DNA of 64,000 nt from an uncultured Clostridia bacterium. GTDB lineage: Bacteria > Bacillota > Clostridia > Christensenellales > UBA1242. Location of the stretch: positions 53,680-117,679 of the forward strand of contig CATLHJ010000002.1 of the NCBI GenBank assembly GCA_949949035.1, read 5' to 3'. Shown piece after piece: positions 1-64,000 of the stretch. The notes under the pieces are model-generated. The model made no database searches. It worked only from the letters and a program-made list of their open reading frames with translations, and was not told the origin of the DNA. Both the position numbers and the translations under genes were made by a program. Positions within the stretch are counted from its first letter, which is position 1. Each line of letters opens with the position of its first letter.

Positions 1-3000
1 CGGGGTAATTACCAACTGTGCGGTCTTGTCGGATTGGCAATTTGTTCAAGATTTAAGTAATGTTATTAACCCGTTGGATGGTAAAAAATTCACTACCAAT
101 TTGCAATTTAATATGGATGGCTACTTATTTGGCCGTTTACCGTATAACGGGAAAGAAGAAGTGTACTTCTTTGAAACCAGCATGAACAATGATCGCGAAG
201 TGGTCATTGAACGCATTTATAACAGTCACGGTTACCGTTTGATTAAGGTTGGTGATAGTTGGGTAGAGTACGTTGACAAGTACATGAACAATATAGAATT
301 CATTACACCAGATACCACTAATGTTGCTCATTATGACAATTACAGTACCATGATGCGCAACGGGTCGTCGGCGGCGCGGCTGTTGGTTAAGGGAACTAAT
401 GCAGAATTAAATGTTGTATTGGGCGGTCTAGTCGGGCTTAACAGCCACATGGTAACGAACAGTCGCGTTTTAATTGATATTGAATTGACCGATTTGGCAA
501 ACGGTGCCGAAAACGTCGACGATGAAATCAGTGTTAGTTCCGCGATGGTTGGTGGTTTTGTGGGTAACAATGCCAATGGTGCGACAATTACCGCATCTTA
601 CTTCCGTGACGGCAACATTATAAATAATGCTAACGTTGATTCATTGAAAACCGACGCTATTTGCTACTTGGGTGGCTTCGTTGGGCTAAATCAAGGTAAA
701 ATTATGCAATCTTACGCGATGGGGCAATCTACCAATCGTGAAGCCTACGCTCCGAACTTCACCTCGGGTGCGGGTGGTGTAAAAACCAGCCGTAATTCAT
801 TGGGCGGCTTTGTACACCAAAATGAAGGTACTATTACCGATTGCTTGGTTAATGTGGTGATTGAAAAAGGCGGTCTGGATGGCTTCGCCGGTGGGTTTGT
901 TTACCGCAATACGACCAATGGAAAGATTAGTAACTGTGTGGAAAATAACCTTTTGGTCTTAATTGACGAAAGTAGTGCGCCTTTGTATAAACCATTTATC
1001 GCTTTGAATTCAACCATGACGATTGATGATGTTAAAGCGGGAAATAACACCATTACTGATAACTTAACCAACTTGTATTATGCGGGTAACTTGGAAAAAG
1101 TTTCGGCGTCGCAGTTTATTAAAGCGGGAGTTTTAACGCAATTAAGTAATAACAGTACGGCTAAATATTCGGCGATTGACAGTTACCAAGACTTTTCAAT
1201 TGGTCAAGACCGTAAAAAAGTTTGGTACCAAACCGAAGACGGACAAATGATGTATTGGTACATTAGTAACCAAAATACTATTTGGTCAATGACTGACTTG
1301 GGACCGATGTTACGTACACCAAACGACATCGCCATCAGCAGCCGCAAAACCATTGCGCAATCATCACCGTATTTATTTGCTCCGGGAACGGCACGTAACC
1401 CGTATTTGTTGTGGGACAAAGATCAATTCCGTCGTTATGTTTACGAAGCCACGCCAACGGCGACCAAGGCTGACCAAAATGGTACTCGTCAAAACGTAGA
1501 CTTGAATCGTCAAGGAAATAACCTGCGTTTGGTTGACGATGTCACGTTGGATGGTATACAAGATACTTACAAAATTACCTACACGGGTACCTTGGAAGGT
1601 AACGGTTTAACTTTGGGAGGTATTGGTTTATCTTCCGTAGCGACCAACTTGGCGACGGCCGGTTTGTTTGGTAAAACGGAATACGCAACCATCCGTAACA
1701 TTAACTTTGCCTTTAATAATAATATCAACTCAACCGCGCGTTACGTAGGTGGTATTGCGGGCATCAGCATCAACACTAACTTTGTTGACGTTACGATCGA
1801 TGAATCGTCATCCACTATTATGGGCGCGAATATCGTTGGTGGTTTGGTCGGTTTGGCGGTAATCAATGATACCAATGTCGAAAACTATAATATTAACAGT
1901 TCAATTTCGGCAAAGGCCAATTACAGTGAAGGTGTTACTTCGCCGGGGTCCAGCCGCTTTACTTCGGGCGAAGAATACCTGCAACAGACTTTATATTCGC
2001 GTGTAGAATACCGTCAAATTCCCCGTGAACAAGCCTTTGGTACCGCCGGTGGGGTCTTTGGGTTTGTTACTTCTAATCCGAATAACTATAAAGTGTTGGA
2101 TGCTGATGGCAACGCACGTATTGTGACTCGTGAAGCCACCACCCGTTATGAAATAAAAAACACGCTTGATGGTACCGTAGATGTGCAAAACCTCAGCAGC
2201 AAAAACACCGATGCCACCATGTTCCTGCGTGACCGAAATGGTAAGGCGATTGACGACACCAATCTCTATTATACTGACCAAATAGTTTTACGTAACGTCG
2301 GCGGAAATGTGCATGATGTTTCGGGTAACGTCGCCGGTGGTTTAATCGGTATTATGGATGAGACCATTGAATTGCGCGATCCGACTTTGTCGGGATTAAG
2401 TAAATTGACCGGCAAATATTACTTGGGCGGGGTAGTTGGTATCAACTTGGGTAAGATTGCGGGTGGCTCGGTTGCTCAAGTCACCACCAAAGGCACCAGT
2501 GCTTTATCGTTTAATGTCAACAGTTCGGTGAACGGCAGTTACATTTTCCGTTATGATTCGGATGTCGAAAATCCAAAACACTTCTGGGGTATGACGGTCG
2601 GTGCGGTGGCTGCGTACAACAACGGTTTGGCCGATAATGCGAACAGCGGTACTATCGAAAACGTTCAAGTTAACGTCAATGTTTTCAGCACGGGCAACAC
2701 GAACAAAATTTACGTGCTTGGTGGTGTAGTCGGGGAAGCGGGCACCTATTCAACCATTACCGATACGGTTAATGACGTTTTCCGTACCAACAATAATGCG
2801 GTCTTGTTCTCGCCGTCAGACTTTACTAAAGTCGGTTTCTATGTTGGTAAAATTGTCGGTCGTGCCGTACTCAACGCTGATCAAGCCCGTTCGACCATGA
2901 TAATGTTGCCCGCGTCGGAAGAAAACATGTACCAAGCCTGCTACGTAACACCTACAGATTTTGCGACCCCGTATTATAAAATTAACGGTGTTTTGACCAA

Positions 3001-6000
3001 CGCGTTTGGCGTCAATGACGATGGTACCACCTATAAAGTCCAGACGATGACGATGGACGAATACAAGCAATACGTGCTGTACAACTTGGTTAACGGTAAC
3101 GCCACGATTTCGGAAATTGTAGCGGCCTTGGAACCGTGGTATCGCAGCCTGCCCACCTATATTTCCAGCGCGACCATCAACGGCAAAAATGTGTTTGTCG
3201 AAAAATTGACCGAGACTGCCAAAAATGAATTTGTAACTTGGCTAAGTGATAACGAAGTCTTTAACAATTTTAATGCCTTTACCTATACCGAAACTGATAC
3301 CAGTGGCGCAACGGTTACCAAAAATCGCTTACTAAACGATTACGCGGCCTACCTAGATTACTGTGCCATCAGTCCCGTAGACGCGGGTGAAGCCTGGTTC
3401 CGCGAAAACTTAACTGCTTGCCGTGATCAGCGTTACCAACTGGCCAAAGAATTCTTTGCCTATAAAACAAAAGCCGCTGCCAGCAGCAGTCAATACCCTG
3501 CGAACATTTGTTTCACGTGGGCGCAATACGAAAATTATCGCTACCTGTTGGCGGCCTTGAATATGCAAGAAAACAATTACTATCAATGTCTGTATGGCGA
3601 CGAAGTTTTGAAATACAGTGCGGATATCACGTACATTGCGCTGTGGTTAGATGACCAAAACTTGACCGAACTGGGCGAAGCGCAGGGCACTTCGGGCAAC
3701 CGCGTTAAATTGTCGGGCTACGGTGAATTGCAAAACTTGCTGGACGGTCGGGCGGACGATACCATCCAACAGTTCTCGGTGCGCGATCCGTTACAAGCCT
3801 ACATTAACTTTGTGACGGACGGTTATACGTACCGCCGTACATTGGGAACAATCACCGAAACAATAACCCATTCGCCGTACGGTCAACGTGGGCAAGCGTG
3901 GCAAATGACGTTCAAACAATACGTGCACTTCGTCAACACGATTGCGGGTAACGAATACGGTAACGAAGAAGCCAAAGGTAAATACGACGCGGACTTGATT
4001 GCTGATTATTTCTATTCCTGCTATAACTTAAACCAAGCCGCCAGTTCCGCCATTAACTTGAACGATTATATGGTGTACAAAATTACCGAAATACCTACCG
4101 TTTTGAAAGGTGAATTGGCGTGGATCAAGACCGGTCACCAACAAGGCGACGTCCAACTGGGTAACGTTGGTGCGGTGGAATTGGGCTGGGTGGCTAACGA
4201 AACGACTTGGAAAGATTTGTTGAAGGATACCGCAAAGGTTAAAGTTGAACAACGCGACAATGAAATCGTGTACCTTAATACCCAAGATGGTACACAAGTA
4301 CAAAAAATTTGGGATGCGGCTAACCAATACGAATTGGCGCGCACCCAAGGTTTGGACATCGTCAAGTACCAAGAAATTTGCCGTCTGGGCGGTAGCCTGT
4401 ACGAACTGCGTAAAACGCGCGTCGTAGATGGCAAAACCGAATATATTTACGCGACCGCGGACGCCTATATCTTCTCCTTGAAAGCCGCGCAGTATGGTTG
4501 GACGCCCGACCAAACCAGTTTCATTTCGGGTACCTTCGGTTTGGATAACATCCGTTACGCGCTGTCGGCGACTTATTACGGTAACATCTTGCAACAAACC
4601 TTGGATAACGTCGTGGCCGTGGATACCACCCGCGTAAGACAACACAAATTTGTTGGTAATCGGTGGTTCTATGACGCCAACGATGATGGCGATGAGTTTG
4701 ATACCGATACCGACCGTAAAGGCACGTGGCAGTTAAACGTTGCTGGCGGTAATGTGGGACACACCTTTACTAACGGTGACGGCCAAGTTTATACTTTCGT
4801 CAAGAATCAGGCCATTGACTTGCGCGAAAACACCGATCCAACCAAAGGCAGGGTGCAGGGTGCCGCGTTGTACGTGGACGCGGACGGCGACAAAATGTTT
4901 ACCCTTGACGATGCCGACCAAGCCATTGGCAGTGGTGACAGCCTGGTGCTGTACGAAGTTGCCGAAAGCGAAAACCCTGAATTCAAACAAGACATCAAAG
5001 ACGAAAAGGGCAAAGTTACGGGTACCAAATACTTCAAAATCAGTCGCCGCATATTGCCGAAGGCGGATCGCCAGACCACCAATATCCAAAACGAATATAC
5101 GGATAACACAGCCGATTACTTGGAAGAAGCATTGTGGTGGCAAAGCCAAGGCTTCACCGCCGACCAATTCGACCAAATTAAAGACCACGCCATGCGCGCC
5201 AGCATCCCCGAAGCGGGACAGGTGGTTTTGCAACGCACCGGCACCAATACTTACCAAGTCATGGATCGTGGGGTGGGCTTTACGGTGGCCGATGACTGGT
5301 ACGCCGCGGCCAACGGTGAAACCTACGGCTTCCGTACCGAACGTTTCAGCACCACCGATTATACCACCATTGTCACTAACGCCCAATACGCCACCCGAAC
5401 CGACGCAACCAGCGGTAAAACCACCAATTATTGGTGGTACAGTACCTACGCGGATTATGTTTTGTTCCGCGGCCTGTTAAATGCGGACACCCTGAACGCG
5501 GGCGGCAGTGGCAGTGATTCAATGAAAATCGACGACGCCGAAACCTTGGCCAAAGAATACCTGCCATATCCCGACAATGGCCAACCGTGGTGGGCGCAAC
5601 GACCCGACAACGCGTGGTACGTTGATAACCCGTTTGGTAAAACAGAAAACAGGATGGATGATTTCGTGAATAAGCTGGTGGATGAAAAGGTGTTGGCCTC
5701 GGCCATGGAATTCGGCAGTGACAAAGAAGCGTATTTGAAATTGTTGGCCACGGGGCATACTACCGCGGATTACGTCGCTTGGGCCAAAAATTCCGTCCGT
5801 TCCGCCACGCCTAAAGGTGAATATTTCCGCATGAACCATTACATTTATTGGCAATCGCAAAATAAAGGCGATTTAATTGGTACCAAGGTGACCAATTTCT
5901 GTTTCGCCCTGCAACAAAGCAACCGCGAACTCATTTATTACACGGGCGTTACCCAAGAAGCCCGTACCACCGAATTGTTGGCTTTCAAAGAAGAATGGGA

Positions 6001-7150
6001 CGGTTACATCACCTTCGATAATTACCAAGAATGGCTGAACGTTTACGCGCACGGTGATGATTTCAAAACCGACCGCGGGGAATTGATGGAAGGCCAAGAA
6101 GCCAGTGCCGAGGGGTGGTTAACCATTTACGCCTTTGCGACCTGGAAACGTATGGAGAAGTACGAAAACCACGTGGAATACGTGAACAAAAGCAGTACCA
6201 ACGCGGGCATTACCCAAATTGCCGAACCTAAATTGAACCGTAAAATCAGTACCACCGTGTTCCCCAAAATCGCCAGCAGTGGTAACGCCAACGGAGCGGG
6301 CGGCAAACCCACTTTGCCCAACTTATTGCCTGACGATAATATCGTGATGACCAATGCCCTGAAGGAATGGTACGGTTGGTATAGCGAAAAGCAAGTGCTT
6401 ACCGAAGATAAGAACGGTTCCATTGAATACAACGGAAAAAAATACAAAGAAACCAAAGCGGGTGTTTATTACAACATGCCGACCGATCGTCAACGTCCGT
6501 TCCTGGACCGTTACGAATACAACGAAAAGTACTTGGCGGCCTATTACGACCCGACCACCGAAACCACCACTGCTTACACCGTGCGTCCAATAGGCAAGTG
6601 GTCAGGTGGTATGACTGAAGAAGACTGGGAATGGGCAAATCGTTATCAAGAAGATAATCCCTCACGAGACGAAGGTCATGATACTTATCGAAGACTTATG
6701 CTTGACGAAACGCAGTTCGTTGTACGTACTGAACGTAAGGACAAGGATGGTAATACAATGACGGATAAGGGTAAAATTCTTTACAACTACGAAAAAAAAC
6801 TGGGTACTTACTTTACCCAACTGTACGTGCCGTTCGATTACTTCAAACGCGCTTGCCAAATGATTCAATCAATGTACAGTGCCGACAACGATTACGCCGG
6901 TTACCATAATTATATGCACTACTGGGCGAAAAACGGCCAATGGAACTGGATTGCGGATAACAGCGAGTGCCCCGATATTGAATACGAAACGACTGGACCG
7001 TACCCCAGCCAAGATGCGCAGGGCAAGGAAACGCAATATGTGTTCAAGGCCGTTCAATATACTTACCGGAATACGAGTTTCTGGAACGACTTTAAACCAG
7101 AAAATGACAAGGACGCCATTGGTAGAGAAAAGCAAACCATTAACTGGTAA
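1..7150 (+). CDS. Very large (>2370 aa) surface/secreted protein with GLUG-like GG(L/F)VG repeats; 5'-truncated by the window edge
   Basis: Frame is open from position 2. Repeated GGLVGxN/GGFVGxN motifs and a GTxxNPY...DDVTL...GTLEGNG module occur in the N-terminal ~950 aa; the C-terminal part is unrecognised. Confidence 0.8.
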   Translation, partial: GVITNCAVLSDWQFVQDLSNVINPLDGKKFTTNLQFNMDGYLFGRLPYNGKEEVYFFETSMNNDREVVIERIYNSHGYRLIKVGDSWVEYVDKYMNNIEFITPDTTNVAHYDNYSTMMRNGSSAARLLVKGTNAELNVVLGGLVGLNSHMVTNSRVLIDIELTDLANGAENVDDEISVSSAMVGGFVGNNANGATITASYFRDGNIINNANVDSLKTDAICYLGGFVGLNQGKIMQSYAMGQSTNREAYAPNFTSGAGGVKTSRNSLGGFVHQNEGTITDCLVNVVIEKGGLDGFAGGFVYRNTTNGKISNCVENNLLVLIDESSAPLYKPFIALNSTMTIDDVKAGNNTITDNLTNLYYAGNLEKVSASQFIKAGVLTQLSNNSTAKYSAIDSYQDFSIGQDRKKVWYQTEDGQMMYWYISNQNTIWSMTDLGPMLRTPNDIAISSRKTIAQSSPYLFAPGTARNPYLLWDKDQFRRYVYEATPTATKADQNGTRQNVDLNRQGNNLRLVDDVTLDGIQDTYKITYTGTLEGNGLTLGGIGLSSVATNLATAGLFGKTEYATIRNINFAFNNNINSTARYVGGIAGISINTNFVDVTIDESSSTIMGANIVGGLVGLAVINDTNVENYNINSSISAKANYSEGVTSPGSSRFTSGEEYLQQTLYSRVEYRQIPREQAFGTAGGVFGFVTSNPNNYKVLDADGNARIVTREATTRYEIKNTLDGTVDVQNLSSKNTDATMFLRDRNGKAIDDTNLYYTDQIVLRNVGGNVHDVSGNVAGGLIGIMDETIELRDPTLSGLSKLTGKYYLGGVVGINLGKIAGGSVAQVTTKGTSALSFNVNSSVNGSYIFRYDSDVENPKHFWGMTVGAVAAYNNGLADNANSGTIENVQVNVNVFSTGNTNKIYVLGGVVGEAGTYSTITDTVNDVFRTNNNAVLFSPSDFTKVGFYVGKIVGRAVLNADQARSTMIMLPASEENMYQACYVTPTDFATPYYKINGVLTNAFGVNDDGTTYKVQTMTMDEYKQYVLYNLVNGNATISEIVAALEPWYRSLPTYISSATINGKNVFVEKLTETAKNEFVTWLSDNEVFNNFNAFTYTETDTSGATVTKNRLLNDYAAYLDYCAISPVDAGEAWFRENLTACRDQRYQLAKEFFAYKTKAAASSSQYPANICFTWAQYENYRYLLAALNMQENNYYQCLYGDEVLKYSADITYIALWLDDQNLTELGEAQGTSGNRVKLSGYGELQNLLDGRADDTIQQFSVRDPLQAYINFVTDGYTYRRTLGTITETITHSPYGQRGQAWQMTFKQYVHFVNTIAGNEYGNEEAKGKYDADLIADYFYSCYNLNQAASSAINLNDYMVYKITEIPTVLKGELAWIKTGHQQGDVQLGNVGAVELGWVANETTWKDLLKDTAKVKVEQRDNEIVYLNTQDGTQVQKIWDAANQYELARTQGLDIVKYQEICRLGGSLYELRKTRVVDGKTEYIYATADAYIFSLKAAQYGWTPDQTSFISGTFGLDNIRYALSATYYGNILQQTLDNVVAVDTTRVRQHKFVGNRWFYDANDDGDEFDTDTDRKGTWQLNVAGGNVGHTFTNGDGQVYTFVKNQAIDLRENTDPTKGRVQGAALYVDADGDKMFTLDDADQAIGSGDSLVLYEVAESENPEFKQDIKDEKGKVTGTKYFKISRRILPKADRQTTNIQNEYTDNTADYLEEALWWQSQGFTADQFDQIKDHAMRASIPEAGQVVLQRTGTNTYQVMDRGVGFTVADDWYAAANGETYGFRTERFSTTDYTTIVTNAQYATRTDATSGKTTNYWWYSTYADYVLFRGLLNADTLNAGGSGSDSMKIDDAETLAKEYLPYPDNGQPWWAQRPDNAWYVDNPFGKTENRMDDFVNKLVDEKVLASAMEFGSDKEAYLKLLATGHTTADYVAWAKNSVRSATPKGEYFRMNHYIYWQSQNKGDLIGTKVTNFCFALQQSNRELIYYTGVTQEARTTELLAFKEEWDGYITFDNYQEWLNVYAHGDDFKTDRGELMEGQEASAEGWLTIYAFATWKRMEKYENHVEYVNKSSTNAGITQIAEPKLNRKISTTVFPKIASSGNANGAGGKPTLPNLLPDDNIVMTNALKEWYGWYSEKQVLTEDKNGSIEYNGKKYKETKAGVYYNMPTDRQRPFLDRYEYNEKYLAAYYDPTTETTTAYTVRPIGKWSGGMTEEDWEWANRYQEDNPSRDEGHDTYRRLMLDETQFVVRTERKDKDGNTMTDKGKILYNYEKKLGTYFTQLYVPFDYFKRACQMIQSMYSADNDYAGYHNYMHYWAKNGQWNWIADNSECPDIEYETTGPYPSQDAQGKETQYVFKAVQYTYRNTSFWNDFKPENDKDAIGREKQTINW

Positions 7151-7176
7151 TTCTTGGTGCGGGGTAGTGACCTAAC

Positions 7177-7206
7177 AAAAAACAACGTCGATTGACGTTG
7201 CTTTTT
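7177..7206. terminator. Bidirectional intrinsic terminator
   Basis: CAACGTC-GATT-GACGTTG stem flanked by A and T runs between convergent genes. Confidence 0.7.
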
Positions 7207-7223
7207 ACATTTTTTGTAATCGT

Positions 7224-8213
7224 TTACAGCGTGCGGTCGTCGATGGTTTTGGTTTGCTGCTCAATCACTGCTTGGATCTTATCATTAAAAGATAAAGTTC
7301 TTCGTTTCGTTAAACTGTTGATTTGGGCTTGATTTATGCCACGTTGGATAGCCATATCATGTAGTCCGTACAAACTTTCGTTATACAAGGCTAACTCGAC
7401 GGCTTTTTTTAATAGGCCTTGGTCGGCGAATGTTTCACGTGCAACAATTGCTAATGATTGGTTCATATATTGGTTCGTGTTTTGGGTCAGTTCTTGGTAA
7501 CTGATGTTAGCATCGGCTAACTTTCCAGTTAAAAAAAAGCTACCTTCTTTCATATCACCGTTATTTGACGGGAAATCATCACCGTAGTAGGTATTGGCAA
7601 ACCCCCCCAAGGAGCGGTTATAGGCCGCGTGAGATAATTGATAGTAACTACATTTGTATTTCATATAAGTTTCCACATCGGTTTTTAATGTTTTTTCCAT
7701 TACGGCAAAGTATTGGGCAAAGTTTTCGCTATTGTTTTTTACATTGTCACCGATGTATTGTTGGTCATTGGTACTTTTCTTTAAGGCCGTGTCCAAGGTT
7801 TTATAGAAATCGTTGCTCTCGATTTGGTCGGGCGTTACCTTGTCGTGTAAGTCCTTCTGCAATTCAGCCACTTTCTGCTTCATATATTTTTGGGCATCGG
7901 CAAAAGCGTCATCAAATTTTTTGTCACGATGATCGGGTGAGAGCCAAGTCTGGTCTTTTTTATCAGCAAAGCATTGTCCCAGGTAGTCGCCGGTCACATA
8001 GTAGTCGGGGAAAGCAGTGGTGATATCGCCTTTATCTTTATCTTTGTCTTTATTGGGGTCATCGCCGGTATCATGCCAATCGTCTTCAATGGTTGTGTTG
8101 CCCGTTGGGCTGGGGCAACCCGTAAGCCCCGTGATTAACGCGGTCGCCAAAACGCCGGCCTGTAAACCTTTCGTAAAATATTTGCCTAATTTTTTTAATT
8201 TATTATTTTCCAT
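7224..8213 (-). CDS. Hypothetical lipoprotein
   Basis: Basic N-terminus, hydrophobic stretch and lipobox LTGC; promoter TTGACT-17-TATATT ends 7 nt before the ATG. Confidence 0.75.
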   Translation of the reverse strand: MENNKLKKLGKYFTKGLQAGVLATALITGLTGCPSPTGNTTIEDDWHDTGDDPNKDKDKDKGDITTAFPDYYVTGDYLGQCFADKKDQTWLSPDHRDKKFDDAFADAQKYMKQKVAELQKDLHDKVTPDQIESNDFYKTLDTALKKSTNDQQYIGDNVKNNSENFAQYFAVMEKTLKTDVETYMKYKCSYYQLSHAAYNRSLGGFANTYYGDDFPSNNGDMKEGSFFLTGKLADANISYQELTQNTNQYMNQSLAIVARETFADQGLLKKAVELALYNESLYGLHDMAIQRGINQAQINSLTKRRTLSFNDKIQAVIEQQTKTIDDRTL

Positions 8214-8409
8214 ACTTTATAATATACGCGCTTCCTGTGGCAAAGTCAACCCTTTATCCAATTTATTTTCGCCAATTTGCCACCCCCGCGCCCCCACGAC
8301 CTTGATTACCCCGCCGGTAGTGGTTGCCAAACCATAAAAACCACCAGACGCGGGGCGGGTCGGGGTTTTCCCTTGTCAAAAACACCCCAAAAGAGTTACC
8401 ATATCGCGT

Positions 8410-10605
8410 ATGATTATCGAAGCCGTGGTTGCGTCCGTGGTGTACAGTAACGCCGACAGTGGCTATACCGTGTTGCGGTTAGACAACAATTTGGTGGCCG
8501 TTGGTATCGCACCGTTCGCCACGGTCGGGGCGGGGTATCGTTTTGTCGGCGAATTCGTCAACAACGCCAAGCACGGCAAGCAGTTTGCGTTCAGTGCGAT
8601 TACCTTATTACCGCCCGATACGGAAGCCAAAATTTTGGCTTTTTTGGGTGGGGGCTTATTACCCGGTGTGGGACCCGCGACCGCCCGCAAAATCGTGAAG
8701 CACTTCGGCACGCGGACTTTGGACGTCATCGCCAACGAGCCACAGGCCTTGGCACAAGTACGGGGTATTTCAGCACTTAAAGCCAAAATAATTGCCGCCA
8801 ATTACCGCACCATTTGCCAAATGCAAGACGTGATGATGTGGCTGTACCGTTTCGACATCAGTTTGAACTTGGCGCAAAAAATTTACCAACATTACGGCGA
8901 CGATACGATCGCCACGGTCGCCAAAAACCCGTACGTCTTAATTGAAACCATTGACGGGATTGGCTTTACCACCGCCGACAACATGGCGAAAACCTTGGGC
9001 GTGGCCTATAACGGGACGTTCCGCGTACGGGCGGGGGTGGTGCACATCTTAAAGGTCAGCGCCGAAACCGACGGGCACACTTACGTGGCGTTAACGGACC
9101 TGATTGGTAAGGTCTGTCGTTTATTACGCATTAAAATGGAAGAGTTGACCCCGACCTTTAACACGATTATTAACGAGTTATGTATGGACCGGGTAGTGGT
9201 GGCCGTCACGATCGACGGTGAACCCGGCATCCAGTTAATTCGTTTCTTTAACGCCGAAAAGTCAATTGCCCAAAAGTTGCATCTGTTAATGCAGGAGCCG
9301 AAAGTGCCCGACCGTGTGGACGAGTTAATCGCCCACTACGAGCAGTTGCGGGGGCTTACTTTTCACACCACCCAAAAGCAGGCGATCAAGCAGGCGGTCA
9401 GTGGCGGGGTTACCGTCATCACGGGCGGGCCCGGCACCGGTAAGACCACGATTATTAACGCGATTTTGTACATTAATCAAGCCAATCAATTAACTACCCA
9501 ACTTTTGGCGCCGACGGGACGGGCGGCCAAGCGCATAGAAGAGGCCACGGGGCAATCGGCGATGACCATTCACCGCTGCTTGGATATGGACTACAAAATG
9601 GGTGCGGGCAAGTTTACTTATGACGACCCAAATCACTTTATTCGCCAAGATATGGTAATTGTCGACGAAGTGTCGATGTGCGATTGTCTGCTGACCGCGT
9701 CGTTATTGCGGAAAATTTTGGTTGGCACCAAAGTGGTCTTGATTGGTGACATTGACCAGTTACCATCGGTTGGGGCGGGGAATGTTCTGTCAGACATTAT
9801 TACGTCGGGCGTGGTGCCGACCATTCGCTTGACCCAAATTTACCGCACGGCGGAAAACGCGACGATTGCGATTAACGCTCACCGCATTAACAACGGGGAA
9901 ATGCCTTTGCTGGATAACAAAAGCAGTGACTTCTTTTATTGTAATGTCGAAACGCCAGAACTGATTAAAGACGAAATATTGGGGTTGTGTTTAACACGAT
10001 TACCACAATATCTTGGGGTCGACCACGGTAAGATACAGGTTTTGGCGCCGATGAAGTTGGGGGCGGCGGGGGTAATCAATTTGAATCAATGTTTGCAAGC
10101 CGCGCTTAATCCGCCTGGCGACAACAAGGACGAATACTCTTACGGCGACACGATTTTCCGTTTGGGCGACCGCGTGATGCACACGGTAAACAATTACCAG
10201 CAGGAATGGACCCGCAACCACGAACAAGGTAAAGGTATTTTTAACGGGGACATTGGCAAAATTGTGGCCATTAACGCGGACAACGGCGAAATTACCGTCG
10301 AGTTGGAAGACGGGCGGGTTACTATTTACCCGCGTTCCGATTTAAGCGCGTTGACTTTGTCCTACGCGATTACGGTGCATAAAAGTCAGGGGTGCGAATT
10401 TGATGCAGTGGTAATTCCCGTAGTGGCGGGGGCGTACATGATTATGACCCGCAATCTTTTGTATACGGCGGTCACGCGCGCCAAACGGTTAGTGGTTTTG
10501 GTTGGTAAAACCGAAAACATCCAAAAAATGGTGGCGAATACTTACACCAAAAAACGTAACAGTTGCCTGAATAAATATTTACAATATTTTCAAGATATGG
10601 CATAA
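8410..10605 (+). CDS. recD2: ATP-dependent RecD2-like DNA helicase
   Basis: N-terminal OB/HhH region, Walker A GGPGTGKT, VDEVSM, YAITVHKSQG, LLYTAVTRAK. Confidence 0.95.
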   Translation: MIIEAVVASVVYSNADSGYTVLRLDNNLVAVGIAPFATVGAGYRFVGEFVNNAKHGKQFAFSAITLLPPDTEAKILAFLGGGLLPGVGPATARKIVKHFGTRTLDVIANEPQALAQVRGISALKAKIIAANYRTICQMQDVMMWLYRFDISLNLAQKIYQHYGDDTIATVAKNPYVLIETIDGIGFTTADNMAKTLGVAYNGTFRVRAGVVHILKVSAETDGHTYVALTDLIGKVCRLLRIKMEELTPTFNTIINELCMDRVVVAVTIDGEPGIQLIRFFNAEKSIAQKLHLLMQEPKVPDRVDELIAHYEQLRGLTFHTTQKQAIKQAVSGGVTVITGGPGTGKTTIINAILYINQANQLTTQLLAPTGRAAKRIEEATGQSAMTIHRCLDMDYKMGAGKFTYDDPNHFIRQDMVIVDEVSMCDCLLTASLLRKILVGTKVVLIGDIDQLPSVGAGNVLSDIITSGVVPTIRLTQIYRTAENATIAINAHRINNGEMPLLDNKSSDFFYCNVETPELIKDEILGLCLTRLPQYLGVDHGKIQVLAPMKLGAAGVINLNQCLQAALNPPGDNKDEYSYGDTIFRLGDRVMHTVNNYQQEWTRNHEQGKGIFNGDIGKIVAINADNGEITVELEDGRVTIYPRSDLSALTLSYAITVHKSQGCEFDAVVIPVVAGAYMIMTRNLLYTAVTRAKRLVVLVGKTENIQKMVANTYTKKRNSCLNKYLQYFQDMA

Positions 10606-10614
10606 TAACGAGTA

Positions 10615-11616
10615 ATGGACATCCTTAACGAACTGGCGAAAATTGCTAACGAAGCCGATTTGGCGAATTTCCACAAAAAATACTTGTCGAAAACGGGAGA
10701 ATTGACCGCTCAATTACAGAACTTGAAAAATTTGCCCGCTGACCAACGGGCCACAGCGGGTAACCGTATCAATGAACTTAAACGCAATGTGGAACGCGAA
10801 TTTTTCCGCAAGCAGGCCGTCTTGCGCGAACAGGCCATTAACGACCAATTACGAGCAGATCCGTTAATCGACATCACGGTACCCGCGATTAAAGAACCAC
10901 AGGGTAGTTTGCACCCAATTACCTATTTAACCCGTCGGGTCAGTGAAATCTGTCGCTCAATGGGGTTCTTGGTGGTGGACGGTAATGAGGTGGTTACCGA
11001 ATTTGAAAACTTTGACGCGGTGAACATTCCTGCCGACCATCCCGCCCGTGATATGCAAGACACATTTTGGTTGACTAACGGTAAGTTGTTGAAAACCCAA
11101 ACTTCGGCCATGCAAAACGCGATTTTGCGGAAGTACGGCCCTGTCGTATCGGCGATTTTCCCCGGTCGTTGTTACCGCAATGAAGCCACGGACGCCAGCC
11201 ACGAATTCGCGTTCTTCCAATGTGAAGGCATGATGGTGGGGGAGAACATTTCCATTGCAAATTTAATCTACGTAATGAAAACCATCTTGTCCGAAGTTTA
11301 TGGCAAGGAAATTGAGGTGCGGTTACGTCCGGGCTATTTCCCGTTTGTTGAACCGGGTTTTGAATTGGATGCCAGTTGTCCGTTCTGTGGCGGTAAGGGG
11401 TGCAGCGTTTGTAAGCATTCGGGTTGGATTGAATTCTGCGGTTGCGGGATGATTCACCAAAACGTGTTACGCCAAGCCAATGTTGATCCCGAACGTTACC
11501 AAGGTTTTGCTTTCGGTTTTGGGTTGACCCGCATGGCGATGATGCAGTACGCGATTAACGATATTCGCCTGCTTAACTCGGGCAATTTGGAATTTTTGCG
11601 AGGTATTAGACGATGA
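10615..11616 (+). CDS. pheS: Phenylalanine--tRNA ligase alpha subunit
   Basis: HPARDMQDTF, YFPFVEP, GFAFGFG motifs. Confidence 0.97.
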   Translation: MDILNELAKIANEADLANFHKKYLSKTGELTAQLQNLKNLPADQRATAGNRINELKRNVEREFFRKQAVLREQAINDQLRADPLIDITVPAIKEPQGSLHPITYLTRRVSEICRSMGFLVVDGNEVVTEFENFDAVNIPADHPARDMQDTFWLTNGKLLKTQTSAMQNAILRKYGPVVSAIFPGRCYRNEATDASHEFAFFQCEGMMVGENISIANLIYVMKTILSEVYGKEIEVRLRPGYFPFVEPGFELDASCPFCGGKGCSVCKHSGWIEFCGCGMIHQNVLRQANVDPERYQGFAFGFGLTRMAMMQYAINDIRLLNSGNLEFLRGIRR

Positions 11617-13928
11617 AAATTTCGGTTAATTGGTTAAATGATTATGTAGACTTGTCGGGCATTACGGCAACGGAAATTGCCGACAAATTAACGCAGATAA
11701 CTTGTGAAGTTGAAGAGGTTATTCCGGTTGGGCGTGACCTAAACACCATAGTGGTGGGTAAAATTTTAACTTGCGTCAATCACCCGCAAAGTGACCACTT
11801 GCACCTACTGACGGTAGATATCGGGAAAAAACAACCACTAAATATTGTTTGTGGCGCCCCGAACGCCCGCGCGGGAATTATTGTAGCGGTGGCGACCGTT
11901 GGCACTGTGATGCCCAACGGTATGAAAATTGAAGCCGTCAAACTGCGCGGTTGCGATAGTTGCGGTATGTGTTGTTCCTATGCCGAACTGGGTTACAAAG
12001 AAGAAAACGAAGGCATTATTGAATTACCAGCGGATACTAAAATCGGTACACCAATTACCGCCGTTCTGTCAGGGTTGACAGACGATATTATTGATATTGA
12101 CAACAAGAGTATTACTAACCGCCCCGACTTGTGGGGACATTATGGTCTAGCGCGGGAACTGGCGGTAATTTTTGATCGCCCATTAAAGTCAATTAGCATT
12201 AAAAACGTATCTGCTTATGACGAGTTGCCGCCGTTAAACATTAAAATCGAAAACGACCATTGTTTGTCGTACGGTGCCATTAAGGTCACGAACGTGGGGG
12301 ACTGTGTGTCACCCGACTTAATCCAAAATCGTTTGTATAAACTGGGACATAACAGTCATGGTTTATTGGTCGATTTGACCAACTACGTGATGTTGGCGTT
12401 TGGTAATCCGTTGCACGCCTTTGACGCCAGCAAGGTGGAAAAAATCAGTATTGGTACGGTGCCGGTCGGTACCAAATTTACCACACTTAAAGATAACCAA
12501 ATTACTGCCACCAAGGAAATGTTGTTTATTAAATCTAATGGTAAACCAGTGGCACTGGCGGGGATTATGGGTGGTAAGAATAGCGAAATTACGCCCGCCA
12601 CCCGTGACGCAGTGTTTGAAATTGCGACTTTTGACGCGGCGAACGTGCGTCGCACTTCGGTAGCGGTGGGGATTCGCAGCGACGCCAGTATGCGTTACGA
12701 AAAAGCGTTAGACCCCGAAACTAACTGGTTAGCGACAGCAGAGTTGTTGCGTTTACTGCAACAATACGCTCCACAAGCCAAGGTCGTTTCGTCCTTTACC
12801 CGAGTGGTTAACCCCAAGGCGGTGCGCTCTACCCAAACTATCGTAGTTCCGAAGCAACGGCTGTGCAGTTTTACGGGGGTCGATTTCACCAACCAATACG
12901 ACTTGGTCAAACGTAAATTGACGGCCTTGGGTTTTCAACCTAAAATAACCGCCAAAGATATTACCGTGACCGTACCGTCATGGCGCAGTTGGAAAGATAT
13001 TACTACACCCGCCGACGTAATCGAAGAAATTATTCGTAATTATGGCTACCAAAATATTCCGCCGGTGGCACCGACGGTACAAATTAAGCCGTTGCCATAC
13101 GATGCTTACGCGGCCGCTAAAGAACAAATTAAGGACGCTTTGGCGTGGCATTATTACTTTAACGAAGTACATACCAATATATGGTACGATACTAAAGCGT
13201 TAAAGAATATGGGCTTAACGCCGCCGTCGTACGCGACAATTGCCAATCCGTTCAATAAGGACGACAACCAAATTCGTAGTACCATGTTGCCGAGTATGCT
13301 GACCGTGGCGGTAAACAATAAATTGCAACCGATGGTGCGCGTATTTGAAATTGGTCGCGTTATTAACGCCGATGGTACCGAAAGTGAACACCTGGCGGGG
13401 ACAGCGGTGTGTTTACCTTATCATGAAGTCGCACGTATGCTGGTCAGTATTTTTGATCGCCTTGGTTTTGTGTTAGAATATAAGATTAACACTGTGGACA
13501 ATCCCGTTTTTCACCCGACCAATAATGCGGAAATTTGGTGTAACGGACAGTGCGTAGGTAAGATTGGTATTGTTCACCCGCGGGTACTCGGTTATGCGCA
13601 AGCGGTGGCTTTTGAAATTGATTTGTCGACCATCGCGTGGGACAGCGTTCCGCAAAATTTAGCGCCCGTGTTGTCGAAATTTCCCAAAACGGAACTGGAT
13701 TTCACATTTGTTTGGAACGGAATATACGCGGATTTAGCCAAGATTATGGCGGGGTTTAATCATCCGTACGTGACGGGGCAACACTTAACCGCGGTGTATG
13801 AAAACCGGTATACCTTAACTTTCACCGTTTCTTGCCGCGAAAAAACGCTTGACAAAGAAGAAATTAAGCAGATTCACCAAGAAATTGTTGACTTTGCCGC
13901 TAAAAATAGTGTACATCTTTATCAGTGA
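11613..13928 (+). CDS. pheT: Phenylalanine--tRNA ligase beta subunit
   Basis: IVCGAPN, NRPDL, LAGIMGG, DVIEEI; ATGA overlap with pheS. Confidence 0.96.
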   Translation: MKISVNWLNDYVDLSGITATEIADKLTQITCEVEEVIPVGRDLNTIVVGKILTCVNHPQSDHLHLLTVDIGKKQPLNIVCGAPNARAGIIVAVATVGTVMPNGMKIEAVKLRGCDSCGMCCSYAELGYKEENEGIIELPADTKIGTPITAVLSGLTDDIIDIDNKSITNRPDLWGHYGLARELAVIFDRPLKSISIKNVSAYDELPPLNIKIENDHCLSYGAIKVTNVGDCVSPDLIQNRLYKLGHNSHGLLVDLTNYVMLAFGNPLHAFDASKVEKISIGTVPVGTKFTTLKDNQITATKEMLFIKSNGKPVALAGIMGGKNSEITPATRDAVFEIATFDAANVRRTSVAVGIRSDASMRYEKALDPETNWLATAELLRLLQQYAPQAKVVSSFTRVVNPKAVRSTQTIVVPKQRLCSFTGVDFTNQYDLVKRKLTALGFQPKITAKDITVTVPSWRSWKDITTPADVIEEIIRNYGYQNIPPVAPTVQIKPLPYDAYAAAKEQIKDALAWHYYFNEVHTNIWYDTKALKNMGLTPPSYATIANPFNKDDNQIRSTMLPSMLTVAVNNKLQPMVRVFEIGRVINADGTESEHLAGTAVCLPYHEVARMLVSIFDRLGFVLEYKINTVDNPVFHPTNNAEIWCNGQCVGKIGIVHPRVLGYAQAVAFEIDLSTIAWDSVPQNLAPVLSKFPKTELDFTFVWNGIYADLAKIMAGFNHPYVTGQHLTAVYENRYTLTFTVSCREKTLDKEEIKQIHQEIVDFAAKNSVHLYQ

Positions 13929-14968
13929 ACGAAAACATTTTTTACATTGACGCCAAGACCAAAATTGTCGATTTCCTAACGACCGAGTTTTCGGGCACTT
14001 TCCCGATTAAATTACAAAACCGTTTCCTGAATTTCTTCCCACAAATTACCAATTACGAAGAAGAAGGGCATAAATACAAACCTGCCATTTTCTTCACTAA
14101 CAATATTGACGCTGTGGTTAAAAACGTACCGAACGCCACTAAAATCGTGCTGTTTAATGATATAAACGAAAACATGTTTGCGTCACGCTTAAAAAGTTTA
14201 ATTCCGTTTTGTAACCTGAATTGGTGCGTTTACGTGTCGGTTTCAGATGACAAAACCGAATATGGCATTTTCCGGATTATTAACAGTATTAAAGACGAAA
14301 GTTTGGAAACTGTGTTATTCAAATCCCAAACTTTATTGGATAAAAGCAATAAACTGTTTGGTATTTACGTTTACGCCGAAAACACTTGGACGATTACCAT
14401 GCGCAGCCTAAAAGGACGCATGGTTAACGTTAACTTTGCGTTAGACATTAAGGTGGTTAATAACTGGGAAGACGAAATCAAAGAATTTGTTGATGCCAGT
14501 TTTGCTAAATTACGCACTAGTTCTAAAAAATTGCAAGACATTAAAAATATGTACAAAAACATCTTCAAAAACGTTATGCGCTCGATTGATGGTACTATTT
14601 GTGTAGTAGTGGATTCGGATTACAAACCCGACGCATTCTTTGAAGATGGCATTTGGCTGACCGAACCAATCAACTTGTCGAAATTGTTTGCCCAAACTAA
14701 CCAATACAATGAACAAAAACTGACGACCATTGCCGATGTCTTTATGACTATGTTGAATTTTGACGGTATTACCGTAGTTGATAACATGGGGCAAATTCGT
14801 GCCTATAACGTATTTATTGAAACCAATTTGAAGGTTGCGGGTAACATTATGGGTGGGGCACGCAAACGGGCAGCCTATACAATTATTAACAGCAAACGGC
14901 CCAACATTATCGGTGTCTATTTTCAAAGTCATGAAGGTGAAATGTTTTACGCTCCCGTTAAAAGATAA
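13925..14968 (+). CDS. Protein with a C-terminal DisA_N/diadenylate-cyclase-like domain
   Basis: FDGITVVD and GGARKRAA resemble the DAC DGA and GxRHRxA motifs; followed by FQSHEG. Confidence 0.6.
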   Translation: MNENIFYIDAKTKIVDFLTTEFSGTFPIKLQNRFLNFFPQITNYEEEGHKYKPAIFFTNNIDAVVKNVPNATKIVLFNDINENMFASRLKSLIPFCNLNWCVYVSVSDDKTEYGIFRIINSIKDESLETVLFKSQTLLDKSNKLFGIYVYAENTWTITMRSLKGRMVNVNFALDIKVVNNWEDEIKEFVDASFAKLRTSSKKLQDIKNMYKNIFKNVMRSIDGTICVVVDSDYKPDAFFEDGIWLTEPINLSKLFAQTNQYNEQKLTTIADVFMTMLNFDGITVVDNMGQIRAYNVFIETNLKVAGNIMGGARKRAAYTIINSKRPNIIGVYFQSHEGEMFYAPVKR

Positions 14969-16443
14969 AAAACTTTTTGTAAACGTGGCATAATATCGGA
15001 CAACTGTTCTCGTCCTAACGGGTGGGGTAAACGGTCGTTTCCTAGTTCAATCGTAAATGACGGAATGTCGTTCTTTAGTGCTAAGTAATCGGTTAACCCA
15101 CCATAAGAATCAACCGACATGGTGGCACGGTATTGGGTTAGTTCGGCAAGCTTTTGGGCGGTTGGTTGATCGGTAATCCGGCTGTAATAAATAACTTCGC
15201 CTTTAGTGTGTAAAGCCACGCTGATAGTGGGGTGAAAGTCATGGACCAATCGCAAAATGGCTTTGGTTTCTGGTTCGCTGTGTGGGTGATGCCCAATATA
15301 GTTGGCGGGAGCGGGGGTAGTAAGGTTGCTGTGACCTTGCCCCCAGCCCGCATCATAATTAACGTTCAAATCGACGGCACGGGCGTTGGCTTTCCAGAGA
15401 CGAAAATCAGTACTGCCGCGATTGACGCGTTTTAACCATCGACGACGACAACGGGGCGTCGCGGTTAAACCTTGGGTAGCTAAGGCTATGCCGTCAGGAT
15501 TACAGTTAGGAACCAAAACAACGCCAACGTCACTGGGTAAATCGAAGCACAAAGGTAATAACCCGCGTGTAGCGTCAACCGTTAACCATTCACGGGCGTG
15601 CATTCCGCCGGTAATTAAGACGCGTTTGCTGGCACGTAAGTTACCGAATTGATAAGCAATAATTGGTCGGTGTAATACGCTGTGTCCGATAATTTTAATA
15701 CAGTCCAAATGTTGTAAGTCACGATAATCAGTTATCCCGTTGGGTAACGTAGCGGTACCATGAAAATCCGAACCGACTCTTAAACATTGGTCTCCAAAAT
15801 GTTTAATAAAGTATAAATAGTGTTTTATGTAGTTATAAATACTACAAGATGTAGTGTGTTGCGTTAAAAATTCGGGCACCACGCACAGGCCGACCAGTCC
15901 TCCTGATTTAACGATGGTCTGTATTTGATGGTTAGTTAAATTTCGTGGGTGGCGGTGCAAAGCGTTTAAGGCGGTATGTGTGCAAACCAAGGGGCGACTG
16001 GTAATTTGCGCTAATTGGTAGAAACTGTGACGATTCAAGTGTGCGGTATCGATTTGGATACCCGCAGCTTCCAAGGCAGCAATGACTTGACGCCCCCACG
16101 GGGTGATGTTGTGGTGACTTTTGGCACCACCGGCTAAGGTGTTGGCTTGATTCCACGTTAAACCGACGCTGTGCGGGCGCAATTTAATGAATGCGTCTAA
16201 ATTAGCTGGGGTTAAAAACCACGCGTCTTCGATGTGTAAACGACATAGGGGGTAAGCGGGATCACCGGCTAATTTATCTAACACTCGCTTTTTGGTTTTG
16301 ATAGTAGCCATGGGGTTGGGTAAGCGAGTAGTCCATACCGATAGCCAAATTTCGTGTACGCCGTCGCGTTTGGCTTTTTGCAGGTAGGTGCGTAACTGGG
16401 CGGTAGGTAGTGCCAGTAACGCGTCATTATGTAAATCAACCAT
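14947..16443 (-). CDS. Fusion of an M19 membrane dipeptidase-like domain and an M14 gamma-D-Glu-mDAP peptidase-like domain
   Basis: DLHND, LTWN, IDTAH, CTHT, GSDF (M19); HAREW, NPDG, VDLN, SEPET, LHT, TIELG (M14). Confidence 0.85.
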   Translation of the reverse strand: MVDLHNDALLALPTAQLRTYLQKAKRDGVHEIWLSVWTTRLPNPMATIKTKKRVLDKLAGDPAYPLCRLHIEDAWFLTPANLDAFIKLRPHSVGLTWNQANTLAGGAKSHHNITPWGRQVIAALEAAGIQIDTAHLNRHSFYQLAQITSRPLVCTHTALNALHRHPRNLTNHQIQTIVKSGGLVGLCVVPEFLTQHTTSCSIYNYIKHYLYFIKHFGDQCLRVGSDFHGTATLPNGITDYRDLQHLDCIKIIGHSVLHRPIIAYQFGNLRASKRVLITGGMHAREWLTVDATRGLLPLCFDLPSDVGVVLVPNCNPDGIALATQGLTATPRCRRRWLKRVNRGSTDFRLWKANARAVDLNVNYDAGWGQGHSNLTTPAPANYIGHHPHSEPETKAILRLVHDFHPTISVALHTKGEVIYYSRITDQPTAQKLAELTQYRATMSVDSYGGLTDYLALKNDIPSFTIELGNDRLPHPLGREQLSDIMPRLQKVFYLLTGA

Positions 16444-16467
16444 TGGCTATATCTATGTGGGAAGTGG

Positions 16468-16497
16468 TTGTCAAATACTACCAGATTATGGTATAAT
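16468..16497 (+). promoter_or_regulatory. sigmaA promoter of tmRNA
   Basis: TTGTCA-18-TATAAT with extended TG. Confidence 0.7.
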
Positions 16498-16521
16498 TAT
16501 AACAGGACGACCACAAGCCGT

Positions 16522-16885
16522 GGGGGCGATTGGCTTCGACGGTTGGCGGGCGGTTCGTTAAGCATACCGGCGGGGAAACCATACGTTAATTGGTTTCGAA
16601 AAGACAAATGCAAGTCCTAAAAATGCAAACTTGGCTTTGGCTGCGTAAGTAAGTCAAAGAACCGGGCGAACGACGCGTTTAACCCTTTTAACGGTCGCTC
16701 GACAACAAAGGGTGAACGGGGCAGTATAACCTTGGTTAACGGTAATATTGTTCGGCACCAAAGTTAACCCTAACCGAATTACTTTGTCGTTAATTTATCG
16801 GTTGGGAAATAGATAACGACTATGTATGTAGAAGTACGAACCAGAAACCAATCGGACTCGGGTTCAATTCCCGACGTCTCCACCA
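16522..16885 (+). ncRNA. ssrA: tmRNA (SsrA); tag reading frame ASPKNANLALAA* at 16610-16648
   Basis: 5' GGGGGCGATTGGCTTCGAC; 3' T-arm GGTTCAATTCC and CGTCTCCACCA acceptor with G3-U pair; tag ends LALAA-stop. Confidence 0.97.
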
Positions 16886-18410
16886 CAGCAGGGGTATACG
16901 CACCCCTAGCACATAAAGCAAAATTAGTATTGCCTATTGGCGTTGATGTAGTTGTGCCGCCGTCAGGGCAATCGGGAAAAATTAGGTTCATTAGTAGGGC
17001 TTCTTTTTGTCCGCTTTTTAAGTGGAATAAGATTTTCATTTTGTCATCGTACACAATGACGCGGTAGATTAGCGTGTTAATTAACGCCTTACGATTTTGG
17101 AAATTGTCATAATCTAATTCGCGGAAATGGTGTAACCATTTTTGTATATCGGCGTAAGTGTAATTGATTTGCAAGGCTTTTTCGGTCTCAACGGTGTTGG
17201 CTAGGGCTTTATTCTCGTTTTCTAGTTTTTCAATTTGCGCCAAGATTGTGTCAGTGGCTTTGCCGTGCATTAACGCTTGCATTAAGTTGTCGATTGATTT
17301 TTGGTTGGCTGCTACCAAGTTTTCTAGCCGTTTAATCTCGCTGTCGTTTTGTTCAGCTTTAATTAGCGTGTAGGTTTCGGCGGCAATCATATCAATAAAT
17401 TCATCGGTTAAAGTGCGGACAATTTCTTGCACAACGGCGTCTTCAATGATTTTTTGACGGATGGTGCGTTTGTCGCATTGGTGTGATGGAATAATATTGA
17501 CACAGCGGTAGTAATGGTGCAGTTTCCCCGTTTTGCTGGTGGCACTGATGCCCGTCATTTTGGCGCCGCATTTGCCGCAAATCAATTTGTCGGAAAGTAG
17601 GTAAGGAACTTTCGCTTTGCCACGAGCGGGTGCGGCTGCGTATTTAGCAAGCACTTGTTGCACTTGGGTAAACAAATTATCGTCAATAATCCGCGGAATC
17701 CCGCCGTCGGTTTCTTGACCTTGAAAGATGTATTTGCCAAGGTAACGGCGGTTGTTGAAAATGCTGTGAAAACTGTTTTTGTTCCATTTGGCTCCGTGCG
17801 ATGTTTTGATGCCGTGTTCGTTCAGGTAGTCGCCAATTTGTACATAGTTGTAACCACTGGCTAACATTTGGAACATTTTTTTGACGATTGGGGCAGTATT
17901 GTCATCGATGACGATATTTTTCTCGGTGTCAACCTTGTAGCCAAGCGGTACAGCACCACCAAAGAATTTGCATTTAGACGCCGAGATAGCAATGCCGCGT
18001 TTAATTTTCTGGGCGAGTTCTGCCGAGTAATATTCCGCCATACTTTCCAAGACGCCTTCGATTAAAATACCGCTGGCATCGTCAGTAATATTTTCCTTGG
18101 CGGATAACACGCGAACACCGTTTTTCTTTAATTTAGATTTATAAATGGCACTATCGTAACGGTTGCGGGCAAAGCGGTCCAACTGGTAAACAATCACAAA
18201 TTGAAAGGCTTTTTTCTTGCTGTCTTCAATCATTTGCAAAAAGTCTGGTCGTTTATCAGTTGTTCCCGTTAAAGCACGGTCAATGTATTCGTGAATAATG
18301 TGCAAGTCACTGCGTTTGGCGAACGCATAGCATTCTGCTAGTTGCCCTTCGATTGATTGTTCATTTTGTGAGTGTGAACTAAATCGTGCATAAATTACGG
18401 CATTTTTCAT
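16779..18410 (-). CDS. Large serine recombinase (integrase); last ~36 codons overlap tmRNA antisense
   Basis: YARFSS catalytic Ser, DRFARN, recombinase domain, CGKCG...YYRC zinc ribbon, coiled coil. Confidence 0.95.
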   Translation of the reverse strand: MKNAVIYARFSSHSQNEQSIEGQLAECYAFAKRSDLHIIHEYIDRALTGTTDKRPDFLQMIEDSKKKAFQFVIVYQLDRFARNRYDSAIYKSKLKKNGVRVLSAKENITDDASGILIEGVLESMAEYYSAELAQKIKRGIAISASKCKFFGGAVPLGYKVDTEKNIVIDDNTAPIVKKMFQMLASGYNYVQIGDYLNEHGIKTSHGAKWNKNSFHSIFNNRRYLGKYIFQGQETDGGIPRIIDDNLFTQVQQVLAKYAAAPARGKAKVPYLLSDKLICGKCGAKMTGISATSKTGKLHHYYRCVNIIPSHQCDKRTIRQKIIEDAVVQEIVRTLTDEFIDMIAAETYTLIKAEQNDSEIKRLENLVAANQKSIDNLMQALMHGKATDTILAQIEKLENENKALANTVETEKALQINYTYADIQKWLHHFRELDYDNFQNRKALINTLIYRVIVYDDKMKILFHLKSGQKEALLMNLIFPDCPDGGTTTSTPIGNTNFALCARGAYTPAVVETSGIEPESDWFLVRTSTYIVVIYFPTDKLTTK

Positions 18411-18460
18411 TTTTTACTCCTTTTTTGCCTTAAAAGGCAAGGCTCCGCCATTGCCGCTTG

Positions 18461-18579
18461 GCTACCCGTCCCACTGGCGACAGCAAGGACAGTCAAGGGT
18501 CTGCCACGCAGTGGACGGCGTTTTATGCCTAACGGGAGATAAATCGCCGCCCTTGACGGTGCTTGCCGACAGTGGTAGC
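18461..18579. promoter_or_regulatory. Long branched stem-loop in the integrase leader
   Basis: Nested pairings CCACTG/CAGTGG, GCAAG/CTTGC, GTCAAGGG/CCCTTGAC, GGCGTTTTAT/ATAAATCGCC. Confidence 0.55.
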
Positions 18580-18871
18580 AGAAAAACATTGTTTCAATGT
18601 AGATATTACTTGCTGGTTTGACTTGTGGATTTTTGTCGTAATCTTAGATAAATTGACGATTATAAAAAACTTTTAGTAAAAACCTTGCCATTTGCCTTTC
18701 CCCGTGTCTATAGGTAGGGGCTATAAAAATAAAACCTTAACACCCCCTGCGTGAAGTGCTTATAGGTAGGGGGCACGGCGGGCAATGGCGGCGCAGCCGC
18801 CTTGCCCGCGGGCGTGTATAGTATTACCACGCCACCCCGTAACACTGTAACAACATTAAAAGGAGTAGAAG

Positions 18872-19060
18872 ATGTGTAAAACGAATAATTTGCCAAATCG
18901 CTTTGACGGTATTTCAGTTATCTATTTTGATGACAAAAGTCGCAACCGCTACGTGAAATTACCGGCGGATCAAGAACTGGCAAAACAGTTAGCCAGTTTG
19001 CTTTATCACAATGTAAAAATCACAATTAGCCAAGACAAGCAAAAGGAGACTGTAAAATGA
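18872..19060 (+). CDS. Small hypothetical protein, coupled to the tyrosine recombinase
   Basis: AAGGAG SD; ATGA overlap with the next gene. Confidence 0.65.
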   Translation: MCKTNNLPNRFDGISVIYFDDKSRNRYVKLPADQELAKQLASLLYHNVKITISQDKQKETVK

Positions 19061-19974
19061 AATATCAAAATTGGTTAAACGAATGGTTGGAAAATTATAT
19101 TAAACCGACCCATAAGCAACGGACTTACGATCGCTATTGGCAAGTTGTCAATACCCATATTTTGGCAAGTTTGGGTAATTATGAGTTAAATGCTATCACA
19201 CCCTTGATCCTGCAAAAGTATGTTGCCCAGTTGCTGCAAAACGGTAATCAGCAAACGGGGCAGTCATTGTCTGCAAATACGGTTAATGGCATTATTTCAA
19301 TTTTGCAATCGTCCTTAAAAACGGCGTATACCTTGGGGCTGTGCGACGAATACGTCGGCAATAAAATTGCCCGTCCCAAAATCACCGAAAAACAAGTTTC
19401 GTGTTTTAACCTGACAGAACAAAAACAAATTGAACACTATGTCCTCACTAACAAAAAGTTCAAACTTTATGGTGTGATAATTTGTTTGTATACAGGTTTA
19501 CGTATCGGCGAATTATTAGGATTAGAGTGGCGTGATCTTGATTTTAATAAAGGCATTTTGACAGTATCCAAGACAGTTTACGATCACCAAGGTCAGCGCT
19601 GTATTGATACTCCGAAAACAATCACTTCTTGCCGCATGATTCCGTTGCCCAAACAATTGCTGCCGGTCTTGAGAAACTTAAAGCAAAATACCAAATCAAA
19701 CTGTATAGTGGTGGATAAAGATAATCGTCCTATCTCGGTCCGCAGTTACCAACGCAGTTTTGAATTATTACAAAAGAAATTGAAAATTGCCCATCGGGGG
19801 TTTCACGCTTTGCGGCATACTTTCGCTACGCGGGCATTGGAGTGCGGTATGGATGTAAAATCACTTTCGGAAATCTTGGGGCATAAAAATACCAGCATTA
19901 CACTTAATCGTTACGTGCATTCGCTACTGGAACATAAGCAATCAATGATGAATAAACTTGGTAAATTGTTATAG
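19057..19974 (+). CDS. Tyrosine recombinase, probable DNA invertase
   Basis: TGLRIGE, PKT, FHALRHTFAT, ILGH, RYVH catalytic set; 305 aa with no arm-binding domain; inverted repeat starts 5 nt after the stop. Confidence 0.93.
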   Translation: MKYQNWLNEWLENYIKPTHKQRTYDRYWQVVNTHILASLGNYELNAITPLILQKYVAQLLQNGNQQTGQSLSANTVNGIISILQSSLKTAYTLGLCDEYVGNKIARPKITEKQVSCFNLTEQKQIEHYVLTNKKFKLYGVIICLYTGLRIGELLGLEWRDLDFNKGILTVSKTVYDHQGQRCIDTPKTITSCRMIPLPKQLLPVLRNLKQNTKSNCIVVDKDNRPISVRSYQRSFELLQKKLKIAHRGFHALRHTFATRALECGMDVKSLSEILGHKNTSITLNRYVHSLLEHKQSMMNKLGKLL

Positions 19975-19979
19975 AAAAG

Positions 19980-20002
19980 TGTTCATCAAATATTTTAATC
20001 GG
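19980..20002 (+). repeat. Left inverted repeat of the invertible segment (TGTTCATCAAATATTTTAATCGG)
   Basis: Exact reverse complement of 20114-20136. Confidence 0.92.
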
Positions 20003-20021
20003 CGTACATATTTACAATAAA

Positions 20022-20050
20022 ACTATACCATAGTCACCTGAAAATCGCAA
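20022..20050 (-). promoter_or_regulatory. sigmaA promoter inside the invertible segment, currently facing away from the methyltransferase
   Basis: Minus strand TTGCGA-17-TATAGT with extended -10 TG. Confidence 0.8.
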
Positions 20051-20113
20051 ACAAGTTATCAAAATTGTTCATTTACATGATATTTACCGCCACAAATTGC
20101 TCCATTTTGTTCT

Positions 20114-20136
20114 CCGATTAAAATATTTGATGAACA
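20114..20136 (-). repeat. Right inverted repeat of the invertible segment (CCGATTAAAATATTTGATGAACA)
   Basis: Exact reverse complement of 19980-20002. Confidence 0.92.
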
Positions 20137-20174
20137 AATGTTTTGTCGTTATGTACATAAAATGGGAGTTACAA

Positions 20175-21113
20175 ATGGCAAATCAATCACTTAATAAGGC
20201 AAAGATTGAAAAGAATGATGAATTTTATACTTTAATGAGTGATATTGAAAACGAATTATCAAGATATGATTTCTCCCAATTCAAAGATAAAATTGTATAT
20301 TGTAATTGTGATGACCCTACATGGAGCAACTTTTTTAAATTTTTTACTAAGTGGGGTAAGCGTATGGGAATTAGTGAAGTCCATTTTACCAATTATGCCA
20401 ATACAAAAAGAAAATGGAATAAACAATTAACACTTTTTGAAGCGCTTGATTTAAAGGAAAGTGCAGAAGATGATAGATGTGGTACGGCACACCATTGGAC
20501 TTTTTATCCAGAAACTAATCAAATTACTAAAAGAAATCTTAAGGGTAATGGAGACTTTCGTAGCCTGGAGTGTATTGAAATTTTAAGGAAATGTGATATA
20601 GTCGTCACTAATCCACCATTTAGTATTTTTAATGATTTTCTCAATCTACTTATTAAATATGATAAATCGTATTTGATAATTAGTGATGATAATAAATTAT
20701 CGAATATTGATATTTTTCCATTAATAAAAGCCAACAAACTTTGGTTAGGCTATACTCGAGTAAAAAAGTTTTTACAACCAGATGGCACATACAAAACTTT
20801 TGGAAACAAATGTTGGTATACAAATTTAGAAGTAACATATCGTCGGCAACCAGTTATTTTACATGATCAAGACCTAACGCGATTCAAAAAATATGATAAT
20901 TACAACGCTATTGAAATTCCCGAAGTTAAATATATCCCAGATAGTTATTATGAACCCATTGGATTACCGATAACTTTTTTACATAAATTTTGTCCTGAAC
21001 AGTTTGAAATAATTGGTATGTCAGGTGTAGATATAAAAATCAAGGGTGGACGCTTTTATGTGGCGGGTAGACGCTTGCAGCCAAGATTAGTTGTTCAAAG
21101 GAGAAAAATATAA
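20175..21113 (+). CDS. Adenine-specific DNA methyltransferase, EcoRI-methylase family
   Basis: KNDEFYT, YCNCDDP, GDFRS, VTNPPFS; start moved to ATG 20175 behind a GGGAG SD. Confidence 0.9.
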   Translation: MANQSLNKAKIEKNDEFYTLMSDIENELSRYDFSQFKDKIVYCNCDDPTWSNFFKFFTKWGKRMGISEVHFTNYANTKRKWNKQLTLFEALDLKESAEDDRCGTAHHWTFYPETNQITKRNLKGNGDFRSLECIEILRKCDIVVTNPPFSIFNDFLNLLIKYDKSYLIISDDNKLSNIDIFPLIKANKLWLGYTRVKKFLQPDGTYKTFGNKCWYTNLEVTYRRQPVILHDQDLTRFKKYDNYNAIEIPEVKYIPDSYYEPIGLPITFLHKFCPEQFEIIGMSGVDIKIKGGRFYVAGRRLQPRLVVQRRKI

Positions 21114-21114
21114 A

Positions 21115-22191
21115 ATGCAATATCAAATCGCAATTAGAACAATCAAAGATTTGCTGAATGATCAAGTATATTTAACCAATATCAATATGCAAAGAAAGTA
21201 TATTTACAACCACGAACAGGCATCTCATTTACTTGATAGTATTCAAAAGGGAATACCAATTCCAGCAATTTATTTGTGGGATAACCGTGATGGTACTTTT
21301 GATGTATTAGACGGGAAGCAGAGAATAACTGTCATGCGTTTATATGTTAATCCAAAATATTTACCTGGCGGAGTGCATAATTTTTTCATTGACCACATGG
21401 ACATTAGAAATTTTGAAAGCTATCAAATTCCCGTCATTATTTGTTCTGGAACCGAAGAAGAGAAAATTGAAACGTTTAAGCGAATTAATACTACTGCGGT
21501 TGCCTTAAAAGAATTTGAAATTTACAACGCGTTATATCAGGGAACTTTTGTTGAAGAATTTGGTAACTGGGGCATTGGCTTATCACCAAACGAAGAATTG
21601 TTTTTCGGTAAAAGCATAAGGGGTGAAAACTGTATTAAAGCAGTAAAATTATTTACTGAGAAACCAGAAAATTATTTTAAGCATAATCGCAATCAATCCT
21701 TTGTGAATGGACTTAAAAGAGAGCTTGATGTTTTGGTTGAAACCACGCTTAACCTGTTCAAGGATTACGGAAATGATTATTACATTTTGGCTAAAATTGT
21801 ACTAGAAAATATTAATAATATCTCGTTAATTAATAGTTGGAAATTAAACAAAAGAACAATTACCGATTTATTAATTGAGTATGCTAATAACGGCGAATTG
21901 GCTAACGCACCCAGCCGTGAAAGTTTTTATAAGGAATTATTAGGTTGTTATACAATTACAGGTTTAGACAGTAAGCGGTTTTTCACAAAAGATGATAAAA
22001 AAGCCTTATATGAAAAATTAAGTAAAGGATTGAGTAGTGGAAAAAGAGTTTGTCCAACCTGTGGCAAAGAATTTAGTTTTGACCAATTCGAAGTCGACCA
22101 TGTTTTGCCTTGGAGTAAAGGCGGCAAGACGTGTTTAGATAACGCCCAATTATTGTGTAAGGGCTGTAATGTTAAGAAAAGCAATCAATAA
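21115..22191 (+). CDS. DUF262 (GmrSD/ParB-like) + C-terminal HNH endonuclease
   Basis: QR..Y, LLDSI..GIPIP, LDGKQR, FKRIN; CPTC...DHVLPWSKGG...NAQLLC..CN. Confidence 0.9.
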   Translation: MQYQIAIRTIKDLLNDQVYLTNINMQRKYIYNHEQASHLLDSIQKGIPIPAIYLWDNRDGTFDVLDGKQRITVMRLYVNPKYLPGGVHNFFIDHMDIRNFESYQIPVIICSGTEEEKIETFKRINTTAVALKEFEIYNALYQGTFVEEFGNWGIGLSPNEELFFGKSIRGENCIKAVKLFTEKPENYFKHNRNQSFVNGLKRELDVLVETTLNLFKDYGNDYYILAKIVLENINNISLINSWKLNKRTITDLLIEYANNGELANAPSRESFYKELLGCYTITGLDSKRFFTKDDKKALYEKLSKGLSSGKRVCPTCGKEFSFDQFEVDHVLPWSKGGKTCLDNAQLLCKGCNVKKSNQ

Positions 22192-22365
22192 ATAGTTTTA
22201 ATAGTGAGCAATTGATTGTTTAATTAGTACTTAATGTGATTGAAAATTTATTATTCTTTATGCTTATCGGGCATATACAGCAAATATTTCAGAATTCTAA
22301 AACTAATTTAAAATCAAATATAAATATGTTATAATCGGATTATAAAATCCAGGAGAAAAACGAAA

Positions 22366-23109
22366 ATGATTCCGAAAGAGTTACTTCAGAATGAATATAA
22401 GTCTTGGTTGCAGCAGAATGTTAAAACAGAGTCAAGTAGGAATAAGTATTTTTCTGCGATACAAATTATAAGTAAAGAAATGTTGGCACTTAAGGTAATA
22501 GATAAAGATCTGTTTGAGGTAGTAAATTTTGAAGATTTTATAATCTTATGTGATAAAATATTAAAAAATAATTTCTTTATCAAGAAAGATCGGGTTGGAC
22601 ACAATATGTATAGTTCAGCATTGCGTAATTATTATAGAAATTTTTTGGCTGAAAAGTTTTATTGTGACAATGATATTGTATTAGATATGAATACATCTAC
22701 ATGGACTGATGAGACTGACAAAGGAGAATATAGAGCAGAAATATCGTTATCAACATTGTCTAAATTGCAAGAACTTAAAAGTGGGAATATAACCGAAGGT
22801 GAAAAAAGAAAAATTCAATCTTATGTTTACGAAAGAAATAGTAGAGCAAGGCTTCTGTGTATAGAGCATTATGGTTCAGTATGTCAAGTTTGTGGTTGCG
22901 ATATGGCGAAAATCTATGGGGAAGAATTTACTGGTAAGATACATGTCCATCATAAAGTGCCACTAAATGAAATTGCACAATCATATGAAGTTGATCCAAT
23001 AAAAGATTTAGTACCTGTGTGCCCTAATTGTCATATGATACTACATTGCAAGAAAGATGGTTATTATACGGTGGACGAGATTAGAGAGAAAATTAATAAG
23101 TTGAGGTAA
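22366..23109 (+). CDS. HNH endonuclease, McrA-like C-terminal domain
   Basis: EG...YERN..AR..CIEHYG..CQVC, HVHH, VCPNCH..LH; AGGAG SD and upstream TATAAT. Confidence 0.88.
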   Translation: MIPKELLQNEYKSWLQQNVKTESSRNKYFSAIQIISKEMLALKVIDKDLFEVVNFEDFIILCDKILKNNFFIKKDRVGHNMYSSALRNYYRNFLAEKFYCDNDIVLDMNTSTWTDETDKGEYRAEISLSTLSKLQELKSGNITEGEKRKIQSYVYERNSRARLLCIEHYGSVCQVCGCDMAKIYGEEFTGKIHVHHKVPLNEIAQSYEVDPIKDLVPVCPNCHMILHCKKDGYYTVDEIREKINKLR

Positions 23110-23316
23110 ATTATTACGTATATCTATAACTACAATCTATACTATGAAAGTGTTGTAGACTAAAGAAAAGTAATAAATCTTTGATTCAAAAGTTTTTAAA
23201 AAATTATAGATTATTGAGATATAGGAAATTAAGTTAATAAAAAGTAATACACAGTTTGATAAAAAACGTGTATTATTATTATGGGATTTATTAAATAAGT
23301 GTTATAAGAGGTAAGA

Positions 23317-25479
23317 ATGAAAAAAGTTCAAGTTTCTAATATCAAAATTCACCCCAGATCAATTGAGGCGATGGGGGCAAGTTTGGTTACTAATGATAAT
23401 GTAGCGATTTTAGAATTAGTTAAAAATGCATATGATGCATTCGCATATAAAGTCAATATAACATTTAGTCACGACAATTCAAAGATAACTATTATTGACG
23501 ATGGTATTGGAATGACCCTAGATGATATAACTGAAAACTGGGCGACCATATCTACAACATATAAAGTTGATAACAAATATATTGAACGTAATGGTATTAA
23601 GCGTATAACATCTGGAAACAAAGGATTAGGGCGATTATCCGCTTCAAGATTGGGTGGAAAATTAACACTTATAACAAAAGCAAAAAATTCACCAATTTTA
23701 AAAACGGTATTTGTTTGGGACAATTTTTATGAACAAGAAAGTCCAGAAGATTGCAAATTTGATATATACGAATTAGACGTAGATGAGGATATAAAAGAAA
23801 CTGGCACAAAATTAATAATTGAAGACCTTAAGGCAAGTTGGGAATCAAGTAAAATTGACGATTTGAAAATAGAATTAGAAAGACTAATTAATCCATTTGA
23901 TGGCAATAAGGATTTTGTTATTACGTTAAATGATAAAATTGAGCCATTAACTATTTTTGATCATTATGAAAATACTGGAATTGTCGAAGTAAACAAATTA
24001 ATTTCGGATCCAGTCTATAAAGTAACTGGAAGTGTTGATGATGAGTTAAACGTAGACTATACTTTTGAATATTTTGAGAACTATAATTCCAAAGATAAAA
24101 GAAATAAAAAGGTATTGAAAGGTTTTATATCTTGGGATGAAATTAAAGAAAAGTGCAATGATAGTAATTCTGAAACTATTCCTTATCATGATGATATAAC
24201 TTGCGGAAAGTTTGGTTTTGAGTTTAGAATTTGGGAATTACAATCAGATTATCTTAATGAAATTGCAAATAGATATGGATTAAAATCAACCAGTATAGTA
24301 AGAAAAATTATAAATAATCAGAAAGGGATATCAGTTTATAGAGATGGAATTTTGGTTTTGCCAAAATCTGAAAATTCTAGAGATTGGTTAGGGCTAGACA
24401 AAAAGCGTATAAGTCAAATAGGTCGAAGATTATCTACAGCACAAATAATTGGTCAAATTAATATTTCGATCAATGAAAATCCTAAGTTACTAGATACTTC
24501 TAGTAGGGAAAGTTTTGTTAAAAACGAAGAGTTTGATAACTTCTACGCAGTTTGTGTAGCTGGAATCATTAATAAAATTCAGCAGTTGCGTTTACAAGTT
24601 AAGCCAGATGCAACTAATCGTCCTAATGTGAAAGACTTTTTTAAAGATGCATCGCCAGATAAACTAAATTCAGCTGTTGAAGATGCTGTTAAACAAAACA
24701 AATCAATTAGTGAAGTGCAGCAAGTTGTGCAAGATTATAGTAGGGAACTTAAAAGGAGTTTGGCTCTGCTAAAGGAGAGAGTTGAATATTATGCACAGTT
24801 AGCTTCAGCTGGTACCTTCAGTAAGGTAATAATTCATGAAATAAAGAATAACACCAACCCAGTTAAACGCTTTAATAGGAGCGTATATGAAATATATTCA
24901 CCATTTAACGAAAGACTTAACAATTATTATAAATTGTCTTGTGATGGATGTGATAGATTAATAAAATTATCTGATACTTTTGCACCTTTAAGTAGGACAA
25001 CTTTCAAAACAGAAAAGCATACTTGTGATCTATATTCAGAATCGAATAATGTTTTGCTCTTAATGAATGATTATTTAACAAATAACAACATTGTAGTTAC
25101 AAATAATATTCCAAAAGGGATTACCGTAAAGTTACATAGCGGTGAAATACAGACTATTTTAATTAATCTTTTAGACAATGCTATATATTGGGTTTGCAGA
25201 AACAAAAATCTGAATGATAAATTAATTCAATTTAGTGTGGAAGAATGTGATAATGGCTTTATTGAAGTAAGAGTTTCAGATAATGGTATTGGTGTTGATC
25301 CGAATCTTGGGGAGAAAATATTTGAGCCTGGAATAACATCTAAGCCTTCGGGTTTTGGTATGGGACTTGTTGTAGTTAATGAAATTGTATCAACACATTC
25401 GGGATATTTAAAAAACATACAACCAGGTGAAATAGCAGATGGTGCAACATTTGCTTTTACGGTTCCAGTGGAGGAGTAA
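23317..25479 (+). CDS. GHKL (MORC-like) ATPase fused to a C-terminal histidine kinase module
   Basis: N-terminal ELVKNAYDA, DDGIGM, GNKGLGRLS; C-terminal HEIKN, NLLDNAIYW, DNGIG, IFEPG, GFGMGL. Confidence 0.88.
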   Translation: MKKVQVSNIKIHPRSIEAMGASLVTNDNVAILELVKNAYDAFAYKVNITFSHDNSKITIIDDGIGMTLDDITENWATISTTYKVDNKYIERNGIKRITSGNKGLGRLSASRLGGKLTLITKAKNSPILKTVFVWDNFYEQESPEDCKFDIYELDVDEDIKETGTKLIIEDLKASWESSKIDDLKIELERLINPFDGNKDFVITLNDKIEPLTIFDHYENTGIVEVNKLISDPVYKVTGSVDDELNVDYTFEYFENYNSKDKRNKKVLKGFISWDEIKEKCNDSNSETIPYHDDITCGKFGFEFRIWELQSDYLNEIANRYGLKSTSIVRKIINNQKGISVYRDGILVLPKSENSRDWLGLDKKRISQIGRRLSTAQIIGQINISINENPKLLDTSSRESFVKNEEFDNFYAVCVAGIINKIQQLRLQVKPDATNRPNVKDFFKDASPDKLNSAVEDAVKQNKSISEVQQVVQDYSRELKRSLALLKERVEYYAQLASAGTFSKVIIHEIKNNTNPVKRFNRSVYEIYSPFNERLNNYYKLSCDGCDRLIKLSDTFAPLSRTTFKTEKHTCDLYSESNNVLLLMNDYLTNNNIVVTNNIPKGITVKLHSGEIQTILINLLDNAIYWVCRNKNLNDKLIQFSVEECDNGFIEVRVSDNGIGVDPNLGEKIFEPGITSKPSGFGMGLVVVNEIVSTHSGYLKNIQPGEIADGATFAFTVPVEE

Positions 25480-26480
25480 TGAAAGTATTAATAGCGGAAG
25501 ATAAATTAGAAACAATACAATCTATAACAGATCATTGCAGTGATAATAGTATAGAGTATCAAATAATCCAAGATTTTAATGATGTTTTATCTACATTAGC
25601 AACAACACATTTTGATGCATTAATTTTAGATTTAAAGAAAGATCCTGGTGAGGAATATCCTGGATATGATATATTTAATCAGATATGGGCAGAAAGATTT
25701 ATCCCTATCATTATTTATTCTTCATATTATGATAATCTACCTAATAAGGTTGACCATCAGTTTGTTTCGTACTTTGATAAGTCCGAAGAGGAAAAGGTAA
25801 TAGTTCGCTTGACTGAGTATTTAAGTATGAGCGAAAAAATTACTAAAATTCGTAGTAAAATGAATGATTTATTTATACAAGCTTTAAGGTTCGTTAATAA
25901 TAACGACTCGAATGATGTTCAATTTCAAAGAGTATTGATTGGGATGAAAAATTATCTTGACGAGGACAATCCCAACCTTTCGTTACCAGCAGATGTGCAA
26001 TACTTGGTTTTACCTCAATATCAATCATTAGCGACTTGTGATATTGTTGAGACTATTCCACAACACAATACAGAATCTGAATTTTATATGATTATGTCAC
26101 CGTGGTGTGAAATTGCGCAAGCAGGAAGTCCGATTGAATTAGAATGTAAGAAAATTATTGATAATTCTTCTGTGAATAGTGAGACAAGAAATACTATTAA
26201 AAACCATAGCAATGAAGGTGGGTATAGAAATTATATTTTGCTTCCCGATTGTAAAAAGTTGAAAAAAAAAATCGTTGATGTAACGAAGACTGTTATAATA
26301 AAAAATGATCAAATATCACTCAATCCAAACGAAACAGATTTAAATAGATATAAATATAGAAAAATAATTTCAATAGCAAGTCCATTTCGTGAAAGGATGA
26401 TTGCCTTATGTTATAACAATAGATCGCGTATCGGTGTGCCAAACTTAAATAAGGATAGTTGGTGGATCGATGAAAATTAA
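25479..26480 (+). CDS. Response-regulator receiver domain + unknown C-terminal domain
   Basis: KVLIAED, LILDL (acceptor Asp), IPIIIYS; coupled to the kinase gene. Confidence 0.82.
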   Translation: MKVLIAEDKLETIQSITDHCSDNSIEYQIIQDFNDVLSTLATTHFDALILDLKKDPGEEYPGYDIFNQIWAERFIPIIIYSSYYDNLPNKVDHQFVSYFDKSEEEKVIVRLTEYLSMSEKITKIRSKMNDLFIQALRFVNNNDSNDVQFQRVLIGMKNYLDEDNPNLSLPADVQYLVLPQYQSLATCDIVETIPQHNTESEFYMIMSPWCEIAQAGSPIELECKKIIDNSSVNSETRNTIKNHSNEGGYRNYILLPDCKKLKKKIVDVTKTVIIKNDQISLNPNETDLNRYKYRKIISIASPFRERMIALCYNNRSRIGVPNLNKDSWWIDEN

Positions 26481-27618
26481 AGCGATAGACCTGTTTTCAG
26501 GCTGCGGGGGAGTTTCTTGTGGATTAATTAATGCTGGGTTTAATGTTACAGGAGCCGTAGAAATAAATAAAGATGCAGTAAGAACCTACAAAAATTATAA
26601 AAGATTACAACATGTTAATGTTATTAATGATGATATTCGTAATGTTGATGGTTTTGAATTACTAAAACAAAGCCAGATTGAACCTAGCGATATTTACTTA
26701 TTGGCAGGTTGCCCACCTTGTCAAAATTTTTCATCGCAGAATAGGTCTGGAAGATTAAAAACAGAAACAGAAAAAGAAGCATTATTAATGGAATATTTAA
26801 GAATTATTAAACAAGTGTATCCACCGTTTGTTTTACTTGAAAATGTTTCTGGTATTACAAGTCCATGTAATAAAAACATATTAAATAAATTTATAAATGA
26901 ATTAAAAAATGAAAAAGATACTTGTGCGGAACACCAATATTTTGTGCTGTGTAGTATATTAAACGCCGCCAATTTTGGTGTGCCACAAAGACGTCGTAGG
27001 TTTGTGCTACACGCTATTAGAAAGGATATATATAATCTACTCAAAAGCCAAAATATTGGTGTTTCATTACCAAGAGAAACTCATAATAAGAATGGTGATC
27101 ATGGTTTGAACAGATGGGTATCAGTATGGGATGTTATATCTGATTTACCACCGATAGAAGCTGGACAACATTTTAATTCAGGAACAATTAAAAACCACAC
27201 TTGTGCCAATTTATCTGAACTTAACATCCGAAGAATGGAATATATACGAAATAATGGAGGTAGTAGAAGTAGTCTACCTGATGATCTACAATTAAATTGT
27301 CATAAGAATTATTCAGGGCATAAAGATGTTTATGGAATTATAGATCCTAATCTTCCCGCTCCTACTATGACGGGAGGGTGTTTATGTTATTCGAAGGGAC
27401 GTTTTGGACATCCATATCAAAATAGAGCTCTATCAATAAGAGAAGCGGCTAGGATACAAACTTTCCCTGATGATTTTATTTTTGACGATTTGACAACAAA
27501 GTCAGGACTGCAAATAGGCAATGCTGTCCCGGTTAAATTAGTTGAAGTTTCTGCAAAAAATATACTACTTGAAATAGTCAATTATCAAAAATTATTGAGA
27601 AAATCTTCTAATAAATAG
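26470..27618 (+). CDS. dcm: DNA cytosine-C5 methyltransferase
   Basis: DLFSGCGG, GCPPCQ, ENV, PQRRRR, EAARIQTFP, GNAVP. Confidence 0.95.
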   Translation: MKIKAIDLFSGCGGVSCGLINAGFNVTGAVEINKDAVRTYKNYKRLQHVNVINDDIRNVDGFELLKQSQIEPSDIYLLAGCPPCQNFSSQNRSGRLKTETEKEALLMEYLRIIKQVYPPFVLLENVSGITSPCNKNILNKFINELKNEKDTCAEHQYFVLCSILNAANFGVPQRRRRFVLHAIRKDIYNLLKSQNIGVSLPRETHNKNGDHGLNRWVSVWDVISDLPPIEAGQHFNSGTIKNHTCANLSELNIRRMEYIRNNGGSRSSLPDDLQLNCHKNYSGHKDVYGIIDPNLPAPTMTGGCLCYSKGRFGHPYQNRALSIREAARIQTFPDDFIFDDLTTKSGLQIGNAVPVKLVEVSAKNILLEIVNYQKLLRKSSNK

Positions 27619-27639
27619 TTTTGGTGCAGGTGGATAAAA

Positions 27640-27929
27640 TCAAGCGATTTTGAAAAGTCTGCAGGTGCTAATTTTTAAAAAATTATTCTGGAATATAAGG
27701 TCGCAATCGTTCTAGTTTTAAAAAGAAATTTGAGACCAAATTATTTTTGTAGTTGATTCTTTGAAAGATAAAGAGTTAGATAACTTAAATAGAAAAAATA
27801 ATAGATTTTTTGAAGAATAAACTATATGATAATCAAGTTATTGTAGCATCAATTTATTCCGCAGAACAATTATTTACCGATTTTGATAAAACTATTATTA
27901 TTCATGATAAAGCCATAGAAACTAGATAA
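27640..27929 (+). pseudogene. Degraded C-terminal fragment of an ABC/SMC-like ATPase
   Basis: Frameshifted pieces read SSDFEKSAGANF*...YKVAIVLVL...VDSLKDKELD...KIIDFLKNKLYDNQVIVASIY (Walker B/D-loop/switch-like order). Confidence 0.4.
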
Positions 27930-28210
27930 GTCTATGTTCAATTTGACAATAAAAGTTATCCCGATTAACTTTTAATATAGTGGTGTGCGTATTTAAGGTA
28001 TGCCGTTCCACCACAGACGAATCATTTGAAATCCACCGCGTAGCGGAACTAAAATGGTATTTTATCGCATGTGTTTTATGCGTAGAACTGTTTAGAAATA
28101 GTAATGAAATTTTACATGTAATTTTTAGTGGCAGTAAAATGGCAGATTTTATAAATTTGCTGTTACCTTATTGGTGGTTACAAATGGCGTGAACCAAAAA
28201 GGAGGTAAAA

Positions 28211-28501
28211 ATGGGCGGTGCCTGTATGCCCAGTGGTGGGGTGATTATTTTTGATAGCAGTAAGCATATTGATTCAGTATATCCAGAATATCCTAATGCT
28301 CGCTTTGATATTTTTAATCAATTTGGAAAATTAATTAAACAATATTGGACTGACTATTTAGGAAACTTAATTTATCGGCGAGATCATACGAACCATAATA
28401 ATCCAAAACAGCATCCTGAGGTGCCACATGATCATGACGTAGGTGCCAATGGTCCGAATGCCCCATGGATATCGGTAGACAGAACGGGAAGATTTTGTTA
28501 A
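28211..28501 (+). CDS. Small His-rich putative nuclease toxin, polymorphic-toxin-like
   Basis: AGGAGG SD; RRDHTNHNNPKQHPEVPHDH motif. Confidence 0.55.
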   Translation: MGGACMPSGGVIIFDSSKHIDSVYPEYPNARFDIFNQFGKLIKQYWTDYLGNLIYRRDHTNHNNPKQHPEVPHDHDVGANGPNAPWISVDRTGRFC

Positions 28502-28514
28502 AAAAGGAGTAATC

Positions 28515-28985
28515 ATGAAAAAAACAGGAAAGATTGAATTGGAAAAATGCCCAATTTGCGGTCGGATGATTTTTACGCTTTATGGTAATCAAGTGGATCA
28601 AAATGGTGAACGGAGTGATGGTTGTTTTTGCCAATGCGGTTGGCATAAAACTTGCGGTGGCGAACTTAAACCCGACAAAATTGATTTTCCAAATCATATT
28701 TCATTGAACGAAGCCAAACGGCGTTTCCAAGCTAAGCAACCATTGACTCCAACGTATGATGATTTTATCGCCATGCTGAGATATTGGACAGAAATTCAAT
28801 TCTTCTATTTAGGTATAAAATATGGTGTTTGTCTCGACAGAGAAAGTGTTTACATTTATGTTTGGGGTGGCGATGTGGTTTGCGAATACCCCACGATTGA
28901 AGAATTCGCCGCCAAGGCTAATATCAATGGTATGTTGTTAAAAGACCTGTGGCCACAAATCAAAGACGTGGATTGGGCAGAATAA
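28515..28985 (+). CDS. CPCC-type Cys-rich domain + immunity-like domain
   Basis: CPICG...CQCGW...PNHISLNEAK; C-terminal EIQFFY.G..Y...I.G..LKDLW; AAGGAG SD. Confidence 0.6.
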   Translation: MKKTGKIELEKCPICGRMIFTLYGNQVDQNGERSDGCFCQCGWHKTCGGELKPDKIDFPNHISLNEAKRRFQAKQPLTPTYDDFIAMLRYWTEIQFFYLGIKYGVCLDRESVYIYVWGGDVVCEYPTIEEFAAKANINGMLLKDLWPQIKDVDWAE

Positions 28986-29311
28986 AAGGAGTGTAAAAAT
29001 GAATAATGCCGAAAAGTTCAAGGAACTATTTTTTGCGATGCAAACAGAAGCGGACGAAAGTAGTGAAACATACCAGCAAGAAAAACGACAGAAAAACAAC
29101 GCATCGTTTGTAACTAGTTTGCGTTAGAAGAAAAATACAGAACTTTGCGAGAAATCCAAGCCCTTTGTCCGGCGTGCCGCGGTGTCAAACATTTCCGTAA
29201 TTCGACCAGAATTGGCTATGGCGAACAAGCTAAAAACCACTTTTAGTATTGACTTTTGGGGTGTGTGGTGACTAAAATATAACGATAAATGTTTGCGGAA
29301 GGTATTTTATA

Positions 29312-30346
29312 ATGGCTTATGATCAAGACGGAACTAAGCGGAGTGATGTTAGGCAATATTCTAATAAGCTTTTAATAATCGTGACCAAAAAATGTAATCG
29401 CGATTGTGCTTTTTGTATCGACAGACCCAACCGTAAATATTACCTTGATGATCAAGCATTTATCGATTTAGCAACGGTAAAAAATATCTTAAACTTTGCC
29501 AAAAGCAAAAATATCAAAACCATTGCACTTAATGGCGGCGAACCGACTTTGCACCCACAAATCGTCACCATTGCCAAAATGGTGAAAGAGGCGGGTTTCT
29601 TGACCAAAATTTTTACCAATTACGATTTTCCAGAAGTCGTGAAACAATTAGATGGCATTATCGATATCATTAGAATCTCGTATTATGGCCCTATGCAATT
29701 ACCTAAGCAAAAAGATTTTCAATCAAAAATTACTTTGAAAATAACGTTAACTAAGGCCACATTCCCTAAACTCGATGATTTAATACAATTTGTTAAGGAA
29801 CATCGGCATGATTTTTATGACCTTGAAATTCATACCTTGATGCAAAATAATGATTACAGTATTAACGCCCAAGTTGATTATCTTGATATTTTGAATGAAT
29901 GGTATCCCTTAAAAAGAAATGCCAAAGGCGATTACTATCATGATTTTATGGGGTTTCAAATTAAAAGAGAAGACTTACCTAATCTCGATTATAACCTTGA
30001 ACAAAAATTGTATAAAGCCCATATGGACGGCACTATCTCGCATTATTTTGAAGAAGACCATTACGAAATCGGTGGTTTAGACCAAAATGCTACTCTCACC
30101 AAAGTTTTAAGAGCCCATCGCAATGCGCAATATCGAGAAAATGTCAAACGGGCTTATGAAACTTCCAGTTTGGATTTAGATAATATTGATAAATATTTGC
30201 CGCAAAAACAAAATGATAAATTGGCGACTTGGCGGGGCGGAAATAAAGAATGCATGAAACCGGTCAGCAAATCGGTCAGCGATGCCGAATACGAAGAACT
30301 GAGACAGGAACCATCATCAATGAAAGATATTACCTTGGGGAATTGA
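29312..30346 (+). CDS. Radical SAM protein
   Basis: CNRDCAFC, NGGEPTLHP, FTN. Confidence 0.9.
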   Translation: MAYDQDGTKRSDVRQYSNKLLIIVTKKCNRDCAFCIDRPNRKYYLDDQAFIDLATVKNILNFAKSKNIKTIALNGGEPTLHPQIVTIAKMVKEAGFLTKIFTNYDFPEVVKQLDGIIDIIRISYYGPMQLPKQKDFQSKITLKITLTKATFPKLDDLIQFVKEHRHDFYDLEIHTLMQNNDYSINAQVDYLDILNEWYPLKRNAKGDYYHDFMGFQIKREDLPNLDYNLEQKLYKAHMDGTISHYFEEDHYEIGGLDQNATLTKVLRAHRNAQYRENVKRAYETSSLDLDNIDKYLPQKQNDKLATWRGGNKECMKPVSKSVSDAEYEELRQEPSSMKDITLGN

Positions 30347-30374
30347 CTTGGGGTAGCATTTCTGCTAAATTTAT

Positions 30375-30755
30375 TTGATGGACGAAAAATTGACTCCGGC
30401 GGAAATGCAAGAACTTTTGCGGTCGACCGCAGAATATTGGCGGACGACCATGGGTATAGACTTGCCCGCGGAACAGGCTGTTGGGCAACCCGGTAAATTA
30501 ACCAAGTTGGCAACCAGCATTAAAAACATGGGTGAAAAACTGCGAACGAATGTCACTAACCAATGGTATGCCTTGCGTAATGCTCCGAAAAAACGTAAAT
30601 TCCAAAAATGGTGTCGCGAAAACAATATTTGGGGGGGTGACGTCGTTAGCAGTGGCCCCGTTGACTACGACGCACTGCAACGCGATATTCAAGGTGTCAT
30701 AGCCGAAGTTGACGCCACCAATTTATCGGCTGCTGACGAAAAGGGTAACGACTGA
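30375..30755 (+). CDS. Hypothetical protein
   Basis: 126-aa ORF filling the gap between neighbours. Confidence 0.55.
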   Translation: MMDEKLTPAEMQELLRSTAEYWRTTMGIDLPAEQAVGQPGKLTKLATSIKNMGEKLRTNVTNQWYALRNAPKKRKFQKWCRENNIWGGDVVSSGPVDYDALQRDIQGVIAEVDATNLSAADEKGND

Positions 30756-30813
30756 TTTTGCTCACGTTCTTTTCCTTGAATAATGGGTAGTTGTGTGCTA
30801 TAATATTATTTGT

Positions 30814-31887
30814 ATGGATAACAGTAATAAGTTAAAACAATTCAACCAAACGGCGAACTTGCGACCGAAAGTTACGTTGCCGACGGCGGCAGAAATTGCA
30901 CAAGTTCCTTATTTTAGTTACGAACTAACCGACTTCGCAATGTTCAGTGGCGCCCGTCAAGTTAGCGAATGTTACGATAAATTGGGCAACAAACACGTTT
31001 ACGGTGAAGTTTGGACTCGTATGGCCGTTAACCCAACACAAATGCGCACTTGTGCCGCCGATACCGTAGTTCATCGTTTGCTGGTGCAAAAAAAACAAGA
31101 CCCCCAAAATGCTACAATCGCTGTGGCACCACGTTTTCAAAACCCAGTCTTAAATGCATTGAATACTGTCCGCATGGACGGTCACGATTATTTAACGATG
31201 AACGGCATTATAGTTTATTATCCGCGTTATCGAATAGATGCTTATACCGCGCCCGTTTTAACCCAAGCCGTACAACAAAGACAGTGTCAACCCATCAATA
31301 ATTACGCATACCAACAGTATAACACGGGTAATTTCGCACCCAATTACGCCGCGTATTATCAACAATACTACCAGCAATATTACCAACAACAGTACGCAGC
31401 GAATTATAATTACCAAAATATTAAGCAAAATTATTTTTACTATAATTGCTATACCAATAATTATGCGTATTATCAATACCAAGGTAAAAATTATGCGTTG
31501 TACACGTACCCAAGTTACGACCGTAAAAGTTTAGTTTACGATTGGTTCGCTATGGAACCGATTCAAGTTGTTCGCTGTCAAGACGGCAGTTTGCAATGCG
31601 TACATCCGTTATTCGCCGCCAGTTATACCGCCGTTAATAATTTTGCCGGCATGGCGTCATATTTGCCAAATGACAAACGAGATGAACATTACCAACTATT
31701 AAAAAAACGCGGAGTTACGGGTTACAGTGGTGTGCCGATTGATACTAATTTAACGCCACTGGGACAATATTTGAATCAAGGTTTCATGCAACAGTTGGCA
31801 GAAAGTTTGGCGTTTAATCGAACTTCAACTAAGCAATACGTGGCACAGCCCAAACAACAAACCGCGCCTGACAGCCGTTTAATATAA
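30814..31887 (+). CDS. Hypothetical protein with a Y/Q/N-rich insert; paralog of 34848-35747
   Basis: Shared blocks LTDFA, G.VWTR, P..QNP, YQY.G.NY, WF..EPI, C..G.LQC, IDT. Confidence 0.75.
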   Translation: MDNSNKLKQFNQTANLRPKVTLPTAAEIAQVPYFSYELTDFAMFSGARQVSECYDKLGNKHVYGEVWTRMAVNPTQMRTCAADTVVHRLLVQKKQDPQNATIAVAPRFQNPVLNALNTVRMDGHDYLTMNGIIVYYPRYRIDAYTAPVLTQAVQQRQCQPINNYAYQQYNTGNFAPNYAAYYQQYYQQYYQQQYAANYNYQNIKQNYFYYNCYTNNYAYYQYQGKNYALYTYPSYDRKSLVYDWFAMEPIQVVRCQDGSLQCVHPLFAASYTAVNNFAGMASYLPNDKRDEHYQLLKKRGVTGYSGVPIDTNLTPLGQYLNQGFMQQLAESLAFNRTSTKQYVAQPKQQTAPDSRLI

Positions 31888-31969
31888 GGCGAATATGGCG
31901 AGTACACTATGGTAACAACGTTTATGCCTAAATACTTGTGCGGGTAAGTTTTCTGTGTTAGGATTTAGC

Positions 31970-33415
31970 ATGCGAATCGGTATTGATATTGATAATTGTC
32001 TTGCGAATTTCAATGATGTTTTATTACAAGAATATTTACAACACGACCAAACCTTGCGTAATACCGGCATTATTAACGCTAATCCGGAATACTTACGTAG
32101 GGGAATGTTCGATTGGACTGCCGAGGAGGAACAGGATTTTTATCAGGCTAATATTGAAAAGGTAGCCAAACGGTTACGACCGTTAAATAACGCACCCAAA
32201 TACATCAAACAATTAAAAGCCGATGGCCACGAAATTTATATTATTACCGGTCGCGATAATGGGGAATATCACGACCCAATCGCGTTAACCAAATCATGGT
32301 TGCAGCAATACCAGATTGTCTATGACCAATTGATTTTTACTAATTCTAACAATAAACATTCCAAAACCGAAGTATGCTTAACTAAACAAATTGACGTTAT
32401 GATTGAAGATACTACTAGCGTCAGTTTGGATTTGCTGGCACACGGCATCAAAGTCTTAACCATGAATACCCGCTATAATCAACGGGAAAAAACTTTGGAC
32501 CGTGTTTCAAGTTGGCGGGAAATCTATGAAAGAATTACTAACTTAAACCACAAAGTGAATGCTGCCAAAATCAACGTTATTTTGGATACGGATACTTATA
32601 ACGAATGTGACGACCAATTTGCTTTGGCGTATTTATTAAAATCACAAGACAAATTCAATGTTGAAGCCATTACGGTTGCACCTTACCATCACGATAATGG
32701 TCTTTCGGTAACGGAAGGGCTTGATAAAAGTTATCAAGAGGTGATTAAAATTTGTGACTGGTTAGGTTTTGATTACCGCGGTAAAGTCTGTAAAGGTGCT
32801 ACCGATTTTTTGGATAATGGTTATACCGCCAGCAATGATGCGGTTAAGCGTATTATCGAAATTGCCAAGAAGCAGGACAAGACTTATATTTTGGCCATCG
32901 GGGCTATCACCAATGTGGCTTTGGCGATTAAGCAAGCTCCTGAAATTATTGATAAAATTGAAGTGATTTGGCTGGGCGGACACAGTTTCTTAAGTGAAAA
33001 CAACCAAGAATTTAATTTCCGTAACGATATATCGGCTGTGAAAACTGTTTTCGCGTCCAAGGTGAAATTGACGATTATTCCGTGCCAGAATGTTGTATCA
33101 AATTTACGAACATCGATTTATGAACTAGAACATTACCTAAAAGGCAAAAGTGAATTGGGCAATTACCTGTGCCAAAGATTTTATGATGACGGGGTGCACG
33201 GTATACAAGAGCGGCGTGTGATTTGGGATATCAGTGTCGTGGCGTACTTAATCAATCCTGCTTGGTTTGAAACCGAGTTAGTCAGTTGTCCGCAAATTAA
33301 CGCCGATACCAGTTACCGACTGACCACGAACCAACACCCGATTACGGTGGTGAACTATTTAGATGCCGATAAAATTTTTCAAGACCTATTCCAAAAGTTA
33401 GGGGCAGTCCAATGA
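31970..33415 (+). CDS. Fusion of a HAD 5'-nucleotidase (NT5C-like) domain and a nucleoside hydrolase domain
   Basis: IGIDID, ITGR, SK, MIED; then ILDTDTYNECDD, IGAITN, WLGG, EFN, IWD. Confidence 0.88.
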   Translation: MRIGIDIDNCLANFNDVLLQEYLQHDQTLRNTGIINANPEYLRRGMFDWTAEEEQDFYQANIEKVAKRLRPLNNAPKYIKQLKADGHEIYIITGRDNGEYHDPIALTKSWLQQYQIVYDQLIFTNSNNKHSKTEVCLTKQIDVMIEDTTSVSLDLLAHGIKVLTMNTRYNQREKTLDRVSSWREIYERITNLNHKVNAAKINVILDTDTYNECDDQFALAYLLKSQDKFNVEAITVAPYHHDNGLSVTEGLDKSYQEVIKICDWLGFDYRGKVCKGATDFLDNGYTASNDAVKRIIEIAKKQDKTYILAIGAITNVALAIKQAPEIIDKIEVIWLGGHSFLSENNQEFNFRNDISAVKTVFASKVKLTIIPCQNVVSNLRTSIYELEHYLKGKSELGNYLCQRFYDDGVHGIQERRVIWDISVVAYLINPAWFETELVSCPQINADTSYRLTTNQHPITVVNYLDADKIFQDLFQKLGAVQ

Positions 33416-34017
33416 AATTAACCAGTGCTGCAGCACGACAACTGCTTAATGGTTTGCGTAGTGAACGCAACCGTAGATGGCTTGACCATTCAATTTGTGT
33501 TGGTAACGCCGCTGGGGTAATTGCTAGTGCTTTGCACTTAGATGCGGATTATGCTAAAACTTTGGGGTACATTCATGACATTGGCAAAAAATTTGCGGAT
33601 ATTGGCGATGGTGTTTTGCCGCACGCCGTAAAGGGTTATGAGTACCTTAAAGCCTTGGACTATGATGAAGAATACGCTGGTATTTGCCTTAAACATTCTT
33701 TTTTGAATAACGACATTGATTGTTTGGCTAACGATCGTGATGCGACCGACTCGTGTCACCCAGATTATGAATTTGTTAAAAATTACCTTAAACAAGATTA
33801 CACCATTTATGACCGAATCATCAATCTTTGCGACCTAATGTGTACAACAGAAGTTTTAACCGTTGACAAACGGATGATGGATTTATTGTTAAGGCATGGT
33901 GTGTACGCAAAAACTCATTATCACCTGCAAGAAACCCAACGGCTGAAAGAATTTTTTGATGACCAATTAGGTTATAACCTATATGATTTATTTCCAGCAA
34001 TTAAAGACCATTTGTAA
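33412..34017 (+). CDS. HD-domain phosphohydrolase
   Basis: DHS...GYIHDIGK...H...H...LCD. Confidence 0.88.
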   Translation: MKLTSAAARQLLNGLRSERNRRWLDHSICVGNAAGVIASALHLDADYAKTLGYIHDIGKKFADIGDGVLPHAVKGYEYLKALDYDEEYAGICLKHSFLNNDIDCLANDRDATDSCHPDYEFVKNYLKQDYTIYDRIINLCDLMCTTEVLTVDKRMMDLLLRHGVYAKTHYHLQETQRLKEFFDDQLGYNLYDLFPAIKDHL

Positions 34018-34065
34018 TAGGTTAAAATTTACGCTATCTAGGTGAAACTTAAATTGGAAATACTT

Positions 34066-34147
34066 TGGTGGGAGTTCACGGACTTGCTGACCAGGAGCGA
34101 AGCGACGCAGGCATCTGGCACGTAGTGACAGAACCGCGGACGAACGG
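34066..34147 (-). pseudogene. Duplicated 3' half of tRNA-Ile with a 45-bp insertion in the T-loop
   Basis: 34066-34086 is identical to 34158-34178; similarity resumes at 34132 (AACCGCGGAC) after insert 34087-34131. Confidence 0.8.
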
Positions 34148-34157
34148 GAAACAATCT

Positions 34158-34234
34158 TGGTGGGAGTTCACGGACTTGAACCGCGGACCGACCGGTTATG
34201 AGCCGGTTGCTCTAACCAACTGAGCTAAACTCCC
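34158..34234 (-). tRNA. tRNA with CAT anticodon, most like tRNA-Ile2
   Basis: GGGAGTTTAGCTCAGTTGGTTAGAGCA-ACCGG-CTCATAA-CCGGT...GGTTCAAGTCC...CCA cloverleaf. Confidence 0.92.
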
Positions 34235-34333
34235 GTTAAAGGTTTACTGGGTAAGGTAACAACTTTGTTCGTAATTGTCAATGATTTGCCTTTGACAACG
34301 GGGAAAGAGTAGTGTATACTTTAATTTGTTTTT

Positions 34334-34420
34334 GGCCGGGTGGTGAAATTGGCAGACGCGTCGGACTCAAAATCCGATGAGGTAACACTCGTGTGGGTTC
34401 AAGTCCCACCCCGGCCACCA
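34334..34420 (+). tRNA. tRNA-Leu(CAA)
   Basis: GGCCGGG/CCCGGCC acceptor, TCGGA-CTCAAAA-TCCGA anticodon arm, long variable arm, CCA. Confidence 0.95.
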
Positions 34421-34486
34421 AAAAAGGACTGTAAGGCTTATGTAGGTTTTGCTAGATCGCTTATTCCATAAATTAAGGGGTAACCA

Positions 34487-34792
34487 ATGGCAACGAAAAA
34501 AGACTTTATTGAATATGTTTTGGGGCAAATGGCCGACGCGTCCGCTTTTACCGTGCGCCCAATGATGGGTGAGTATTTAGTTTATTATCAAGGTGTCTTG
34601 ATTGGCGGGTTTTACGATAATCGGTTTTTATTAAAGATGAATGTCGATAACGGTAACTGTGGGTTGCCGACCACCATTCCGTATGCGGGTGCCAAGCCAA
34701 TGTATTTAGTTAACGATTTTGATGACCGCGAACGTTTAGCCGTAATTATTCAAGCCACTTATGCGGGGTGCCAGAAAAGTAAAAAACAATAA
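34487..34792 (+). CDS. TfoX N-terminal domain protein
   Basis: RPMMGEY..Y..G..IGG.YDNRFL.K, PY.GAKPM. Confidence 0.88.
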   Translation: MATKKDFIEYVLGQMADASAFTVRPMMGEYLVYYQGVLIGGFYDNRFLLKMNVDNGNCGLPTTIPYAGAKPMYLVNDFDDRERLAVIIQATYAGCQKSKKQ

Positions 34793-34847
34793 ATTGGTAA
34801 GCACACCATCTTGACAAAATAGCTTGCTGAAGCGTATTATTAGTATA

Positions 34848-35747
34848 ATGAAAAATAGTTACCGAAACTTACGCATTACCTTACCCGAAAGCACTGATCT
34901 AGCGGATGAAGCCATTGGCTTGACCGATTTTGCCATTTATTCAGCACCTAAACCACAGCAGTTTGGTCCTCGTCGCACCTTGGCGTACCGCGAAATCAAT
35001 GTAGTCGGCGGTAAACGTTATGCGGTTGGTGATGTTTGGACGCGGCGTGTTTCATCGTTGGTCTCGGATATGATGTTGACGCGTGAGTGTGATACTGGTT
35101 TAACTTTTGCCAGTGAAATTGATGCTACCGATGTTGGTGTCGTCCCCCAAATTCAAAATCCCGCGGCCGAGCAGTTAGGTAGCATCACTATCGCTGATCA
35201 AAAATTCTTAACCGATGGGACATCGGTTGCTACCCATCCGGCTACCGCGGTTAAGGCGCGTTTGGCAAAACAGTTAACGACGGCATTGTTAGACAATAAC
35301 CCTGAATTAGTAACCAAGGGTTTCCTTGCCTTGCCATCAACCAGTGCGGTGCAATCCGCCTGTGTATATCAGTACAATGGCCGCAATTACGTTTATGCCA
35401 AGTCCAAATCGCAAAATTCCCAATGGTTTAATTGCGAACCAATCCGAATAAAAGAATGTGCCAATGGTAATTTGCAGTGTCTTGATGTGTTATATGTTAC
35501 TCCGTTCGCTGATTATTCAGAATACGCCGCCAAACAAGACGCCGTCGCCCCTAACGGGGTAATTGATACGGACCAATTCCTTTTCCGTCGCTATTTGCAA
35601 TTTCACTTCCGGCAAAACCTTAAACTTTTGCGTTTGCCGGTCGCAACGATTACCGCACAACTATCTGAAACCCATAAATTACGCCGTTTATTGAACACTT
35701 TTACCCAAGCGGCGAAAAAAAGGTATGTTCCTGAAAGGGAGCGATAA
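34848..35747 (+). CDS. Hypothetical protein; paralog of 30814-31887
   Basis: Shared motif blocks; promoter TTGACA-18-TATTAT ends 7 nt before the ATG. Confidence 0.72.
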   Translation: MKNSYRNLRITLPESTDLADEAIGLTDFAIYSAPKPQQFGPRRTLAYREINVVGGKRYAVGDVWTRRVSSLVSDMMLTRECDTGLTFASEIDATDVGVVPQIQNPAAEQLGSITIADQKFLTDGTSVATHPATAVKARLAKQLTTALLDNNPELVTKGFLALPSTSAVQSACVYQYNGRNYVYAKSKSQNSQWFNCEPIRIKECANGNLQCLDVLYVTPFADYSEYAAKQDAVAPNGVIDTDQFLFRRYLQFHFRQNLKLLRLPVATITAQLSETHKLRRLLNTFTQAAKKRYVPERER

Positions 35748-35799
35748 TTTTACCAGTTGGTCTTGAAATGTTACCGGTTCGTATGGTAAACTGCTAACG

Positions 35800-36570
35800 A
35801 TGAATAAACCCGAAGTAATTTTATTATTTGACGATTTATTAAATAAGTATGGCAATGGTTTGCGGGTCAGTGACTTATTTGACCGAAAAATCTTGGTTGA
35901 ATTAGACAATGGTTTTCGCAAAGTTTTTGCGGGTAAATACTACCGCGGGTTGCCCGTGAATTACATTTTGCATCGTGGCAGTGTGGGTTGGGAAATTCAC
36001 GCCCCCGAAGCCTTGACCGTGGCGCTGGGTGAACGTGCAACCTTATGTACCGGAGTGTTGGAGCGGTTTATGTCTTTTGGCGGTACTGAATCCGCAATCC
36101 GCAGTTGGGTTGAAGTGTGCAGCGGGTACGTGTTAGAACCGGCTTGGGGTTTGGCAATTGAAAAGGACCTTTATTATAAAGTGTTCCGCCCCAAAATATG
36201 GGAAAAACAAACTTATAAGCAATTAGTAGCGGCGAACCAACAAGACCCCGCCGCGATTAACATTTATTGCCGTGAAGATTACGAAAACAATGGGATACCC
36301 TTAAACCCTAATGTGGTCCGCGAAGCCCAGGTTGATGCCAATATTATTAAGCAAAGTAATTATGACAACCCCCAACGCTGTGCCGAGGCAGAACAATTAT
36401 TGGCGGCGTTACCTGATTTAGCCAAATGTAAGAACCTTATTACGTCACCGCGGGTAAAACGATTGACGCATTTTCAACGATTTGGTAGGCCACCACGTGG
36501 CATTGTGGGGGATATGATTCAAGAACTGAACCCGAATGCAGTTTGGTTTAATATCGGCAAAGGCAAATAA
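35800..36570 (+). CDS. Hypothetical protein; paralog of 41475-42176 lacking the putative catalytic triad
   Basis: FAGKYY.GLPV.Y.L, WVE, YYKVF, IY.REDYE..GIP blocks shared. Confidence 0.72.
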   Translation: MNKPEVILLFDDLLNKYGNGLRVSDLFDRKILVELDNGFRKVFAGKYYRGLPVNYILHRGSVGWEIHAPEALTVALGERATLCTGVLERFMSFGGTESAIRSWVEVCSGYVLEPAWGLAIEKDLYYKVFRPKIWEKQTYKQLVAANQQDPAAINIYCREDYENNGIPLNPNVVREAQVDANIIKQSNYDNPQRCAEAEQLLAALPDLAKCKNLITSPRVKRLTHFQRFGRPPRGIVGDMIQELNPNAVWFNIGKGK

Positions 36571-36632
36571 TATTTTGACAGCATTATTTCCTTAATCTAT
36601 AATAAAAATAGATATAAAAGGAGAAAAAAAGA

Positions 36633-37190
36633 ATGGCCAAGAAAAAGAAAAAATTTAGTTTACTATCGCTAATTTTATCGATAGTTGGTATTGTGGGGGC
36701 AGTGTTAAGTTTTATCGCTTTGGCACTCAACTTTGTCAATACCGCGACGACTACCAAAATTGGTAACAGTACTAGTACTACCAATAACTCAATCGGTTTG
36801 GGTAAATGGTTTGATAGGATTAACCAAGCGCAAGAAAGTAACGCCGAAATTCATAAATTAGGTGGCGATGATATTATTGATATCAATGGTTGGGCAACGG
36901 CACGCGTGTTTTTGATCATTACCTTGGTTTTGGTGGCGTTGGTGGCTATTGCCTTAGTGGTTAAGTTCTTTATCAACAACAAAATCTTGAACTGGGCAAC
37001 AATGATTGTGGCGTGCTTAACGGTGGTCAGTGCACTGGTGTTCTTGATTGCAGTTTACGTCGGTGGCAGCCCGTTCAGCAGCGAAGGTTCGGTAGTTACG
37101 GTTAAAGTTATGGCGGACGTTGGCGCTTGGTTAGTAACCTTGGGTGCGGTCATCAGTGGTGCTATGGGTATTGCTGTCGCTCGCAAATAA
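36633..37190 (+). CDS. Four-TM membrane protein
   Basis: AAGGAG SD; four hydrophobic segments. Confidence 0.8.
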   Translation: MAKKKKKFSLLSLILSIVGIVGAVLSFIALALNFVNTATTTKIGNSTSTTNNSIGLGKWFDRINQAQESNAEIHKLGGDDIIDINGWATARVFLIITLVLVALVAIALVVKFFINNKILNWATMIVACLTVVSALVFLIAVYVGGSPFSSEGSVVTVKVMADVGAWLVTLGAVISGAMGIAVARK

Positions 37191-37264
37191 TCATTGAAAA
37201 GGTTGTGACGACATGTTAAACTGAAAGTAGGTAGGTAATACCTACTTTTTATTAAGGAGTAATT

Positions 37265-38491
37265 ATGTTTACGGTAGAACAAAAACTTGAACATCTACAA
37301 AAATTGGGGTTCAAGGGTAATCTAAACGAAATTGCCAAATGTTACCGTGGAGAAGAGTTTAATTTAGAAGATGCTAATTACCAAAAATTGTTGAAGGTAA
37401 GTAAGCAATTGTGTGCCGAATTTACCCAGTTGTCGGCTTACCTGTCGAATCCATGGTTGCGCAAAGACGCCGAAGAACGCAAAGCCGAAATTCTGGACGC
37501 TTTATTTCCGGGGCACGGTATGATCTTTGGCGGGGGTGACGGTTTAACAGCCGTTATTGGTATGGTCGATATCGGTAATATGGTTTACCTTAACGCCCGT
37601 AACCATTATTGTGCTAATGCTTTGGTGACTTTAAATGATTACGTTTTTGTTGCGACTAACGTAACGTTTGGGCAGGACTTCCCAATCAAGGGACGGGTCA
37701 AGGCCGTGCCAACCACGGTGGGAGCGAACACTTGGTTGTGTTCGGACATTGCCGTTGCGGCGGGCAGTCAAATTGGTGCGAAATCGGTTTTAGGGTTGGG
37801 CAGTGTGGTGACGCCGGCCAGTGTTATCCGTGATGAAACCTTGGCGTTCGGTGCACCTTGCCAAAGTTACAAGGCTATCACACCTGATTATGTGGGTAAA
37901 AAACTAGACAAGCCGTTTGCTTGGACGGAAGATGAAATCAAATTTTTATTGCACCACGCCCGTACCTTGGGGGTTAAAGATGACTTACACGATTATGTAC
38001 GCCTGTTGAACGGCGAAGACTATAACTGCTTGGCGCCGGGGGTGGGGGCGTTGCACAATTTAGCACACCATTTGTGCAGTGAATATAACGATCATGCGAC
38101 TAACGACACGCGGCGAGAATTGATTTTGGATATGTTGTTCCCGATTCATGGTAAAAATCTGACCATCGGCAAGGACTTGTATTGCGATATCGTCGGGGCA
38201 ACCCGCATGGGAAAAAACGTTAAAATTGGTGACCACGCTACTTTGGCGGGGAACATTGACCTTGGTAATAACGTGACGTTGGGTGATAATGTAACTTTGC
38301 AAAGTATTGGTCACCGCGTCTATTGGCAAGATCGCTTGCTGGGGTATACTGCCGACCAACAACCAAGGGAAATAAATACATCCCGTGCTATTAAGATTAA
38401 GCACGGCGTCACTTTGCGGCGTGGCACAAAAGTTAAACCGGGGGTAACAGTTAGTCGTGACACGGCAGTTGATGAACTGATAATTAAATAA
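37265..38491 (+). CDS. Tandem-duplicated sugar O-acetyltransferase-like (hexapeptide repeat) protein
   Basis: Two units, each with G..Y/FN...LC.E...ILD.LFP.HG followed by LbH repeats. Confidence 0.75.
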   Translation: MFTVEQKLEHLQKLGFKGNLNEIAKCYRGEEFNLEDANYQKLLKVSKQLCAEFTQLSAYLSNPWLRKDAEERKAEILDALFPGHGMIFGGGDGLTAVIGMVDIGNMVYLNARNHYCANALVTLNDYVFVATNVTFGQDFPIKGRVKAVPTTVGANTWLCSDIAVAAGSQIGAKSVLGLGSVVTPASVIRDETLAFGAPCQSYKAITPDYVGKKLDKPFAWTEDEIKFLLHHARTLGVKDDLHDYVRLLNGEDYNCLAPGVGALHNLAHHLCSEYNDHATNDTRRELILDMLFPIHGKNLTIGKDLYCDIVGATRMGKNVKIGDHATLAGNIDLGNNVTLGDNVTLQSIGHRVYWQDRLLGYTADQQPREINTSRAIKIKHGVTLRRGTKVKPGVTVSRDTAVDELIIK

Positions 38492-38496
38492 AACTG

Positions 38497-38556
38497 TTGC
38501 CAAAGGCAAATACTTGTGTTAAGATAAAAAGGTGGGCCAGTCAGGTCCATTTTTTT
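38497..38556 (+). promoter_or_regulatory. rimP-nusA promoter and leader terminator-like hairpin
   Basis: TTGCCA-17-TAAGAT then GTGGGCC-AGTCA-GGTCCAT plus a T run before the SD. Confidence 0.6.
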
Positions 38557-38574
38557 GACGCTAAAGGAGGAGTT

Positions 38575-38823
38575 ATGAATAATAAATTTCAAACTTTGTG
38601 CCAAAAGGTCATTAACGACGCGGGGTATGAATTGCTGCGGGTGACATGGAAAAATCACGAATTGTGTTTTTATATCGACCAATCAACCGGAATTGACCAT
38701 ACTGACTGCGAAAAAGTGACCAAGTTAATTGAACCAATTGTGGAAGCCAACGATGCTGAACTGGGCGAAAATTACAGCCTGTCGGTCAGCAGTGTTGGAA
38801 TTGACGGTAAAGATTGGGAATAA
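38575..38823 (+). CDS. rimP: RimP, N-terminal domain only (82 aa)
   Basis: L..YID...GI...DCE.V, Y.L.VSS.G; first gene of the nusA operon; AGGAGG SD. Confidence 0.85.
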   Translation: MNNKFQTLCQKVINDAGYELLRVTWKNHELCFYIDQSTGIDHTDCEKVTKLIEPIVEANDAELGENYSLSVSSVGIDGKDWE

Positions 38824-38838
38824 AAGGAGATAAATATA

Positions 38839-39966
38839 ATGACCTCAAAAGATTTTTTCGTGGCCTTGAATATGATGGCCAGCGAACGCGGAATGGAAGT
38901 ATCCGCGATTATTAAGGATTTGGAAGAAGCGTTATCGATTGCTTTCCGAAAGGCGCATGGTGAAGCGATGAATGCGCGCGTGGCATTAAATCCCGAAAAG
39001 AACACGATTCGTATTTACAGTTATAAGACCGTAGTGGCGGACGAAGATGAAAAATTAGATAGTGATGAAGAGGGGTTCGTGCCCTTTGATTACGACAAAT
39101 TTATTACCCTGTCGGAAGCCAAGGAAATTAAGAAGTCTGTTAAAATTGGTGATGTTTTGGAACAAGAAGAGAACCCTAAAGATTTTGGTCGGGTAGCCGC
39201 CGTTGCTGTTAAGCAAGTTTTGAACCAAAAGATGAAAGAGCGTAACCGTAACGCCGCGATGCAAGAAATTTCTACCCGAGAAGACAAAATTGTTACCGCC
39301 AAGGTTAATCGCTATGATGGTGGTAAATACTTTTTGGAAATTCCGGGTAGCACTTTGGAAGGGATTTTGGATGAACGCAGTAATATGTTAGGGCAAACCT
39401 TTAAGGTTGGCGATTTTGTTAAAGTTTACGTACCCAAAATAAAAGATATCGGTTACACCAACGACGTCTTTGTAACCCGTACCCGTCCGGAATTTGTCCG
39501 TGCTTTATTTACTTTGGAAGTACCGGAAATTGAGAAAGGGGAAATTGAAGTTAAATCAATTGCTCGTGAAGCAGGTTACCGTACTAAAATTGCCGTGGCC
39601 TCCACAATTGCAAATATTGACCCGATTGGTGCCTGCGTTGGTACCAAAGGCTCGCGCATCAATAATATTTTGAACGAAATTCGTCCGGAAAAAATTGATA
39701 TTATTCCGTGGAGTGAAGATCCTTTGGAATTTATTGCTTCGGCTTTGTCACCGGCTACTGTATTGCGGGTAGAAGCCAACGAAGAAGAAAAACGGGCGCG
39801 TGTGGTGGTGCCGAATGACAAGTTGTCGTTGGCCATCGGTAAAGCCGGCATGAATGTACGGTTAGCGGCCAAGTTGACGGGTTGGAAAATTGACGTTAAG
39901 AGCGAAGAAAAAGCCAATGAAGAAGACGCCGCCTATATTGAGGAATTTACCCTTGGCGGCAATTAA
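38839..39966 (+). CDS. nusA: Transcription factor NusA
   Basis: DFGRVAA, AREAGYRTKIAV, GACVG..GSRI, LSLAIGK.G.NVRLAAKLTGWKID. Confidence 0.97.
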   Translation: MTSKDFFVALNMMASERGMEVSAIIKDLEEALSIAFRKAHGEAMNARVALNPEKNTIRIYSYKTVVADEDEKLDSDEEGFVPFDYDKFITLSEAKEIKKSVKIGDVLEQEENPKDFGRVAAVAVKQVLNQKMKERNRNAAMQEISTREDKIVTAKVNRYDGGKYFLEIPGSTLEGILDERSNMLGQTFKVGDFVKVYVPKIKDIGYTNDVFVTRTRPEFVRALFTLEVPEIEKGEIEVKSIAREAGYRTKIAVASTIANIDPIGACVGTKGSRINNILNEIRPEKIDIIPWSEDPLEFIASALSPATVLRVEANEEEKRARVVVPNDKLSLAIGKAGMNVRLAAKLTGWKIDVKSEEKANEEDAAYIEEFTLGGN

Positions 39967-40219
39967 GCCAGTTGAACGAATTTGTTGCGTTTGTCACCGT
40001 TTACAGCCGACTACGCAAATGACTCGGGTAGTATGTTTCCGTGGCGTCTTTACCGTGCAGGTTGATAAATATCTTGACGGCCGTGGGGCGTACGTTTGTG
40101 CCGGTTGCCGTACCAATCCCGCCGTAGGCAAAGCCTTATCCCGCAGTTTTCGCCAAACTGTTCCCGCCACATTGGTGCAGGAGTTGACAGGCGGCTATGG
40201 TGCCGTTAAAATGAAATGA
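39953..40219 (+). CDS. ylxR: YlxR/DUF448 family protein
   Basis: P.R.C..C, GRGAYVC..C, L.RSFR; TTG start behind GAGGA inferred. Confidence 0.8.
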   Translation: MAAIKPVERICCVCHRLQPTTQMTRVVCFRGVFTVQVDKYLDGRGAYVCAGCRTNPAVGKALSRSFRQTVPATLVQELTGGYGAVKMK

Positions 40220-41400
40220 TGTTGTTGACCAAAGATAAACCAAAAGTAGTGATTACTTATATTGAAGCCGGTATGGGACACGCGATGAGTGCCACGGCAG
40301 TTAGTGAGGCCTTGCACCTTAATTATGGTGAACAATTAACGATTGTGGACGCCAAAATTTGCCATTTAAGTGATAACCAAACCTTGGTTAAATTTGAAAA
40401 AAATTTAGTAAGGTCAACTAAGGCTTACAGCAAGGGGCGTCTGGCAGCGTCGTTGCAGTACGGGCTGTTGAGAATATTGGGTGGGCGCTTGGCTCGTTGG
40501 TGTTTGTACAATTTGGTCTGGGGTAGACCTAAACGAGCGATGATCAAGGAATTTCGTCGTCTGGATCCCGATGTGATTATTGCGACCCATTTTGCTGTAG
40601 CGGATTTTGCCGCAACATATCGTGACCGCTATAAACCAACCTGTAAAGTTATTACCTATAACCCTGATTATAATACTTTGGCTTTCTGGGGACATCGTGA
40701 CGATTTATTCATTGTCAATAATGCTGTGGCCTACCGTCATTGTCTTGAGCGTAAGTTTCCCATGGCGCGGGTACGTGAGGTACCTTTTGTGATTCGTCAA
40801 TGTTTGAAGGATTGCCATTTAACCAAAGCCGAAGCCCGTAGTAAACACGGTTTGCCGGCCGATAAATTCACCATTTGCTTGGTTGACGGAGCGTATGGGG
40901 CTGCTAAATTAAAGACATATACTGATGAACTATTAAAAATCGATCGTCCAGTTACCTTGTTGGTGGGGGCGTGCAAAAATACTGCTTTGTATGAGCATTA
41001 CCAACAATTAGTTGGTCGTGTTCCGGCCCAAATCACTTTGGTACCTTTGGCCTTCCGAATGGATATTTACGAGTTTTACCGGGCAGCCGATGTGGTAATT
41101 ACCAAAACGGGAGCGTCGATTTGTTTGGATTGCTTATGCATGAATACACCAATGTTAGTGAACTATTGTGCCCAACCGATTGAAGAGTTCAACCGTGATT
41201 TATTCCTTAACGAGTACCAAATTGGCGAATGGTTACCGGATGCGGTGGCGTGTCGTGAACGGATTGAACAATTTATTGACAATCCGGCTTTATTAACTCC
41301 GTACGTTGAGCATACCCAACGTTTTGACAAACATAACGATGGTGGTCGCCAAGTCGCCGACTTAATATTTGCCAAAGTCATCGAACCTGTGGTACAATAA
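40216..41400 (+). CDS. GT28 glycolipid glycosyltransferase (MGDG synthase/UgtP-like)
   Basis: GMGH...A, PDVIIATH, ADVVITK.G, E..N. Confidence 0.85.
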   Translation: MMLLTKDKPKVVITYIEAGMGHAMSATAVSEALHLNYGEQLTIVDAKICHLSDNQTLVKFEKNLVRSTKAYSKGRLAASLQYGLLRILGGRLARWCLYNLVWGRPKRAMIKEFRRLDPDVIIATHFAVADFAATYRDRYKPTCKVITYNPDYNTLAFWGHRDDLFIVNNAVAYRHCLERKFPMARVREVPFVIRQCLKDCHLTKAEARSKHGLPADKFTICLVDGAYGAAKLKTYTDELLKIDRPVTLLVGACKNTALYEHYQQLVGRVPAQITLVPLAFRMDIYEFYRAADVVITKTGASICLDCLCMNTPMLVNYCAQPIEEFNRDLFLNEYQIGEWLPDAVACRERIEQFIDNPALLTPYVEHTQRFDKHNDGGRQVADLIFAKVIEPVVQ

Positions 41401-41408
41401 GCAGTTTT

Positions 41409-41496
41409 GGAAGGGTGTCAGAGTGGTCGAATGTACCTGTCTCGAAAACAGGTAAGCCGCAAGGCTTCGCAGGTTCAAATCCTGTCCCTTCCGCCA
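41409..41496 (+). tRNA. tRNA-Ser(CGA)
   Basis: GGAAGGG/CCCTTCC acceptor, CCTGT-CTCGAAA-ACAGG anticodon arm, long variable arm, GCCA. Confidence 0.95.
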
Positions 41497-42176
41497 ACAT
41501 CAGTTAAACCCTGCAATAGGTCATCGTAATAACCGTGAATAGGGCAACAACACGTAACGTCCAGCGTGTCGGCAACCACTTGGGCAGCAATCTGTCCGCG
41601 GTCACTGTGGGCGTAGGCTTTGGACAAAAATTGGGCACCGCGTTTGGCGGTTAGTACCTGTTCTAAATCAACGGGTACTCCTCCGGATTCGTAATCTTCA
41701 CGGTGATAAATTTTACAACCTAATACGTCTTGGTAGGGACTATAATATTCACGAGTGGTCAGGTCTTGCGTTTTTTCTGCACCAAATAATTGATAATAAG
41801 CCGGTTGGTCGACAATGACTTGCCAAGTTGTGTCGTAAACCTGCCCGTCGCGCTCTACCCAGCCATGGTGGAAAATGGTATTATAGGCTTTGTTCAAACT
41901 GTTAAGCCGTCCGCGACAAATATGGACGTCGTCACCGATACCTAACGCCGCGGCCAAAATTGCCGAAGCGTCAAAGCACCAACCCTTACTCATTTCACGC
42001 AAGCGGTAAGCCACAGGTACGCCATTCCAATATTGACCGGCAAATTGTTGATAGAATTGGGCATCCATCGGCATGGCCAAGCCACGTTTAATTAGGGTTT
42101 TAATTGCGCAATCTACTTTATTTGCCTGTAAATTTTTACTTCCACGACGCAGTGGTAAAATACTTAATTTTTTCAT
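41475..42176 (-). CDS. Transglutaminase/papain-like protein with putative Cys-His-Asp triad; 3' end overlaps tRNA-Ser antisense
   Basis: GWCFDAS, HHGWVE, VYDTTW; promoter TTGAAA-17-TAAAAT ends 7 nt before ATG 42176. Confidence 0.7.
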   Translation of the reverse strand: MKKLSILPLRRGSKNLQANKVDCAIKTLIKRGLAMPMDAQFYQQFAGQYWNGVPVAYRLREMSKGWCFDASAILAAALGIGDDVHICRGRLNSLNKAYNTIFHHGWVERDGQVYDTTWQVIVDQPAYYQLFGAEKTQDLTTREYYSPYQDVLGCKIYHREDYESGGVPVDLEQVLTAKRGAQFLSKAYAHSDRGQIAAQVVADTLDVTCCCPIHGYYDDLLQGLTDVGGRDRI

Positions 42177-42258
42177 CGCTGTTATTTTAACATAATGTTG
42201 TTTAACTTTCAAGATGTAGGGTAAAATTTATGAAGAACTGAAAAATATTTTCAAAAAA

Positions 42259-42301
42259 TTAGCAATAAACGCTTGACATTGCTAGCAGTCCGGTATATAG
42301 T
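42259..42301 (+). promoter_or_regulatory. CIRCE-like operator overlapping the hsp20 sigmaA promoter
   Basis: TTAGCAATA-N9-CATTGCTAG (42259-42285) over TTGACA-17-TATAGT. Confidence 0.7.
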
Positions 42302-42345
42302 AGTGATGAAACCGCGGAAAGCGGTGAAAAAAGGAGAAAAAGAAA

Positions 42346-42804
42346 ATGAAAAATCAAGGAAATGACAAAGAAAGGGGCGTAGTTGTTCGCAGTGATGACG
42401 ATTATTTCGGATTGTTCCACCCGCTATGGGATGATTTCTTTAATGACCGTCCGTATCGTAAAGAAGTGCGCGATTTGCAACGCATTATGCGTACCGATAT
42501 TACTGAACACGATGATGGTTACGAATTCAAAATCGAAGTTCCTGGTTACGAAAAGGACGAATTAAACATTGGTTTGGAAAACGGCTATTTGACGATTGCC
42601 GCCAATAAAACGGCACACGACGACGAACACAATCGTCACGGTAATTATTTGCGTCGTGAACGTATCACCAGTGCTTGTTCGCGTAGTTTCTACGTTGGCG
42701 AAATTGACGAAAAAGCAATAACGGCCAACTTGAAACACGGTGTCTTAACCGTATTTGTCCCCAAAGAAAACAAGCCGACCAAAAAACACATTGAAATTAA
42801 GTAA
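42346..42804 (+). CDS. Hsp20/alpha-crystallin small heat-shock protein
   Basis: MRTDI.E, VPGY.K, Y.RRER....SRSFYVG, GVLTV.VPK. Confidence 0.95.
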   Translation: MKNQGNDKERGVVVRSDDDYFGLFHPLWDDFFNDRPYRKEVRDLQRIMRTDITEHDDGYEFKIEVPGYEKDELNIGLENGYLTIAANKTAHDDEHNRHGNYLRRERITSACSRSFYVGEIDEKAITANLKHGVLTVFVPKENKPTKKHIEIK

Positions 42805-42826
42805 AACGTGCGGTAGTTTTGTTGGC

Positions 42827-42860
42827 AAAAACGACTGTTTAATACTGGCAGTCGTTTTTT
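42827..42860 (+). terminator. Intrinsic terminator after hsp20
   Basis: AAAAACGACTG...CAGTCGTTTTTT. Confidence 0.75.
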
Positions 42861-42927
42861 GTTGTCCTATGGTAGGTAAAGTTCCCCCATAAATGCGCCA
42901 ACGTTACGCAGTTAGTGCGAAAAAGTC

Positions 42928-42957
42928 TTGACAGGGGGGGGGGGGGGGTAATATTAT
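42928..42957 (+). promoter_or_regulatory. Promoter with a G15 homopolymer spacer
   Basis: TTGACA (42928-42933), G15 (42934-42948), TAATATTAT, ATG at 42960. Confidence 0.75.
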
Positions 42958-42959
42958 AT

Positions 42960-43526
42960 ATGTTTGATAAAATAATTGAATTAAGTTTTAATTGGGTTTG
43001 GTGGGTTTCGCAAGGGTTTGCGGTAATTGGACTTATTTTCTCAATTATCTCTATGCAACAAAAATCACGTATCAGTATTTTGTCGTGGAATTTGGCGGCT
43101 GCGGTTGCCATGTTTATCAGTTGTTGCTGCTTGTGGCAGTTTTCGGCCATGATTTTAATGGGTGTTTCATCAGTGCGCAGTGTTACCGCGTTGATTTTTG
43201 CCATTAAACCAAATGTAAAAAAATGGATTTTCATTACCACCAACGTTGTTTTGGCATTATCGATTATAGTTTTTAATATCGTTTTCTGGAATGGTTATTT
43301 AAGCATTTTTAGTATTATAATTGGCATCGGCTCTATTATCTCCTTTGCCCAAGTCAAACCGAAAAATATCCGCTTGACGATTGCCCCAATTCAGGTTATT
43401 TCCACCATATATTATATATTGATGTTGGCGCCAATTAACGCCATGATTGAACTAACCGCACTGATTAGTGCGATTGTTGGTATGATCCGCTTGGATTTTA
43501 AGAAGCAACCGGTCGCGGCAAAGTAA
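42960..43526 (+). CDS. YgjV-family inner membrane protein
   Basis: SQ.F..IG......S.QQKSR..IL, multiple TM segments. Confidence 0.75.
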   Translation: MFDKIIELSFNWVWWVSQGFAVIGLIFSIISMQQKSRISILSWNLAAAVAMFISCCCLWQFSAMILMGVSSVRSVTALIFAIKPNVKKWIFITTNVVLALSIIVFNIVFWNGYLSIFSIIIGIGSIISFAQVKPKNIRLTIAPIQVISTIYYILMLAPINAMIELTALISAIVGMIRLDFKKQPVAAK

Positions 43527-43541
43527 CGGTAGTATAGAAGT

Positions 43542-44513
43542 TTAATTGAACGCCTTGGCGAAGGTGCTTTTACCCGCGATACCGTCGACGATTAAGCCGT
43601 TAGCACGTTGGAAGTCGCGCACTTGACGATCGGTATTAGTGCCGAAAATACCGTCAGGTGTGGTGCGGTAGCCTTTAACGTACAAGGCGGATTGTAACAA
43701 ATACACTATGTTGCCACGTGCTCCTTGACGTACATTGCGTACAGCGGCTTGCGTTTTGGGACCCCAAATTCCATCGACGGTTAAGCCCGCGCCATAGGTC
43801 ATGTTTAATTCAATTTGCAGCGCCTTGATTAACGCTTTTTTAGATTGTGGACCCCAAATGCCGTCTACGGCTAGACCCGCACCATAACGATTATTTAAGG
43901 TCTGTTGTATGTTGCGAATCGTGGCGTCACCGCCCGTACTTGGTGGTGTCGTCGGCGGGGTAGTACCACCACCAGGGTTGCAGTTAACGCCGACACTTTG
44001 CGCTAAACTGGCAGCGATAGTGTCGGCATAGGCGTCAAAGCGACTGTCAAACAGTTGGTTGTCACGGTCATTGCTGATAAAGCCTAATTCTAATAACAGC
44101 GCAGGGGCAGTGGTTTCCCGTAAAACACTTAAATTACCGGTTTTAACGCCACGGTCGCTTTGGATACCAACATCCGCTAACGCGTTTTGTAAATTGCTGG
44201 CGGCGCGGCGTGCCTTTTGGGACGCGTTAGTATAGACAATGGTCTCTACACCGTTAGCACTAGGGTTGGTGGCAGAATTACGGTGGAAAGAGGCAAATAA
44301 ATCAACATTGTTATTATTGCTAATACGACTGCGCTCCAATAAGGGAATGAAAGTGTCATCGTCGCGGGTGTAAATAACGCGTACGCCGCAATTTTTTAAC
44401 CGTTGACCGACGGCTAAGGCCATCCTTAAATTATCATTTTTTTCGTAACGGGAGCCATTAACTGCTCCCGCATCGTAACCGCCGTGTCCGGCGTCAATTA
44501 CTATGGTTGCCAT
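43542..44513 (-). CDS. N-acetylmuramoyl-L-alanine amidase (Amidase_3) with peptidoglycan-binding domains
   Basis: IDAGHGG.D.GA, EK, SFHRN, LLELGF; repeated VDGIWG/VDGI.G motifs. Confidence 0.93.
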   Translation of the reverse strand: MATIVIDAGHGGYDAGAVNGSRYEKNDNLRMALAVGQRLKNCGVRVIYTRDDDTFIPLLERSRISNNNNVDLFASFHRNSATNPSANGVETIVYTNASQKARRAASNLQNALADVGIQSDRGVKTGNLSVLRETTAPALLLELGFISNDRDNQLFDSRFDAYADTIAASLAQSVGVNCNPGGGTTPPTTPPSTGGDATIRNIQQTLNNRYGAGLAVDGIWGPQSKKALIKALQIELNMTYGAGLTVDGIWGPKTQAAVRNVRQGARGNIVYLLQSALYVKGYRTTPDGIFGTNTDRQVRDFQRANGLIVDGIAGKSTFAKAFN

Positions 44514-44519
44514 AGTTTA

Positions 44520-44559
44520 ATGTTATGGCAGTAACATTATTTTTGTTACTTCATAGACT
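44520..44559. promoter_or_regulatory. Overlapping divergent sigmaK-like promoters
   Basis: Minus strand AC-17-CATAACAT; plus strand AC-16-CATAGACT; the -35 parts form the palindrome AGTAACA-N7-TGTTACT. Confidence 0.5.
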
Positions 44560-44587
44560 AAATTATATCAATAAAAGGAGAAAATAA

Positions 44588-46369
44588 ATGGGCATTGGCT
44601 ACATGAAAATTGCTACGACTACGGCCAACGGTGGTTTACCCGTTGCCGACGTGTCGTTTGCAATTAAAGACAAAAGCGGAAAAATTTTATACTCGGGTTT
44701 AACGGATGCTAATGGCGACAGTGAAACTTTTTCGTTACCAGCGCCAGATAATGATTTATCGCAGGCACCAGAACCAAAAAGTGCGCCGTTCGCCGTGTAC
44801 GACGTGGCACTTAACAAAAAACAATACCAAAGTGTCAGTAAAATTGACGTGCAGGTTTTCGACCAAATTACAACCGTGGTGGGGGTCAATTTGGAACCAT
44901 ACGTTACCGGACAAGATGATGCTGACCAAGTTTTTGTAACGCCACCGCAAGATGTAGCGTTTCCGACCACCACGCGCGGACAAATTGGTACTAATGAAGT
45001 AGTAGGTGGCGGTGAGCGAGTACTGTCCAGTGTGGTAATTCCTGATTATATAACCGTGCATTTAGGTGTACCCAGCAACACCAGTGCGGCCAACATCCGG
45101 GTACGATTTATCGATTACATAAAAAACGTGGTTAGCAGTGAAATTTACCCAACTTGGCCCACTAACGCCATTTTGGCCAATATCACGGCGATTGTAACTT
45201 TTGCGCTTAACCGTATTTATACCGAATGGTACCGTGCGCGTGGCTTCAATTTTGATATTACTAATTCTACCGCAACCGATATGGCATTTGTTCGTAATCG
45301 TGAGATTTTTGCTAATATTTCGCAACTGGTAGACGGTGTTTTCAGCGTTTATGCTCACCGCGATGGTTTCCGTAATCCATATTTTACCGAATTCTGTAAT
45401 GGCACTACGGCCACTTGTCGGGGCTTGTCCCAGTGGGGTACGGTAACGTTGGCTAACGAGGGCCGCTCGGTTTTGGAAATCTTACGTTATTACTACCCGA
45501 AAGACTTGATTTTAAGTAACGCACCTTCAGGCAGTGTGCAAAATTCTTATCCAGGGTCGCCGTTGCGCCTTGGCTCGTCGGGCATCGCGGTGCGCCGTAT
45601 GCAGAACTTCTTAAACCGCATTCGTGGTAATTATCCTTTAATTCCGGCGATTGATCCAGTTGATGGAGTTTTTGGTGAACAAACCGAAAATGCGGTGCGC
45701 ACATTTCAAAAAGTCTTTAATTTGAGCAGTGATGGAGTAGTAGGAGTTAGCACATGGAATAAAATTTCTCAAGTTTATACTGCCGTAACGGGTTTGTCTG
45801 AATTGAACGGAGAAGGTGAACGCATTGGTTTAAGTCCAACTCCACCAACCGTGGTCATTCGTCAAGGTAATCGTGGTAGCAACGTATTACAGTTGCAATT
45901 CTTATTGAACTACATATCACAATTTTACCCGACGATTGACGCTCCGGTACAAGACAGTGTGTTCGGTGCGGATACTACGACGGCGGTGAAGACCTTCCAA
46001 CGTCTGTTTGGTCTAACCGCGGACGGCATCGTTGGCCCAGCAACTTGGAACAAGTTGTACCAGGTATACCGTACGGCGCAAGGACAAACTTTAACTACAC
46101 CCGATAATAATCCCACTACGCCGACGCCGTGGCCCGGAGTTTATTTGCGCCAAGGTAGTCGTGGCGAAAACGTAGTAACTTTACAAAATTTCTTGAACAT
46201 TGCTCGTCGCACCTACGCCCAAATCCCCGCTTTGACAGTAGATGGTATCTTTGGCGCTAATACTAATACGGCGGTGCGTAATTTCCAGCAAGCGGCAGGG
46301 CTAAGTGTGGACGGTATCGTTGGCCCAGCAACGTGGAACGCGTTGGCCAACTTGGCTATCGGCGGGTGA
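44588..46369 (+). CDS. sleC: SleC-like spore cortex-lytic enzyme with three PG-binding domains
   Basis: IP.YITVHLG.P, F.DYIKNV.SSEIYPTWP, LNRIYTEWY, CNG....C.GLSQWG. Confidence 0.88.
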   Translation: MGIGYMKIATTTANGGLPVADVSFAIKDKSGKILYSGLTDANGDSETFSLPAPDNDLSQAPEPKSAPFAVYDVALNKKQYQSVSKIDVQVFDQITTVVGVNLEPYVTGQDDADQVFVTPPQDVAFPTTTRGQIGTNEVVGGGERVLSSVVIPDYITVHLGVPSNTSAANIRVRFIDYIKNVVSSEIYPTWPTNAILANITAIVTFALNRIYTEWYRARGFNFDITNSTATDMAFVRNREIFANISQLVDGVFSVYAHRDGFRNPYFTEFCNGTTATCRGLSQWGTVTLANEGRSVLEILRYYYPKDLILSNAPSGSVQNSYPGSPLRLGSSGIAVRRMQNFLNRIRGNYPLIPAIDPVDGVFGEQTENAVRTFQKVFNLSSDGVVGVSTWNKISQVYTAVTGLSELNGEGERIGLSPTPPTVVIRQGNRGSNVLQLQFLLNYISQFYPTIDAPVQDSVFGADTTTAVKTFQRLFGLTADGIVGPATWNKLYQVYRTAQGQTLTTPDNNPTTPTPWPGVYLRQGSRGENVVTLQNFLNIARRTYAQIPALTVDGIFGANTNTAVRNFQQAAGLSVDGIVGPATWNALANLAIGG

Positions 46370-46404
46370 TTTGACAGTAAAGCACGAAACTGGTATAGTA
46401 GTTT

Positions 46405-47598
46405 ATGAAAAACATTTACTATATCGGTTATCGCCAAGGTGACGCCGAAGCTAGCTTCTATAACCAAACCATGGACGGCTATTTTGCGGGCAGTATTACC
46501 GAGCACGGGAATAACAAGCGCGGTAATATTGCCCACAATGCGTCTACGCGCGTGCAATTAAGTAGCAATGTTGAATTTGATGAACGCAACGACAAAATTA
46601 TGCGGGTCTTCGTTAATGAAAAATGTCGTGAAATTGTTGCTCGCGTGCCGGATGCTTATTTTTACCCCTATTCGCCCGTTTACGCCAGTTACGTACCACC
46701 GGAATTACAAGATCGTATCTTGTGTTGTAATAACCCCAAAGTATTTGCGGTGCTGGATAGTAAATTCCAATTTCGCAAAATTTTTAAGGATATCTTGCCG
46801 TTTGCCCCTTACGAATATGTGGTGGGGCAGACCATAATTGAGCGCTTAAAAGATGGTACTTACCCCAACCAAAAGGAAGTGGTAATTCAACGTGACTACG
46901 GCTCCGGTGGTTTTGGTACCTTGGTGGTAAATAAGGTTTATTTCGCCGACCCCACTTTGAAAGAACGGGCAATTAAAGAAATTCACCCCAAGGAAACTTA
47001 TTTGGTCAGTGATTATATTGAATCATTGTGTTCGACCAGTTTGCATTTACTTGTATCGAACAACGAAGTGTTAATTCTACCGTCAACGGTACACGCCTAC
47101 CACGGTTATCACAAGTTAGCGTATATGGATCTGAAAGCCTTTACCAAATTACCATCCGCCATGGTGCAACAGGCTTACGATTGTGGCCTCAAATTCGGCA
47201 AGTTCGTGCAAAAGAGTAAAGAATACCGTATGCGTGGTTGGCTGCACATTGACCTTTTGTTCGGGAAAGATGGTAAAGTGTACGCCATGGAAGCTAACCC
47301 GCGTTTTGGTGGGTCAGTTGGTTTACAAAACCGTATGTTCCGTGCGGCAGGGTTGGAATCTGTGTTTGAATATAATTATCGTGCTTTCTATGATAAAAAA
47401 ACCAATTTTGCTCCGGGGCTGAAAAAATTAAAACCTTTGGGTATTTACCGTCATGCTAATGTCGAACGTAACGCGGATGGGGAATTGGTCAGTTTGGAAA
47501 ACGAAAACGTTAATCGCGAGGGGTTTGATATGACCTTGTTGCGCGAAGAAGATGGTATGTACACGCACTCGGTTTACGAAATCCAAACGGAAGATTAA
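46405..47598 (+). CDS. ATP-grasp domain protein
   Basis: LDSK..FR, GSGG.GT, YLVS.YI, ID.L, MEANPRFGGS. Confidence 0.82.
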   Translation: MKNIYYIGYRQGDAEASFYNQTMDGYFAGSITEHGNNKRGNIAHNASTRVQLSSNVEFDERNDKIMRVFVNEKCREIVARVPDAYFYPYSPVYASYVPPELQDRILCCNNPKVFAVLDSKFQFRKIFKDILPFAPYEYVVGQTIIERLKDGTYPNQKEVVIQRDYGSGGFGTLVVNKVYFADPTLKERAIKEIHPKETYLVSDYIESLCSTSLHLLVSNNEVLILPSTVHAYHGYHKLAYMDLKAFTKLPSAMVQQAYDCGLKFGKFVQKSKEYRMRGWLHIDLLFGKDGKVYAMEANPRFGGSVGLQNRMFRAAGLESVFEYNYRAFYDKKTNFAPGLKKLKPLGIYRHANVERNADGELVSLENENVNREGFDMTLLREEDGMYTHSVYEIQTED

Positions 47599-47639
47599 AA
47601 TGGTTTTGGTGTGTTAATAATAACCACAACCAGTTGTGG

Positions 47640-49331
47640 TTATAGCACGGTAACGCTTTTTGCTAAGTTGCGTGGTTTGTCAGGGTTAATGCCTAATTGT
47701 TCCGCCATGTCTAACGCCATAATTTGGGCAGGTATGATGCGGGTGATAAAGTTTAACGGGTTTTCGGGAGCAAGAGGTGGTAGAGTAATTACTTGCCCAC
47801 CACGAGCAGTGATTTCCGCTACAGCATTGCTGGTGCTGTCGGATTGGTAAACTACCGCTAGGCTGTGCTGGTCAATCATGGATAAAGGACCATGTTTAAG
47901 TTCGTTGGCGGGATAGCCTTCGCAATGTGTGTAGGTGACTTCCTTAACTTTTAACGCTGATTCCAAAGCCAAAAAGTAGTCAATTTGTTTCCCGATGAAA
48001 AAAATCTTTTGCGGACGGTTGGCGGGCAGGTGAATTAACTGGCGGGCTTGCTGTAAAGTTGTTTGGGCAAGTTGACCTAATGCTGCACAATCGGCAGGGT
48101 TAAAGCGGTTAATCAATAAGCAACCGACCAGTAACGCTGCGCAAAAAACTTTGGTGCTGGCGACGGCGATTTCAGGGCCACAAAGTAAGGGGAAACAAAG
48201 TTCGCTTTGTCCGGCAATGGTACTACTGGTGACATTGCACAACGCTACAATAGGCACGCGGTGGGCTTGTAGCAGGCTGATACAAGCCAGAGTATCGGCG
48301 GTTTCACCCGATTGGCTGATAACGATGGCTAAATTACGTTTGTCAATTAAGGTGTCGGCGGTGAATTCACTGCTGACATGGGCAATTGCACGCAGATGCA
48401 AGTGCTTTTCGATTAGGTGAGCAATAATTAAGGCGGCGTGATAACTGGTGCCGCAGGCGCATAAGTGTACGCAGTCGGTTTGACTTAATTGGCGGTGAAA
48501 CTGGCGTTGGTGGAGCAGTAGTGTTTCGTCTTGTTGGTAAGCAGCAGTAATACGGTTTAACACGTCAGGAATTTCGTTAATTTCTTTTGCCATGTATGTG
48601 GCAAATCCGTTTTTGTCGGTTTGTTTGTTAAGTGGCGTAAACGCTTGCCAGGCTTTAGTAATAGGTTGACCAAGGTGGTAAAATTTGCTGCCGTCGAGCG
48701 TAATTTCTCCCGTGTCTCCGTCGTTTAGTGCAATAATTTGCTGGACGGTGGCGGGAAAAGCCATCGTGTCACTGCTGACGTAAACCGTGTCCTTTGCTCG
48801 ACCGAGATATAGGGGAAGAGTGCCACTCTTGGCAACGAAAAAGCCGGGCGCGGTAGTTGTGTCGGCGGCCGCAAAAACGTATTGACCACGTAAATACTGG
48901 TGTATCTTGTGTTTATTATGTTGTAATAAATACAAGATATTGGGAATAACTTCGGTATCAACTTCAGTACGCAGTTTAATCTGTTTCTTTTGTAGTTTGG
49001 TGCGGCATGCGTCATAGTTTTCAATAATCCCGTTATGTACCACCGCGATTTGCTCGTTAAAGGATACTTGCGGGTGGGCATTTTTCAAATTAACGCCACC
49101 ATTGGTTGCCCAACGGGTATGCCCAAGACACAAACTGGTTGCGGGGCGAGTTTTGACACGGGCAGTCAGTTGGTTAATGTCGCCGACCGCTTTGATGACA
49201 CGTAATTTCCCTTGGGCAGTGCGGTATACGATGCCGGCGCTGTCGTAACCGCGGTATTCTAATAAACGTAAACCTTGTAAAGTCTGGGTAATTAAATTGT
49301 GTTTTCCCAGACAACCAAAAATTCCACACAT
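47640..49331 (-). CDS. glmS: Glutamine--fructose-6-phosphate aminotransferase
   Basis: MCGI, LEYRGYDSAG, GHTRWAT, SQSGETADT, ELKHGP, PRNLAKSVTV. Confidence 0.96.
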   Translation of the reverse strand: MCGIFGCLGKHNLITQTLQGLRLLEYRGYDSAGIVYRTAQGKLRVIKAVGDINQLTARVKTRPATSLCLGHTRWATNGGVNLKNAHPQVSFNEQIAVVHNGIIENYDACRTKLQKKQIKLRTEVDTEVIPNILYLLQHNKHKIHQYLRGQYVFAAADTTTAPGFFVAKSGTLPLYLGRAKDTVYVSSDTMAFPATVQQIIALNDGDTGEITLDGSKFYHLGQPITKAWQAFTPLNKQTDKNGFATYMAKEINEIPDVLNRITAAYQQDETLLLHQRQFHRQLSQTDCVHLCACGTSYHAALIIAHLIEKHLHLRAIAHVSSEFTADTLIDKRNLAIVISQSGETADTLACISLLQAHRVPIVALCNVTSSTIAGQSELCFPLLCGPEIAVASTKVFCAALLVGCLLINRFNPADCAALGQLAQTTLQQARQLIHLPANRPQKIFFIGKQIDYFLALESALKVKEVTYTHCEGYPANELKHGPLSMIDQHSLAVVYQSDSTSNAVAEITARGGQVITLPPLAPENPLNFITRIIPAQIMALDMAEQLGINPDKPRNLAKSVTVL

Positions 49332-49379
49332 ATCGTTATCTATGTTGCCAGTCGCAAAAATGTTTGGTATGCTTAATTT

Positions 49380-49937
49380 ATGACTAAGTTAAATTTTCCG
49401 TATCGCATCGAGGTGTCGGCACGGCATGTGCATTTGTCAGCGTCCGATTTTGCTACTTTGTTCGGGGCGAACGCTGTTGCCGAGAAGGTTAAGGATTTAA
49501 GCGTGGACGGCGAATTCAAAACCAACTGTACGGTGACCATAGTGGGGCCTAAACGTAATTTAGAACGGGTAGCGGTGTTGGGCCCGTGGCGTGACCAAAC
49601 GCAAGTTGAAATTAGTTTAACCGACAGTTATTTTTTGGGAATTCCCGACGTACCATATCGTTTGAGTGGTGATTTAGTGGGGTCGGCACCCGTGAAATTG
49701 GTAGGGCCTTGTGGTACCTTATCTTTGCCGGCGGGCTTAATTATTGCGTTGCGCCATTTGCACATTGACGCTGCCACCATGCGCAAGCACCATTTACAGC
49801 CTGGGCAGGCCGTGGATATTACTACCGATGGTCCCCGAGCGGTGACATTCCACAACGTCATGGTTCGCGAATCGCAGGTGGATATTCCCGTGGTACATTT
49901 GGATACCGACGAAGGTAATGCAATGACGGCTAAATAA
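49380..49937 (+). CDS. pduL: PduL-type phosphate acyltransferase
   Basis: VSARHVHLS, QVEIS.TD, R.SGDL.GS, RHLH, HLDTDEGNA. Confidence 0.92.
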   Translation: MTKLNFPYRIEVSARHVHLSASDFATLFGANAVAEKVKDLSVDGEFKTNCTVTIVGPKRNLERVAVLGPWRDQTQVEISLTDSYFLGIPDVPYRLSGDLVGSAPVKLVGPCGTLSLPAGLIIALRHLHIDAATMRKHHLQPGQAVDITTDGPRAVTFHNVMVRESQVDIPVVHLDTDEGNAMTAK

Positions 49938-49996
49938 TATTTATTTGCCGTTTCCACATAATTAAGATATAATTTGAGTGGGCATTTGGGGGAATT

Positions 49997-51523
49997 TTGA
50001 ACCGTTGGTATAAGTGGTGTGTTCTGTCGTTAATTACCTTGGTGGTAGGGATGGTTATGGTCGGTCTTGCCCCCTTAAAAACGGCTGCGTTAAACACGGT
50101 TAGGGCAACATCGGAATCCAGTTTAATTTCGGTGCCAGGCGCTTACGCTTTTTTACCCAGCGAGTTAGAAACTGATAGTTCCGTGGTGGGGGTTTTTTTA
50201 ACCAAAGCCACTAAATACGGTACTACGTATTTCGGTAGTGTTGACGCACATGACCTTTACGAAAACAATGGGGGAACCAGTTTTAACCCGACTTACACCG
50301 CCATGGTCAAGCATAACGACATTTGGGAAGACGTGCCCGTTAACGCCCAAGGACAGTGTGAAGGATCATTCCGCATTGACAGTACTTTTGATATCGAAGC
50401 CTCGGATAAGTTATCCATTGGTTGGGAATTGGACGCTGATGCGCCGGCTGCCGTGTACGGTATTAAGTGTGCTTACCCTGACCCAGTAACGCCCGAAATC
50501 CACGAAAGTATTTTCTATGTAGTTTACACTGATGCTTGGACTTATTTGTCGGTCTATGACCAAAACGGCAGTCATTATCTTAATAATTTTGGGGGTGGTA
50601 GTGATCGCACATTGACGGTTCAGTTATCCTTTAATGACGGGGCTATTACCCCTACGTGGGAGCCAGTTAATGACGAAATAGATGATTCAGGAGTTTATTA
50701 CGGTGCCATCAGTAAAAATGAGATTATTTCTTTGGATACTTTGCAATTTACCTTAAAAAGTATTACCGGTGAAAGTTATAACGGCATGATCAGCGTGCAA
50801 CGAATACCGAACACGAATTTGGTCAGTTTAATTTTTGCCGATAACTTGGCTAACGGTACTTACGTTTTACAAGTTTCGTCAACAGTTGATGATAAAATTT
50901 ACGGCGAATTGGTGATTTATAACGGTGTGCGCAATGCAGGAATCAATTTATCACGGATTTGGATTTTCTTTATGGTAGCCGGTGGTTTGATTGTGTTAAC
51001 GGCGGTAATTATGTTCTTCTTGCCGTTGTCAATGGCCAAAATTAACACCCGACGGGTCGATAAAGAAAATGCCCGCATCGCGCGCATGAAAAATCCGGAA
51101 GCCTACGCCAATAAAAGCGGTACGCTGTTCCAGCGCCTACAAACTAAACTAAAAAAATTGGCTAATCGTAAGCAAAAGGACGGGGCAGCCACCGAAGAAG
51201 CAAAACCGCAGGCAGAACCTACACCCGCGTTCAAACCCAAATTTACCGATCTATTACGGGAACGTCGTGAACAACGTGATGGAATGAACAAAGGGGGAAA
51301 AACCACCGCAACAACACCGGCCAATAATGCCACGCAAGAAGCTACTGGCAAAACAGGTTTTGCTTTCTTGCGTGACGACGATGACGATGATGAAATTGCT
51401 TCGTTGCGTGAAGTGAAGGAGGAAGTCTCCACGATTGAGACCGGTTCTTATGTGAAAGACGGGGTAACTTTTGCCAAATTAGACAGTTTGCAGGGTGAAA
51501 ATGACGACCAAAACGGGCAATAA
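49997..51523 (+). CDS. Secreted/membrane-anchored hypothetical protein
   Basis: Signal peptide, internal TM helix, charged cytoplasmic tail. Confidence 0.75.
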   Translation: MNRWYKWCVLSLITLVVGMVMVGLAPLKTAALNTVRATSESSLISVPGAYAFLPSELETDSSVVGVFLTKATKYGTTYFGSVDAHDLYENNGGTSFNPTYTAMVKHNDIWEDVPVNAQGQCEGSFRIDSTFDIEASDKLSIGWELDADAPAAVYGIKCAYPDPVTPEIHESIFYVVYTDAWTYLSVYDQNGSHYLNNFGGGSDRTLTVQLSFNDGAITPTWEPVNDEIDDSGVYYGAISKNEIISLDTLQFTLKSITGESYNGMISVQRIPNTNLVSLIFADNLANGTYVLQVSSTVDDKIYGELVIYNGVRNAGINLSRIWIFFMVAGGLIVLTAVIMFFLPLSMAKINTRRVDKENARIARMKNPEAYANKSGTLFQRLQTKLKKLANRKQKDGAATEEAKPQAEPTPAFKPKFTDLLRERREQRDGMNKGGKTTATTPANNATQEATGKTGFAFLRDDDDDDEIASLREVKEEVSTIETGSYVKDGVTFAKLDSLQGENDDQNGQ

Positions 51524-51962
51524 TTTAACTGCTGGGGAATTATACGAACGGGCGGTAGCGTATATTTTGCGCCTGCCGAAAACCGAAAAACAGGTACGGC
51601 AATGGTACGCCAGAAAAACCACTGATCAGGCCTTAATTGACGAGCAGATTGCTCGCTTGCAAGAGTACAATTTACTTAACGATGTCGATTATGCGCAAAT
51701 GTACGTGGCGGGGAAACGTGATAAAATGGGGGTTGGCATGATTAAAACCAAATTACGGCAAAACGGTGTGGCTCCCGCCATTATTACTGCGGCCGTGGCC
51801 GTTATTGACGACCAACGAGATTTAGCAGTAAACTTGGTTACTAAATACTTGCGTAATAAAGAACGGACACCGGCCGTAAAAAGCAAGTTATTCCGTTGGT
51901 TGTTGAGTAAAGGAATAGATTACGATTTAGGGGCGGAGGTCATTGATGAATATTGGTATTGA
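51501..51962 (+). CDS. recX: RecX-like regulatory protein
   Basis: A..Y....PKTEKQ, L.EY.L.ND..YA, IK..L.Q.GV, L.R.L.SKG. Confidence 0.85.
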   Translation: MTTKTGNNLTAGELYERAVAYILRLPKTEKQVRQWYARKTTDQALIDEQIARLQEYNLLNDVDYAQMYVAGKRDKMGVGMIKTKLRQNGVAPAIITAAVAVIDDQRDLAVNLVTKYLRNKERTPAVKSKLFRWLLSKGIDYDLGAEVIDEYWY

Positions 51963-52254
51963 TATTGTTGATTGCGAACGCTGCGGGGGTATTGTATCGA
52001 ACAAAATCTTTGCTCCCAGTGAACTGGCGTATATTAACCAAAAAAATAATGCGCTGACTACCATCGCGGGGTTGTACGCCGCCAAGGAAGCCTATTGCAA
52101 AGCCAAAGGTACCGGCATCGTCAAAAGCCAGTTACCACAAATCGTGATTGCTCATGACGCCTTGGGTAAGCCGTATTACGCCAACGACCCGCAAAGTACG
52201 CTGTCGATTAGTCATACCGCACTTTCGGCCGTGGCTGTTTGCCTGATTTTTTAG
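51943..52254 (+). CDS. acpS: Holo-ACP synthase
   Basis: IGIDIV, AAKEA..KA.GTG, GKP, LSISH. Confidence 0.92.
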   Translation: MMNIGIDIVDCERCGGIVSNKIFAPSELAYINQKNNALTTIAGLYAAKEAYCKAKGTGIVKSQLPQIVIAHDALGKPYYANDPQSTLSISHTALSAVAVCLIF

Positions 52255-52288
52255 GAATTTAGGACTTTTTTACGTATATATAAGCATA

Positions 52289-54079
52289 ATGCAAAACAAA
52301 GGTTACCCCGAAGAATTTATCAAACGTGTTCGCGATGCCAGTAATATCGTAGATATTGCCAAAGGTTATTTGCCTTTGAAACAAAAGGGACAAGACTTTT
52401 GGGCTTGCTGCCCGTTCCACAGTGAAAAAACGCCCAGTTTTGCTATCAGTGCGCCAAAACAGTTTTATTACTGCTACGGGTGTCACGCCAGCGGTAATGT
52501 TTTCTCTTTGGTGATGAAGATGGAAAATCTGTCTTGGCGCGAAGCGGTAGAGCACTTGGCCAAAAAAGCCAATATCGAACTACCGCAAACCGCGGACAAC
52601 AGTGATTGGTTAAAGCTGCGACAAAAAAAAGAAAAAATTTATCAGGCTTTAATGTTGGCTCGTGATTATTATTGTCGGACCTTGCAACGTCCCGCCAATC
52701 GGGCGGCGGTAGAATACTTGCACCAACGTGGCATTGATGACGAATTGATTAAATTGTTCCACATCGGTTACAGTGACAGTTGGCAAGGGGTAGTTGATGA
52801 ACTGAAAAGTCATGGTATCAGTGAACAGTTGTTGCAGGAAGCAGGCATCGTGGCCAAAAACGAGCATGGTCGAATTTGGGATGCACAATTTGAACGGATA
52901 ACTTTTGCTATTCACGACGTTTATGGTAACTGTATCGGTTTTACTGGGCGCACCATGAAAAAGGATGAAAATTTGGCCAAATATAAAAATACGGCTGAAA
53001 CCATGGTTTTTAACAAAAGCAATATCGTATATGGCGTAGACGTGATGAAGGAAAAAACTCGCGGGCAGGGCATGGCGGGTTTGATTGTGGTTGAAGGTAA
53101 CGTTGATGAAATTGCCATGGTAAAAAACGGCTTCCCCAATACAGTAGCGTGCATGGGAACCGCCTTAACTAAGTTCCACGCGGGAATCATAGCACGGTTT
53201 AGCCGCGTAGTGTACCTGTGTCTAGATGGTGATAATGCGGGGCAGCACGCCACTTTGAAGTCGATTGATGTTTTACAGAACGCGGGGTTAGCCGTAAAAG
53301 TGGTAGTTTTACCTGATGGTCAGGACCCTGATGAATTTTTGCAAACTCACGGGGCTGCGGCCATGCAAAAAATGTTGGCCAACAGTATGGGGGGGATGGA
53401 ATTTAAGTTGGACTACTTAAAAAAACATAGCGATTTGACCAATCGGGTCGGTAAGGCCGAGTACCTTAATCAAGCGGTGGCTTTATTGGCAGAAATCCCT
53501 ACTATTGCCGAGCGTGAGTTGTACCTATCCGATGTTGCCGAAGCGGTCGGGGTAACGGTGGAAGCCATACGCAATACTTTGCTTTCACAATTAAGTAAAA
53601 AGGAAACACCGATAAAAAAGAAAGATGACACTATATATAGTGGTAATTATGGTAATAACAACCACAATATACAAAAGCGAAAAGTTCCGCCTAAGGTATT
53701 GGCCGCCGAGGCGGTAATTACCAAGGCCGTCTTGCATGATCGTGAATATGCCCGCGATTTTCCGCGGGAAGAGTTGCCAACCTTGCACAATGTGGTTTAC
53801 CAAAAAATTGTTGCCGAGGGCTTGAAACTGAAAGACATATATGATATTTTAGATGAAAAAGAGTTAGCCATGATTGACCCGCCATTACTTGATGAGCGTA
53901 CTGAACAATCGGCACAGGATGAAATAGCGGAATGGCAAGATTGTTTTAATCTCTTGCGGAAGAGTAAGTTGGAACAACAGCGGGACGCGGCTACCGATAT
54001 TGCGACCAAAGCAAAGATCATTAAACAAATTAAAGCATTAGAAAAAGCGATGCAACAGCAAAAAGTGGAGGACATGTAA
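52289..54079 (+). CDS. dnaG: DNA primase
   Basis: CPFH.EKTPSF zinc finger, F.GR, KY.N, VEG..D, D.D.AG, DPDE. Confidence 0.97.
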   Translation: MQNKGYPEEFIKRVRDASNIVDIAKGYLPLKQKGQDFWACCPFHSEKTPSFAISAPKQFYYCYGCHASGNVFSLVMKMENLSWREAVEHLAKKANIELPQTADNSDWLKLRQKKEKIYQALMLARDYYCRTLQRPANRAAVEYLHQRGIDDELIKLFHIGYSDSWQGVVDELKSHGISEQLLQEAGIVAKNEHGRIWDAQFERITFAIHDVYGNCIGFTGRTMKKDENLAKYKNTAETMVFNKSNIVYGVDVMKEKTRGQGMAGLIVVEGNVDEIAMVKNGFPNTVACMGTALTKFHAGIIARFSRVVYLCLDGDNAGQHATLKSIDVLQNAGLAVKVVVLPDGQDPDEFLQTHGAAAMQKMLANSMGGMEFKLDYLKKHSDLTNRVGKAEYLNQAVALLAEIPTIAERELYLSDVAEAVGVTVEAIRNTLLSQLSKKETPIKKKDDTIYSGNYGNNNHNIQKRKVPPKVLAAEAVITKAVLHDREYARDFPREELPTLHNVVYQKIVAEGLKLKDIYDILDEKELAMIDPPLLDERTEQSAQDEIAEWQDCFNLLRKSKLEQQRDAATDIATKAKIIKQIKALEKAMQQQKVEDM

Positions 54080-54081
54080 CC

Positions 54082-55641
54082 ATGAAAGATAAGGAAAAAC
54101 TGGGAAAGAGTAAGGCGAAAGATAAAACTGCTAAAACGCCAACCAAAGTGACAACAGTAAACGCAACCGCCAAAACAATGACGAAGACCGCCAAAGTGAC
54201 AACGAAGGCTACCTTAAAAGCGGTGAAATTAAACAAGACTGCGGTTGTGCCTGCGGTACAAAAAACGTCCGTAGCTAAAGCAGCGGCCAAACCGGTAAGG
54301 GTGGCGAAATCTGTGGGTACCACGAAAACTACGACAAAAAAGACCTTAAATACTGCATCTAGTGCTAAAAAAGTCACGAAAACCACTAAAAATACCACGG
54401 CCAAGGCGAAAAAAGCGACCAAAATCTTAAAATCGACGAACGGTGCTAAATCTATTGCCACTGATACCGTTAAAGCCAAAGCTGTTGTGAAATTGGTTAA
54501 GAATGTCAAACCAAGTAAATCCGAGGCTAAGGCTGACCTTTCCGGAAAAACTACACCATCATCGGTGGTGTCGACCGGTGAAATGCGTCCGGAAATAGCC
54601 GAATTGATTAACCGTCTATTGGAAATTGATAAAGGGCGTGAGATTAAAGAAGACAAATTGACCATGATGTTGATTGAACGCGATGCTACCGCCACTGATG
54701 TGGAAAAAGCCAAAAATATTTTAACAAATGCGGGGATAACGATTAAAAAAACGACCGAAGATGATAAAATGAACTTGGACGCGATTGAAAAAATTATGTC
54801 CGAAGCGTCAGTTGATGACCCGATTAAAATTTATTTGCGCGATATTGGGCGTTATAAATTGTTGACGGCTGAAGAAGAAGTTGAAATCGCTAAACGCATG
54901 GCGGACGGCGATTTGGAGGCTAAAGAAAAACTTAACCAAAGCAACTTGCGCTTGGTGGTGCATATCGCTAAAAGATACGTTGACCGTACACCCTTAAAAT
55001 TACTTGATTTGATCCAAGAAGGCAACCTGGGCTTAATGAAGGCGGTAGATAAGTTCGATTATCGCAAAGGCTTCCGTTTTTCGACTTATGCCACTTGGTG
55101 GATTCGCCAATCGATTACGCGGGCCATGGCTGACCAAAGCCGTATTGTGCGCTTGCCCGTGCATATGGTAGAGACTATCAACCGTTTGGCTAAGACTACT
55201 AAAATGTTACAACAAGAATTTGGACGCGAACCAACTACTGCGGAATTGGCCGAACGTATGGAAGTTGCCGAAGAAAAGATTGAAGAAATTCGCCGGATCA
55301 GCCAAGATACCACCAGTATTGATGCGCCGTTGGGAGACGAAGGGGATGGTACGATTATGGATACACTTTCCGACCCGTCGATTATTCAACCCGAGGACAA
55401 TACTTTTAAGGAAGGCCTGAAATCGCAACTGATGTTAATTATTGCGTCCTTAACGCCGCGTGAACAAAAGGTGATTCGTTTACGGTATGGTTTGGATGAT
55501 GGGCGACCCCGTACTTTGGAGGAAGTAGGGCGTATCTTTGAGGTCACTCGTGAACGTATTCGCCAAATTGAAGCCAAAGCCTTGCGTAAACTGCGCAACC
55601 CGAACCGTACCCGTCGCCTGAAGGATTTTGTAGAAGCCTAA
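54082..55641 (+). CDS. sigA: Primary sigma factor with a long K/T/A-rich N-terminal extension
   Basis: DDPIKIYL, NLRLVV.IAK.Y, DLIQEGN.GL, FSTYATWWIRQ, TRERIRQIE.KAL. Confidence 0.97.
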   Translation: MKDKEKLGKSKAKDKTAKTPTKVTTVNATAKTMTKTAKVTTKATLKAVKLNKTAVVPAVQKTSVAKAAAKPVRVAKSVGTTKTTTKKTLNTASSAKKVTKTTKNTTAKAKKATKILKSTNGAKSIATDTVKAKAVVKLVKNVKPSKSEAKADLSGKTTPSSVVSTGEMRPEIAELINRLLEIDKGREIKEDKLTMMLIERDATATDVEKAKNILTNAGITIKKTTEDDKMNLDAIEKIMSEASVDDPIKIYLRDIGRYKLLTAEEEVEIAKRMADGDLEAKEKLNQSNLRLVVHIAKRYVDRTPLKLLDLIQEGNLGLMKAVDKFDYRKGFRFSTYATWWIRQSITRAMADQSRIVRLPVHMVETINRLAKTTKMLQQEFGREPTTAELAERMEVAEEKIEEIRRISQDTTSIDAPLGDEGDGTIMDTLSDPSIIQPEDNTFKEGLKSQLMLIIASLTPREQKVIRLRYGLDDGRPRTLEEVGRIFEVTRERIRQIEAKALRKLRNPNRTRRLKDFVEA

Positions 55642-55684
55642 TTTTAACATTGCTTAAATTGTCGACGCGTGGTATGATAAAAGT

Positions 55685-56374
55685 ATGAATGCGAGTATTA
55701 CAAAGTTGTTAACTGCCCAAAAAATTGATCACGAGCGTTTGGTCTTGTTACAGGCTTTGACGAAGGGTAGCGTCAAGGTAGAATTAGACAAAGCCAATCA
55801 AACCATTGTTGACTCCAAGAAAAATTTGTTACAGTTGGAAGCCGATGCTAAAAATTTGAAAGATAATTACGAAAAAGTGAGTAAAATTATTACCGAAACT
55901 TTGGCTTTAGTGAAACAGGCTAATCAAGCCCAAAGCCAAGATATGGGCGAATACGGCGATTATTTGTCGAAACTATCAATTTTGGAAAGTCAGTTGGCGG
56001 ATATCGAACGTAAAATTATGGAAAAATCGTCCGCCTTTAAGAACGCTACCGTTTCCGTGGTGAAGGCCAGTGATTTTGTAAAGAAGAATTTACCAACTTA
56101 TGAACAACAAAAACAGCAAACTGACGTCCAAGTAAAGGCTTTGGAAAAACAGTTTGCGGAAGCGACTAACGAAGTCGATGAAAAATTGTTGGCTAAATAC
56201 AAAGCCGCACGTAAAAGTAAGGTTGGGGATGTTAAAGACGTGTTGGTACCATTAACGGCTGATAGGCGTTGCCAAGGGTGCTATATGGATGTGCCGGCGG
56301 CCATTACTAGTAAAATCAGTGCCGATGGTTGGGCGCTTTGCGAAGAATGTGGAAGGATTATTTATAAAGCATGA
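55685..56374 (+). CDS. Coiled-coil protein with a C4-type zinc ribbon (CT398/DUF164-like)
   Basis: Long coiled coil; CQGC...CEECGRI. Confidence 0.85.
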   Translation: MNASITKLLTAQKIDHERLVLLQALTKGSVKVELDKANQTIVDSKKNLLQLEADAKNLKDNYEKVSKIITETLALVKQANQAQSQDMGEYGDYLSKLSILESQLADIERKIMEKSSAFKNATVSVVKASDFVKKNLPTYEQQKQQTDVQVKALEKQFAEATNEVDEKLLAKYKAARKSKVGDVKDVLVPLTADRRCQGCYMDVPAAITSKISADGWALCEECGRIIYKA

Positions 56375-57675
56375 AAACTTTGGCACGGTTTGCCGATTTT
56401 TATCAAAAAATTAACGCCACCAGTTCGCGTTTAGCCAAAGAAGCCATTTTGGCAGAATACCGTGCTGATGATGCACTGCAAGAAGTGTTAAAATTTTTGT
56501 TCAATCCTTTTATCGTAACGGGCATCAGTGCCAAAAAATTGACCAAAGCGGTAACCATTGCGGGGCAGCCTTGTGGCAGCCTGCACGAACTCTTAACGTA
56601 TTTTCAAGCTCATAACACGGGGCGCGACGAAGATATCGCAGTGTTGAGACAATTTACCGCAGACTTACCGGCGGAACAGCAAAACTTGGTTTACGGTTTA
56701 ATTAAAAAAGATTTAACGCTGGGGGCCAACGAAAAAACGTTGAATAAAGTGTTTGGAGCGGGATTTATTCCCGCCTTTAACGTTATGTTAGCGGAGAAGT
56801 ACGGCGAGAATCAAGACTATGTAGCGGGAAAAAAGTTTATTATTACCGAAAAATTTGATGGGGTACGCTGTATGTTGATTTTTAATGATGCGGGGGGACC
56901 GACTTTCTTCTCACGGGCGGGTAAGTCTTTTGATGATCTGATTGAATTGAGTGAAGAAGTACAAAAATTGGATCACCAGTTGGTTTACGACGGGGAGTTG
57001 TTGCTGGGTACTGACCAAAAAATTGACAGTGCCGACCTTTACCGCATGACCGTTAAGGTAACCGCCAAGGACGGTGAAAAGCGGGGGTTAATTTATAATG
57101 TCTTTGATGCGTTACCGAAAAGTGATTTATTGGCTGGTTATTCGGCGATTCCGTGCCAACGCCGTAAAGCAATGGTCAGTAAGCAGTTGAAAAAATTGAC
57201 TTTGCCACACGTGAAAAACGTACCGATACTTTACTCGGGAACAGACGTGAAACAAATTGATACTATTTGTGATGAATACACCAATATGGGGCGCGAAGGG
57301 GTCATGGTTAACCTTGCCGACGCTCCTTATGAATGTAAACGTACTAAAAATTTGTTGAAGGTAAAACGTTTTAATGCCGCCGATGTGCGGGTTTTAGACT
57401 GGGAAGAGGGCGCGGGTGCCAACCAAGGTAAATTAGGTGCCGTGACCGTTGAATTTATTGCCCCTGACGGAAAACATTACCAATGTAAAGTTGGCAGTGG
57501 TTTCGCTAAAGAAGAACGAGAGTACTTTTTTGCCAATCCCTCGGCGATTGTGGGACACATTATTGAAATTGGTTACTTTGAATTATCAAAGAACCAAAAT
57601 GATGACGGGTATTCTTTGCGTTTTCCGACTTTCAAATGTTTGCGCGACGATAAAGACGAAATTTCTATGCATTAA
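56371..57675 (+). CDS. ATP-dependent DNA ligase, phage-type
   Basis: TEKFDGVR, SR.GK, YDGEL, FD, EGVM, KR...LLKVK, VGSGF, SLRFP.F...R.DK. Confidence 0.93.
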   Translation: MKTLARFADFYQKINATSSRLAKEAILAEYRADDALQEVLKFLFNPFIVTGISAKKLTKAVTIAGQPCGSLHELLTYFQAHNTGRDEDIAVLRQFTADLPAEQQNLVYGLIKKDLTLGANEKTLNKVFGAGFIPAFNVMLAEKYGENQDYVAGKKFIITEKFDGVRCMLIFNDAGGPTFFSRAGKSFDDLIELSEEVQKLDHQLVYDGELLLGTDQKIDSADLYRMTVKVTAKDGEKRGLIYNVFDALPKSDLLAGYSAIPCQRRKAMVSKQLKKLTLPHVKNVPILYSGTDVKQIDTICDEYTNMGREGVMVNLADAPYECKRTKNLLKVKRFNAADVRVLDWEEGAGANQGKLGAVTVEFIAPDGKHYQCKVGSGFAKEEREYFFANPSAIVGHIIEIGYFELSKNQNDDGYSLRFPTFKCLRDDKDEISMH

Positions 57676-57726
57676 AATTGCATAAATTTGTTTGTCACGG
57701 TTAAATTTAATGGTATAATTATTATT

Positions 57727-57945
57727 ATGTTATATCCGAAAATTGAAGATTGTATTGCCAAAGCTGGTAACAGTAAATATGTTTTAGTGGCGATGGTGGC
57801 TAAACGTGCCAAGGACTTAATCACGCGTAACGCGGGACAATTTACCGCCGGTAAGGAAAAACAAATTTCTTACGCTATGCGGGAAGTCATGGACGGGCGC
57901 ATGGTACCCGTTTATGGCGCTAATCAAGTGGTTAATGCTAAATAA
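57727..57945 (+). CDS. rpoZ: RNA polymerase omega subunit
   Basis: MLYP.I, SKY.LV..VAKRAK, K.IS.A..E. Confidence 0.9.
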   Translation: MLYPKIEDCIAKAGNSKYVLVAMVAKRAKDLITRNAGQFTAGKEKQISYAMREVMDGRMVPVYGANQVVNAK

Positions 57946-57948
57946 TCT

Positions 57949-59970
57949 ATGGCTAAATATGCCCAAGTTGTCATTGACGCTGTTTTGAATAATAACCAAG
58001 TTTGGGACTATGTGATTCCGTCGCAATGGTCCGTCAGTGCTGGGTCCTGTGTAACCGTGCCGTTCGGCAAACGGCAGATTGACGGTTATGTTTTGACGGT
58101 TAGTGACCAAACAACCGTGCCCGAAAACTTGTTGAAACCACTTACGGGACTTAAAGACAACGTGATGATTAAACCCGAACTGCTGGCCTTGTTGCCACAA
58201 ATTTGTGCTCATTTCAAATTGCGGTATCTTGATGTTCTTAAATTATTTATTCCCAGCGCGGTACGTACGGGGAAGCCCAAGCGCAATGGGGAACGGCGGG
58301 TTCCGGCTTATCAGCATAAACAAGACCAACCAGTAATTTTGAATCACGAACAACAACACGCTGTGGCTACGGTTTTGGCAGGTGGGGATGAGGTTTTTTT
58401 GCTGAAAGGGGTAACGGGCAGTGGTAAGACCGAAGTGTACATGCACATTATTGAACGCGTGTTAGCCGTGGGTAAAACCGCCTTGGTATTGGTACCAGAA
58501 ATCGGTTTGACGCCCCAAGTCTTGGCCAATTTTAAGGCGCGTTTTGGTGACATTGTGGCGATGTTACACAGTAAACTGTATGGCGGTGAAAAATTCGATG
58601 AATGGCTGCGGGTTAGTCAGGGAACGGCGCGCATTGTGATTGGTGCCAGATCCGCGGTTTTCGCACCGTTAGAAAATATCGGCGTGATTATTATTGACGA
58701 AGAACATGACGGCAGTTATCAAAGCGACAGCAATCCACGCTACCAAACGCACGACGTGGCGATTATGCGTGCTAAATGGCACCATTGTCCCGTGGTTCTG
58801 GGGTCTGCAACGCCGTCAATCGAAAGTTTTTACCGTGCCGAACAAGGGCAGTACCGCTTATTAGAATTGACCAAACGCGCCAACAACGTACCATTACCGA
58901 AAATCAATATTGTTGATATGGCACACGAGATTCGGTCGGGTAACGGTGGTATCTTTGGCCGTGACGTGCTGGCCGCCTTATTGGCGACCTTGAAGGCGGG
59001 GAACTCGGCCATGATCTTTTTGAACCGACGGGGTTATTCTCAAAGCGTTCGGTGTTTGCAATGCGGGTGGACGGCGAAGTGTGAAAATTGCGATGTTTCA
59101 ATGGTCTATCACCGTGATGACGAACAGTTAAAGTGTCATTACTGCGCGGCACGCTTACCATTTCCGCCACGTTGTCCGCAATGTGGCAGCACTTATATTA
59201 AACACGGAGCAATGGGCACCCAAAAGATTTGTGCCGAATTAGAAAAATTATTGTCGCAAGCCGGACTGCTGAATGTGCCAGTCTTGCGGATGGATACGGA
59301 TAATACGCAGACCAAGGGGGCGTTAGTTAAAATTTTGGACGAATTTGCCAATGCGTCGCCCGCGGTGTTGGTTGGTACGCAAATGATTGCCAAAGGGCAC
59401 CATTTTCCGCGCGTTGATTTTGTTTGTGTAGTTAATGCAGACGGTGGCTTTGTGTCCGATTATCGTGCCAGCGAACGAACTTTCGCTTTATTAACCCAAG
59501 TAGCGGGGCGGGCCGGACGCGAAATTGGTACTACGGGAAAAGTTTATATTCAAACCTACATGCCGAACCATTATGTTTATAAATTTGTGCAAGATTACGA
59601 CTATTTAGGTTTCTATCGACGGGAGATTGCCGCCCGACAGGCCACCAAGTACCCGCCATTTGCCACTATTGTGCGTGTTTTGGTGTCGGGCACCGTTGAT
59701 ACCAAAATTATTGAAGTTATCAAGGGCATGATGCAACCATTACGTGATTATGATGCCAAACACCAAGCGTTTATCTATTTGGGAGCCATGAAGTGTCCGT
59801 ACGGGCGCTTGCAAAATAAATTTCGCTACCAAATTTTGGCACGTTTGCGTCAGGAAACAGCGGTAACCACAATTGATTATCTGGACCAAATAGTGCACAA
59901 CGCGCAAGAACAACCATTGGCCCGCAGCGTAAAAATCTTTTTTGAAATAAACCCGTCCAGTCTGTCGTAA
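57949..59970 (+). CDS. priA: Primosomal protein N'
   Basis: GVTGSGKTEVY, IDEEH, LNRRG, CxxC motifs, GTQMIAKG, QVAGRAGR. Confidence 0.96.
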   Translation: MAKYAQVVIDAVLNNNQVWDYVIPSQWSVSAGSCVTVPFGKRQIDGYVLTVSDQTTVPENLLKPLTGLKDNVMIKPELLALLPQICAHFKLRYLDVLKLFIPSAVRTGKPKRNGERRVPAYQHKQDQPVILNHEQQHAVATVLAGGDEVFLLKGVTGSGKTEVYMHIIERVLAVGKTALVLVPEIGLTPQVLANFKARFGDIVAMLHSKLYGGEKFDEWLRVSQGTARIVIGARSAVFAPLENIGVIIIDEEHDGSYQSDSNPRYQTHDVAIMRAKWHHCPVVLGSATPSIESFYRAEQGQYRLLELTKRANNVPLPKINIVDMAHEIRSGNGGIFGRDVLAALLATLKAGNSAMIFLNRRGYSQSVRCLQCGWTAKCENCDVSMVYHRDDEQLKCHYCAARLPFPPRCPQCGSTYIKHGAMGTQKICAELEKLLSQAGLLNVPVLRMDTDNTQTKGALVKILDEFANASPAVLVGTQMIAKGHHFPRVDFVCVVNADGGFVSDYRASERTFALLTQVAGRAGREIGTTGKVYIQTYMPNHYVYKFVQDYDYLGFYRREIAARQATKYPPFATIVRVLVSGTVDTKIIEVIKGMMQPLRDYDAKHQAFIYLGAMKCPYGRLQNKFRYQILARLRQETAVTTIDYLDQIVHNAQEQPLARSVKIFFEINPSSLS

Positions 59971-59979
59971 GTATAGACT

Positions 59980-61230
59980 ATGGTACCGGTAGTGGTGGAT
60001 CGTTCTCAACGGCAACGTAATGCACAACGTAAAATTAAGCGCCCCAAGAAAGTCCGTGGGGTGAACGTACAGAAAATTGCGGTTACCATGCGTAAAATAA
60101 CCCCAAGATATTGTGATATTGGCTTATTGTTGGCGGTGCTGGGGTTGACGATTTTTGGCATTCTGATGATTTATTCCGCGTCGCATTATAATGCAACCAT
60201 TTATTATGATGACCCATTTTATTACACCGTTAAACAATTAATTGGTTTAATTATGGGGGTAGTCGGGTTGGTTATTATGTACTTTCTTGATTATCATAAT
60301 TGGCAAAAATTTGCTTATTTGATTTTTGGGTTAGCAGTCTTGTTGTTGGCGGCGGTTTTTATCCCCGGTATTGGTATCAGCAAACTGGGTGCTACCCGCT
60401 GGGTAGGTGTAGGGGGCTTCTCTTTACAACCTAGCGAAATTGCCAAGTTTGCTTTGGTGATTTTTGCCGCCAAAATTTTTGCCTTGCGCCCGAAAGTGAC
60501 CGGCGAGAAAACAACCATTACTCGTTTAGTGGCCCCGCGTTGGTGGCAAACGTTAGCAGTTCTGGCCGCGGGCGGGGTGCTTTGTCTGTTGATTATTCTG
60601 GAACCCAATATGTCCATTACCATGACCGTGGGGATTATCATGTTGGTGCTGTTGTTTTTGTGTGGGGTGCGCCTGAAGACCTTGGGGTTAATTTTGTTAC
60701 CGGCTTTAGCGGCGGTCGGGGTGATGCTGGTGGCCGAACCATACCGCTTAAAACGGCTCTCGGCGTTTGTTGACCCGTGGGCCAATCCTAAAGGCGAAGG
60801 TTTCCAGTTGATACAAAGTCTTTACGGCATTTCTAATGGTGGCTTCTTGGGTGTGGGCTACGGTAACAGTATGCAAAAAAATATGTTCTTACCATTTGCT
60901 GAAAGCGACTTTATCTTCGCTATTATTGCCGAAGAGTTCGGGTTAGTGGGCTGTTTGGCTCTATTCGCGGTATTTGGTTTGATTATTTATAAAATTATCC
61001 GAATCGGTTGCCAATGCCGTGATTATTTTGGTCGGTATTTGTGTTTTGGGGTTGGTACCGTTATTCTTGTGCAGTCGGCATTAAATTTTGCCGTGTCAAC
61101 GGGGTGTATTCCGCCTACGGGGTTACCGTTGCCGTTTATTTCCTTTGGTGGCACCAGCCTGTTGGTGTTTATGATGGCCATCGGCATGGTATTAAATGTG
61201 GACAAACAAAATAAAAAAATGCTATCATAA
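59980..61230 (+). CDS. ftsW: SEDS protein FtsW/SpoVE
   Basis: MIYSAS, GA.RW, QPSE.AK, DPW, ESDFIFAII.EE.G, PPTG.PLPFIS.GGTS. Confidence 0.92.
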   Translation: MVPVVVDRSQRQRNAQRKIKRPKKVRGVNVQKIAVTMRKITPRYCDIGLLLAVLGLTIFGILMIYSASHYNATIYYDDPFYYTVKQLIGLIMGVVGLVIMYFLDYHNWQKFAYLIFGLAVLLLAAVFIPGIGISKLGATRWVGVGGFSLQPSEIAKFALVIFAAKIFALRPKVTGEKTTITRLVAPRWWQTLAVLAAGGVLCLLIILEPNMSITMTVGIIMLVLLFLCGVRLKTLGLILLPALAAVGVMLVAEPYRLKRLSAFVDPWANPKGEGFQLIQSLYGISNGGFLGVGYGNSMQKNMFLPFAESDFIFAIIAEEFGLVGCLALFAVFGLIIYKIIRIGCQCRDYFGRYLCFGVGTVILVQSALNFAVSTGCIPPTGLPLPFISFGGTSLLVFMMAIGMVLNVDKQNKKMLS

Positions 61231-61234
61231 AAGT

Positions 61235-61786
61235 ATGCCTACACAAATTACGCATCTGGCCATCGCTAAACGTTATTTGGCACAACATCCGCACCAGATC
61301 AAGGACACGCAGCGTTTCCTTGATGGCAATGTGATGCCTGATTTAGTACCCGAAAAGGCGGCAGCGCATTGCGGAGTACGTACGGAGTTTAAGGACTTGG
61401 TGAAACGCAATCGGGAAAAGGTTAATCCCGAATTGTATCGTGCTACTCATGATATGAATGACGACTTTCACAAAGGTTGGTATTTGCATTTGTTGACCGA
61501 CGACCAATTTTATAATGTTTTTTTACGGGAATATTGTGCGGGCGTCAGTATCGATCAATCATCGATTGATATATTTGAAACCACACAACGCGATAAGGCC
61601 TATTTAATTGCTAAATACGGGGTTAGTTATAATGACGTCACTGATGCTCAAGCATTGATTGACATCAATGTCGCGTACGAAAAAGATCATCACCAACGTT
61701 ACGGCTACGATTACCAATTTACCATGCCATACACTTTGGCAGAATTGGACGCCTTTATCGAGCGAATAGCGCAGGCAACCATTTAA
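61235..61786 (+). CDS. Hypothetical protein, Zn-dependent phospholipase C-like fold
   Basis: MP...THL, G...PD, H, G.YLHL.TD. Confidence 0.65.
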   Translation: MPTQITHLAIAKRYLAQHPHQIKDTQRFLDGNVMPDLVPEKAAAHCGVRTEFKDLVKRNREKVNPELYRATHDMNDDFHKGWYLHLLTDDQFYNVFLREYCAGVSIDQSSIDIFETTQRDKAYLIAKYGVSYNDVTDAQALIDINVAYEKDHHQRYGYDYQFTMPYTLAELDAFIERIAQATI

Positions 61787-62226
61787 TTTTGCAATTTATC
61801 AATAAATAAAATGCCGTCCATGTGGTCCATCTCGTGACCGCAACAAACGGCGTCGCGACCGCGAAAGGTTTGGGTATGTGGTTGGCCGTTACGGTCTTGA
61901 AATTCTACCGTAACCAAGTGTGGACGACGTACGCGACCGCTGATTCCCGGACAAGACAGGCAACCTTCGCCCGCTACGCGCAGGTTTTTGGCCGCTTTGA
62001 TAATGGGGTTAATGATTTCCACAATGCCAAATTCGTCGGTTAATAAGACCGCCATGCGATAAAGTACGCCAACCTGCACCGCAGCAATGCCCACACCATT
62101 AGCGCGGAGCATGGTTTCTTGCATATCGTCTAATAGTTCGTGCACGCGTGGTGAAAAATCATCAACTGGTTTGCTGTGCTTGCGGAGCAGTGGGTTACCT
62201 TCTTTGATAATTGTTAATCTTGCCAT
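61783..62226 (-). CDS. def: Peptide deformylase
   Basis: GVGIAAVQ, EGCLS, HEMDH. Confidence 0.95.
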   Translation of the reverse strand: MARLTIIKEGNPLLRKHSKPVDDFSPRVHELLDDMQETMLRANGVGIAAVQVGVLYRMAVLLTDEFGIVEIINPIIKAAKNLRVAGEGCLSCPGISGRVRRPHLVTVEFQDRNGQPHTQTFRGRDAVCCGHEMDHMDGILFIDKLQN

Positions 62227-62356
62227 ATAAAACATTATAACACCAGATATGGTGGTGTGCAATTAAAATATTGGTATATATAGTGGTAATTATGATAATA
62301 ACAAATACTAGATATAGCCTTTGCCGACAAACGTTATTTTGTGTTATCATATAATT

Positions 62357-63271
62357 ATGAAAATTGCTTTTATGGGGTCACCACAGTTTGCCGCCAGTGT
62401 TTTGGCGGGTATTTTACCGTACCACGAAGTAGTTTGCGTGGTTACGCAACCGGACGCAGCAGTGGGACGTGGACAACAGGTACAGTTTAACCCCGTTAAA
62501 CGCTTGGCAATGGAATATGCTATCCCGGTGTTGCAACCTACAAAAATTAGTTTAGATTTGGCACCATTATTAGCGTTTAAGCCCGACATTATTGTCACCT
62601 GTGCTTTTGGACAAATTTTGCGGCAAAATGTATTGGACGCCGCGCCGTACGGTGTGATAAATGTACATGGCAGTTTATTACCACATTACCGTGGGGCGGC
62701 GCCAATTCAGTGGGCGGTGATTAACGGGGAAAAAGAAACGGGTATTACGATTGCGCAAACCGAGTTAGGGTTGGATTGTGGGGCAATTATTAACCAAATC
62801 AGCACGCCAATCGCTTCTGACGAAACCGCGGGCGATTTGTTCACTCGGTTACCTAGCCTTGCTGTGAGTGCCTTATTACAAGCGTTGTCGGCGATTGCGG
62901 ATGGTACGGCAACCTTTACGCCCCAAGACCACACCCAAGCTACTAATGCACCAATGTTAAATAAAGCTATGGCAAAAATTGATTGGCAACAAGACGCGGT
63001 AAAAATCGCTAACTTGGTTCGTGGGCTTAATCCGTGGCCAGTGGCGTATTTTACTTTGGATGGTGTCCCCGTGAAAGTTTATGCGGCGACAGTGGTTGAC
63101 GGCAAGGTTACCGCGGGAACGATAGTGCAATGCGACCCGAAACACGGACTGATTATTGGCTGTGGGCAGGGTTGTTTACGAATTGACCAATTGCAATTAG
63201 CGGGGAAAAAAATTACCACCGGGGCGGCGTTTTGCAATGGTCGCGACTTGTCCAATGCGAAAATTGATTAG
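62357..63271 (+). CDS. fmt: Methionyl-tRNA formyltransferase
   Basis: FMGSP.FA, VVTQPD, INVH.SLLP.YRGAAPIQ, PWP.A. Confidence 0.96.
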   Translation: MKIAFMGSPQFAASVLAGILPYHEVVCVVTQPDAAVGRGQQVQFNPVKRLAMEYAIPVLQPTKISLDLAPLLAFKPDIIVTCAFGQILRQNVLDAAPYGVINVHGSLLPHYRGAAPIQWAVINGEKETGITIAQTELGLDCGAIINQISTPIASDETAGDLFTRLPSLAVSALLQALSAIADGTATFTPQDHTQATNAPMLNKAMAKIDWQQDAVKIANLVRGLNPWPVAYFTLDGVPVKVYAATVVDGKVTAGTIVQCDPKHGLIIGCGQGCLRIDQLQLAGKKITTGAAFCNGRDLSNAKID

Positions 63272-63284
63272 TAGTAATAATATT

Positions 63285-63773
63285 ATGGGAAAAGTAATTT
63301 TAGTTTGTGGAAAAATTGGCTGCGGTAAATCGTATTACGCTAACTATCTTAAACAAAAAGAAAGGGCAATTATTTTGTCTTGCGACGAAGTTACCAACAT
63401 CTTATTCGATAATAATTTAGGTAGTAAGCACGATGCAATGTCGCAAAAAATCCAGCAATATTTACTTGAAAAGTCGGTGGAGTTGGTGAAAGTAGGCTGT
63501 AACGTTATTTTAGATTGGGGATTTTGGACGGTAAAGGGACGACAAGATGTGCGGAAATTTTATCGGTCACAAAACATTGCTTGTGAATGGCATTATATTG
63601 ATGTTGATGAACAAACTTGGCAGAGAAATATTAAAGAACGTAACCGACAAGTTTTGGCAGGTAAGGGCGGTTCGGCGTTTTATATTGACGCTGGATTGCT
63701 GGAAAAGATGTTGTCCCAATGGGAAGTACCTAATCACGAAGAAATCAATGTTTGGTACACGCTTAAACGTTAA
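63285..63773 (+). CDS. P-loop kinase-like ATP-binding protein (AAA_33-like)
   Basis: CGKIGCGKS, VILDWGFW...R, R...RN. Confidence 0.85.
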   Translation: MGKVILVCGKIGCGKSYYANYLKQKERAIILSCDEVTNILFDNNLGSKHDAMSQKIQQYLLEKSVELVKVGCNVILDWGFWTVKGRQDVRKFYRSQNIACEWHYIDVDEQTWQRNIKERNRQVLAGKGGSAFYIDAGLLEKMLSQWEVPNHEEINVWYTLKR

Positions 63774-63811
63774 GTCTTGTGAAAGATATGGACACAAATA
63801 ACACGTAGTAT

Positions 63812-64000
63812 TCAGCGACTACGGTGGGCGGTGATAATGGTGTAACTGGTCGCGTTGACTGTAATCATAATATTACCGATTGCGCAGTACCAATTTTTGC
63901 CTTGGCGTGAAATTTGGCATTGCGGGGTCGCTATTCGGGTGCGACAAAATTCGACTACTTGGTCGGTGTTTAGGTTAAGGTTTCTTTTGATTCTCGCAAC
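63812..64000 (-). CDS. DUF3781-family protein, 5'-truncated by the window edge (absent from the ORF track)
   Basis: Own translation: ...RIKRNLNL...RQGKNWY...ITVNATSYTIITAH. Confidence 0.8.
   Translation of the reverse strand, partial: VARIKRNLNLNTDQVVEFCRTRIATPQCQISRQGKNWYCAIGNIMITVNATSYTIITAHRSR

Follow-up and report, generated by a model that had tools for sequence, protein, structure and literature searches.

Predicted leaderless starts at about half of the operon-leading genes in a clade of small-genome Clostridia

About half of the operon-leading genes in the genome of an uncultured Clostridia bacterium are very probably transcribed from an ordinary sigmaA promoter into leaderless mRNAs, and their ancestors would have been genes led by a Shine-Dalgarno (SD) site, with 5' leaders that disappeared on the stem of a clade comprising three genera. 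In these genes a complete promoter ends 5-8 nt ahead of the start codon and a ribosome-binding site is absent, so that the mRNAs likely have the start codon at their 5' end. Judged from sequence, transcription would start on the A of that codon or no more than about 3 nt away, and ribosomes would load the mRNA at its 5' end with no SD site. Operon-internal genes and most heads of ribosomal-protein operons keep an SD, so that both routes of initiation are likely in use in the cell.

Gene classes were assigned by our own gene caller and mixture model, not by GeneMarkS-2, with promoter matrices trained on the same genome, and a gene was taken as first when it was divergent from, or at least 35 nt away from, the previous gene. 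Over the whole genome, fractions of 0.48, 0.38 and 0.14 of the 569 first genes were leaderless-type, SD and neither, respectively, with 241 confidently leaderless-type, whereas internal genes were 0.17 leaderless-type and 0.72 SD; of all genes, 34% were leaderless-type. The 307 leaderless-type genes carry TTGACA-like and TATAAT matrices learnt by the model, with a spacer of 17-18 nt (0.92) and a gap to the start of 5-8 nt (0.87), and an SD-like 4-mer precedes 15 of them, as against 446 of the 471 genes (out of 1000) that are confidently SD-led. Leaderless mRNAs as a rule begin with ATG or GTG and avoid TTG, a rule that the leaderless-type genes follow (279 ATG, 26 GTG and 2 TTG, versus 440, 15 and 16 in SD genes). 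The base at -1, which is outside the model, is T in 61% of the 307 genes but in 24% of the 471 SD genes, and it is a pyrimidine in all 44 leaderless-type genes with a 5-nt gap, in agreement with the preference of transcription start sites for a pyrimidine at -1 and a purine at +1. The promoters of SD-led first genes lie 19-50 nt upstream, so that leader lengths are bimodal; on the other hand, the gap of 8-10 nt found in 64 of the 307 implies short leaders rather than none. The 16S tail has the canonical CCUCC, and of nine ribosomal-protein operon heads sampled seven keep an SD. An earlier note on this DNA had proposed leaderless initiation as the default of the lineage for first genes: the layout is indeed pervasive across the genome and the clade, but "default" overstates it, given the SD fraction of first genes, the intact anti-SD, the SD-led ribosomal heads and a distribution that is not family-wide.

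In the window, the whole stretch of 64,000 nt that was analysed (GCA_949949035.1, CATLHJ010000002.1:53680-117679), 16 starts had been listed as having a sigmaA pair and no SD. All 16 are ATGs of open reading frames with a TANNNT ending 5-9 nt upstream, and 14 have a strong promoter, defined as a score of at least 5.93 (the lower quartile for leaderless-type genes) with matrices trained on the genome including these listed genes; those at 31970 and 42960 are weak. On the minus strand are an unnamed 329-aa ORF (8211..8249, TTGACT-17-TATATT-7-ATG, score 9.3), the start at 42176 (42174..42212, TTGAAA-17-TAAAAT-7-ATG, 7.5) and def (62224..62262, TTGCAC-17-TATAAT-7-ATG; NCBIfam). The remaining ones, on the plus strand, include recD2 (8373..8412, TTGTCA-18-TACCAT-7-ATG, 7.1; NCBIfam); the start at 30814 (30776..30816, TTGAAT-17-TATAAT-9-ATG, 8.8), where transcription likely begins 2-3 nt before the ATG; those at 34848 (34811..34850, TTGACA-18-TATTAT-7-ATG, 8.2), 35800 (35763..35802, TTGAAA-18-TAAACT-7-ATG, 6.2) and 46405 (46371..46407, TTGACA-17-TATAGT-5-ATG, 8.7); an MGDG-synthase-like gene starting at 40219 (40184..40221, TTGACA-17-TAAAAT-6-ATG, 9.5), with two tandem ATGs of which the second matches the promoter spacing; pduL, starting at 49380 (49345..49382, TTGCCA-17-TATGCT-6-ATG, 9.2; NCBIfam), divergent from glmS with 48 nt between them; a zinc-ribbon protein gene after sigA, starting at 55685 (55650..55687, TTGCTT-17-TATGAT-6-ATG, 7.4); rpoZ, starting at 57727 (57692..57729, TTGTCA-16-TATAAT-7-ATG, 8.0; Pfam); the start at 61235 (61199..61237, TGGACA-18-TATCAT-6-ATG, 6.2), whose promoter lies within the end of ftsW; and fmt (62321..62359, TTGCCG-18-TATCAT-6-ATG; NCBIfam). 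The two promoters that had been quoted as examples, at 46405 and def, are exact. All four listed orthologues of def outside the clade are SD-led, and Met1 of Fmt aligns with Met1 of its four listed orthologues, all of them SD-led.

The two weak cases differ in kind. The start at 31970, of a fusion of NT5C and nucleoside hydrolase (31936..31972, TTGTGC-17-TAGGAT-5-ATG, score 2.3), is ambiguous, with a posterior of 0.45 for leaderless and 0.37 for SD, and its AGGA may be a weak SD. At 42960 (42928..42962, TTGACA-G15-TAATAT-5-ATG), the start of a YgjV-type membrane protein which Pfam favours over the 43053 picked by the gene caller, the spacer is 15 nt, all G, 2 nt below the usual 17; because these Gs can form a duplex of -11.5 kcal/mol with the anti-SD, the absence of an SD is not clean there. 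No RNA data set matching 54000-63900 was found, the four contig sets that matched coming from one study, and the contigs of these four runs do not extend over about 42870-43540, where the G15 tract lies. Three starts were absent from the list: pheS at 10615 (10578..10617, TTTACA-17-CATAAT-8-ATG), a 125-aa ORF at 30378 (30343..30380, TTGACT-17-TAAATT-6-ATG, score 7.7) and a weaker candidate, a probable leaderless GTG at 13925 whose promoter lies within the end of pheT (13888..13927, TTGACT-18-TACATC-7-GTG, posterior 0.90, score 3.5), all on the plus strand. The contrast drawn with genes having a strong SD is borne out by nusA at 38839 (38824..38841, -8.9), hsp18 (42330..42348, -8.9) and the operon-internal sigA after dnaG (54062..54084, -9.3), all plus-strand and named by NCBIfam, which, like two island genes, have anti-SD pairing energies of -8.4 to -9.3; the gene caller missed most of the island ORFs at 19-28 kb. 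It had also been observed that the TTG of the -35 box was taken as a start 36 nt too early, and at 42212, 62262 and 62321 the supposed start is indeed the first base of that box. An in-frame -35 TTG occurs in 76 of the 307 leaderless-type genes, and gene prediction that presupposes a Firmicute of the SD type can begin such genes 33-39 nt early at this triplet.

The family of ca. 1-Mb genomes to which the organism belongs is likely UBA1242, of the Christensenellales. Leaderless-type first genes amount to 46% in relatives from the clade, 12% in the rest of the family and 1% in other families, four other families of the order having 0.00-0.04 against 0.48 here. The layout thus marks three genera, including genus g18 (0.55 and 0.40); most other genera sampled in the family are at 0-0.3, and those at 0.2-0.3 make the clade the end point of a graded series. 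For each relative, 12-100 kb of sequence with 10-77 first genes was sampled, which makes per-genome values noisy, single shifted controls reaching 0.28. The clade has a support of 100 on the IF2 and IF3 trees, which are quick single-gene trees made with no bootstrap, G036 being placed by the IF3 tree only. Orthologues of leaderless-type genes are themselves leaderless in 41 of 50 pairs within the clade, whereas in the rest of the family 193 of 266 are SD and 24 leaderless, and in other families 13 of 16 are SD and none leaderless. Since orthologues outside the clade are mostly SD-led, these comparisons and the trees suggest that the ancestors of leaderless-type genes were SD-led and that the leaders were likely lost on the clade stem. 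Function classes are drawn from the genes that had a homologue in the loci compared, namely 45 of the 113 leaderless-type and all 41 SD-first genes, plus targeted searches.

The loss of leaders would have taken along the T-box leaders of tRNA-synthetase genes. T-boxes were found in none of 18 clade genomes, which are 82-93% complete and in which part of the candidates was scored (40 of 54 in G000), versus 55 of 57 other family members, and matches were also found in the Thermus, Deinococcus and Corynebacterium controls. The 14 T-box-led genes of relatives map to six genes here, of which four are confidently leaderless, one is uncertain and one is operon-internal with an SD. The pheS promoter lies partly within the end of recD2, where a T-box such as the one preceding pheS in relatives G055 and G027 would have no space. 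As a regulatory cost, tRNA-synthetase genes appear to swap T-box control for a bare promoter. An Rfam scan of the window returned only tmRNA and three tRNAs, and the glmS ribozyme, found in 0 of 39 genomes including outgroups, is uninformative on the clade.

That the motif is a promoter, and the one in use, was weighed against three alternatives. A fortuitous origin, from random matches in AT-rich intergenic sequence or from wrongly placed start codons, is extremely unlikely: upstream regions are 62% AT, and in low-GC relatives the count of the bare TANNNT does not exceed that of adjacent windows (9/44 in G005, for example), but relatives more AT-rich than this genome score near 0, and the positional histogram called for in the earlier note, made with starts set by coding potential only and hence blind to the motif, has the peak expected. 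TA...T begins at -13, -12 and -11 in 59, 64 and 57 of 542 first genes, over a background of 8-26 at positions -45 to -15, and TTG[AC] stands at -36 and -35 in 35 and 27, with 15 or fewer at other positions. The promoter threshold is passed by 130 of 569 first genes but by 18 of 575 intergenic decoy ATGs and by 2.15 +/- 1.4 in 20 shuffled controls, and shifted promoters give 0.08-0.10 leaderless against the real 0.48; as for the starts, N-termini align with those of orthologues within 8 residues for 96 of 113 leaderless-type and 134 of 166 SD genes. We consider it very improbable that TANNNT is instead an AU-rich, non-SD ribosome-binding signal in the mRNA, of the GeneMarkS-2 group B kind. It does lie at an SD-like distance from the start and precedes 17% of internal genes, yet it is three times commoner at operon heads, has a -35 box as its partner 17-18 nt away, and bears a TG extension in 114 of the 307 genes; moreover, no bS1 match was obtained at E 1e-25 in eight genomes of this genus (including G032, placed by tree). 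The motif also lies 7-51 nt before 36 of 44 untranslated tRNA and tmRNA genes, versus 16 of 285 internal SD genes, which identifies it as a promoter. Real but minor promoters, most mRNA coming from upstream promoters or read-through with a leader devoid of SD, are improbable too. Co-transcription is possible for the 66 of 307 genes that follow another gene of their strand by no more than 35 nt, but 131 of 235 leaderless-type first genes are transcribed away from the neighbouring gene, a second strong promoter occurs in just 0-4 of the 307 per bin when the stretch 11 to 122 nt upstream is divided into 8-nt bins, and in orthologues the -35, the -10 and their spacing are conserved while the spacer sequence changes.

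A fourth alternative is compatible with leaderless mRNAs and concerns only whether the initiation machinery was remodelled to match them. Clade IF3s have a 5-residue insertion in the Arg159 hairpin, a beta-hairpin that contacts and inspects the start codon (6/6, versus 0/36 others), YchF lacks its helical domain through a 62-residue deletion in two of the three genera, and infB is itself leaderless-type here. Leaderless mRNAs are translated chiefly by 70S ribosomes carrying fMet-tRNA, a route that IF2 favours and high IF3 counteracts (PMC9031893), and YchF is described as a brake on their translation in E. coli, with the role of its helical domain called unknown in a review. The altered hairpin, and the shortened YchF, may be linked to the leaderless route. 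It is a tentative reading, and rather an unlikely one, that a single Clostridia clade shifted from SD-led to largely leaderless expression with a remodelled machinery that would comprise the hairpin, YchF, infB and the vanished T-box regulon. Probably, if with considerable doubt, streamlining alone would suffice: leaders would be lost by drift and deletion in a small genome that evolves fast, the usual machinery would cope, and the changes in IF3 and YchF would be passengers on a long branch. Clade stems are long on both trees (0.48 for IF2, 0.69 for IF3), all traits fall on one branch, which makes n=1, in 22 of 186 orthologue pairs the copy in this genome is shorter by over 12%, and upstream gaps are shorter at leaderless-type genes (median 83 versus 132 nt). 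In addition, YchF is full-length in g18, which is equally leaderless-rich, and the IF3 hairpin is ordinary in leaderless-rich Thermus and in the family genera at 0.2-0.3. On the other hand, equally small genomes of the family reach only 0-0.1, 41% of leaderless-type first genes have at least 100 nt free upstream, and the insertion, absent from the 36 other IF3s, sits in a hairpin that cryo-EM shows approaching the start codon (PMC5037330). Should remodelling nevertheless prove true, the clade and its SD-led sister genera would be a natural experiment naming protein changes that permit life on leaderless mRNA; the IF3 insertion and the YchF domain loss are discrete candidates that can be swapped into laboratory strains.

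Several other candidate correlates were rejected. bS21 is present in 5/5 and KsgA in 40/40, the anti-SD is unchanged, a low IF3 profile score is also seen in G052, G101 and G038 at 0.01-0.05 leaderless, and a one-residue insertion in IF3, just ahead of its RGR loop, is shared by G101, G038 and G077. Loss of bS1 does not track the layout, the protein being present in 2/2 of g18, matched in 9 of 26 non-clade family members and missing in several near 0.

Among known systems the layout is most readily compared with group C of GeneMarkS-2 (Actinobacteria, Deinococcus-Thermus), which, according to Lomsadze 2018 (PMC6028130), has the -10 box 6-8 nt from first-gene starts and SD elsewhere. In that scheme group C genomes have a -10 box about 10 nt from the first-gene start, 25-50% of operons leaderless, and SD at internal and leadered first genes; here the box is so placed, the leaderless fraction is 0.48 by our model, not GeneMarkS-2, and the SD fractions are 0.72 and 0.38. 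The level of 48% of first and 34% of all genes (own model) is comparable to the 43.7/36.8% of Mycobacterium and 49.3/40.7% of Deinococcus (GeneMarkS-2 model). Group A, with negligible leaderless transcription, does not accommodate 0.48; nor does group B, where one non-promoter motif precedes first and internal genes alike, fit 0.48 versus 0.17 with a -35 box and a motif before tRNA genes; nor does the CPR type, with loss of the 16S anti-SD and SD, fit a CCUCC tail and 471 of 1000 genes SD-led. In the same study, 366 of 370 Clostridia fall in group A (SD-type), the 36 group C Firmicutes average 19.4/17.1, and 26 of 70 Mycoplasma are in group C. Leaderless genes of Lactobacillales and of the likewise genome-reduced Mycoplasma resemble those described here (Zheng 2011, PMC3160421) in being Firmicutes-derived with a TATAAT-type box adjoining the start. 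Clostridioides difficile 630, of the same class, shares sigmaA promoters and leaders of 20-60 nt at SD-led genes but differs (bioRxiv 10.1101/2020.08.10.244764) in having six leaderless mRNAs among 1646 start sites and SD in ca. 90% of leaders. The effects of IF3 and YchF on leaderless translation in E. coli come from protein level or gene deletion (PMC9031893, PMC8138138, PMC8779481, PMC5037330), as against fixed changes of putative effect in the clade. Our search of the literature, which covered few subscription journals, found no report of a leaderless layout in Clostridia metagenome-assembled genomes, Christensenellales or UBA1242. Unlike group C, this is a Clostridia genome whose promoters combine a complete -35 box with TATAAT and in which the layout arose recently, inside one family. 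The known leaderless-rich phyla are old and have no close SD-led sisters, so that the uneven use of leaderless mRNAs among phyla is hard to explain, whereas the shift described here lies inside a single family, with graded relatives and orthologues that are SD-led gene by gene.

The earlier note had claimed a pervasive leaderless gene layout in the window, with a sigmaA promoter and no SD before 16 start codons. At all 16 a TANNNT hexamer was found ending 5-9 nt before the ATG, and at 14 of them the promoter score reached the threshold. Of the other two, 31970 is ambiguous, while 42960 is weak, with a spacer of 15 G, which also pairs with the anti-SD. The false ORF starts said to lie 36 nt too early were exact in three ORFs, and the contrast genes (nusA, hsp20, sigA and two of an island) are indeed SD-led. 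Additional leaderless-type starts, that is, with a sigmaA -35/-10 pair ending a few nt before the start codon and no SD, are 10615 (pheS), 30378 and probably 13925.

In the promoter at 42928-42962 (forward strand), which precedes the gene for a YgjV-type membrane protein, the G15 run makes up the entire spacer between -35 and -10. Since a run of 17 G would be the optimal length, this tract may be a phase-variable switch, present here in its weak state; four other contig sets do not reach the gene. The divergent genes glmS and pduL (47640-49380) are separated by only 48 nt, and glmS lacks an SD and shows no clear promoter (posterior 0.07). The island at 16779-28985 adjoins the tmRNA gene and carries a serine recombinase and SD-led genes. 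SigA (54082-55641, forward) is 519 aa long, the best RpoD model spanning residues 184-518 only, with a long N-terminal extension; an ATP-dependent DNA ligase-like gene (56371-57675, forward) lies between a zinc-ribbon gene and rpoZ; and the match of PriA (57949-59970, forward, 673 aa) to models of 730-790 positions starts only near residue 120 (model position 190-250), so that the protein is either shortened or divergent in its N-terminal part.

In the whole genome (G000; 1.09 Mb, 42 contigs, 89.75% complete; the window is C2:53680-117679) 1020 genes were called, with starts set by coding potential only. The motif position histogram that the earlier note had proposed as a check showed, for 542 first (operon-leading) genes, a TA...T peak at -13 to -11 (59, 64 and 57, against a background of 8-26 at -45 to -15) and a TTG[AC] peak at -36/-35 (35 and 27), both weak in 431 internal genes. 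A three-class model (SD, leaderless-type, neither) fitted to 1000 genes arrived at a TTGACA-like and a TATAAT matrix, with a spacer of 17-18 and a gap of 5-8, and assigned first genes 0.38, 0.475 and 0.145 to these classes, respectively, and internal genes 0.72, 0.17 and 0.11. Confident calls comprised 307 leaderless-type and 471 SD genes, the leaderless-type share by posterior being 34% of all genes. When the promoter window was moved by 10-28 nt as a control, the leaderless-type fraction fell to 0.08-0.10, and a fixed-score promoter was found at 130 of 569 first genes versus 18 of 575 intergenic ATGs, with at most 6 passes in any one of 20 shuffles.

The motif before leaderless-type genes is a promoter: the same matrices find a match no more than 60 nt before 36 of 44 tRNA/tmRNA genes, versus 16 of 285 internal SD genes. 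For first genes that are SD-led, promoters lie mainly 19-50 nt upstream, with none at a distance of 3-10 nt. The base at -1 is T in 61% of leaderless-type versus 24% of SD genes, and a pyrimidine in 44/44 cases at the tightest gap, 75/110 at gap 6 and 49/88 at gap 7; TTG start codons are nearly absent from the leaderless-type class. The predicted start site is likely the ATG itself, and the 64 of 307 genes with a gap of 8-10 nt would likely have leaders of 1-4 nt.

Relatives were scored with fixed matrices on sampled stretches rather than whole genomes. Within the genus (g1), four further genomes, of which G032 was assigned by tree, had leaderless fractions of first genes of 0.37-0.59; genus g18 gave 0.55 and 0.40, and genus g15 gave 0.40 (n = 10). 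The values were 0.00-0.30 in 29 other genomes of the family and 0.00-0.04 in four other families. Pooled confident calls were 68/166 (mean 0.46) in relatives within the clade, 88/1008 (0.115) in the rest of the family and 1/257 (0.013) in other families. Quick trees united g1 and g18 (IF2) and all three genera (IF3) with support 100; g15 had been chosen by the length of its IF3 match, when neither its promoters nor its T-boxes had yet been examined, and agreed with the clade on both. When leaderless-type genes were paired with their orthologues, the partner was leaderless too in 41 of 50 pairs within the clade, whereas it was SD-led in 193 of 266 pairs from the rest of the family and in 13 of 16 from outgroups. 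The leaderless-type layout is real and clade-wide, and we infer from this distribution that leaders were lost on the stem of the clade, in addition to a low family-wide level. Genomes are of 0.6-1.0 Mb in the genus, 0.7-1.6 Mb in the family (at least 54 genera) and 1.4-3.2 Mb in other families of the order (first sample drawn). Fmt relatives are chiefly records labelled Clostridia; a record titled 'Christensenella sp. UBA6345' fell within the family in the IF2 tree, and the Prevotella sp. title of one record of a genome present twice (G001 = G033, L022), which GTDB places in this genus, is likely a depositor mislabel.

The clade also differs in its T-boxes. RF00230 had no match in any of 18 clade genomes (completeness, where stated, 82-93%). 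Outside the clade it matched one or more times in 55 of 57 genomes of the family (all but G072 and G070), in 8/8 other families and in the UBA6345 record. An independent pattern, which recovers 15 of 16 known T-boxes, gave 18 matches in the genome studied, every one within a gene. Of 16 T-box-led genes of relatives, 14 have a match there, mapping to six genes: ileS, pheS, thrS and serS are leaderless-type, glyS is uncertain and leuS is internal with an SD. Among the 17 tRNA-synthetase genes found (some individual names assigned tentatively, from motifs), 12 are confidently leaderless-type, glyS uncertain (0.52) and four operon-internal with an SD; LysRS and GluRS were not located in targeted searches.

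Other leaderless-type genes include fmt, def and infB (L290, contig C8), the last also in G032 and in another relative, G005, as well as, in a sample (45/113 genes), EF-P, PGK, aldolase, pyruvate kinase, bL28 and uL13. SD-led first genes with a homologue (all 41) include uS2, uS10, uS12, uS13, uS15, bS16, bS21, IF1, DnaK and two EF-G/EF-Tu-type GTPases, and infC keeps its SD, with a start that we read as ATT. From these gene classes, leaders seem to be kept where output is highest or where autoregulation requires them. IF2 favours leaderless initiation in vitro, and leaderless infB, together with fmt and def, could provide a positive feedback on it.

In the initiation machinery, the anti-SD, bS21 and KsgA were all normal. 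Loss of bS1 does not track the leaderless trait; this protein is patchily lost or diverged in the family (matches in 11/34 at 1e-25), stand-alone where present (frames of 343-398 aa), and in four other families lies in frames of 700-741 aa, likely fusions. By alignment, all 6 clade sequences of IF3 (L300:1474-2007, reverse strand, contig C7; also L296-L299 and L306) have five residues inserted around the GR that is conserved in the C-terminal hairpin; none of the 36 other sequences does. This GR aligns with Thermus Gly158-Arg159 (our alignment count is one below the published numbering), which the structural paper (PMC5037330) places close to A+1, U+2 and the anticodon stem. Just past the RGR loop, the residue corresponding to Thermus Glu126 is K, A or N, a change specific to the clade. 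YchF in g1 and g15 (L313:1501-2418, forward strand, contig C16; also L311 and L312) cleanly lacks 62 residues equivalent to 139-198 of H. influenzae 1JAL, by our own reading of a review the helical domain (PMC8779481). The deletion was found in 8/8 scored genomes of the genus and in G036 (three aligned; G032 without a match at the cut-off), and YchF is full-length in g18, in 28 other genomes and in 119 of 120 further genomes of the order, one having no match. Such a deletion in a near-universal ATPase is notable whatever its tie to leaderless mRNA.

Both changes may be co-adapted with leaderless expression. In E. coli, raised IF3 inhibits leaderless translation (PMC9031893) and deletion of ychF increases it (PMC8138138). 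However, all these traits lie on one long branch, g18 has a full-length YchF, IF3 is ordinary in Thermus and in genera with leaderless fractions of 0.2-0.3, and 22 of 186 orthologues are likewise shortened. We consider such co-adaptation less likely than not.

No paper pairing leaderless mRNAs with this lineage was found in the literature searched. In previous studies, 366 of 370 Clostridia fell into group A of the GeneMarkS-2 survey (PMC6028130), Zheng 2011 gave at most 16.6% leaderless genes for Firmicutes (PMC3160421), and 6 leaderless mRNAs were counted among 1646 starts in C. difficile (bioRxiv 10.1101/2020.08.10.244764), percentages that are only roughly comparable because methods differ. 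The genome studied here fits instead the sequence criteria of group C of that survey (PMC6028130), at the level of Mycobacterium and Deinococcus, again with differing methods. A known mechanism appears in this way in an unexpected lineage, accompanied by T-box loss and by testable changes in initiation factors.

Follow-up and report, generated by a model that had tools for sequence, protein, structure and literature searches.

Where does the gene of a large serine recombinase (LSR) end when its reading frame has no stop codon within the island that carries it? In the 64-kb stretch of DNA analysed here (the window), the 543-aa LSR ORF (16779-18410, minus strand) runs out of its island and continues for 107 nt antisense to an intact tmRNA gene before it stops, so that the protein of the integrated form reads ...RGAYTPAVVE and then TSGIEPES...KLTTK, the latter being antisense to the tmRNA 3' end. 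Our re-reading of the ORF agrees with the initial annotation, which had described it as open through the core into tmRNA antisense with a 32-aa tail. The explanation that we favour, and consider probable, is that an LSR island lies at the tmRNA CCA end and that its integrase gene spans attP and is cut by integration. As parts of the same explanation, and with the same likelihood, the 11.1 kb at 16889-28016 would be a genomic island whose cargo serves restriction-modification and other kinds of defence (Table 1), and the LSR would be a member of a large clade, mainly of gut Christensenellales-like Clostridia, for which the CCA end of a tmRNA or of a tRNA gene (Ala, Glu, Leu or Lys) is the target.

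Table 1. Features of the tmRNA-associated island, in window coordinates (G016, nearest relative)
Feature	Position	Strand	Basis or remark
tmRNA gene (ssrA), intact, integration target	16522..16885	+	ARAGORN; Rfam RF00023, 133 bits, full model 1-374
Tail of integrated state, 32 aa and stop (TSGIEPES...KLTTK)	16779..16877	-	antisense to tmRNA acceptor and T arm
Variable linker and P'-encoded residues 486-511 (...GAYTPAVVE)	16878..16955	-	translated up to the putative crossover
attL core TCCACCACAG	16879..16888	.	final 7 nt of the tmRNA and 3 nt more
P' arm, including ATACGCAC at 16896-16903	16889..16911	.	also codes for integrase ...RGAYTPA
LSR conserved body, residues 1-485	16956..18410	-	catalytic and recombinase domains, zinc ribbon with coiled-coil insert; Pfam, alignment, dN/dS
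Tyrosine recombinase, cargo	19057..19974	+	Pfam PF00589, PF14659; conserved in G016 island
EcoRI-like adenine methyltransferase	20097-21113	+	cargo, shared with G016
GmrSD_N and HNH nuclease	21091-22191	+	cargo, shared with G016
HNH protein	22366-23109	+	cargo specific to window genome
720-aa double GHKL ATPase	23317-25479	+	cargo specific to window genome
Receiver-like protein	25479-26480	+	cargo specific to window genome
C-5 cytosine methyltransferase	26470-27618	+	cargo specific to window genome
Stranded integrase 3' piece, 27 codons and stop (RHTLNTHTTILKVNRDNFYCQIEHRLI)	27922..28005	-	continuous with the gene in attP only
P arm, including GTGCGTAT at 27985-27992	27985..28006	.	relatives, hexamer covariation
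attR core TCCACCACAG	28007..28016	.	exact repeat search
B' flank, putative chromosomal DNA once downstream of tmRNA	28017..28157	.	conserved with G016

The 543-aa protein carries Resolvase, Recombinase and Zn_ribbon_recom domains in Pfam searches, namely the catalytic domain PF00239 (residues 4-142, E 6.8e-28), PF07508 (residues 171-255, E 1.1e-18) and then the zinc beta-ribbon PF13408 (residues 271-330, E 2.2e-14), and it is the sole protein with a Resolvase domain among ten ORFs scanned in or beside the island. Residues R9 and S11 are invariant in an alignment of 22 homologues, and we infer that S11 is the nucleophile; among PDB entries, the sequence is best matched by the catalytic domain of TP901-1 (E 9e-11). 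Compared with its orthologue in the nearest relative (G016), which has an orthologous island at the same tmRNA, the body shows a dN/dS of 0.046 at a dS of 1.28, and is under strong purifying selection; genes in the flanks have dS values of 0.49-1.57. The structure model of the C-terminal fragment is of low confidence (pLDDT 49.6). The Pfam domains are over by residue 330 and the alignment-conserved body by about residue 483, which favours a rival reading of the locus, where attP happens to lie at the 3' end of the integrase gene, the enzyme needs nothing beyond about residue 485, and the tails are functionless read-through. A 486-aa homologue (P0097) that stops right after the enzyme body (...PDYPD) points the same way, as do the integrated-state (attL) tails of relatives, which are arbitrary and track whichever tRNA or tmRNA is the target.

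The tmRNA gene ends in an encoded CCA (16883-16885); upstream of it a promoter-like site at 16468-16497 agrees with the consensus at 11 of 12 positions, a consensus match only. The core TCCACCACAG has exactly two copies in the window, 11,128 bp apart, where 0.05 would be expected by chance, and two matches were reached in 1 of 100 shuffles. The repeat taken alone would be weak evidence; the island boundaries are independently backed by relatives. Homology with the orthologous G016 island stops at window 22191 and 27944 and restarts at the core, a second G016 island has an attR that matches the window P arm and tail (below), and in 10 of 12 same-genus tmRNA loci examined other sequence, mostly terminator-like hairpins, directly follows the tmRNA. 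The core in the window is perfect and both arms are intact, and in relatives it measures about 6-7 bp when the printed sequences are read by eye. On the far side, blastn aligns window 28006-28157, covering the B' flank, with positions 7563-7714 of locus L013 at 84.9% identity.

At the far end of the island, minus strand 27919-28014 translates as VVERHTLNTHTTILKVNRDNFYCQIEHRLI, with its stop at 27924-27922. Measured against the 10-mer, the V-V-E codons are in one phase at the two island ends, so the join would be in frame wherever in the core the crossover falls, and the joined attP form of the LSR would comprise 511 + 27 = 538 aa. Read from the sequence, the joined site would also place GTGCGTAT and ATACGCAC 31 nt apart. 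The initial annotation had put forward both the in-frame 27-aa alternative tail and these inverted arms, and phase and coordinates bear it out. From geometry only, the integrase mRNA of the integrated state would be antisense to the tmRNA, as was also noted there.

The split-gene layout is a family trait, seen in dozens of related islands, and not a quirk of the window. The comparison covered 56 loci in which the enzyme body has its NL[IV]FP end, and in 39 of them the 3' end of a tRNA or tmRNA lies exactly 19 nt past the first base of a conserved Cys codon (12 Leu, 10 Glu, 8 Ala, 6 tmRNA, 2 Lys and 1 undetermined); beyond these 39, locus L100 has the same 19-nt offset from a tmRNA that was found by Rfam only. 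A P' DNA motif that is nearly invariant in the family was present in 53 of the 56 loci in a frame-blind search, and the linker between body and motif comes in nine in-frame sizes (84-120 nt). It is a multiple of three and stop-free in 52 of the 53, the sole exception (L125) being off by 1 nt. Functionless read-through would not be expected to hold linker indels to the frame in this way, and the pattern suggests that translation through to the crossover is selected in the family. Among the 20 loci where both ends were available, the P/P' hexamer (ACGCAC, ACGAAC or AAGAAC) is identical in 15 and one base off in 5, with the two hexamers covarying among the three variants.

What is stranded at attR points in the same direction. 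The 18 distinct attR-side tails, of about 41 aa, have in common ...I(Y/F)KVN(R/N)xE(L/F)(Y/F)C(A/Q)VELPLSDY(P/K)LYGKQ... and a conserved stop position, and across their 39 codons mean column entropy at codon positions 1, 2 and 3 is 0.370, 0.364 and 0.770, with 17, 16 and 30 of the 39 columns variable, respectively. Conservation reaches about 90 nt past the P arm, itself about 25 nt long. Taken together these observations argue for coding-type conservation of the stranded tail across the family, and against an incidental overlap of attP and gene end. In several loci, stops appear within a few codons when the attR frame is followed upstream of the core, so no other gene would own the tail codons; given in-frame linkers and a coding-type tail across the family, the complete integrase gene would exist only across attP. 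The earlier proposal that integrated and excised states encode different integrase C-termini thus finds support in gene structure throughout the family, and we regard read-through past a finished enzyme as improbable.

The window itself fits this picture incompletely. Its 27-aa tail aligns with the family tail up to ...FYCQIE (the proximal 22 or so codons), and the conserved distal part, LPLSDY(P/K)LYGKQ..., is gone, so that it is best described as a putative shortened derivative; the tail of the G016 tmRNA island departs from the family sequence even earlier. Conservation of the attP-encoded tail, which the initial annotation had suggested checking, was found across the family and fails for the distal part in the window. 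In the lineage of the window and G016 the tail may no longer be important, and this distal divergence counts both for read-through and for another reading, to which we give a smaller but substantial chance, that the window island has not moved since before the window species and its nearest relative diverged, with the integrase kept for some other role or only transiently. The same site is occupied in G016 and the island dS is similar to that of the flanks, and the island at the window tmRNA probably predates the split of the two species. Also in favour of a fixed element, a domain search of ORFs recognised no recombination directionality factor in the window island (a small ORF overlapping the integrase start is common to the window and G016 only), and neither a circle junction nor an empty tmRNA site was present in the Logan contigs of the sequencing runs, which contained at most 0.17 of the sampled words and are blind to rare forms.

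Against long immobility stand the low integrase dN/dS, the perfect core and intact arms, and the cargo, which has been swapped between the window species and G016. Integrases 86-91% identical to that of the window occupy other targets, so this subclade moved recently; one of them lies at a tRNA-Ala in G016, and a close integrase (P0003) bears a different T-arm-antisense tail. Over 72 nt, the attR of this second G016 island shares 94% identity with the window P arm and tail, the identity starting exactly at TGGTGGA, which is also the 7-bp attL/attR identity of that island (integrase sense); the G016 tmRNA island likewise has a 7-bp identity, TCCACCA. A search for the attP form itself gave 15 database proteins that match the tail. 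Seven of them are integrase C-terminal fragments fused to it in frame, all N-terminally truncated (84-121 aa) and some on chromosomal contigs of more than 100 kb; these contiguous P'-core-P fragments have the look of remnants or of junctions within tandem arrays rather than of circles. None of the 15 was a full-length attP-form integrase, and the single match to the P'...P pattern in metagenomes was a scar with no integrase adjoining.

The island also carries a tyrosine recombinase, and insertion at tRNA and tmRNA genes is usually the work of tyrosine integrases. This, together with conservation of the gene in G016 (dN/dS 0.071 against the orthologue), would allow it to be the true tmRNA integrase and the serine recombinase a passenger. 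However, the fixed 19-nt register to the CCA end belongs to the serine recombinase, and a 7-10 bp repeat with inverted half-sites is typical of serine integrases. The smallest family islands, of 2.7 kb, are too small for a second recombinase, no ORF of the tyrosine recombinase's size occurs in other family islands such as L161, and none of 10 cargo proteins sampled from five family islands was a recombinase. We consider this assignment very improbable. For the remainder of the cargo, the adenine methyltransferase and the adjoining GmrSD_N/HNH nuclease are likely a restriction-modification pair, and the block 22366..27618 has a GC content of about 30%, with a Shedu SduA gene in its place in G016. 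Many relatives have a 136-aa sigma-70 region-4-like protein near attR, which is absent from the window.

We return to an integrase gene that spans attP, and propose the following model. The LSR would have inserted the island at the very 3' terminus of the tmRNA gene, within the last 7 or so nt including CCA. At attP the gene would run from the body through the variable linker and the P'-encoded G-C/G-A/S-Y-T-P-x-x-V to the crossover, and then through about 41 codons that lie in the P arm and the DNA next to it. Integration would cut the gene, leaving its last codons at attR, at the far end of the island, and the integrated gene would read on into tRNA or tmRNA antisense to a chance stop. Full-length enzyme could then be made only while the element is excised or circular, or by an inner copy in a tandem array, and exchange of the C-terminal module would tie integrase activity or stability to the state of the element. 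Tentatively, and with less than even confidence, the tail might support the integrative reaction or protein stability, the integrated form being a down-tuned or altered enzyme. More doubtful still is the idea that the attP-spanning module of about 41 aa is a built-in sensor of element state that replaces a separate directionality factor, integration switching reaction preference or lifetime; if it were true, islands down to 2.7 kb in size, with a single recombinase gene, could enter and leave the CCA ends of tRNA and tmRNA genes. Counting against a role for the tail, to our knowledge the characterised LSRs function without one. What makes a serine integrase integrate or excise is a central question, both in phage biology and in the use of these enzymes as genome-engineering tools. 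This clade, where recombination would rewrite the enzyme C-terminus, comprises natural variants by the dozen, some of its elements are very small, and its target is the universal CCA end of tRNA and tmRNA genes. There is also a consequence for annotation: for the integrated state, gene callers give proteins that finish with 2-90 residues of tRNA antisense, and the integrase gene would in truth end kilobases away from the called end.

Among known systems, the integrases of TP901-1, SPbeta (SprA), phiC31 and Bxb1 share with the window LSR the domain order, short sites, inverted half-sites and a small core. Their genes end before attP and a separate factor sets directionality, whereas the window ORF spans attP, the clade targets CCA ends, and we identified no directionality factor. 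Partition of an attP-containing integrase gene by integration into a tRNA gene is familiar from the SSV1-type integrases of archaeal viruses; those are tyrosine recombinases split into two large gene parts, and the window clade loses about 40 terminal codons. In mycobacteriophages (Broussard et al. 2013), attP reportedly also lies inside a gene, so that integrated and free proteins differ in C-terminus and stability, but there it is the repressor that spans attP, with a tyrosine integrase and a swapped degradation tag, and no repressor lies across attP here. In myxophage Mx8, a much larger C-terminal part is said to be replaced. According to a review that treats Mx8 IntP/IntX (PMC6070905), attP lies inside the integrase coding sequence and integration produces a recombinant gene that ends differently at its 3' side, a change said to modify integrase specificity and not to inactivate it; that integrase is a tyrosine recombinase from a phage of a different phylum, and ours is a serine recombinase. 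Closest are the ssrA-specific islands of Dehalococcoides, which have a large serine recombinase, DsiB, beside the tmRNA at the island edge (McMurdie et al. 2011, PMC3146451). Its authors call the attL tails divergent, and suggest that dsiB is fully functional maybe only on the circle or downstream of an adjacent island (PMC3146451). Both the layout and the hypothesis that we discuss were published for dsiB and are not new in kind (PMC3146451). Those islands, as presented there, insert in the T-loop (positions 333/334) with a 20-bp repeat and encode, in addition to DsiB, the small serine recombinase DsiA; they also have a conserved integration module. Neither is seen here, and the window island differs in its position at the CCA end and its 7-10 bp core (PMC3146451).

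Taken together, our comparisons show an integrase gene that is complete only across attP, the joined site of the free element, with integration stranding its last ~27-42 codons at the far island end (attR) and substituting antisense of a tRNA or tmRNA gene. In the window this integrase carries Resolvase, Recombinase and zinc-ribbon domains, which identify the 543-aa protein as a large serine recombinase (LSR), and from the geometry of the integrase and tmRNA genes convergent transcription would be expected, its one further support being the promoter-like site listed in the table. The initial annotation had described an ORF that stays open through the left end of the island (attL) into tmRNA antisense, an in-frame alternative tail at the far end, and inverted arms brought around the core by joining, and all three observations are borne out. 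The ORF meets no stop before the tmRNA gene, and its final 32 residues are the antisense of the tmRNA acceptor and T arms. The core, TCCACCACAG, has two copies in the 64-kb window, spaced 11,128 bp apart (chance expectation for the 10-mer, 0.05), and its right-hand copy, read on the minus strand, translates to VVERHTLNTHTTILKVNRDNFYCQIEHRLI followed by a stop codon. Since at either end the V-V-E codons fall in the same phase with respect to the 10-mer, joining the ends yields an in-frame 538-aa protein, and the same join leaves two inverted octamers 31 nt apart.

Features of the island and its surroundings, in window coordinates
Feature	Position	Strand	Remarks
Promoter-like site	16468-16497		11/12 positions matched (consensus match; the whole scan gave no more sites than chance)
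tmRNA gene, intact	16522-16885	+	ARAGORN; Rfam 133 bits, full model
Integrase ORF, 543 aa	16779-18410	-	converges on tmRNA gene
Core, left copy	16879-16888
Core, right copy	28007-28016
Inverted octamer ATACGCAC	16896-16903
Inverted octamer GTGCGTAT	27985-27992
Stop codon of alternative tail	27924-27922	-
60-aa ORF	18407-18589		overlaps integrase start
Homology to G016 tmRNA island	16151-22191		L013 16-6172, 81%
Homology to G016 resumes	27944-28013		79%
Homology to G016 resumes	28006-28157		85%
Cargo: tyrosine recombinase
29-nt inverted repeat	19980-20008 / 20108-20136		93% complementary, 99 nt between arms
Cargo: EcoRI-like methyltransferase and GmrSD_N-HNH nuclease
Block swapped between species	22192-27943		L013 6173-7363 in G016
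Cargo: HNH protein			in swapped block
Cargo: 720-aa double GHKL ATPase			in swapped block
Cargo: receiver-like protein			in swapped block
Cargo: cytosine methyltransferase (Dcm)			in swapped block
Segment missing in G016	28158-30527		directly right of the B' flank; L013 7714 is followed by a match to window 30528
Radical-SAM protein	29312-30346

A 10-bp repeat is weak evidence by itself, and relatives were therefore compared for the boundaries. The nearest relative genome (G016) has an orthologous island at the same tmRNA site (locus L013), with homology that returns at the right-hand core. A second G016 island lies at a gene for tRNA-Ala, and over 72 nt its attR matches the P arm and tail of the window with 94% identity, which begins exactly at TGGTGGA. 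These two independent comparisons place the right boundary within the core, as originally proposed. Among 12 same-genus tmRNA loci the continuation CA(G/A)CAGGGGTATACGCAC after the tmRNA CCA is found only in the window's genome (~1.09 Mb, 90% complete) and G016, while in the other 10 the CCA end runs directly into unrelated sequence, mostly terminator-like hairpins; at about 70% identity these 10 island-free loci are too diverged for alignment to the right flank, and the empty tmRNA site was not reconstructable from them. Synonymous divergence from G016 is near saturation throughout (dS 1.28 for the integrase, 1.53 for the nuclease and 0.49-1.57 for flanking genes), and the island is probably old at its tmRNA site, judging from these values. 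Selection strongly constrains the body of the integrase (dN/dS 0.046 vs G016), and integrases 86-91% identical to the window's occupy other targets. Beyond the chromosomal (B') flank right of attR, the segment missing in G016 encodes a 96-aa ORF, a 156-aa Cys-rich protein and the radical-SAM protein, and could represent another insertion or an accreted island. G016 in turn has a 129-bp insert between its attR core and B' flank (L013 7434-7562), after which comes a second degenerate core, CTACCACAG; the insert contains a GATTGAACCTTT-like motif resembling sequences read by the integrase tails in L138 and L147, and may be the remnant of a tandem mini-element. The serine recombinase has 10 matches in the window's whole genome, and eight of these are reading frames of 484-624 aa free of internal stops, a load of large serine recombinases that is unusually high for so small a genome.

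Homologues of the integrase are numerous, with 5,861 at E <= 1e-20 among 8,000 scored in the protein database, the best 120 of which are 486-670 aa long. In 24/25 sampled homologues ...NLIFPDYPDG is followed by a linker that varies and by G-C-(A/S)-Y-(T/A)-x-x-x-V, beyond which the tails are unrelated to one another. Many of these tails include G(I/L/F/V)EP, which is what a tRNA T arm gives when read in antisense; the remaining homologue (P0097) ends at ...PDYPD. A scan of the genome collection gave 80 loci; counting the window as well, 56 loci have the enzyme body's NL[IV]FP end. We found that in 39 of the 56 an opposite-strand tRNA or tmRNA gene (ARAGORN) has its 3' end exactly 19 nt past the Cys codon, measured from that codon's first base, the targets being 12 Leu, 10 Glu, 8 Ala, 6 tmRNA, 2 Lys and 1 undetermined. 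The others comprise one locus at 20 nt, a tRNA-Pro variant, 12 loci in which ARAGORN finds no gene and three lacking the motif (two at contig ends, one frameshifted). From this register across loci, the clade's insertion site is the CCA end encoded by tRNA and tmRNA genes, and the integrase points outward across the junction in every case. One of the 12 (L100) has a tmRNA recognized by Rfam alone (127 bits) at the same 19-nt offset. It shares with three further loci in which ARAGORN reported no gene (L098, L102 and L103) a tail, ...DESGLAPES..., that marks a putative kind of tmRNA whose T arm is unusual, the Rfam scan covering L100. At six loci (L097, L122, L128, L129, L138 and L147) the integrase tail past the core is neither tRNA nor family tail (e.g. 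EMFHPNPN... or TTVKMNSNLCKW...); of those scanned for tRNAs, four that belong to the 12 without an ARAGORN gene (L097, L122, L129 and L147) gave matches, 3-7 kb further along. Such tails suggest tandem arrays in which the integrase may read into the end of a different element. Among viral contigs, a single-protein query found no relatives; a query with the homologue alignment (A1) returned 80 loci at 39-52% identity, and six-frame translations of these 80 viral loci contained none of the family tail motifs.

The island spans 2.7-11 kb in the 20 loci where both ends are available. Five related islands of 2.7-7 kb (L124, L127, L144, L161 and L107) have single cassettes: a gene of the chloramphenicol-acetyltransferase family plus a hexapeptide transferase, a TetR regulator and a protein without known function, an ABC transporter, a GNAT acetyltransferase, or DUF4365 together with an HNH protein, and a 136-aa sigma-70 region-4-like protein recurs next to attR in many. 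In the window the DNA between the ends is low in GC (about 30%), and its cargo gene set (see table) makes it a defence island. The right-hand cargo is swapped between species with both island ends retained, G016 having a Shedu SduA gene (PADLOC E 1e-104) in place of the window's four genes. We rejected the cargo tyrosine recombinase as the island's integrase, the fixed 19-nt register to the target CCA (39/56 loci) belonging to the serine recombinase. The 29-nt inverted repeat falls between this tyrosine recombinase and the gene for the methyltransferase, and could be either a site for the tyrosine recombinase or a regulatory hairpin.

The reading frame was examined on both sides of the crossover. 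On the enzyme side, we searched for the P' arm as DNA with reading frame ignored and found it in 53/56 loci; in 52 of these 53 its distance from NLIFP is a multiple of three with no stop between, the sole off-frame locus (L125) differing by one base. The linker takes nine in-frame lengths, from 84 to 120 nt, and since non-coding DNA would not stay in frame through so many length changes, translation up to the crossover is maintained. On the far side, P-arm-plus-tail segments are present at the far island end in about 20 loci, giving 18 distinct tail sequences that are about 41 aa long, have their stop at a conserved position and follow the pattern R(L/I)xA(K/N)(T/K)Nxx I(Y/F)KVN(R/N)xE(L/F)(Y/F)C(A/Q)VELPLSDY(P/K)LYGKQ(L/I)(A/V)A(R/S). 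In the integrase frame the mean column entropy of these 18 sequences at codon positions 1, 2 and 3 is 0.370, 0.364 and 0.770, with 17, 16 and 30 of 39 columns variable, and the third-position bias is also seen in codons 11-39, past the P arm. Upstream of the attR core the same frame enters locus-specific flank DNA that often has stops within a few codons, which leaves the integrase gene across attP as the only consistent upstream partner of the tail codons. Conservation of the attP-encoded tail in homologues, to which the initial annotation had looked, thus holds across the family but, in the window's own copy, for the proximal part only: this fits the family tail to ...FYCQIE, then diverges into AT-rich sequence and stops four codons on, with LPLSDY... 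lost. In the G016 tmRNA island divergence sets in slightly earlier than in the window, and the second G016 island retains ...CQIKRPLSNLIRNL and a stop codon, so the distal tail of this subclade is shortened and variable. Read by eye, the base immediately following TGGTG is the centre of symmetry for the P and P' arms, and their half-site hexamer (ACGCAC, ACGAAC or AAGAAC) is equal in both arms in 15/20 loci, with a one-base difference in the other five; this covariation is as expected for predicted binding sites of one dimeric enzyme. It places the crossover among the final few nucleotides of the targeted tRNA or tmRNA gene. Pfam found nothing at cut-offs in the tail and small ORFs; AlphaFold2 on an alignment of seven C-terminal fragments (A3) predicted beta strands in the tail at low confidence (mean pLDDT 49.6).

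When the protein database was searched with a 42-aa tail (from L107), seven of the 15 matches were integrase C-terminal fragments of 84-121 aa fused in frame to the tail, and none was a full-length integrase of the attP form. The fusions indicate that contiguous P'-core-P junctions exist in assemblies; since the fragments are short and some lie on long chromosomal contigs, all seven look like remnants or tandem-array junctions. A metagenome scan with a two-motif P'...P pattern gave one match (L184, 1600-1760), a contiguous P'-core-P with the full tail-coding segment beside ABC-transporter genes and with no integrase upstream, which could be an attP-like scar or else an element without an integrase. 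Contigs from four sequencing runs (Logan; <=0.17 of sampled words, and contigs cannot show rare forms) contained neither a 28016->16879 joint nor one skipping the island. Nothing in the window was recognized as a directionality factor; the 60-aa ORF was tried as a candidate and rejected, as it occurs only in the window and G016 among scanned loci and has an odd composition.

We propose that full-length enzyme would be made from the circular form, or from the inner copy of a tandem array, and that the C-terminal swap could tie integrase activity or stability to the state of the element. More specifically, the tail might support integration or stability while the integrated form is down-tuned, a tentative suggestion that we hold to be rather more doubtful than probable. 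The first observation is thus confirmed and its interpretation partly supported.

The same layout has been reported for the tmRNA islands of Dehalococcoides, where, in the passages of McMurdie et al. 2011 (PMC3146451) that deal with it, dsiB is proposed to be perhaps fully functional only on the circle or beside an adjacent island. However, by description those islands have T-loop insertion, a 20-bp repeat and a partner recombinase, DsiA (PMC3146451, same passages), none of which is found here. Phage Mx8 provides a tyrosine-integrase precedent, according to the relevant section of a review (PMC6070905). An LSR survey (PMC10083194) has 0 occurrences of tRNA, and its examined passages do not deal with any LSR ORF spanning its attachment site. 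Our literature searches on the present clade, or on serine integrases whose gene spans attP, brought up nothing else. Other analogues are integration-dependent immunity and the integrases of SSV1 type. As far as our searches show, neither CCA-end targeting nor conservation of the tail as coding sequence throughout the family has been described, and the system is a variation on an already known arrangement in which the integrase gene spans attP.

What the first reader, a model, noticed from the sequence alone, without database searches (positions are those of the whole stretch)
19057..22191. Invertible promoter switch controlling a methyltransferase + DUF262-HNH restriction pair, caught in the OFF state
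Seen: a perfect 23-bp inverted repeat (19980-20002 / 20114-20136; 29 bp with 2 mismatches) begins 5 nt after the tyrosine recombinase stop and encloses 111 bp. Each extended site has a TGTTC...G(T/A)ACA dyad, as expected for two recombinase-binding arms around a spacer. Inside lies a near-consensus sigmaA promoter (TTGCGA-17-TATAGT, extended -10) on the minus strand, so it now fires antisense into the recombinase gene. Inverted, it would fire into the SD and ATG (20175) of the EcoRI-family adenine methyltransferase and the coupled DUF262-HNH gene; I see no other promoter for them. Established: tyrosine invertases flip promoters (FimB/FimE; Bacteroides invertible promoters). Inference: this is a phase-variable whole-system ON/OFF defence or epigenetic switch, and the OFF state may damp its own invertase by antisense transcription.
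Basis: partly seen in the sequence, partly recalled or inferred. Interest (0 to 1): 0.92.

Follow-up and report, generated by a model that had tools for sequence, protein, structure and literature searches.

The report
Invertible promoter switch for restriction-modification genes
A short flippable piece of DNA carrying a promoter sits between a recombinase gene and a DNA-methylase/nuclease pair, so this gut bacterium can probably switch a whole restriction-modification system on and off; here it is parked in the off position.

Summary
IR arms 19980-20008 and 20108-20136 match at 27 of 29 nt, 23 of them perfect. No repeat in 200 simulated windows was as long. The arms begin 5 nt after an intact tyrosine recombinase gene. 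They enclose a minus-strand TTGCGA-17-TATAGT promoter with a TG extension. Downstream lie an EcoRI-family N6A methylase (NPPF motif) and a tightly linked DUF262-HNH protein that matches a PADLOC Type II REase model.

- The genome holds two more copies of the module (paralogous recombinase, same half-site motif, promoter segment), placed upstream of BspA-type surface proteins.
- The recombinase subfamily occurs in 53 of 401 genomes of the bacterial family.
- Most readable loci have an IR-flanked 100-130 bp promoter segment next to a DNA methylase, from four Pfam classes in all.
- Two relatives (L111, L112) carry the same segment in opposite orientations (100 of 104 nt identical after flipping).
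- 8 of 30 contigs end inside the switch.

Inversion in this organism itself was not seen, because only contigs of poorly matching runs were available. 22 of 23 readable tyrosine-class switches are OFF-oriented. Read-through from the co-directional recombinase gene could give basal expression. This is a new variant of a known kind.

The parts
18872..19060 (+). 62-aa ORF overlapping the recombinase start by 4 nt; function unknown, possibly an accessory factor co-transcribed with the recombinase
   Evidence: ORF. No Pfam or NCBIfam hit. Conserved in frame only in G016 (60% aa identity).
19057..19974 (+). Tyrosine site-specific recombinase, 305 aa; the putative invertase
   Evidence: Phage_integrase E 1.8e-29 plus Phage_int_SAM_3. 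The stretches GLRIGE, HALRHTF, LGH and LNRYVH are present. Closest solved structure is chain 6en0_A, deposited as 'Int protein' (E 1.9e-20). dN/dS against G016 is 0.07.
19980..20008 (.). Recombinase-proximal recombination site (IRL): two 13-nt arms around TTT
   Evidence: 28 of 29 nt identical in G016.
20009..20107 (.). Invertible core, 99 bp between the 29-nt arms
20022..20050 (-). Promoter TTGCGA-17-TATAGT with TG extension, now pointing at the recombinase 3' end (OFF). After inversion it would lie at about 20066-20094 on the + strand, about 80 nt upstream of the methylase ATG (my arithmetic).
   Evidence: The -10 element is conserved in G016 and G003. Equivalent TGnTAnAAT elements occur in homologous switches.
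20108..20136 (.). Distal recombination site (IRR)
   Evidence: 26 of 29 nt identical in G016.
20175..21113 (+). EcoRI-family N6-adenine DNA methyltransferase, 312 aa, with GGGAG Shine-Dalgarno 6 nt upstream
   Evidence: PF13651 E 5.5e-82. PADLOC MTase_II E 1.6e-72. NPPF at residue 146. dN/dS 0.05.
21115..22191 (+). DUF262 (ParB-like, DGKQR) plus HNH nuclease, 358 aa; the putative restriction endonuclease, its ATG 1 nt after the methylase stop
   Evidence: GmrSD_N plus HNH. PADLOC REase_II PDLC03418 E 2e-30 over residues 24-358. The sequence EVDH...N...N with two CxxC pairs is present. dN/dS 0.03.

Best explanation
This is an inverton. The tyrosine recombinase (19057-19974) binds the four 13-nt arms of two inverted 29-bp sites and flips the 99-bp core that carries a strong sigma-A-type promoter.

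In the assembled orientation the promoter fires away from the two-gene Type II-like restriction-modification operon (EcoRI-family m6A methylase, then DUF262-HNH nuclease). The operon is therefore OFF, or at most at a basal level from read-through. After inversion the promoter sits about 80 nt upstream of the methylase start and drives both genes (ON).

The result is a reversible, heritable ON/OFF choice for phage restriction and for genome-wide adenine methylation within a clonal population. The methylase-first, closely linked gene order would let methylation lead restriction at switch-on.

Shown: the anatomy, its conservation, the family-wide link to methylases, and opposite orientations of one homologous switch. 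Inferred: that this copy flips, that the promoter is active, and the phenotypes.
For: 1. The IR is far beyond chance and dyad-structured.
2. The recombinase is intact and under purifying selection, as are both target genes. The IR arms are 28 of 29 and 26 of 29 nt identical to G016, although synonymous sites are near saturation (dS 1.0-1.6).
3. The same genome holds two more modules with paralogous recombinases (64-65% aa identity), the same half-site motif and a TTGCAT/TTGCAA-17-TATAAT promoter in a 94-96 bp IR-flanked core. They sit upstream of BspA-type LRR surface proteins. The half-site motif clusters only at these three loci.
4. G016 and G003 keep recombinase, IR, promoter, EcoRI-type methylase and DUF262 protein.
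5. The recombinase subfamily is in 53 of 401 genomes of the family. Readable loci have an IR-flanked 99-130 bp segment next to DNA methylases of four Pfam families: EcoRI_methylase, DNA_methylase C5, Eco57I/N6_Mtase and N6_N4_Mtase.
6. L111 (G250) and L112 (G423) share the recombinase-side flank but carry the core in opposite orientations (flipped alignment 100 of 104 nt, score 188 against 26). In L112 the promoter faces a C5 methylase.
7. 8 of the 30 loci are contigs that end inside the switch (L098, L099, L100, L107, L110, L111, L113, L123). About 0.5 would be expected from the contig counts and sizes (my estimate). A ninth (L102) has a run of N exactly between its IR arms.
8. In another genus (G026) the same kind of methylase plus DUF262-HNH pair has an IR-flanked TGTTATAAT promoter facing the methylase, next to a small serine recombinase.
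Against: - No read or contig shows this locus in the other orientation. The one contig that spans the switch (X1 record 8) has the assembled orientation, and no strand-changing joint was reported in the 4 runs laid. Those runs are contigs, which drop minor variants, and they hold at most 0.26 of the query words.
- All 6 loci of this site family (3 in G000, 3 in G016) and 22 of 23 readable tyrosine-class switches overall have the promoter facing the proximal site. If the switches flip, they are strongly OFF-biased in the sampled populations. Alternatively, that orientation has a function of its own.
- The promoter is a consensus match only, in a region where such matches are not enriched.
- The recombinase gene is co-directional and no terminator was predicted between it and the methylase.
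- One paralogous recombinase (G000 contig C5) has an in-frame TAA stop, so copies can decay.
Confidence: 0.78

Rival explanations
1. LOW/HIGH modulator rather than a true ON/OFF switch. The operon is always transcribed at a basal level by read-through from the upstream, co-directional recombinase gene. The invertible promoter only adds strong expression in one orientation, and convergent (antisense) interference in the other.
For: The recombinase, switch and operon share one strand, and no intrinsic terminator was predicted between 19974 and 20175. The proximal site does not fold as RNA in either direction (-1.5 and -7.3 kcal/mol, neither better than shuffles).
Against: The strong convergent promoter would oppose read-through. 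A hairpin that pairs the methylase Shine-Dalgarno with the core's right end (20100-20175, -16.9 kcal/mol, z -2.3) would further limit translation in the OFF orientation, but it is not conserved in G016. In G148 the core carries its own terminator-like hairpin facing read-through. In the divergent-architecture relatives read-through is impossible, yet the same switch design is used.
Confidence: 0.25
2. Relic or locked switch. The module descends from a functional inverton but no longer flips in this lineage, so the R-M pair is permanently silent or expressed by other means.
For: Only one orientation is seen in G000 and G016, at 6 of 6 loci. One paralogous recombinase carries a stop codon. The IR arms have 2 mismatches.
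Against: The recombinase is intact with dN/dS 0.07, and the target genes have dN/dS 0.03-0.05. The arms are conserved well above the neutral level. A silent nuclease and methylase would not stay under such constraint.
Confidence: 0.1
3. The recombinase is the integrase of a mobile element and the repeats are its attachment or terminal sites. No programmed inversion occurs.
For: The closest solved structure is chain 6en0_A, deposited as 'Int protein'; from recall, not from a call, this is the Tn1549 conjugative-transposon integrase. The locus lies in a defence island beside a large serine recombinase. Paralogues sit next to Rep and KilA-N genes. Some homologues (L011, L119) have no switch, and L119 lies next to a tRNA-like stretch.
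Against: Integration gives direct repeats at the two ends of an element, not two inverted sites 100 bp apart at one end. The segment always carries a promoter and always abuts a target gene start. L111 and L112 show a true inversion with fixed flanks.
Confidence: 0.04
4. A fixed promoter makes a short antisense or small RNA, and the repeats are operator sites for a DNA-binding protein. Nothing inverts.
For: In 22 of 23 readable switches the promoter faces the proximal site. In most of them that site is a hairpin plus U-run, which would give a transcript of about 40-50 nt.
Against: The transcript would be little more than the hairpin. Site sequences co-vary between proximal and distal copies within each locus while differing between loci, as expected for recombination partners. 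L112 has the promoter at the other end, on the other strand.
Confidence: 0.04

Closest known systems
FimB/FimE-fimS switch of E. coli type 1 fimbriae (recalled; named in the review PMC11868660, passages seen)
   Same: A tyrosine recombinase is encoded next to a short IR-flanked segment whose promoter drives the neighbouring operon in one orientation only.
   Different: NCBIfam 'tyrosine-type DNA invertase' models score 26.8 and 18.9 bits against cut-offs of 222 and 221, so this is not that family. Here the recombinase has 305 aa and a SAM-like N-domain, the sites are 29-bp dyads, the core is about 100 bp, and the target is an R-M operon.
Clostridioides difficile RecV invertons (flgB, cwpV, cmrRST, pdcB/C; PMC5386303 and PMC5903667 seen as listing or passages)
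   Same: Found in Clostridia. A tyrosine recombinase flips small IR-flanked regulatory segments in 5' regions. In the paralogues and several relatives examined here, a terminator-like hairpin is part of the OFF logic.
   Different: From recall, RecV is one trans-acting enzyme for many sites. Here each switch has its own adjacent recombinase paralogue with co-varying sites. Targets here are DNA methylases and R-M pairs, and BspA proteins.
Type I R-M hsdS shufflons / 'epigenetic invertons' (S. pneumoniae PsrA, B. fragilis; PMC7672463, PMC4948785, PMC7641763 abstracts)
   Same: A tyrosine recombinase next to an R-M system makes methylation phase-variable by site-specific inversion.
   Different: Those inversions reshuffle specificity-gene coding sequence and change the target motif. 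Here a promoter is flipped and the whole methylase-plus-nuclease operon is switched ON or OFF.
Phasevarions (ON/OFF Type III or Type I mod genes by simple-sequence repeats; PMC11868660 passages)
   Same: The expected outcome is random ON/OFF of a DNA methyltransferase, with genome-wide epigenetic and defence consequences.
   Different: The mechanism is slipped-strand mispairing in coding repeats, not recombinase-driven promoter inversion. No nuclease of the DUF262-HNH kind is involved.
Bacteroidales invertible promoters and PhaseFinder invertons (Jiang et al. 2019, cited in PMC11741434; original not held), and invertons within 2 kb of R-M systems or orphan methylases (PMC11741434 passages)
   Same: Gut bacteria; IR-flanked promoter segments with a neighbouring invertase. 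The preprint classifies invertons near Type I, II and III R-M loci as potential epigenetic phase variation.
   Different: In the passages I read, the described cases are rearrangements of methylase or specificity-gene fragments. I saw no described case of a promoter inverton driving a Type II-like methylase plus DUF262-HNH pair, nor a recombinase subfamily devoted to methylases. Its supplementary tables were not available to me.
GmrSD / BrxU Type IV restriction enzymes (PMC4619093 passages)
   Same: The N-terminal DUF262 ParB-like domain has a DGxQR motif (DGKQR here), and the C-terminus is a His-Me finger nuclease.
   Different: The C-terminus is a classical HNH (PF01844) with zinc-ribbon cysteines, not DUF1524. 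The protein is only 358 aa. It is paired with a methylase and matches a PADLOC Type II REase model end to end. This points to methylation-sensitive rather than modification-dependent cutting; that is an inference.

Membership tests
Tyrosine site-specific recombinases (PF00589) | Catalytic domain with the Arg...His-x-x-Arg...His/Trp...Tyr residues | tested here: met
   PF00589 103 bits against a cut-off of 27.1. GLRIGE, HALRHTF, LGH and NRYVH are present.
Inverton / invertible promoter | Pair of inverted repeats flanking a short segment, more than chance | tested here: met
Inverton / invertible promoter | Promoter inside the segment that faces the target gene in only one orientation | tested here: inconclusive
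   Consensus match with an extended -10, conserved in position in homologues. No transcript data are available.
Inverton / invertible promoter | Site-specific recombinase encoded nearby | tested here: met
   The recombinase ends 5 nt before the IR.
Inverton / invertible promoter | Both orientations present in a population or among strains | tested here: inconclusive
   Not seen for this locus. Seen for a homologous switch of the same recombinase subfamily, L111 against L112. Contig breaks inside the switch in 8 of 30 loci.
FimB/FimE-type DNA invertases (NCBIfam NF007371, NF007370) | Score above the curated cut-off | tested here: not met
   26.8 and 18.9 bits against cut-offs of 222 and 221.
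XerC/XerD/XerA chromosome-dimer resolvases | Score above the curated cut-off | tested here: not met
   The best score is XerA at 91.4 bits against a cut-off of 220.
Type II restriction-modification system | Separate methyltransferase with an intact catalytic motif | tested here: met
   EcoRI_methylase 276 bits. PADLOC MTase_II. NPPF present.
Type II restriction-modification system | Adjacent endonuclease of a family recorded as a Type II REase | tested here: met
   PADLOC REase_II PDLC03418, E 2e-30, residues 24-358 on profile positions 37-372 of 372. HNH motif intact.
Type II restriction-modification system | Nuclease cuts the unmethylated site that the methylase protects | not testable with these tools
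   Needs enzymology or a methylome.
GmrSD Type IV restriction enzymes | DUF262 fused to DUF1524 | tested here: not met
   Only the first 76 of 199 DUF262 profile positions match, and the C-terminus is PF01844 HNH, not DUF1524.

The most novel reading that the evidence does not exclude
A dedicated and mobile recombinase-plus-invertible-promoter cassette family has repeatedly been placed in front of DNA methyltransferase and R-M operons of at least four unrelated methylase classes, and in front of BspA adhesin-like genes. It occurs in a family of uncultured Clostridia with genomes of about 1 Mb. Whole Type II-like R-M systems, nuclease included, are thereby run as OFF-biased phase-variable genes.

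The recombination site next to the recombinase doubles as a transcription terminator that insulates the parked promoter. A serine-invertase version has evolved in parallel for the same methylase plus DUF262-HNH pair.

This would be a promoter-inversion 'phasevarion' and defence bet-hedging system. It would also be a natural case of cells surviving the switch-on of a Type II nuclease on an unmethylated genome.
Probability: 0.55. Interest if true: 0.72.

Novelty: new variant of a known kind. Interest (0 to 1): 0.6.

Why it matters
Phase-variable R-M systems are known to reprogram methylomes and to trade phage defence against gene uptake. The known routes are repeat slippage in Type III, Type I and Type IIG genes, and hsdS shuffling in Type I systems.

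A promoter inverton that switches a separate methylase and its nuclease together poses an unanswered question: how does a cell survive turning on a Type II nuclease when its genome is unmethylated? The locus offers a compact, clonable module to test that, consisting of one recombinase, two 29-bp sites and a 99-bp core.

The family-wide pattern (53 of 401 genomes, four methylase classes) suggests that ON/OFF epigenetic heterogeneity is a general strategy in these tiny-genome gut Clostridia. It would also explain methylases that appear silent in methylome surveys. The recombinase-site pairs, which co-vary from locus to locus, may be orthogonal and therefore useful as genetic switches.

Tried and rejected
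- Reads. The look-up of sequencing runs found only Logan contigs, with at most 0.26 of the query words. Read laying on X1, X3, X5 and X7 gave no strand-changing joint. Parts of the R-M operon had no cover; that is no finding. X5 record 24 ends with 9 loose letters after 19999, which equal the arm expected at a recombined proximal site of the G016 type. The contig stops there and the strain differs (19 differences in 326 nt), so I treat it as a hint only. A 'skips 105' joint (19999 to 20105; one contig, 20 letters on the shorter side) could not be interpreted.
- 20-mer scans of metagenome contigs and genome contigs. 41 stretches came back. 40 were single hits with no recombinase or methylase homologue, which I take to be chance matches. 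Only L041 holds a real locus.
- Pattern search for a hypothetical recombined paralogue site in 401 family genomes. It hit only the four existing distal sites, with 1 mismatch each, so it gave no ON-state evidence.
- Genus search around G423. There were no further copies of the L112 core; one more OFF-oriented switch (L126) turned up.
- The 62-aa ORF as a Rep remnant: rejected.
- G011 contig C25 as the missing other side of the G011 switch: rejected, because its methylase has an HTH regulator upstream instead.
- The OFF-state terminator idea for this locus: rejected, because the proximal site of the window and of G016 does not fold. It does hold for the paralogues, G003 and three loci of the divergent class.
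- Literature. Five searches and passages of six papers gave no described promoter inverton for a Type II-like R-M pair. Supplementary tables were not open, and Jiang et al. 2019 is not held, so a listed but undescribed case may exist.
No structure or complex prediction was run, because no claim needed one.

Full report
**What is in the sequence.**
- The repeat finder reports arms 19980-20008 / 20108-20136 (29 nt, 93% complementary, 99 nt between). The perfect core is 23 nt with 111 nt between.
- It is the longest perfect inverted repeat with a 30-400 nt gap in the window; the next is 15 nt. In 200 first-order Markov simulations of 64 kb the longest was 18 nt once and otherwise 15 nt or less.
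- Each site is a dyad of two 13-nt arms around a 3-nt centre.
- The minus-strand promoter is TTGCGA-17-TATAGT with a TG extension, at 20050-20022.
- The promoter scan as a whole is uninformative: 17 sites found against 17.4 expected. The promoter therefore has to be judged by position and conservation.

**Genes.**
- 19057-19974 encodes a 305-aa tyrosine recombinase (PF00589 plus a SAM-like N-domain). The stretches GLRIGE, HALRHTF, LGH and NRYVH, which I read as the catalytic residues, are present. The closest solved structure is chain 6en0_A, deposited as 'Int protein'. It fails the curated cut-offs of the Xer, integron and FimB/E-type models.
- 20175-21113 is an EcoRI-family N6A methylase with NPPF.
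- 21115-22191 starts 1 nt after the methylase stop. It has a DUF262 N-terminus (DGKQR) and a zinc-ribbon HNH. It matches PADLOC's REase_II model PDLC03418 over nearly its full length.
- I therefore read the pair as a Type II-like R-M system, not a GmrSD Type IV enzyme, because no DUF1524 domain is present.
- The locus lies in a defence island. A large serine recombinase is upstream. Downstream are an HNH-like protein, a GHKL ATPase, a 333-aa protein and a C5 methylase.

**Paralogues in the same genome.**
- The window is contig C2 of a 1.09-Mb, 44.5% GC assembly.
- Two other loci (C5 at about 61.5 kb, C4 at about 77 kb) have recombinase paralogues with 64-65% aa identity.
- Each has a pair of 26-27-nt inverted sites built from the same half-site motif, 94-96 nt apart. 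Inside is a TTGCAT/TTGCAA-17-TATAAT promoter.
- The half-site motif clusters only at these three loci in the genome.
- Their targets are BspA-type LRR / Listeria-Bacteroides-repeat surface proteins, which are classic phase-variation targets.
- The C5 recombinase has an in-frame TAA stop.

**Orthologues and the wider family.**
- G016 has the whole locus at 81% nt identity, in the same orientation. The arms are 28 of 29 and 26 of 29 nt identical and the -10 is conserved. Meanwhile dS between the genes is 1.0-1.6 and dN/dS is 0.03-0.07.
- G003 has recombinase, different but co-varying IRs (28 nt, 110 nt apart), a TGtTATAGT promoter, a 399-aa EcoRI-type methylase and a DUF262 protein.
- A protein search found the recombinase subfamily in 53 of 401 genomes of the bacterial family at E <= 1e-60.
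- Two architectures appear:
  - Co-directional: recombinase, then switch, then target (recombinase 57-81% identical to the window's).
  - Divergent: recombinase and target point away from each other, with the switch in the shared intergenic region (45-51% identical). Seen.
- Targets identified:
  - EcoRI-type methylase with a DUF262-HNH partner: G107, G063, G087, G084, G351 (for the first four; for G351, where only the partner's first 65 residues are in the locus).
  - EcoRI-type methylase, downstream gene outside the fetched stretch: G166, G148, G178; G148 and G178 are recognised only from their N-terminal residues.
  - A C5 methylase: L112.
  - An Eco57I/N6_Mtase: L121.
  - N6_N4 methylases: L097 and L102.
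- Some homologues have no switch (L011, L103-L105, L114, L117, L119). Not every member is an invertase.

**Evidence that such segments invert.**
1. L111 (G250) and L112 (G423), in the same genus, share the recombinase-side flank and outer arm. The core of L112 aligns to that of L111 only after reverse-complementing (100 of 104 nt, score 188 against 26). In L112 the TGTTATACT promoter faces the C5 methylase (ON). In L111 it faces the proximal site (OFF).
2. Of the 30 loci returned, 8 are contigs that stop inside the switch (L098, L099, L100, L107, L110, L111, L113, L123). L102 has a run of N exactly between its arms.
   - From the rounded contig numbers and genome sizes, I estimate about 0.5 such ends by chance for a 300-nt target.
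   - This is indirect, and mobile regions break assemblies anyway.
3. In G026, in another genus, the homologous methylase plus DUF262-HNH pair has a 27-nt IR pair 129 nt apart with a TGTTATAAT promoter facing the methylase. A 199-aa serine recombinase lies divergently upstream. G054 has a similar IR-flanked segment with no adjacent recombinase.
4. For this locus itself there is no such evidence. The runs found hold at most 0.26 of the query words and are contigs. One contig spans the switch in the assembled orientation. One contig of a related strain ends with an arm that fits a recombined site, but it stops there.

**Orientation bias.**
- I read the sequences by eye with an extended -10 pattern. 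By that reading, 22 of 23 tyrosine-class switches have the promoter next to, and pointing into, the recombinase-proximal site.
  - 9 are co-directional; L097 among them is weak.
  - 9 are complete divergent switches.
  - 4 are divergent switches cut by a contig end.
  - Only L112 is ON.
- These genomes are related, and the C4 loci of G000 and G016 are identical, so the counts are not independent.
- The bias fits an OFF-favoured switch for a costly or dangerous operon. It also leaves room for a function of the parked state.

**How it most likely works.**
- The recombinase binds the four arms, pairs the sites and exchanges strands in the AT-rich centre. Outer arms stay and inner arms swap, as seen in L111 and L112.
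- In the ON state the promoter would lie at about 20066-20094 on the plus strand and give a leader of about 75 nt through the distal site to the GGGAG Shine-Dalgarno and the ATG at 20175 (my arithmetic).
- Methylase-first order and the 1-nt gap to the nuclease ATG would favour methylation before restriction. This is an inference.
- In the paralogues, in G003 and in three loci of the divergent class (G107, G063, G084), the proximal site folds into a strong hairpin followed by a U-run in the direction of the parked promoter (-13 to -18 kcal/mol, z -1.6 to -4.1). The recombination site therefore doubles as an insulator.
- In the window and in G016 it does not fold (-1.5 and -2.6 kcal/mol). That feature is not conserved.
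- The recombinase is co-directional and no terminator is predicted before the methylase. Basal read-through expression cannot be excluded.

**Comparison with known systems, and novelty.**
- In mechanism this is an invertible promoter of the fimS, RecV or Bacteroides kind, but it is not a member of the FimB/E family.
- R-M phase variation by inversion is described for Type I hsdS shufflons. ON/OFF variation is described for repeat tracts in Type III, Type I and Type IIG genes (abstracts and passages).
- One paper remarks that invertible promoters controlling methylases 'may be common' (PMC10333322, passage).
- A preprint counts invertons within 2 kb of Type I-III R-M loci, enriched in Clostridiales. 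The cases I could read there are rearrangements of methylase or specificity genes (PMC11741434).
- In five searches I found no described promoter inverton for a Type II-like methylase plus DUF262-HNH pair, and no recombinase subfamily devoted to methylases. Supplements and Jiang et al. 2019 were not available to me.
- I rate it a new variant of a known kind.

**Limits.**
- There are no raw reads, no RNA data and no methylome.
- Promoters are predicted only.
- Orientation counts were made by eye on MAG consensus sequences.
- The taxon is known only from one record title printed by a tool (L041, 'uncultured Eubacteriales bacterium').
- The runs with near-identical contigs cover only the serine-recombinase part of the query, so I claim no habitat.

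Noticed in passing
G000 contig C5 about 61658-62566 (L057:3650-4567, minus strand): The paralogous recombinase at the C5 switch has an in-frame TAA stop at codon 230, before the catalytic Tyr. Its G016 counterpart is intact.
   Followed up: partly
L057:4611-5618 and L058:5277-6254, 3220-4056: Rolling-circle or viral-type Rep genes (Viral_Rep plus helicase; REP_ORF2-G2P) and a KilA-N gene lie directly upstream of the two paralogous recombinases. The REP_ORF2-like gene has three more copies in the genome and the KilA-N gene two more. These may be small integrated ssDNA elements or hot spots for them.
   Followed up: partly
G000 contig C4 about 76.9-77.3 kb compared with G016 contig C4 about 95.1-95.5 kb: The C4 switch region appeared identical (compared by eye) between G000 and G016 over the roughly 380-415 nt printed, whereas the window locus is only 81% identical. 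This suggests recent horizontal transfer of that module, or a binning overlap.
   Followed up: no
L067 (G026:C1:74000-84000) 2598-5076: The serine-invertase version of the switch sits beside SMODS/AGS-C and SLATT genes, a CBASS-like pair. That locus is also a defence island.
   Followed up: no
window 20100-20175 (+): The RNA fold pairs CUCCAUUUU at the right end of the invertible core with the methylase Shine-Dalgarno AAAAUGGGAG (-16.9 kcal/mol, z -2.3). It would mask translation of read-through transcripts only in the OFF orientation. It is not conserved in G016, so it may be chance.
   Followed up: partly
window 22366-27618: Downstream defence genes: a 247-aa HNH-like protein (weak Type IV mREase hit) with its own TTTAAA-17-TATAAT promoter at 22307-22335, a 720-aa GHKL ATPase, a 333-aa protein and a C5 methylase.
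   Followed up: no
L108 (G097:C37, contig end): The contig ends in a stretch that I recognise, from memory, as a Nextera transposase adapter, about 97 nt upstream of the recombinase start. This is an assembly artefact, not a switch.
   Followed up: no
L102 (G126:C24), downstream of the recombinase: A run of N lies exactly between two inverted arms (AAATTACTTTATTCAATACTCATTTTT and its complement). G126 is not on the tool's list of genomes with withheld bases, so it looks like a scaffold gap at an unresolved invertible segment.
   Followed up: no
window 17500-18840: Contigs of rat-gut runs X1 and X3 match the serine-recombinase region with 0 differences, but cover the tyrosine recombinase and R-M module only patchily or with many differences. 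The serine-recombinase element seems to circulate with other cargo.
   Followed up: no
L084-L087, L106-L122: intergenic regions of the divergent class: A second conserved motif (AAGGACATCTAA-like) occurs between the recombinase start and the proximal site. It occurs again inverted inside the core (for example L086, 22 nt at 73%) or directly repeated near the target start (G107). These may be accessory binding sites.
   Followed up: no
L120 (G241) and L123 (G275), upstream of the recombinase: About 160 extra nt are inserted between the recombinase start and the switch. L120 shows only one hybrid-looking site and no recognisable core. It may be a deleted or rearranged switch.
   Followed up: no
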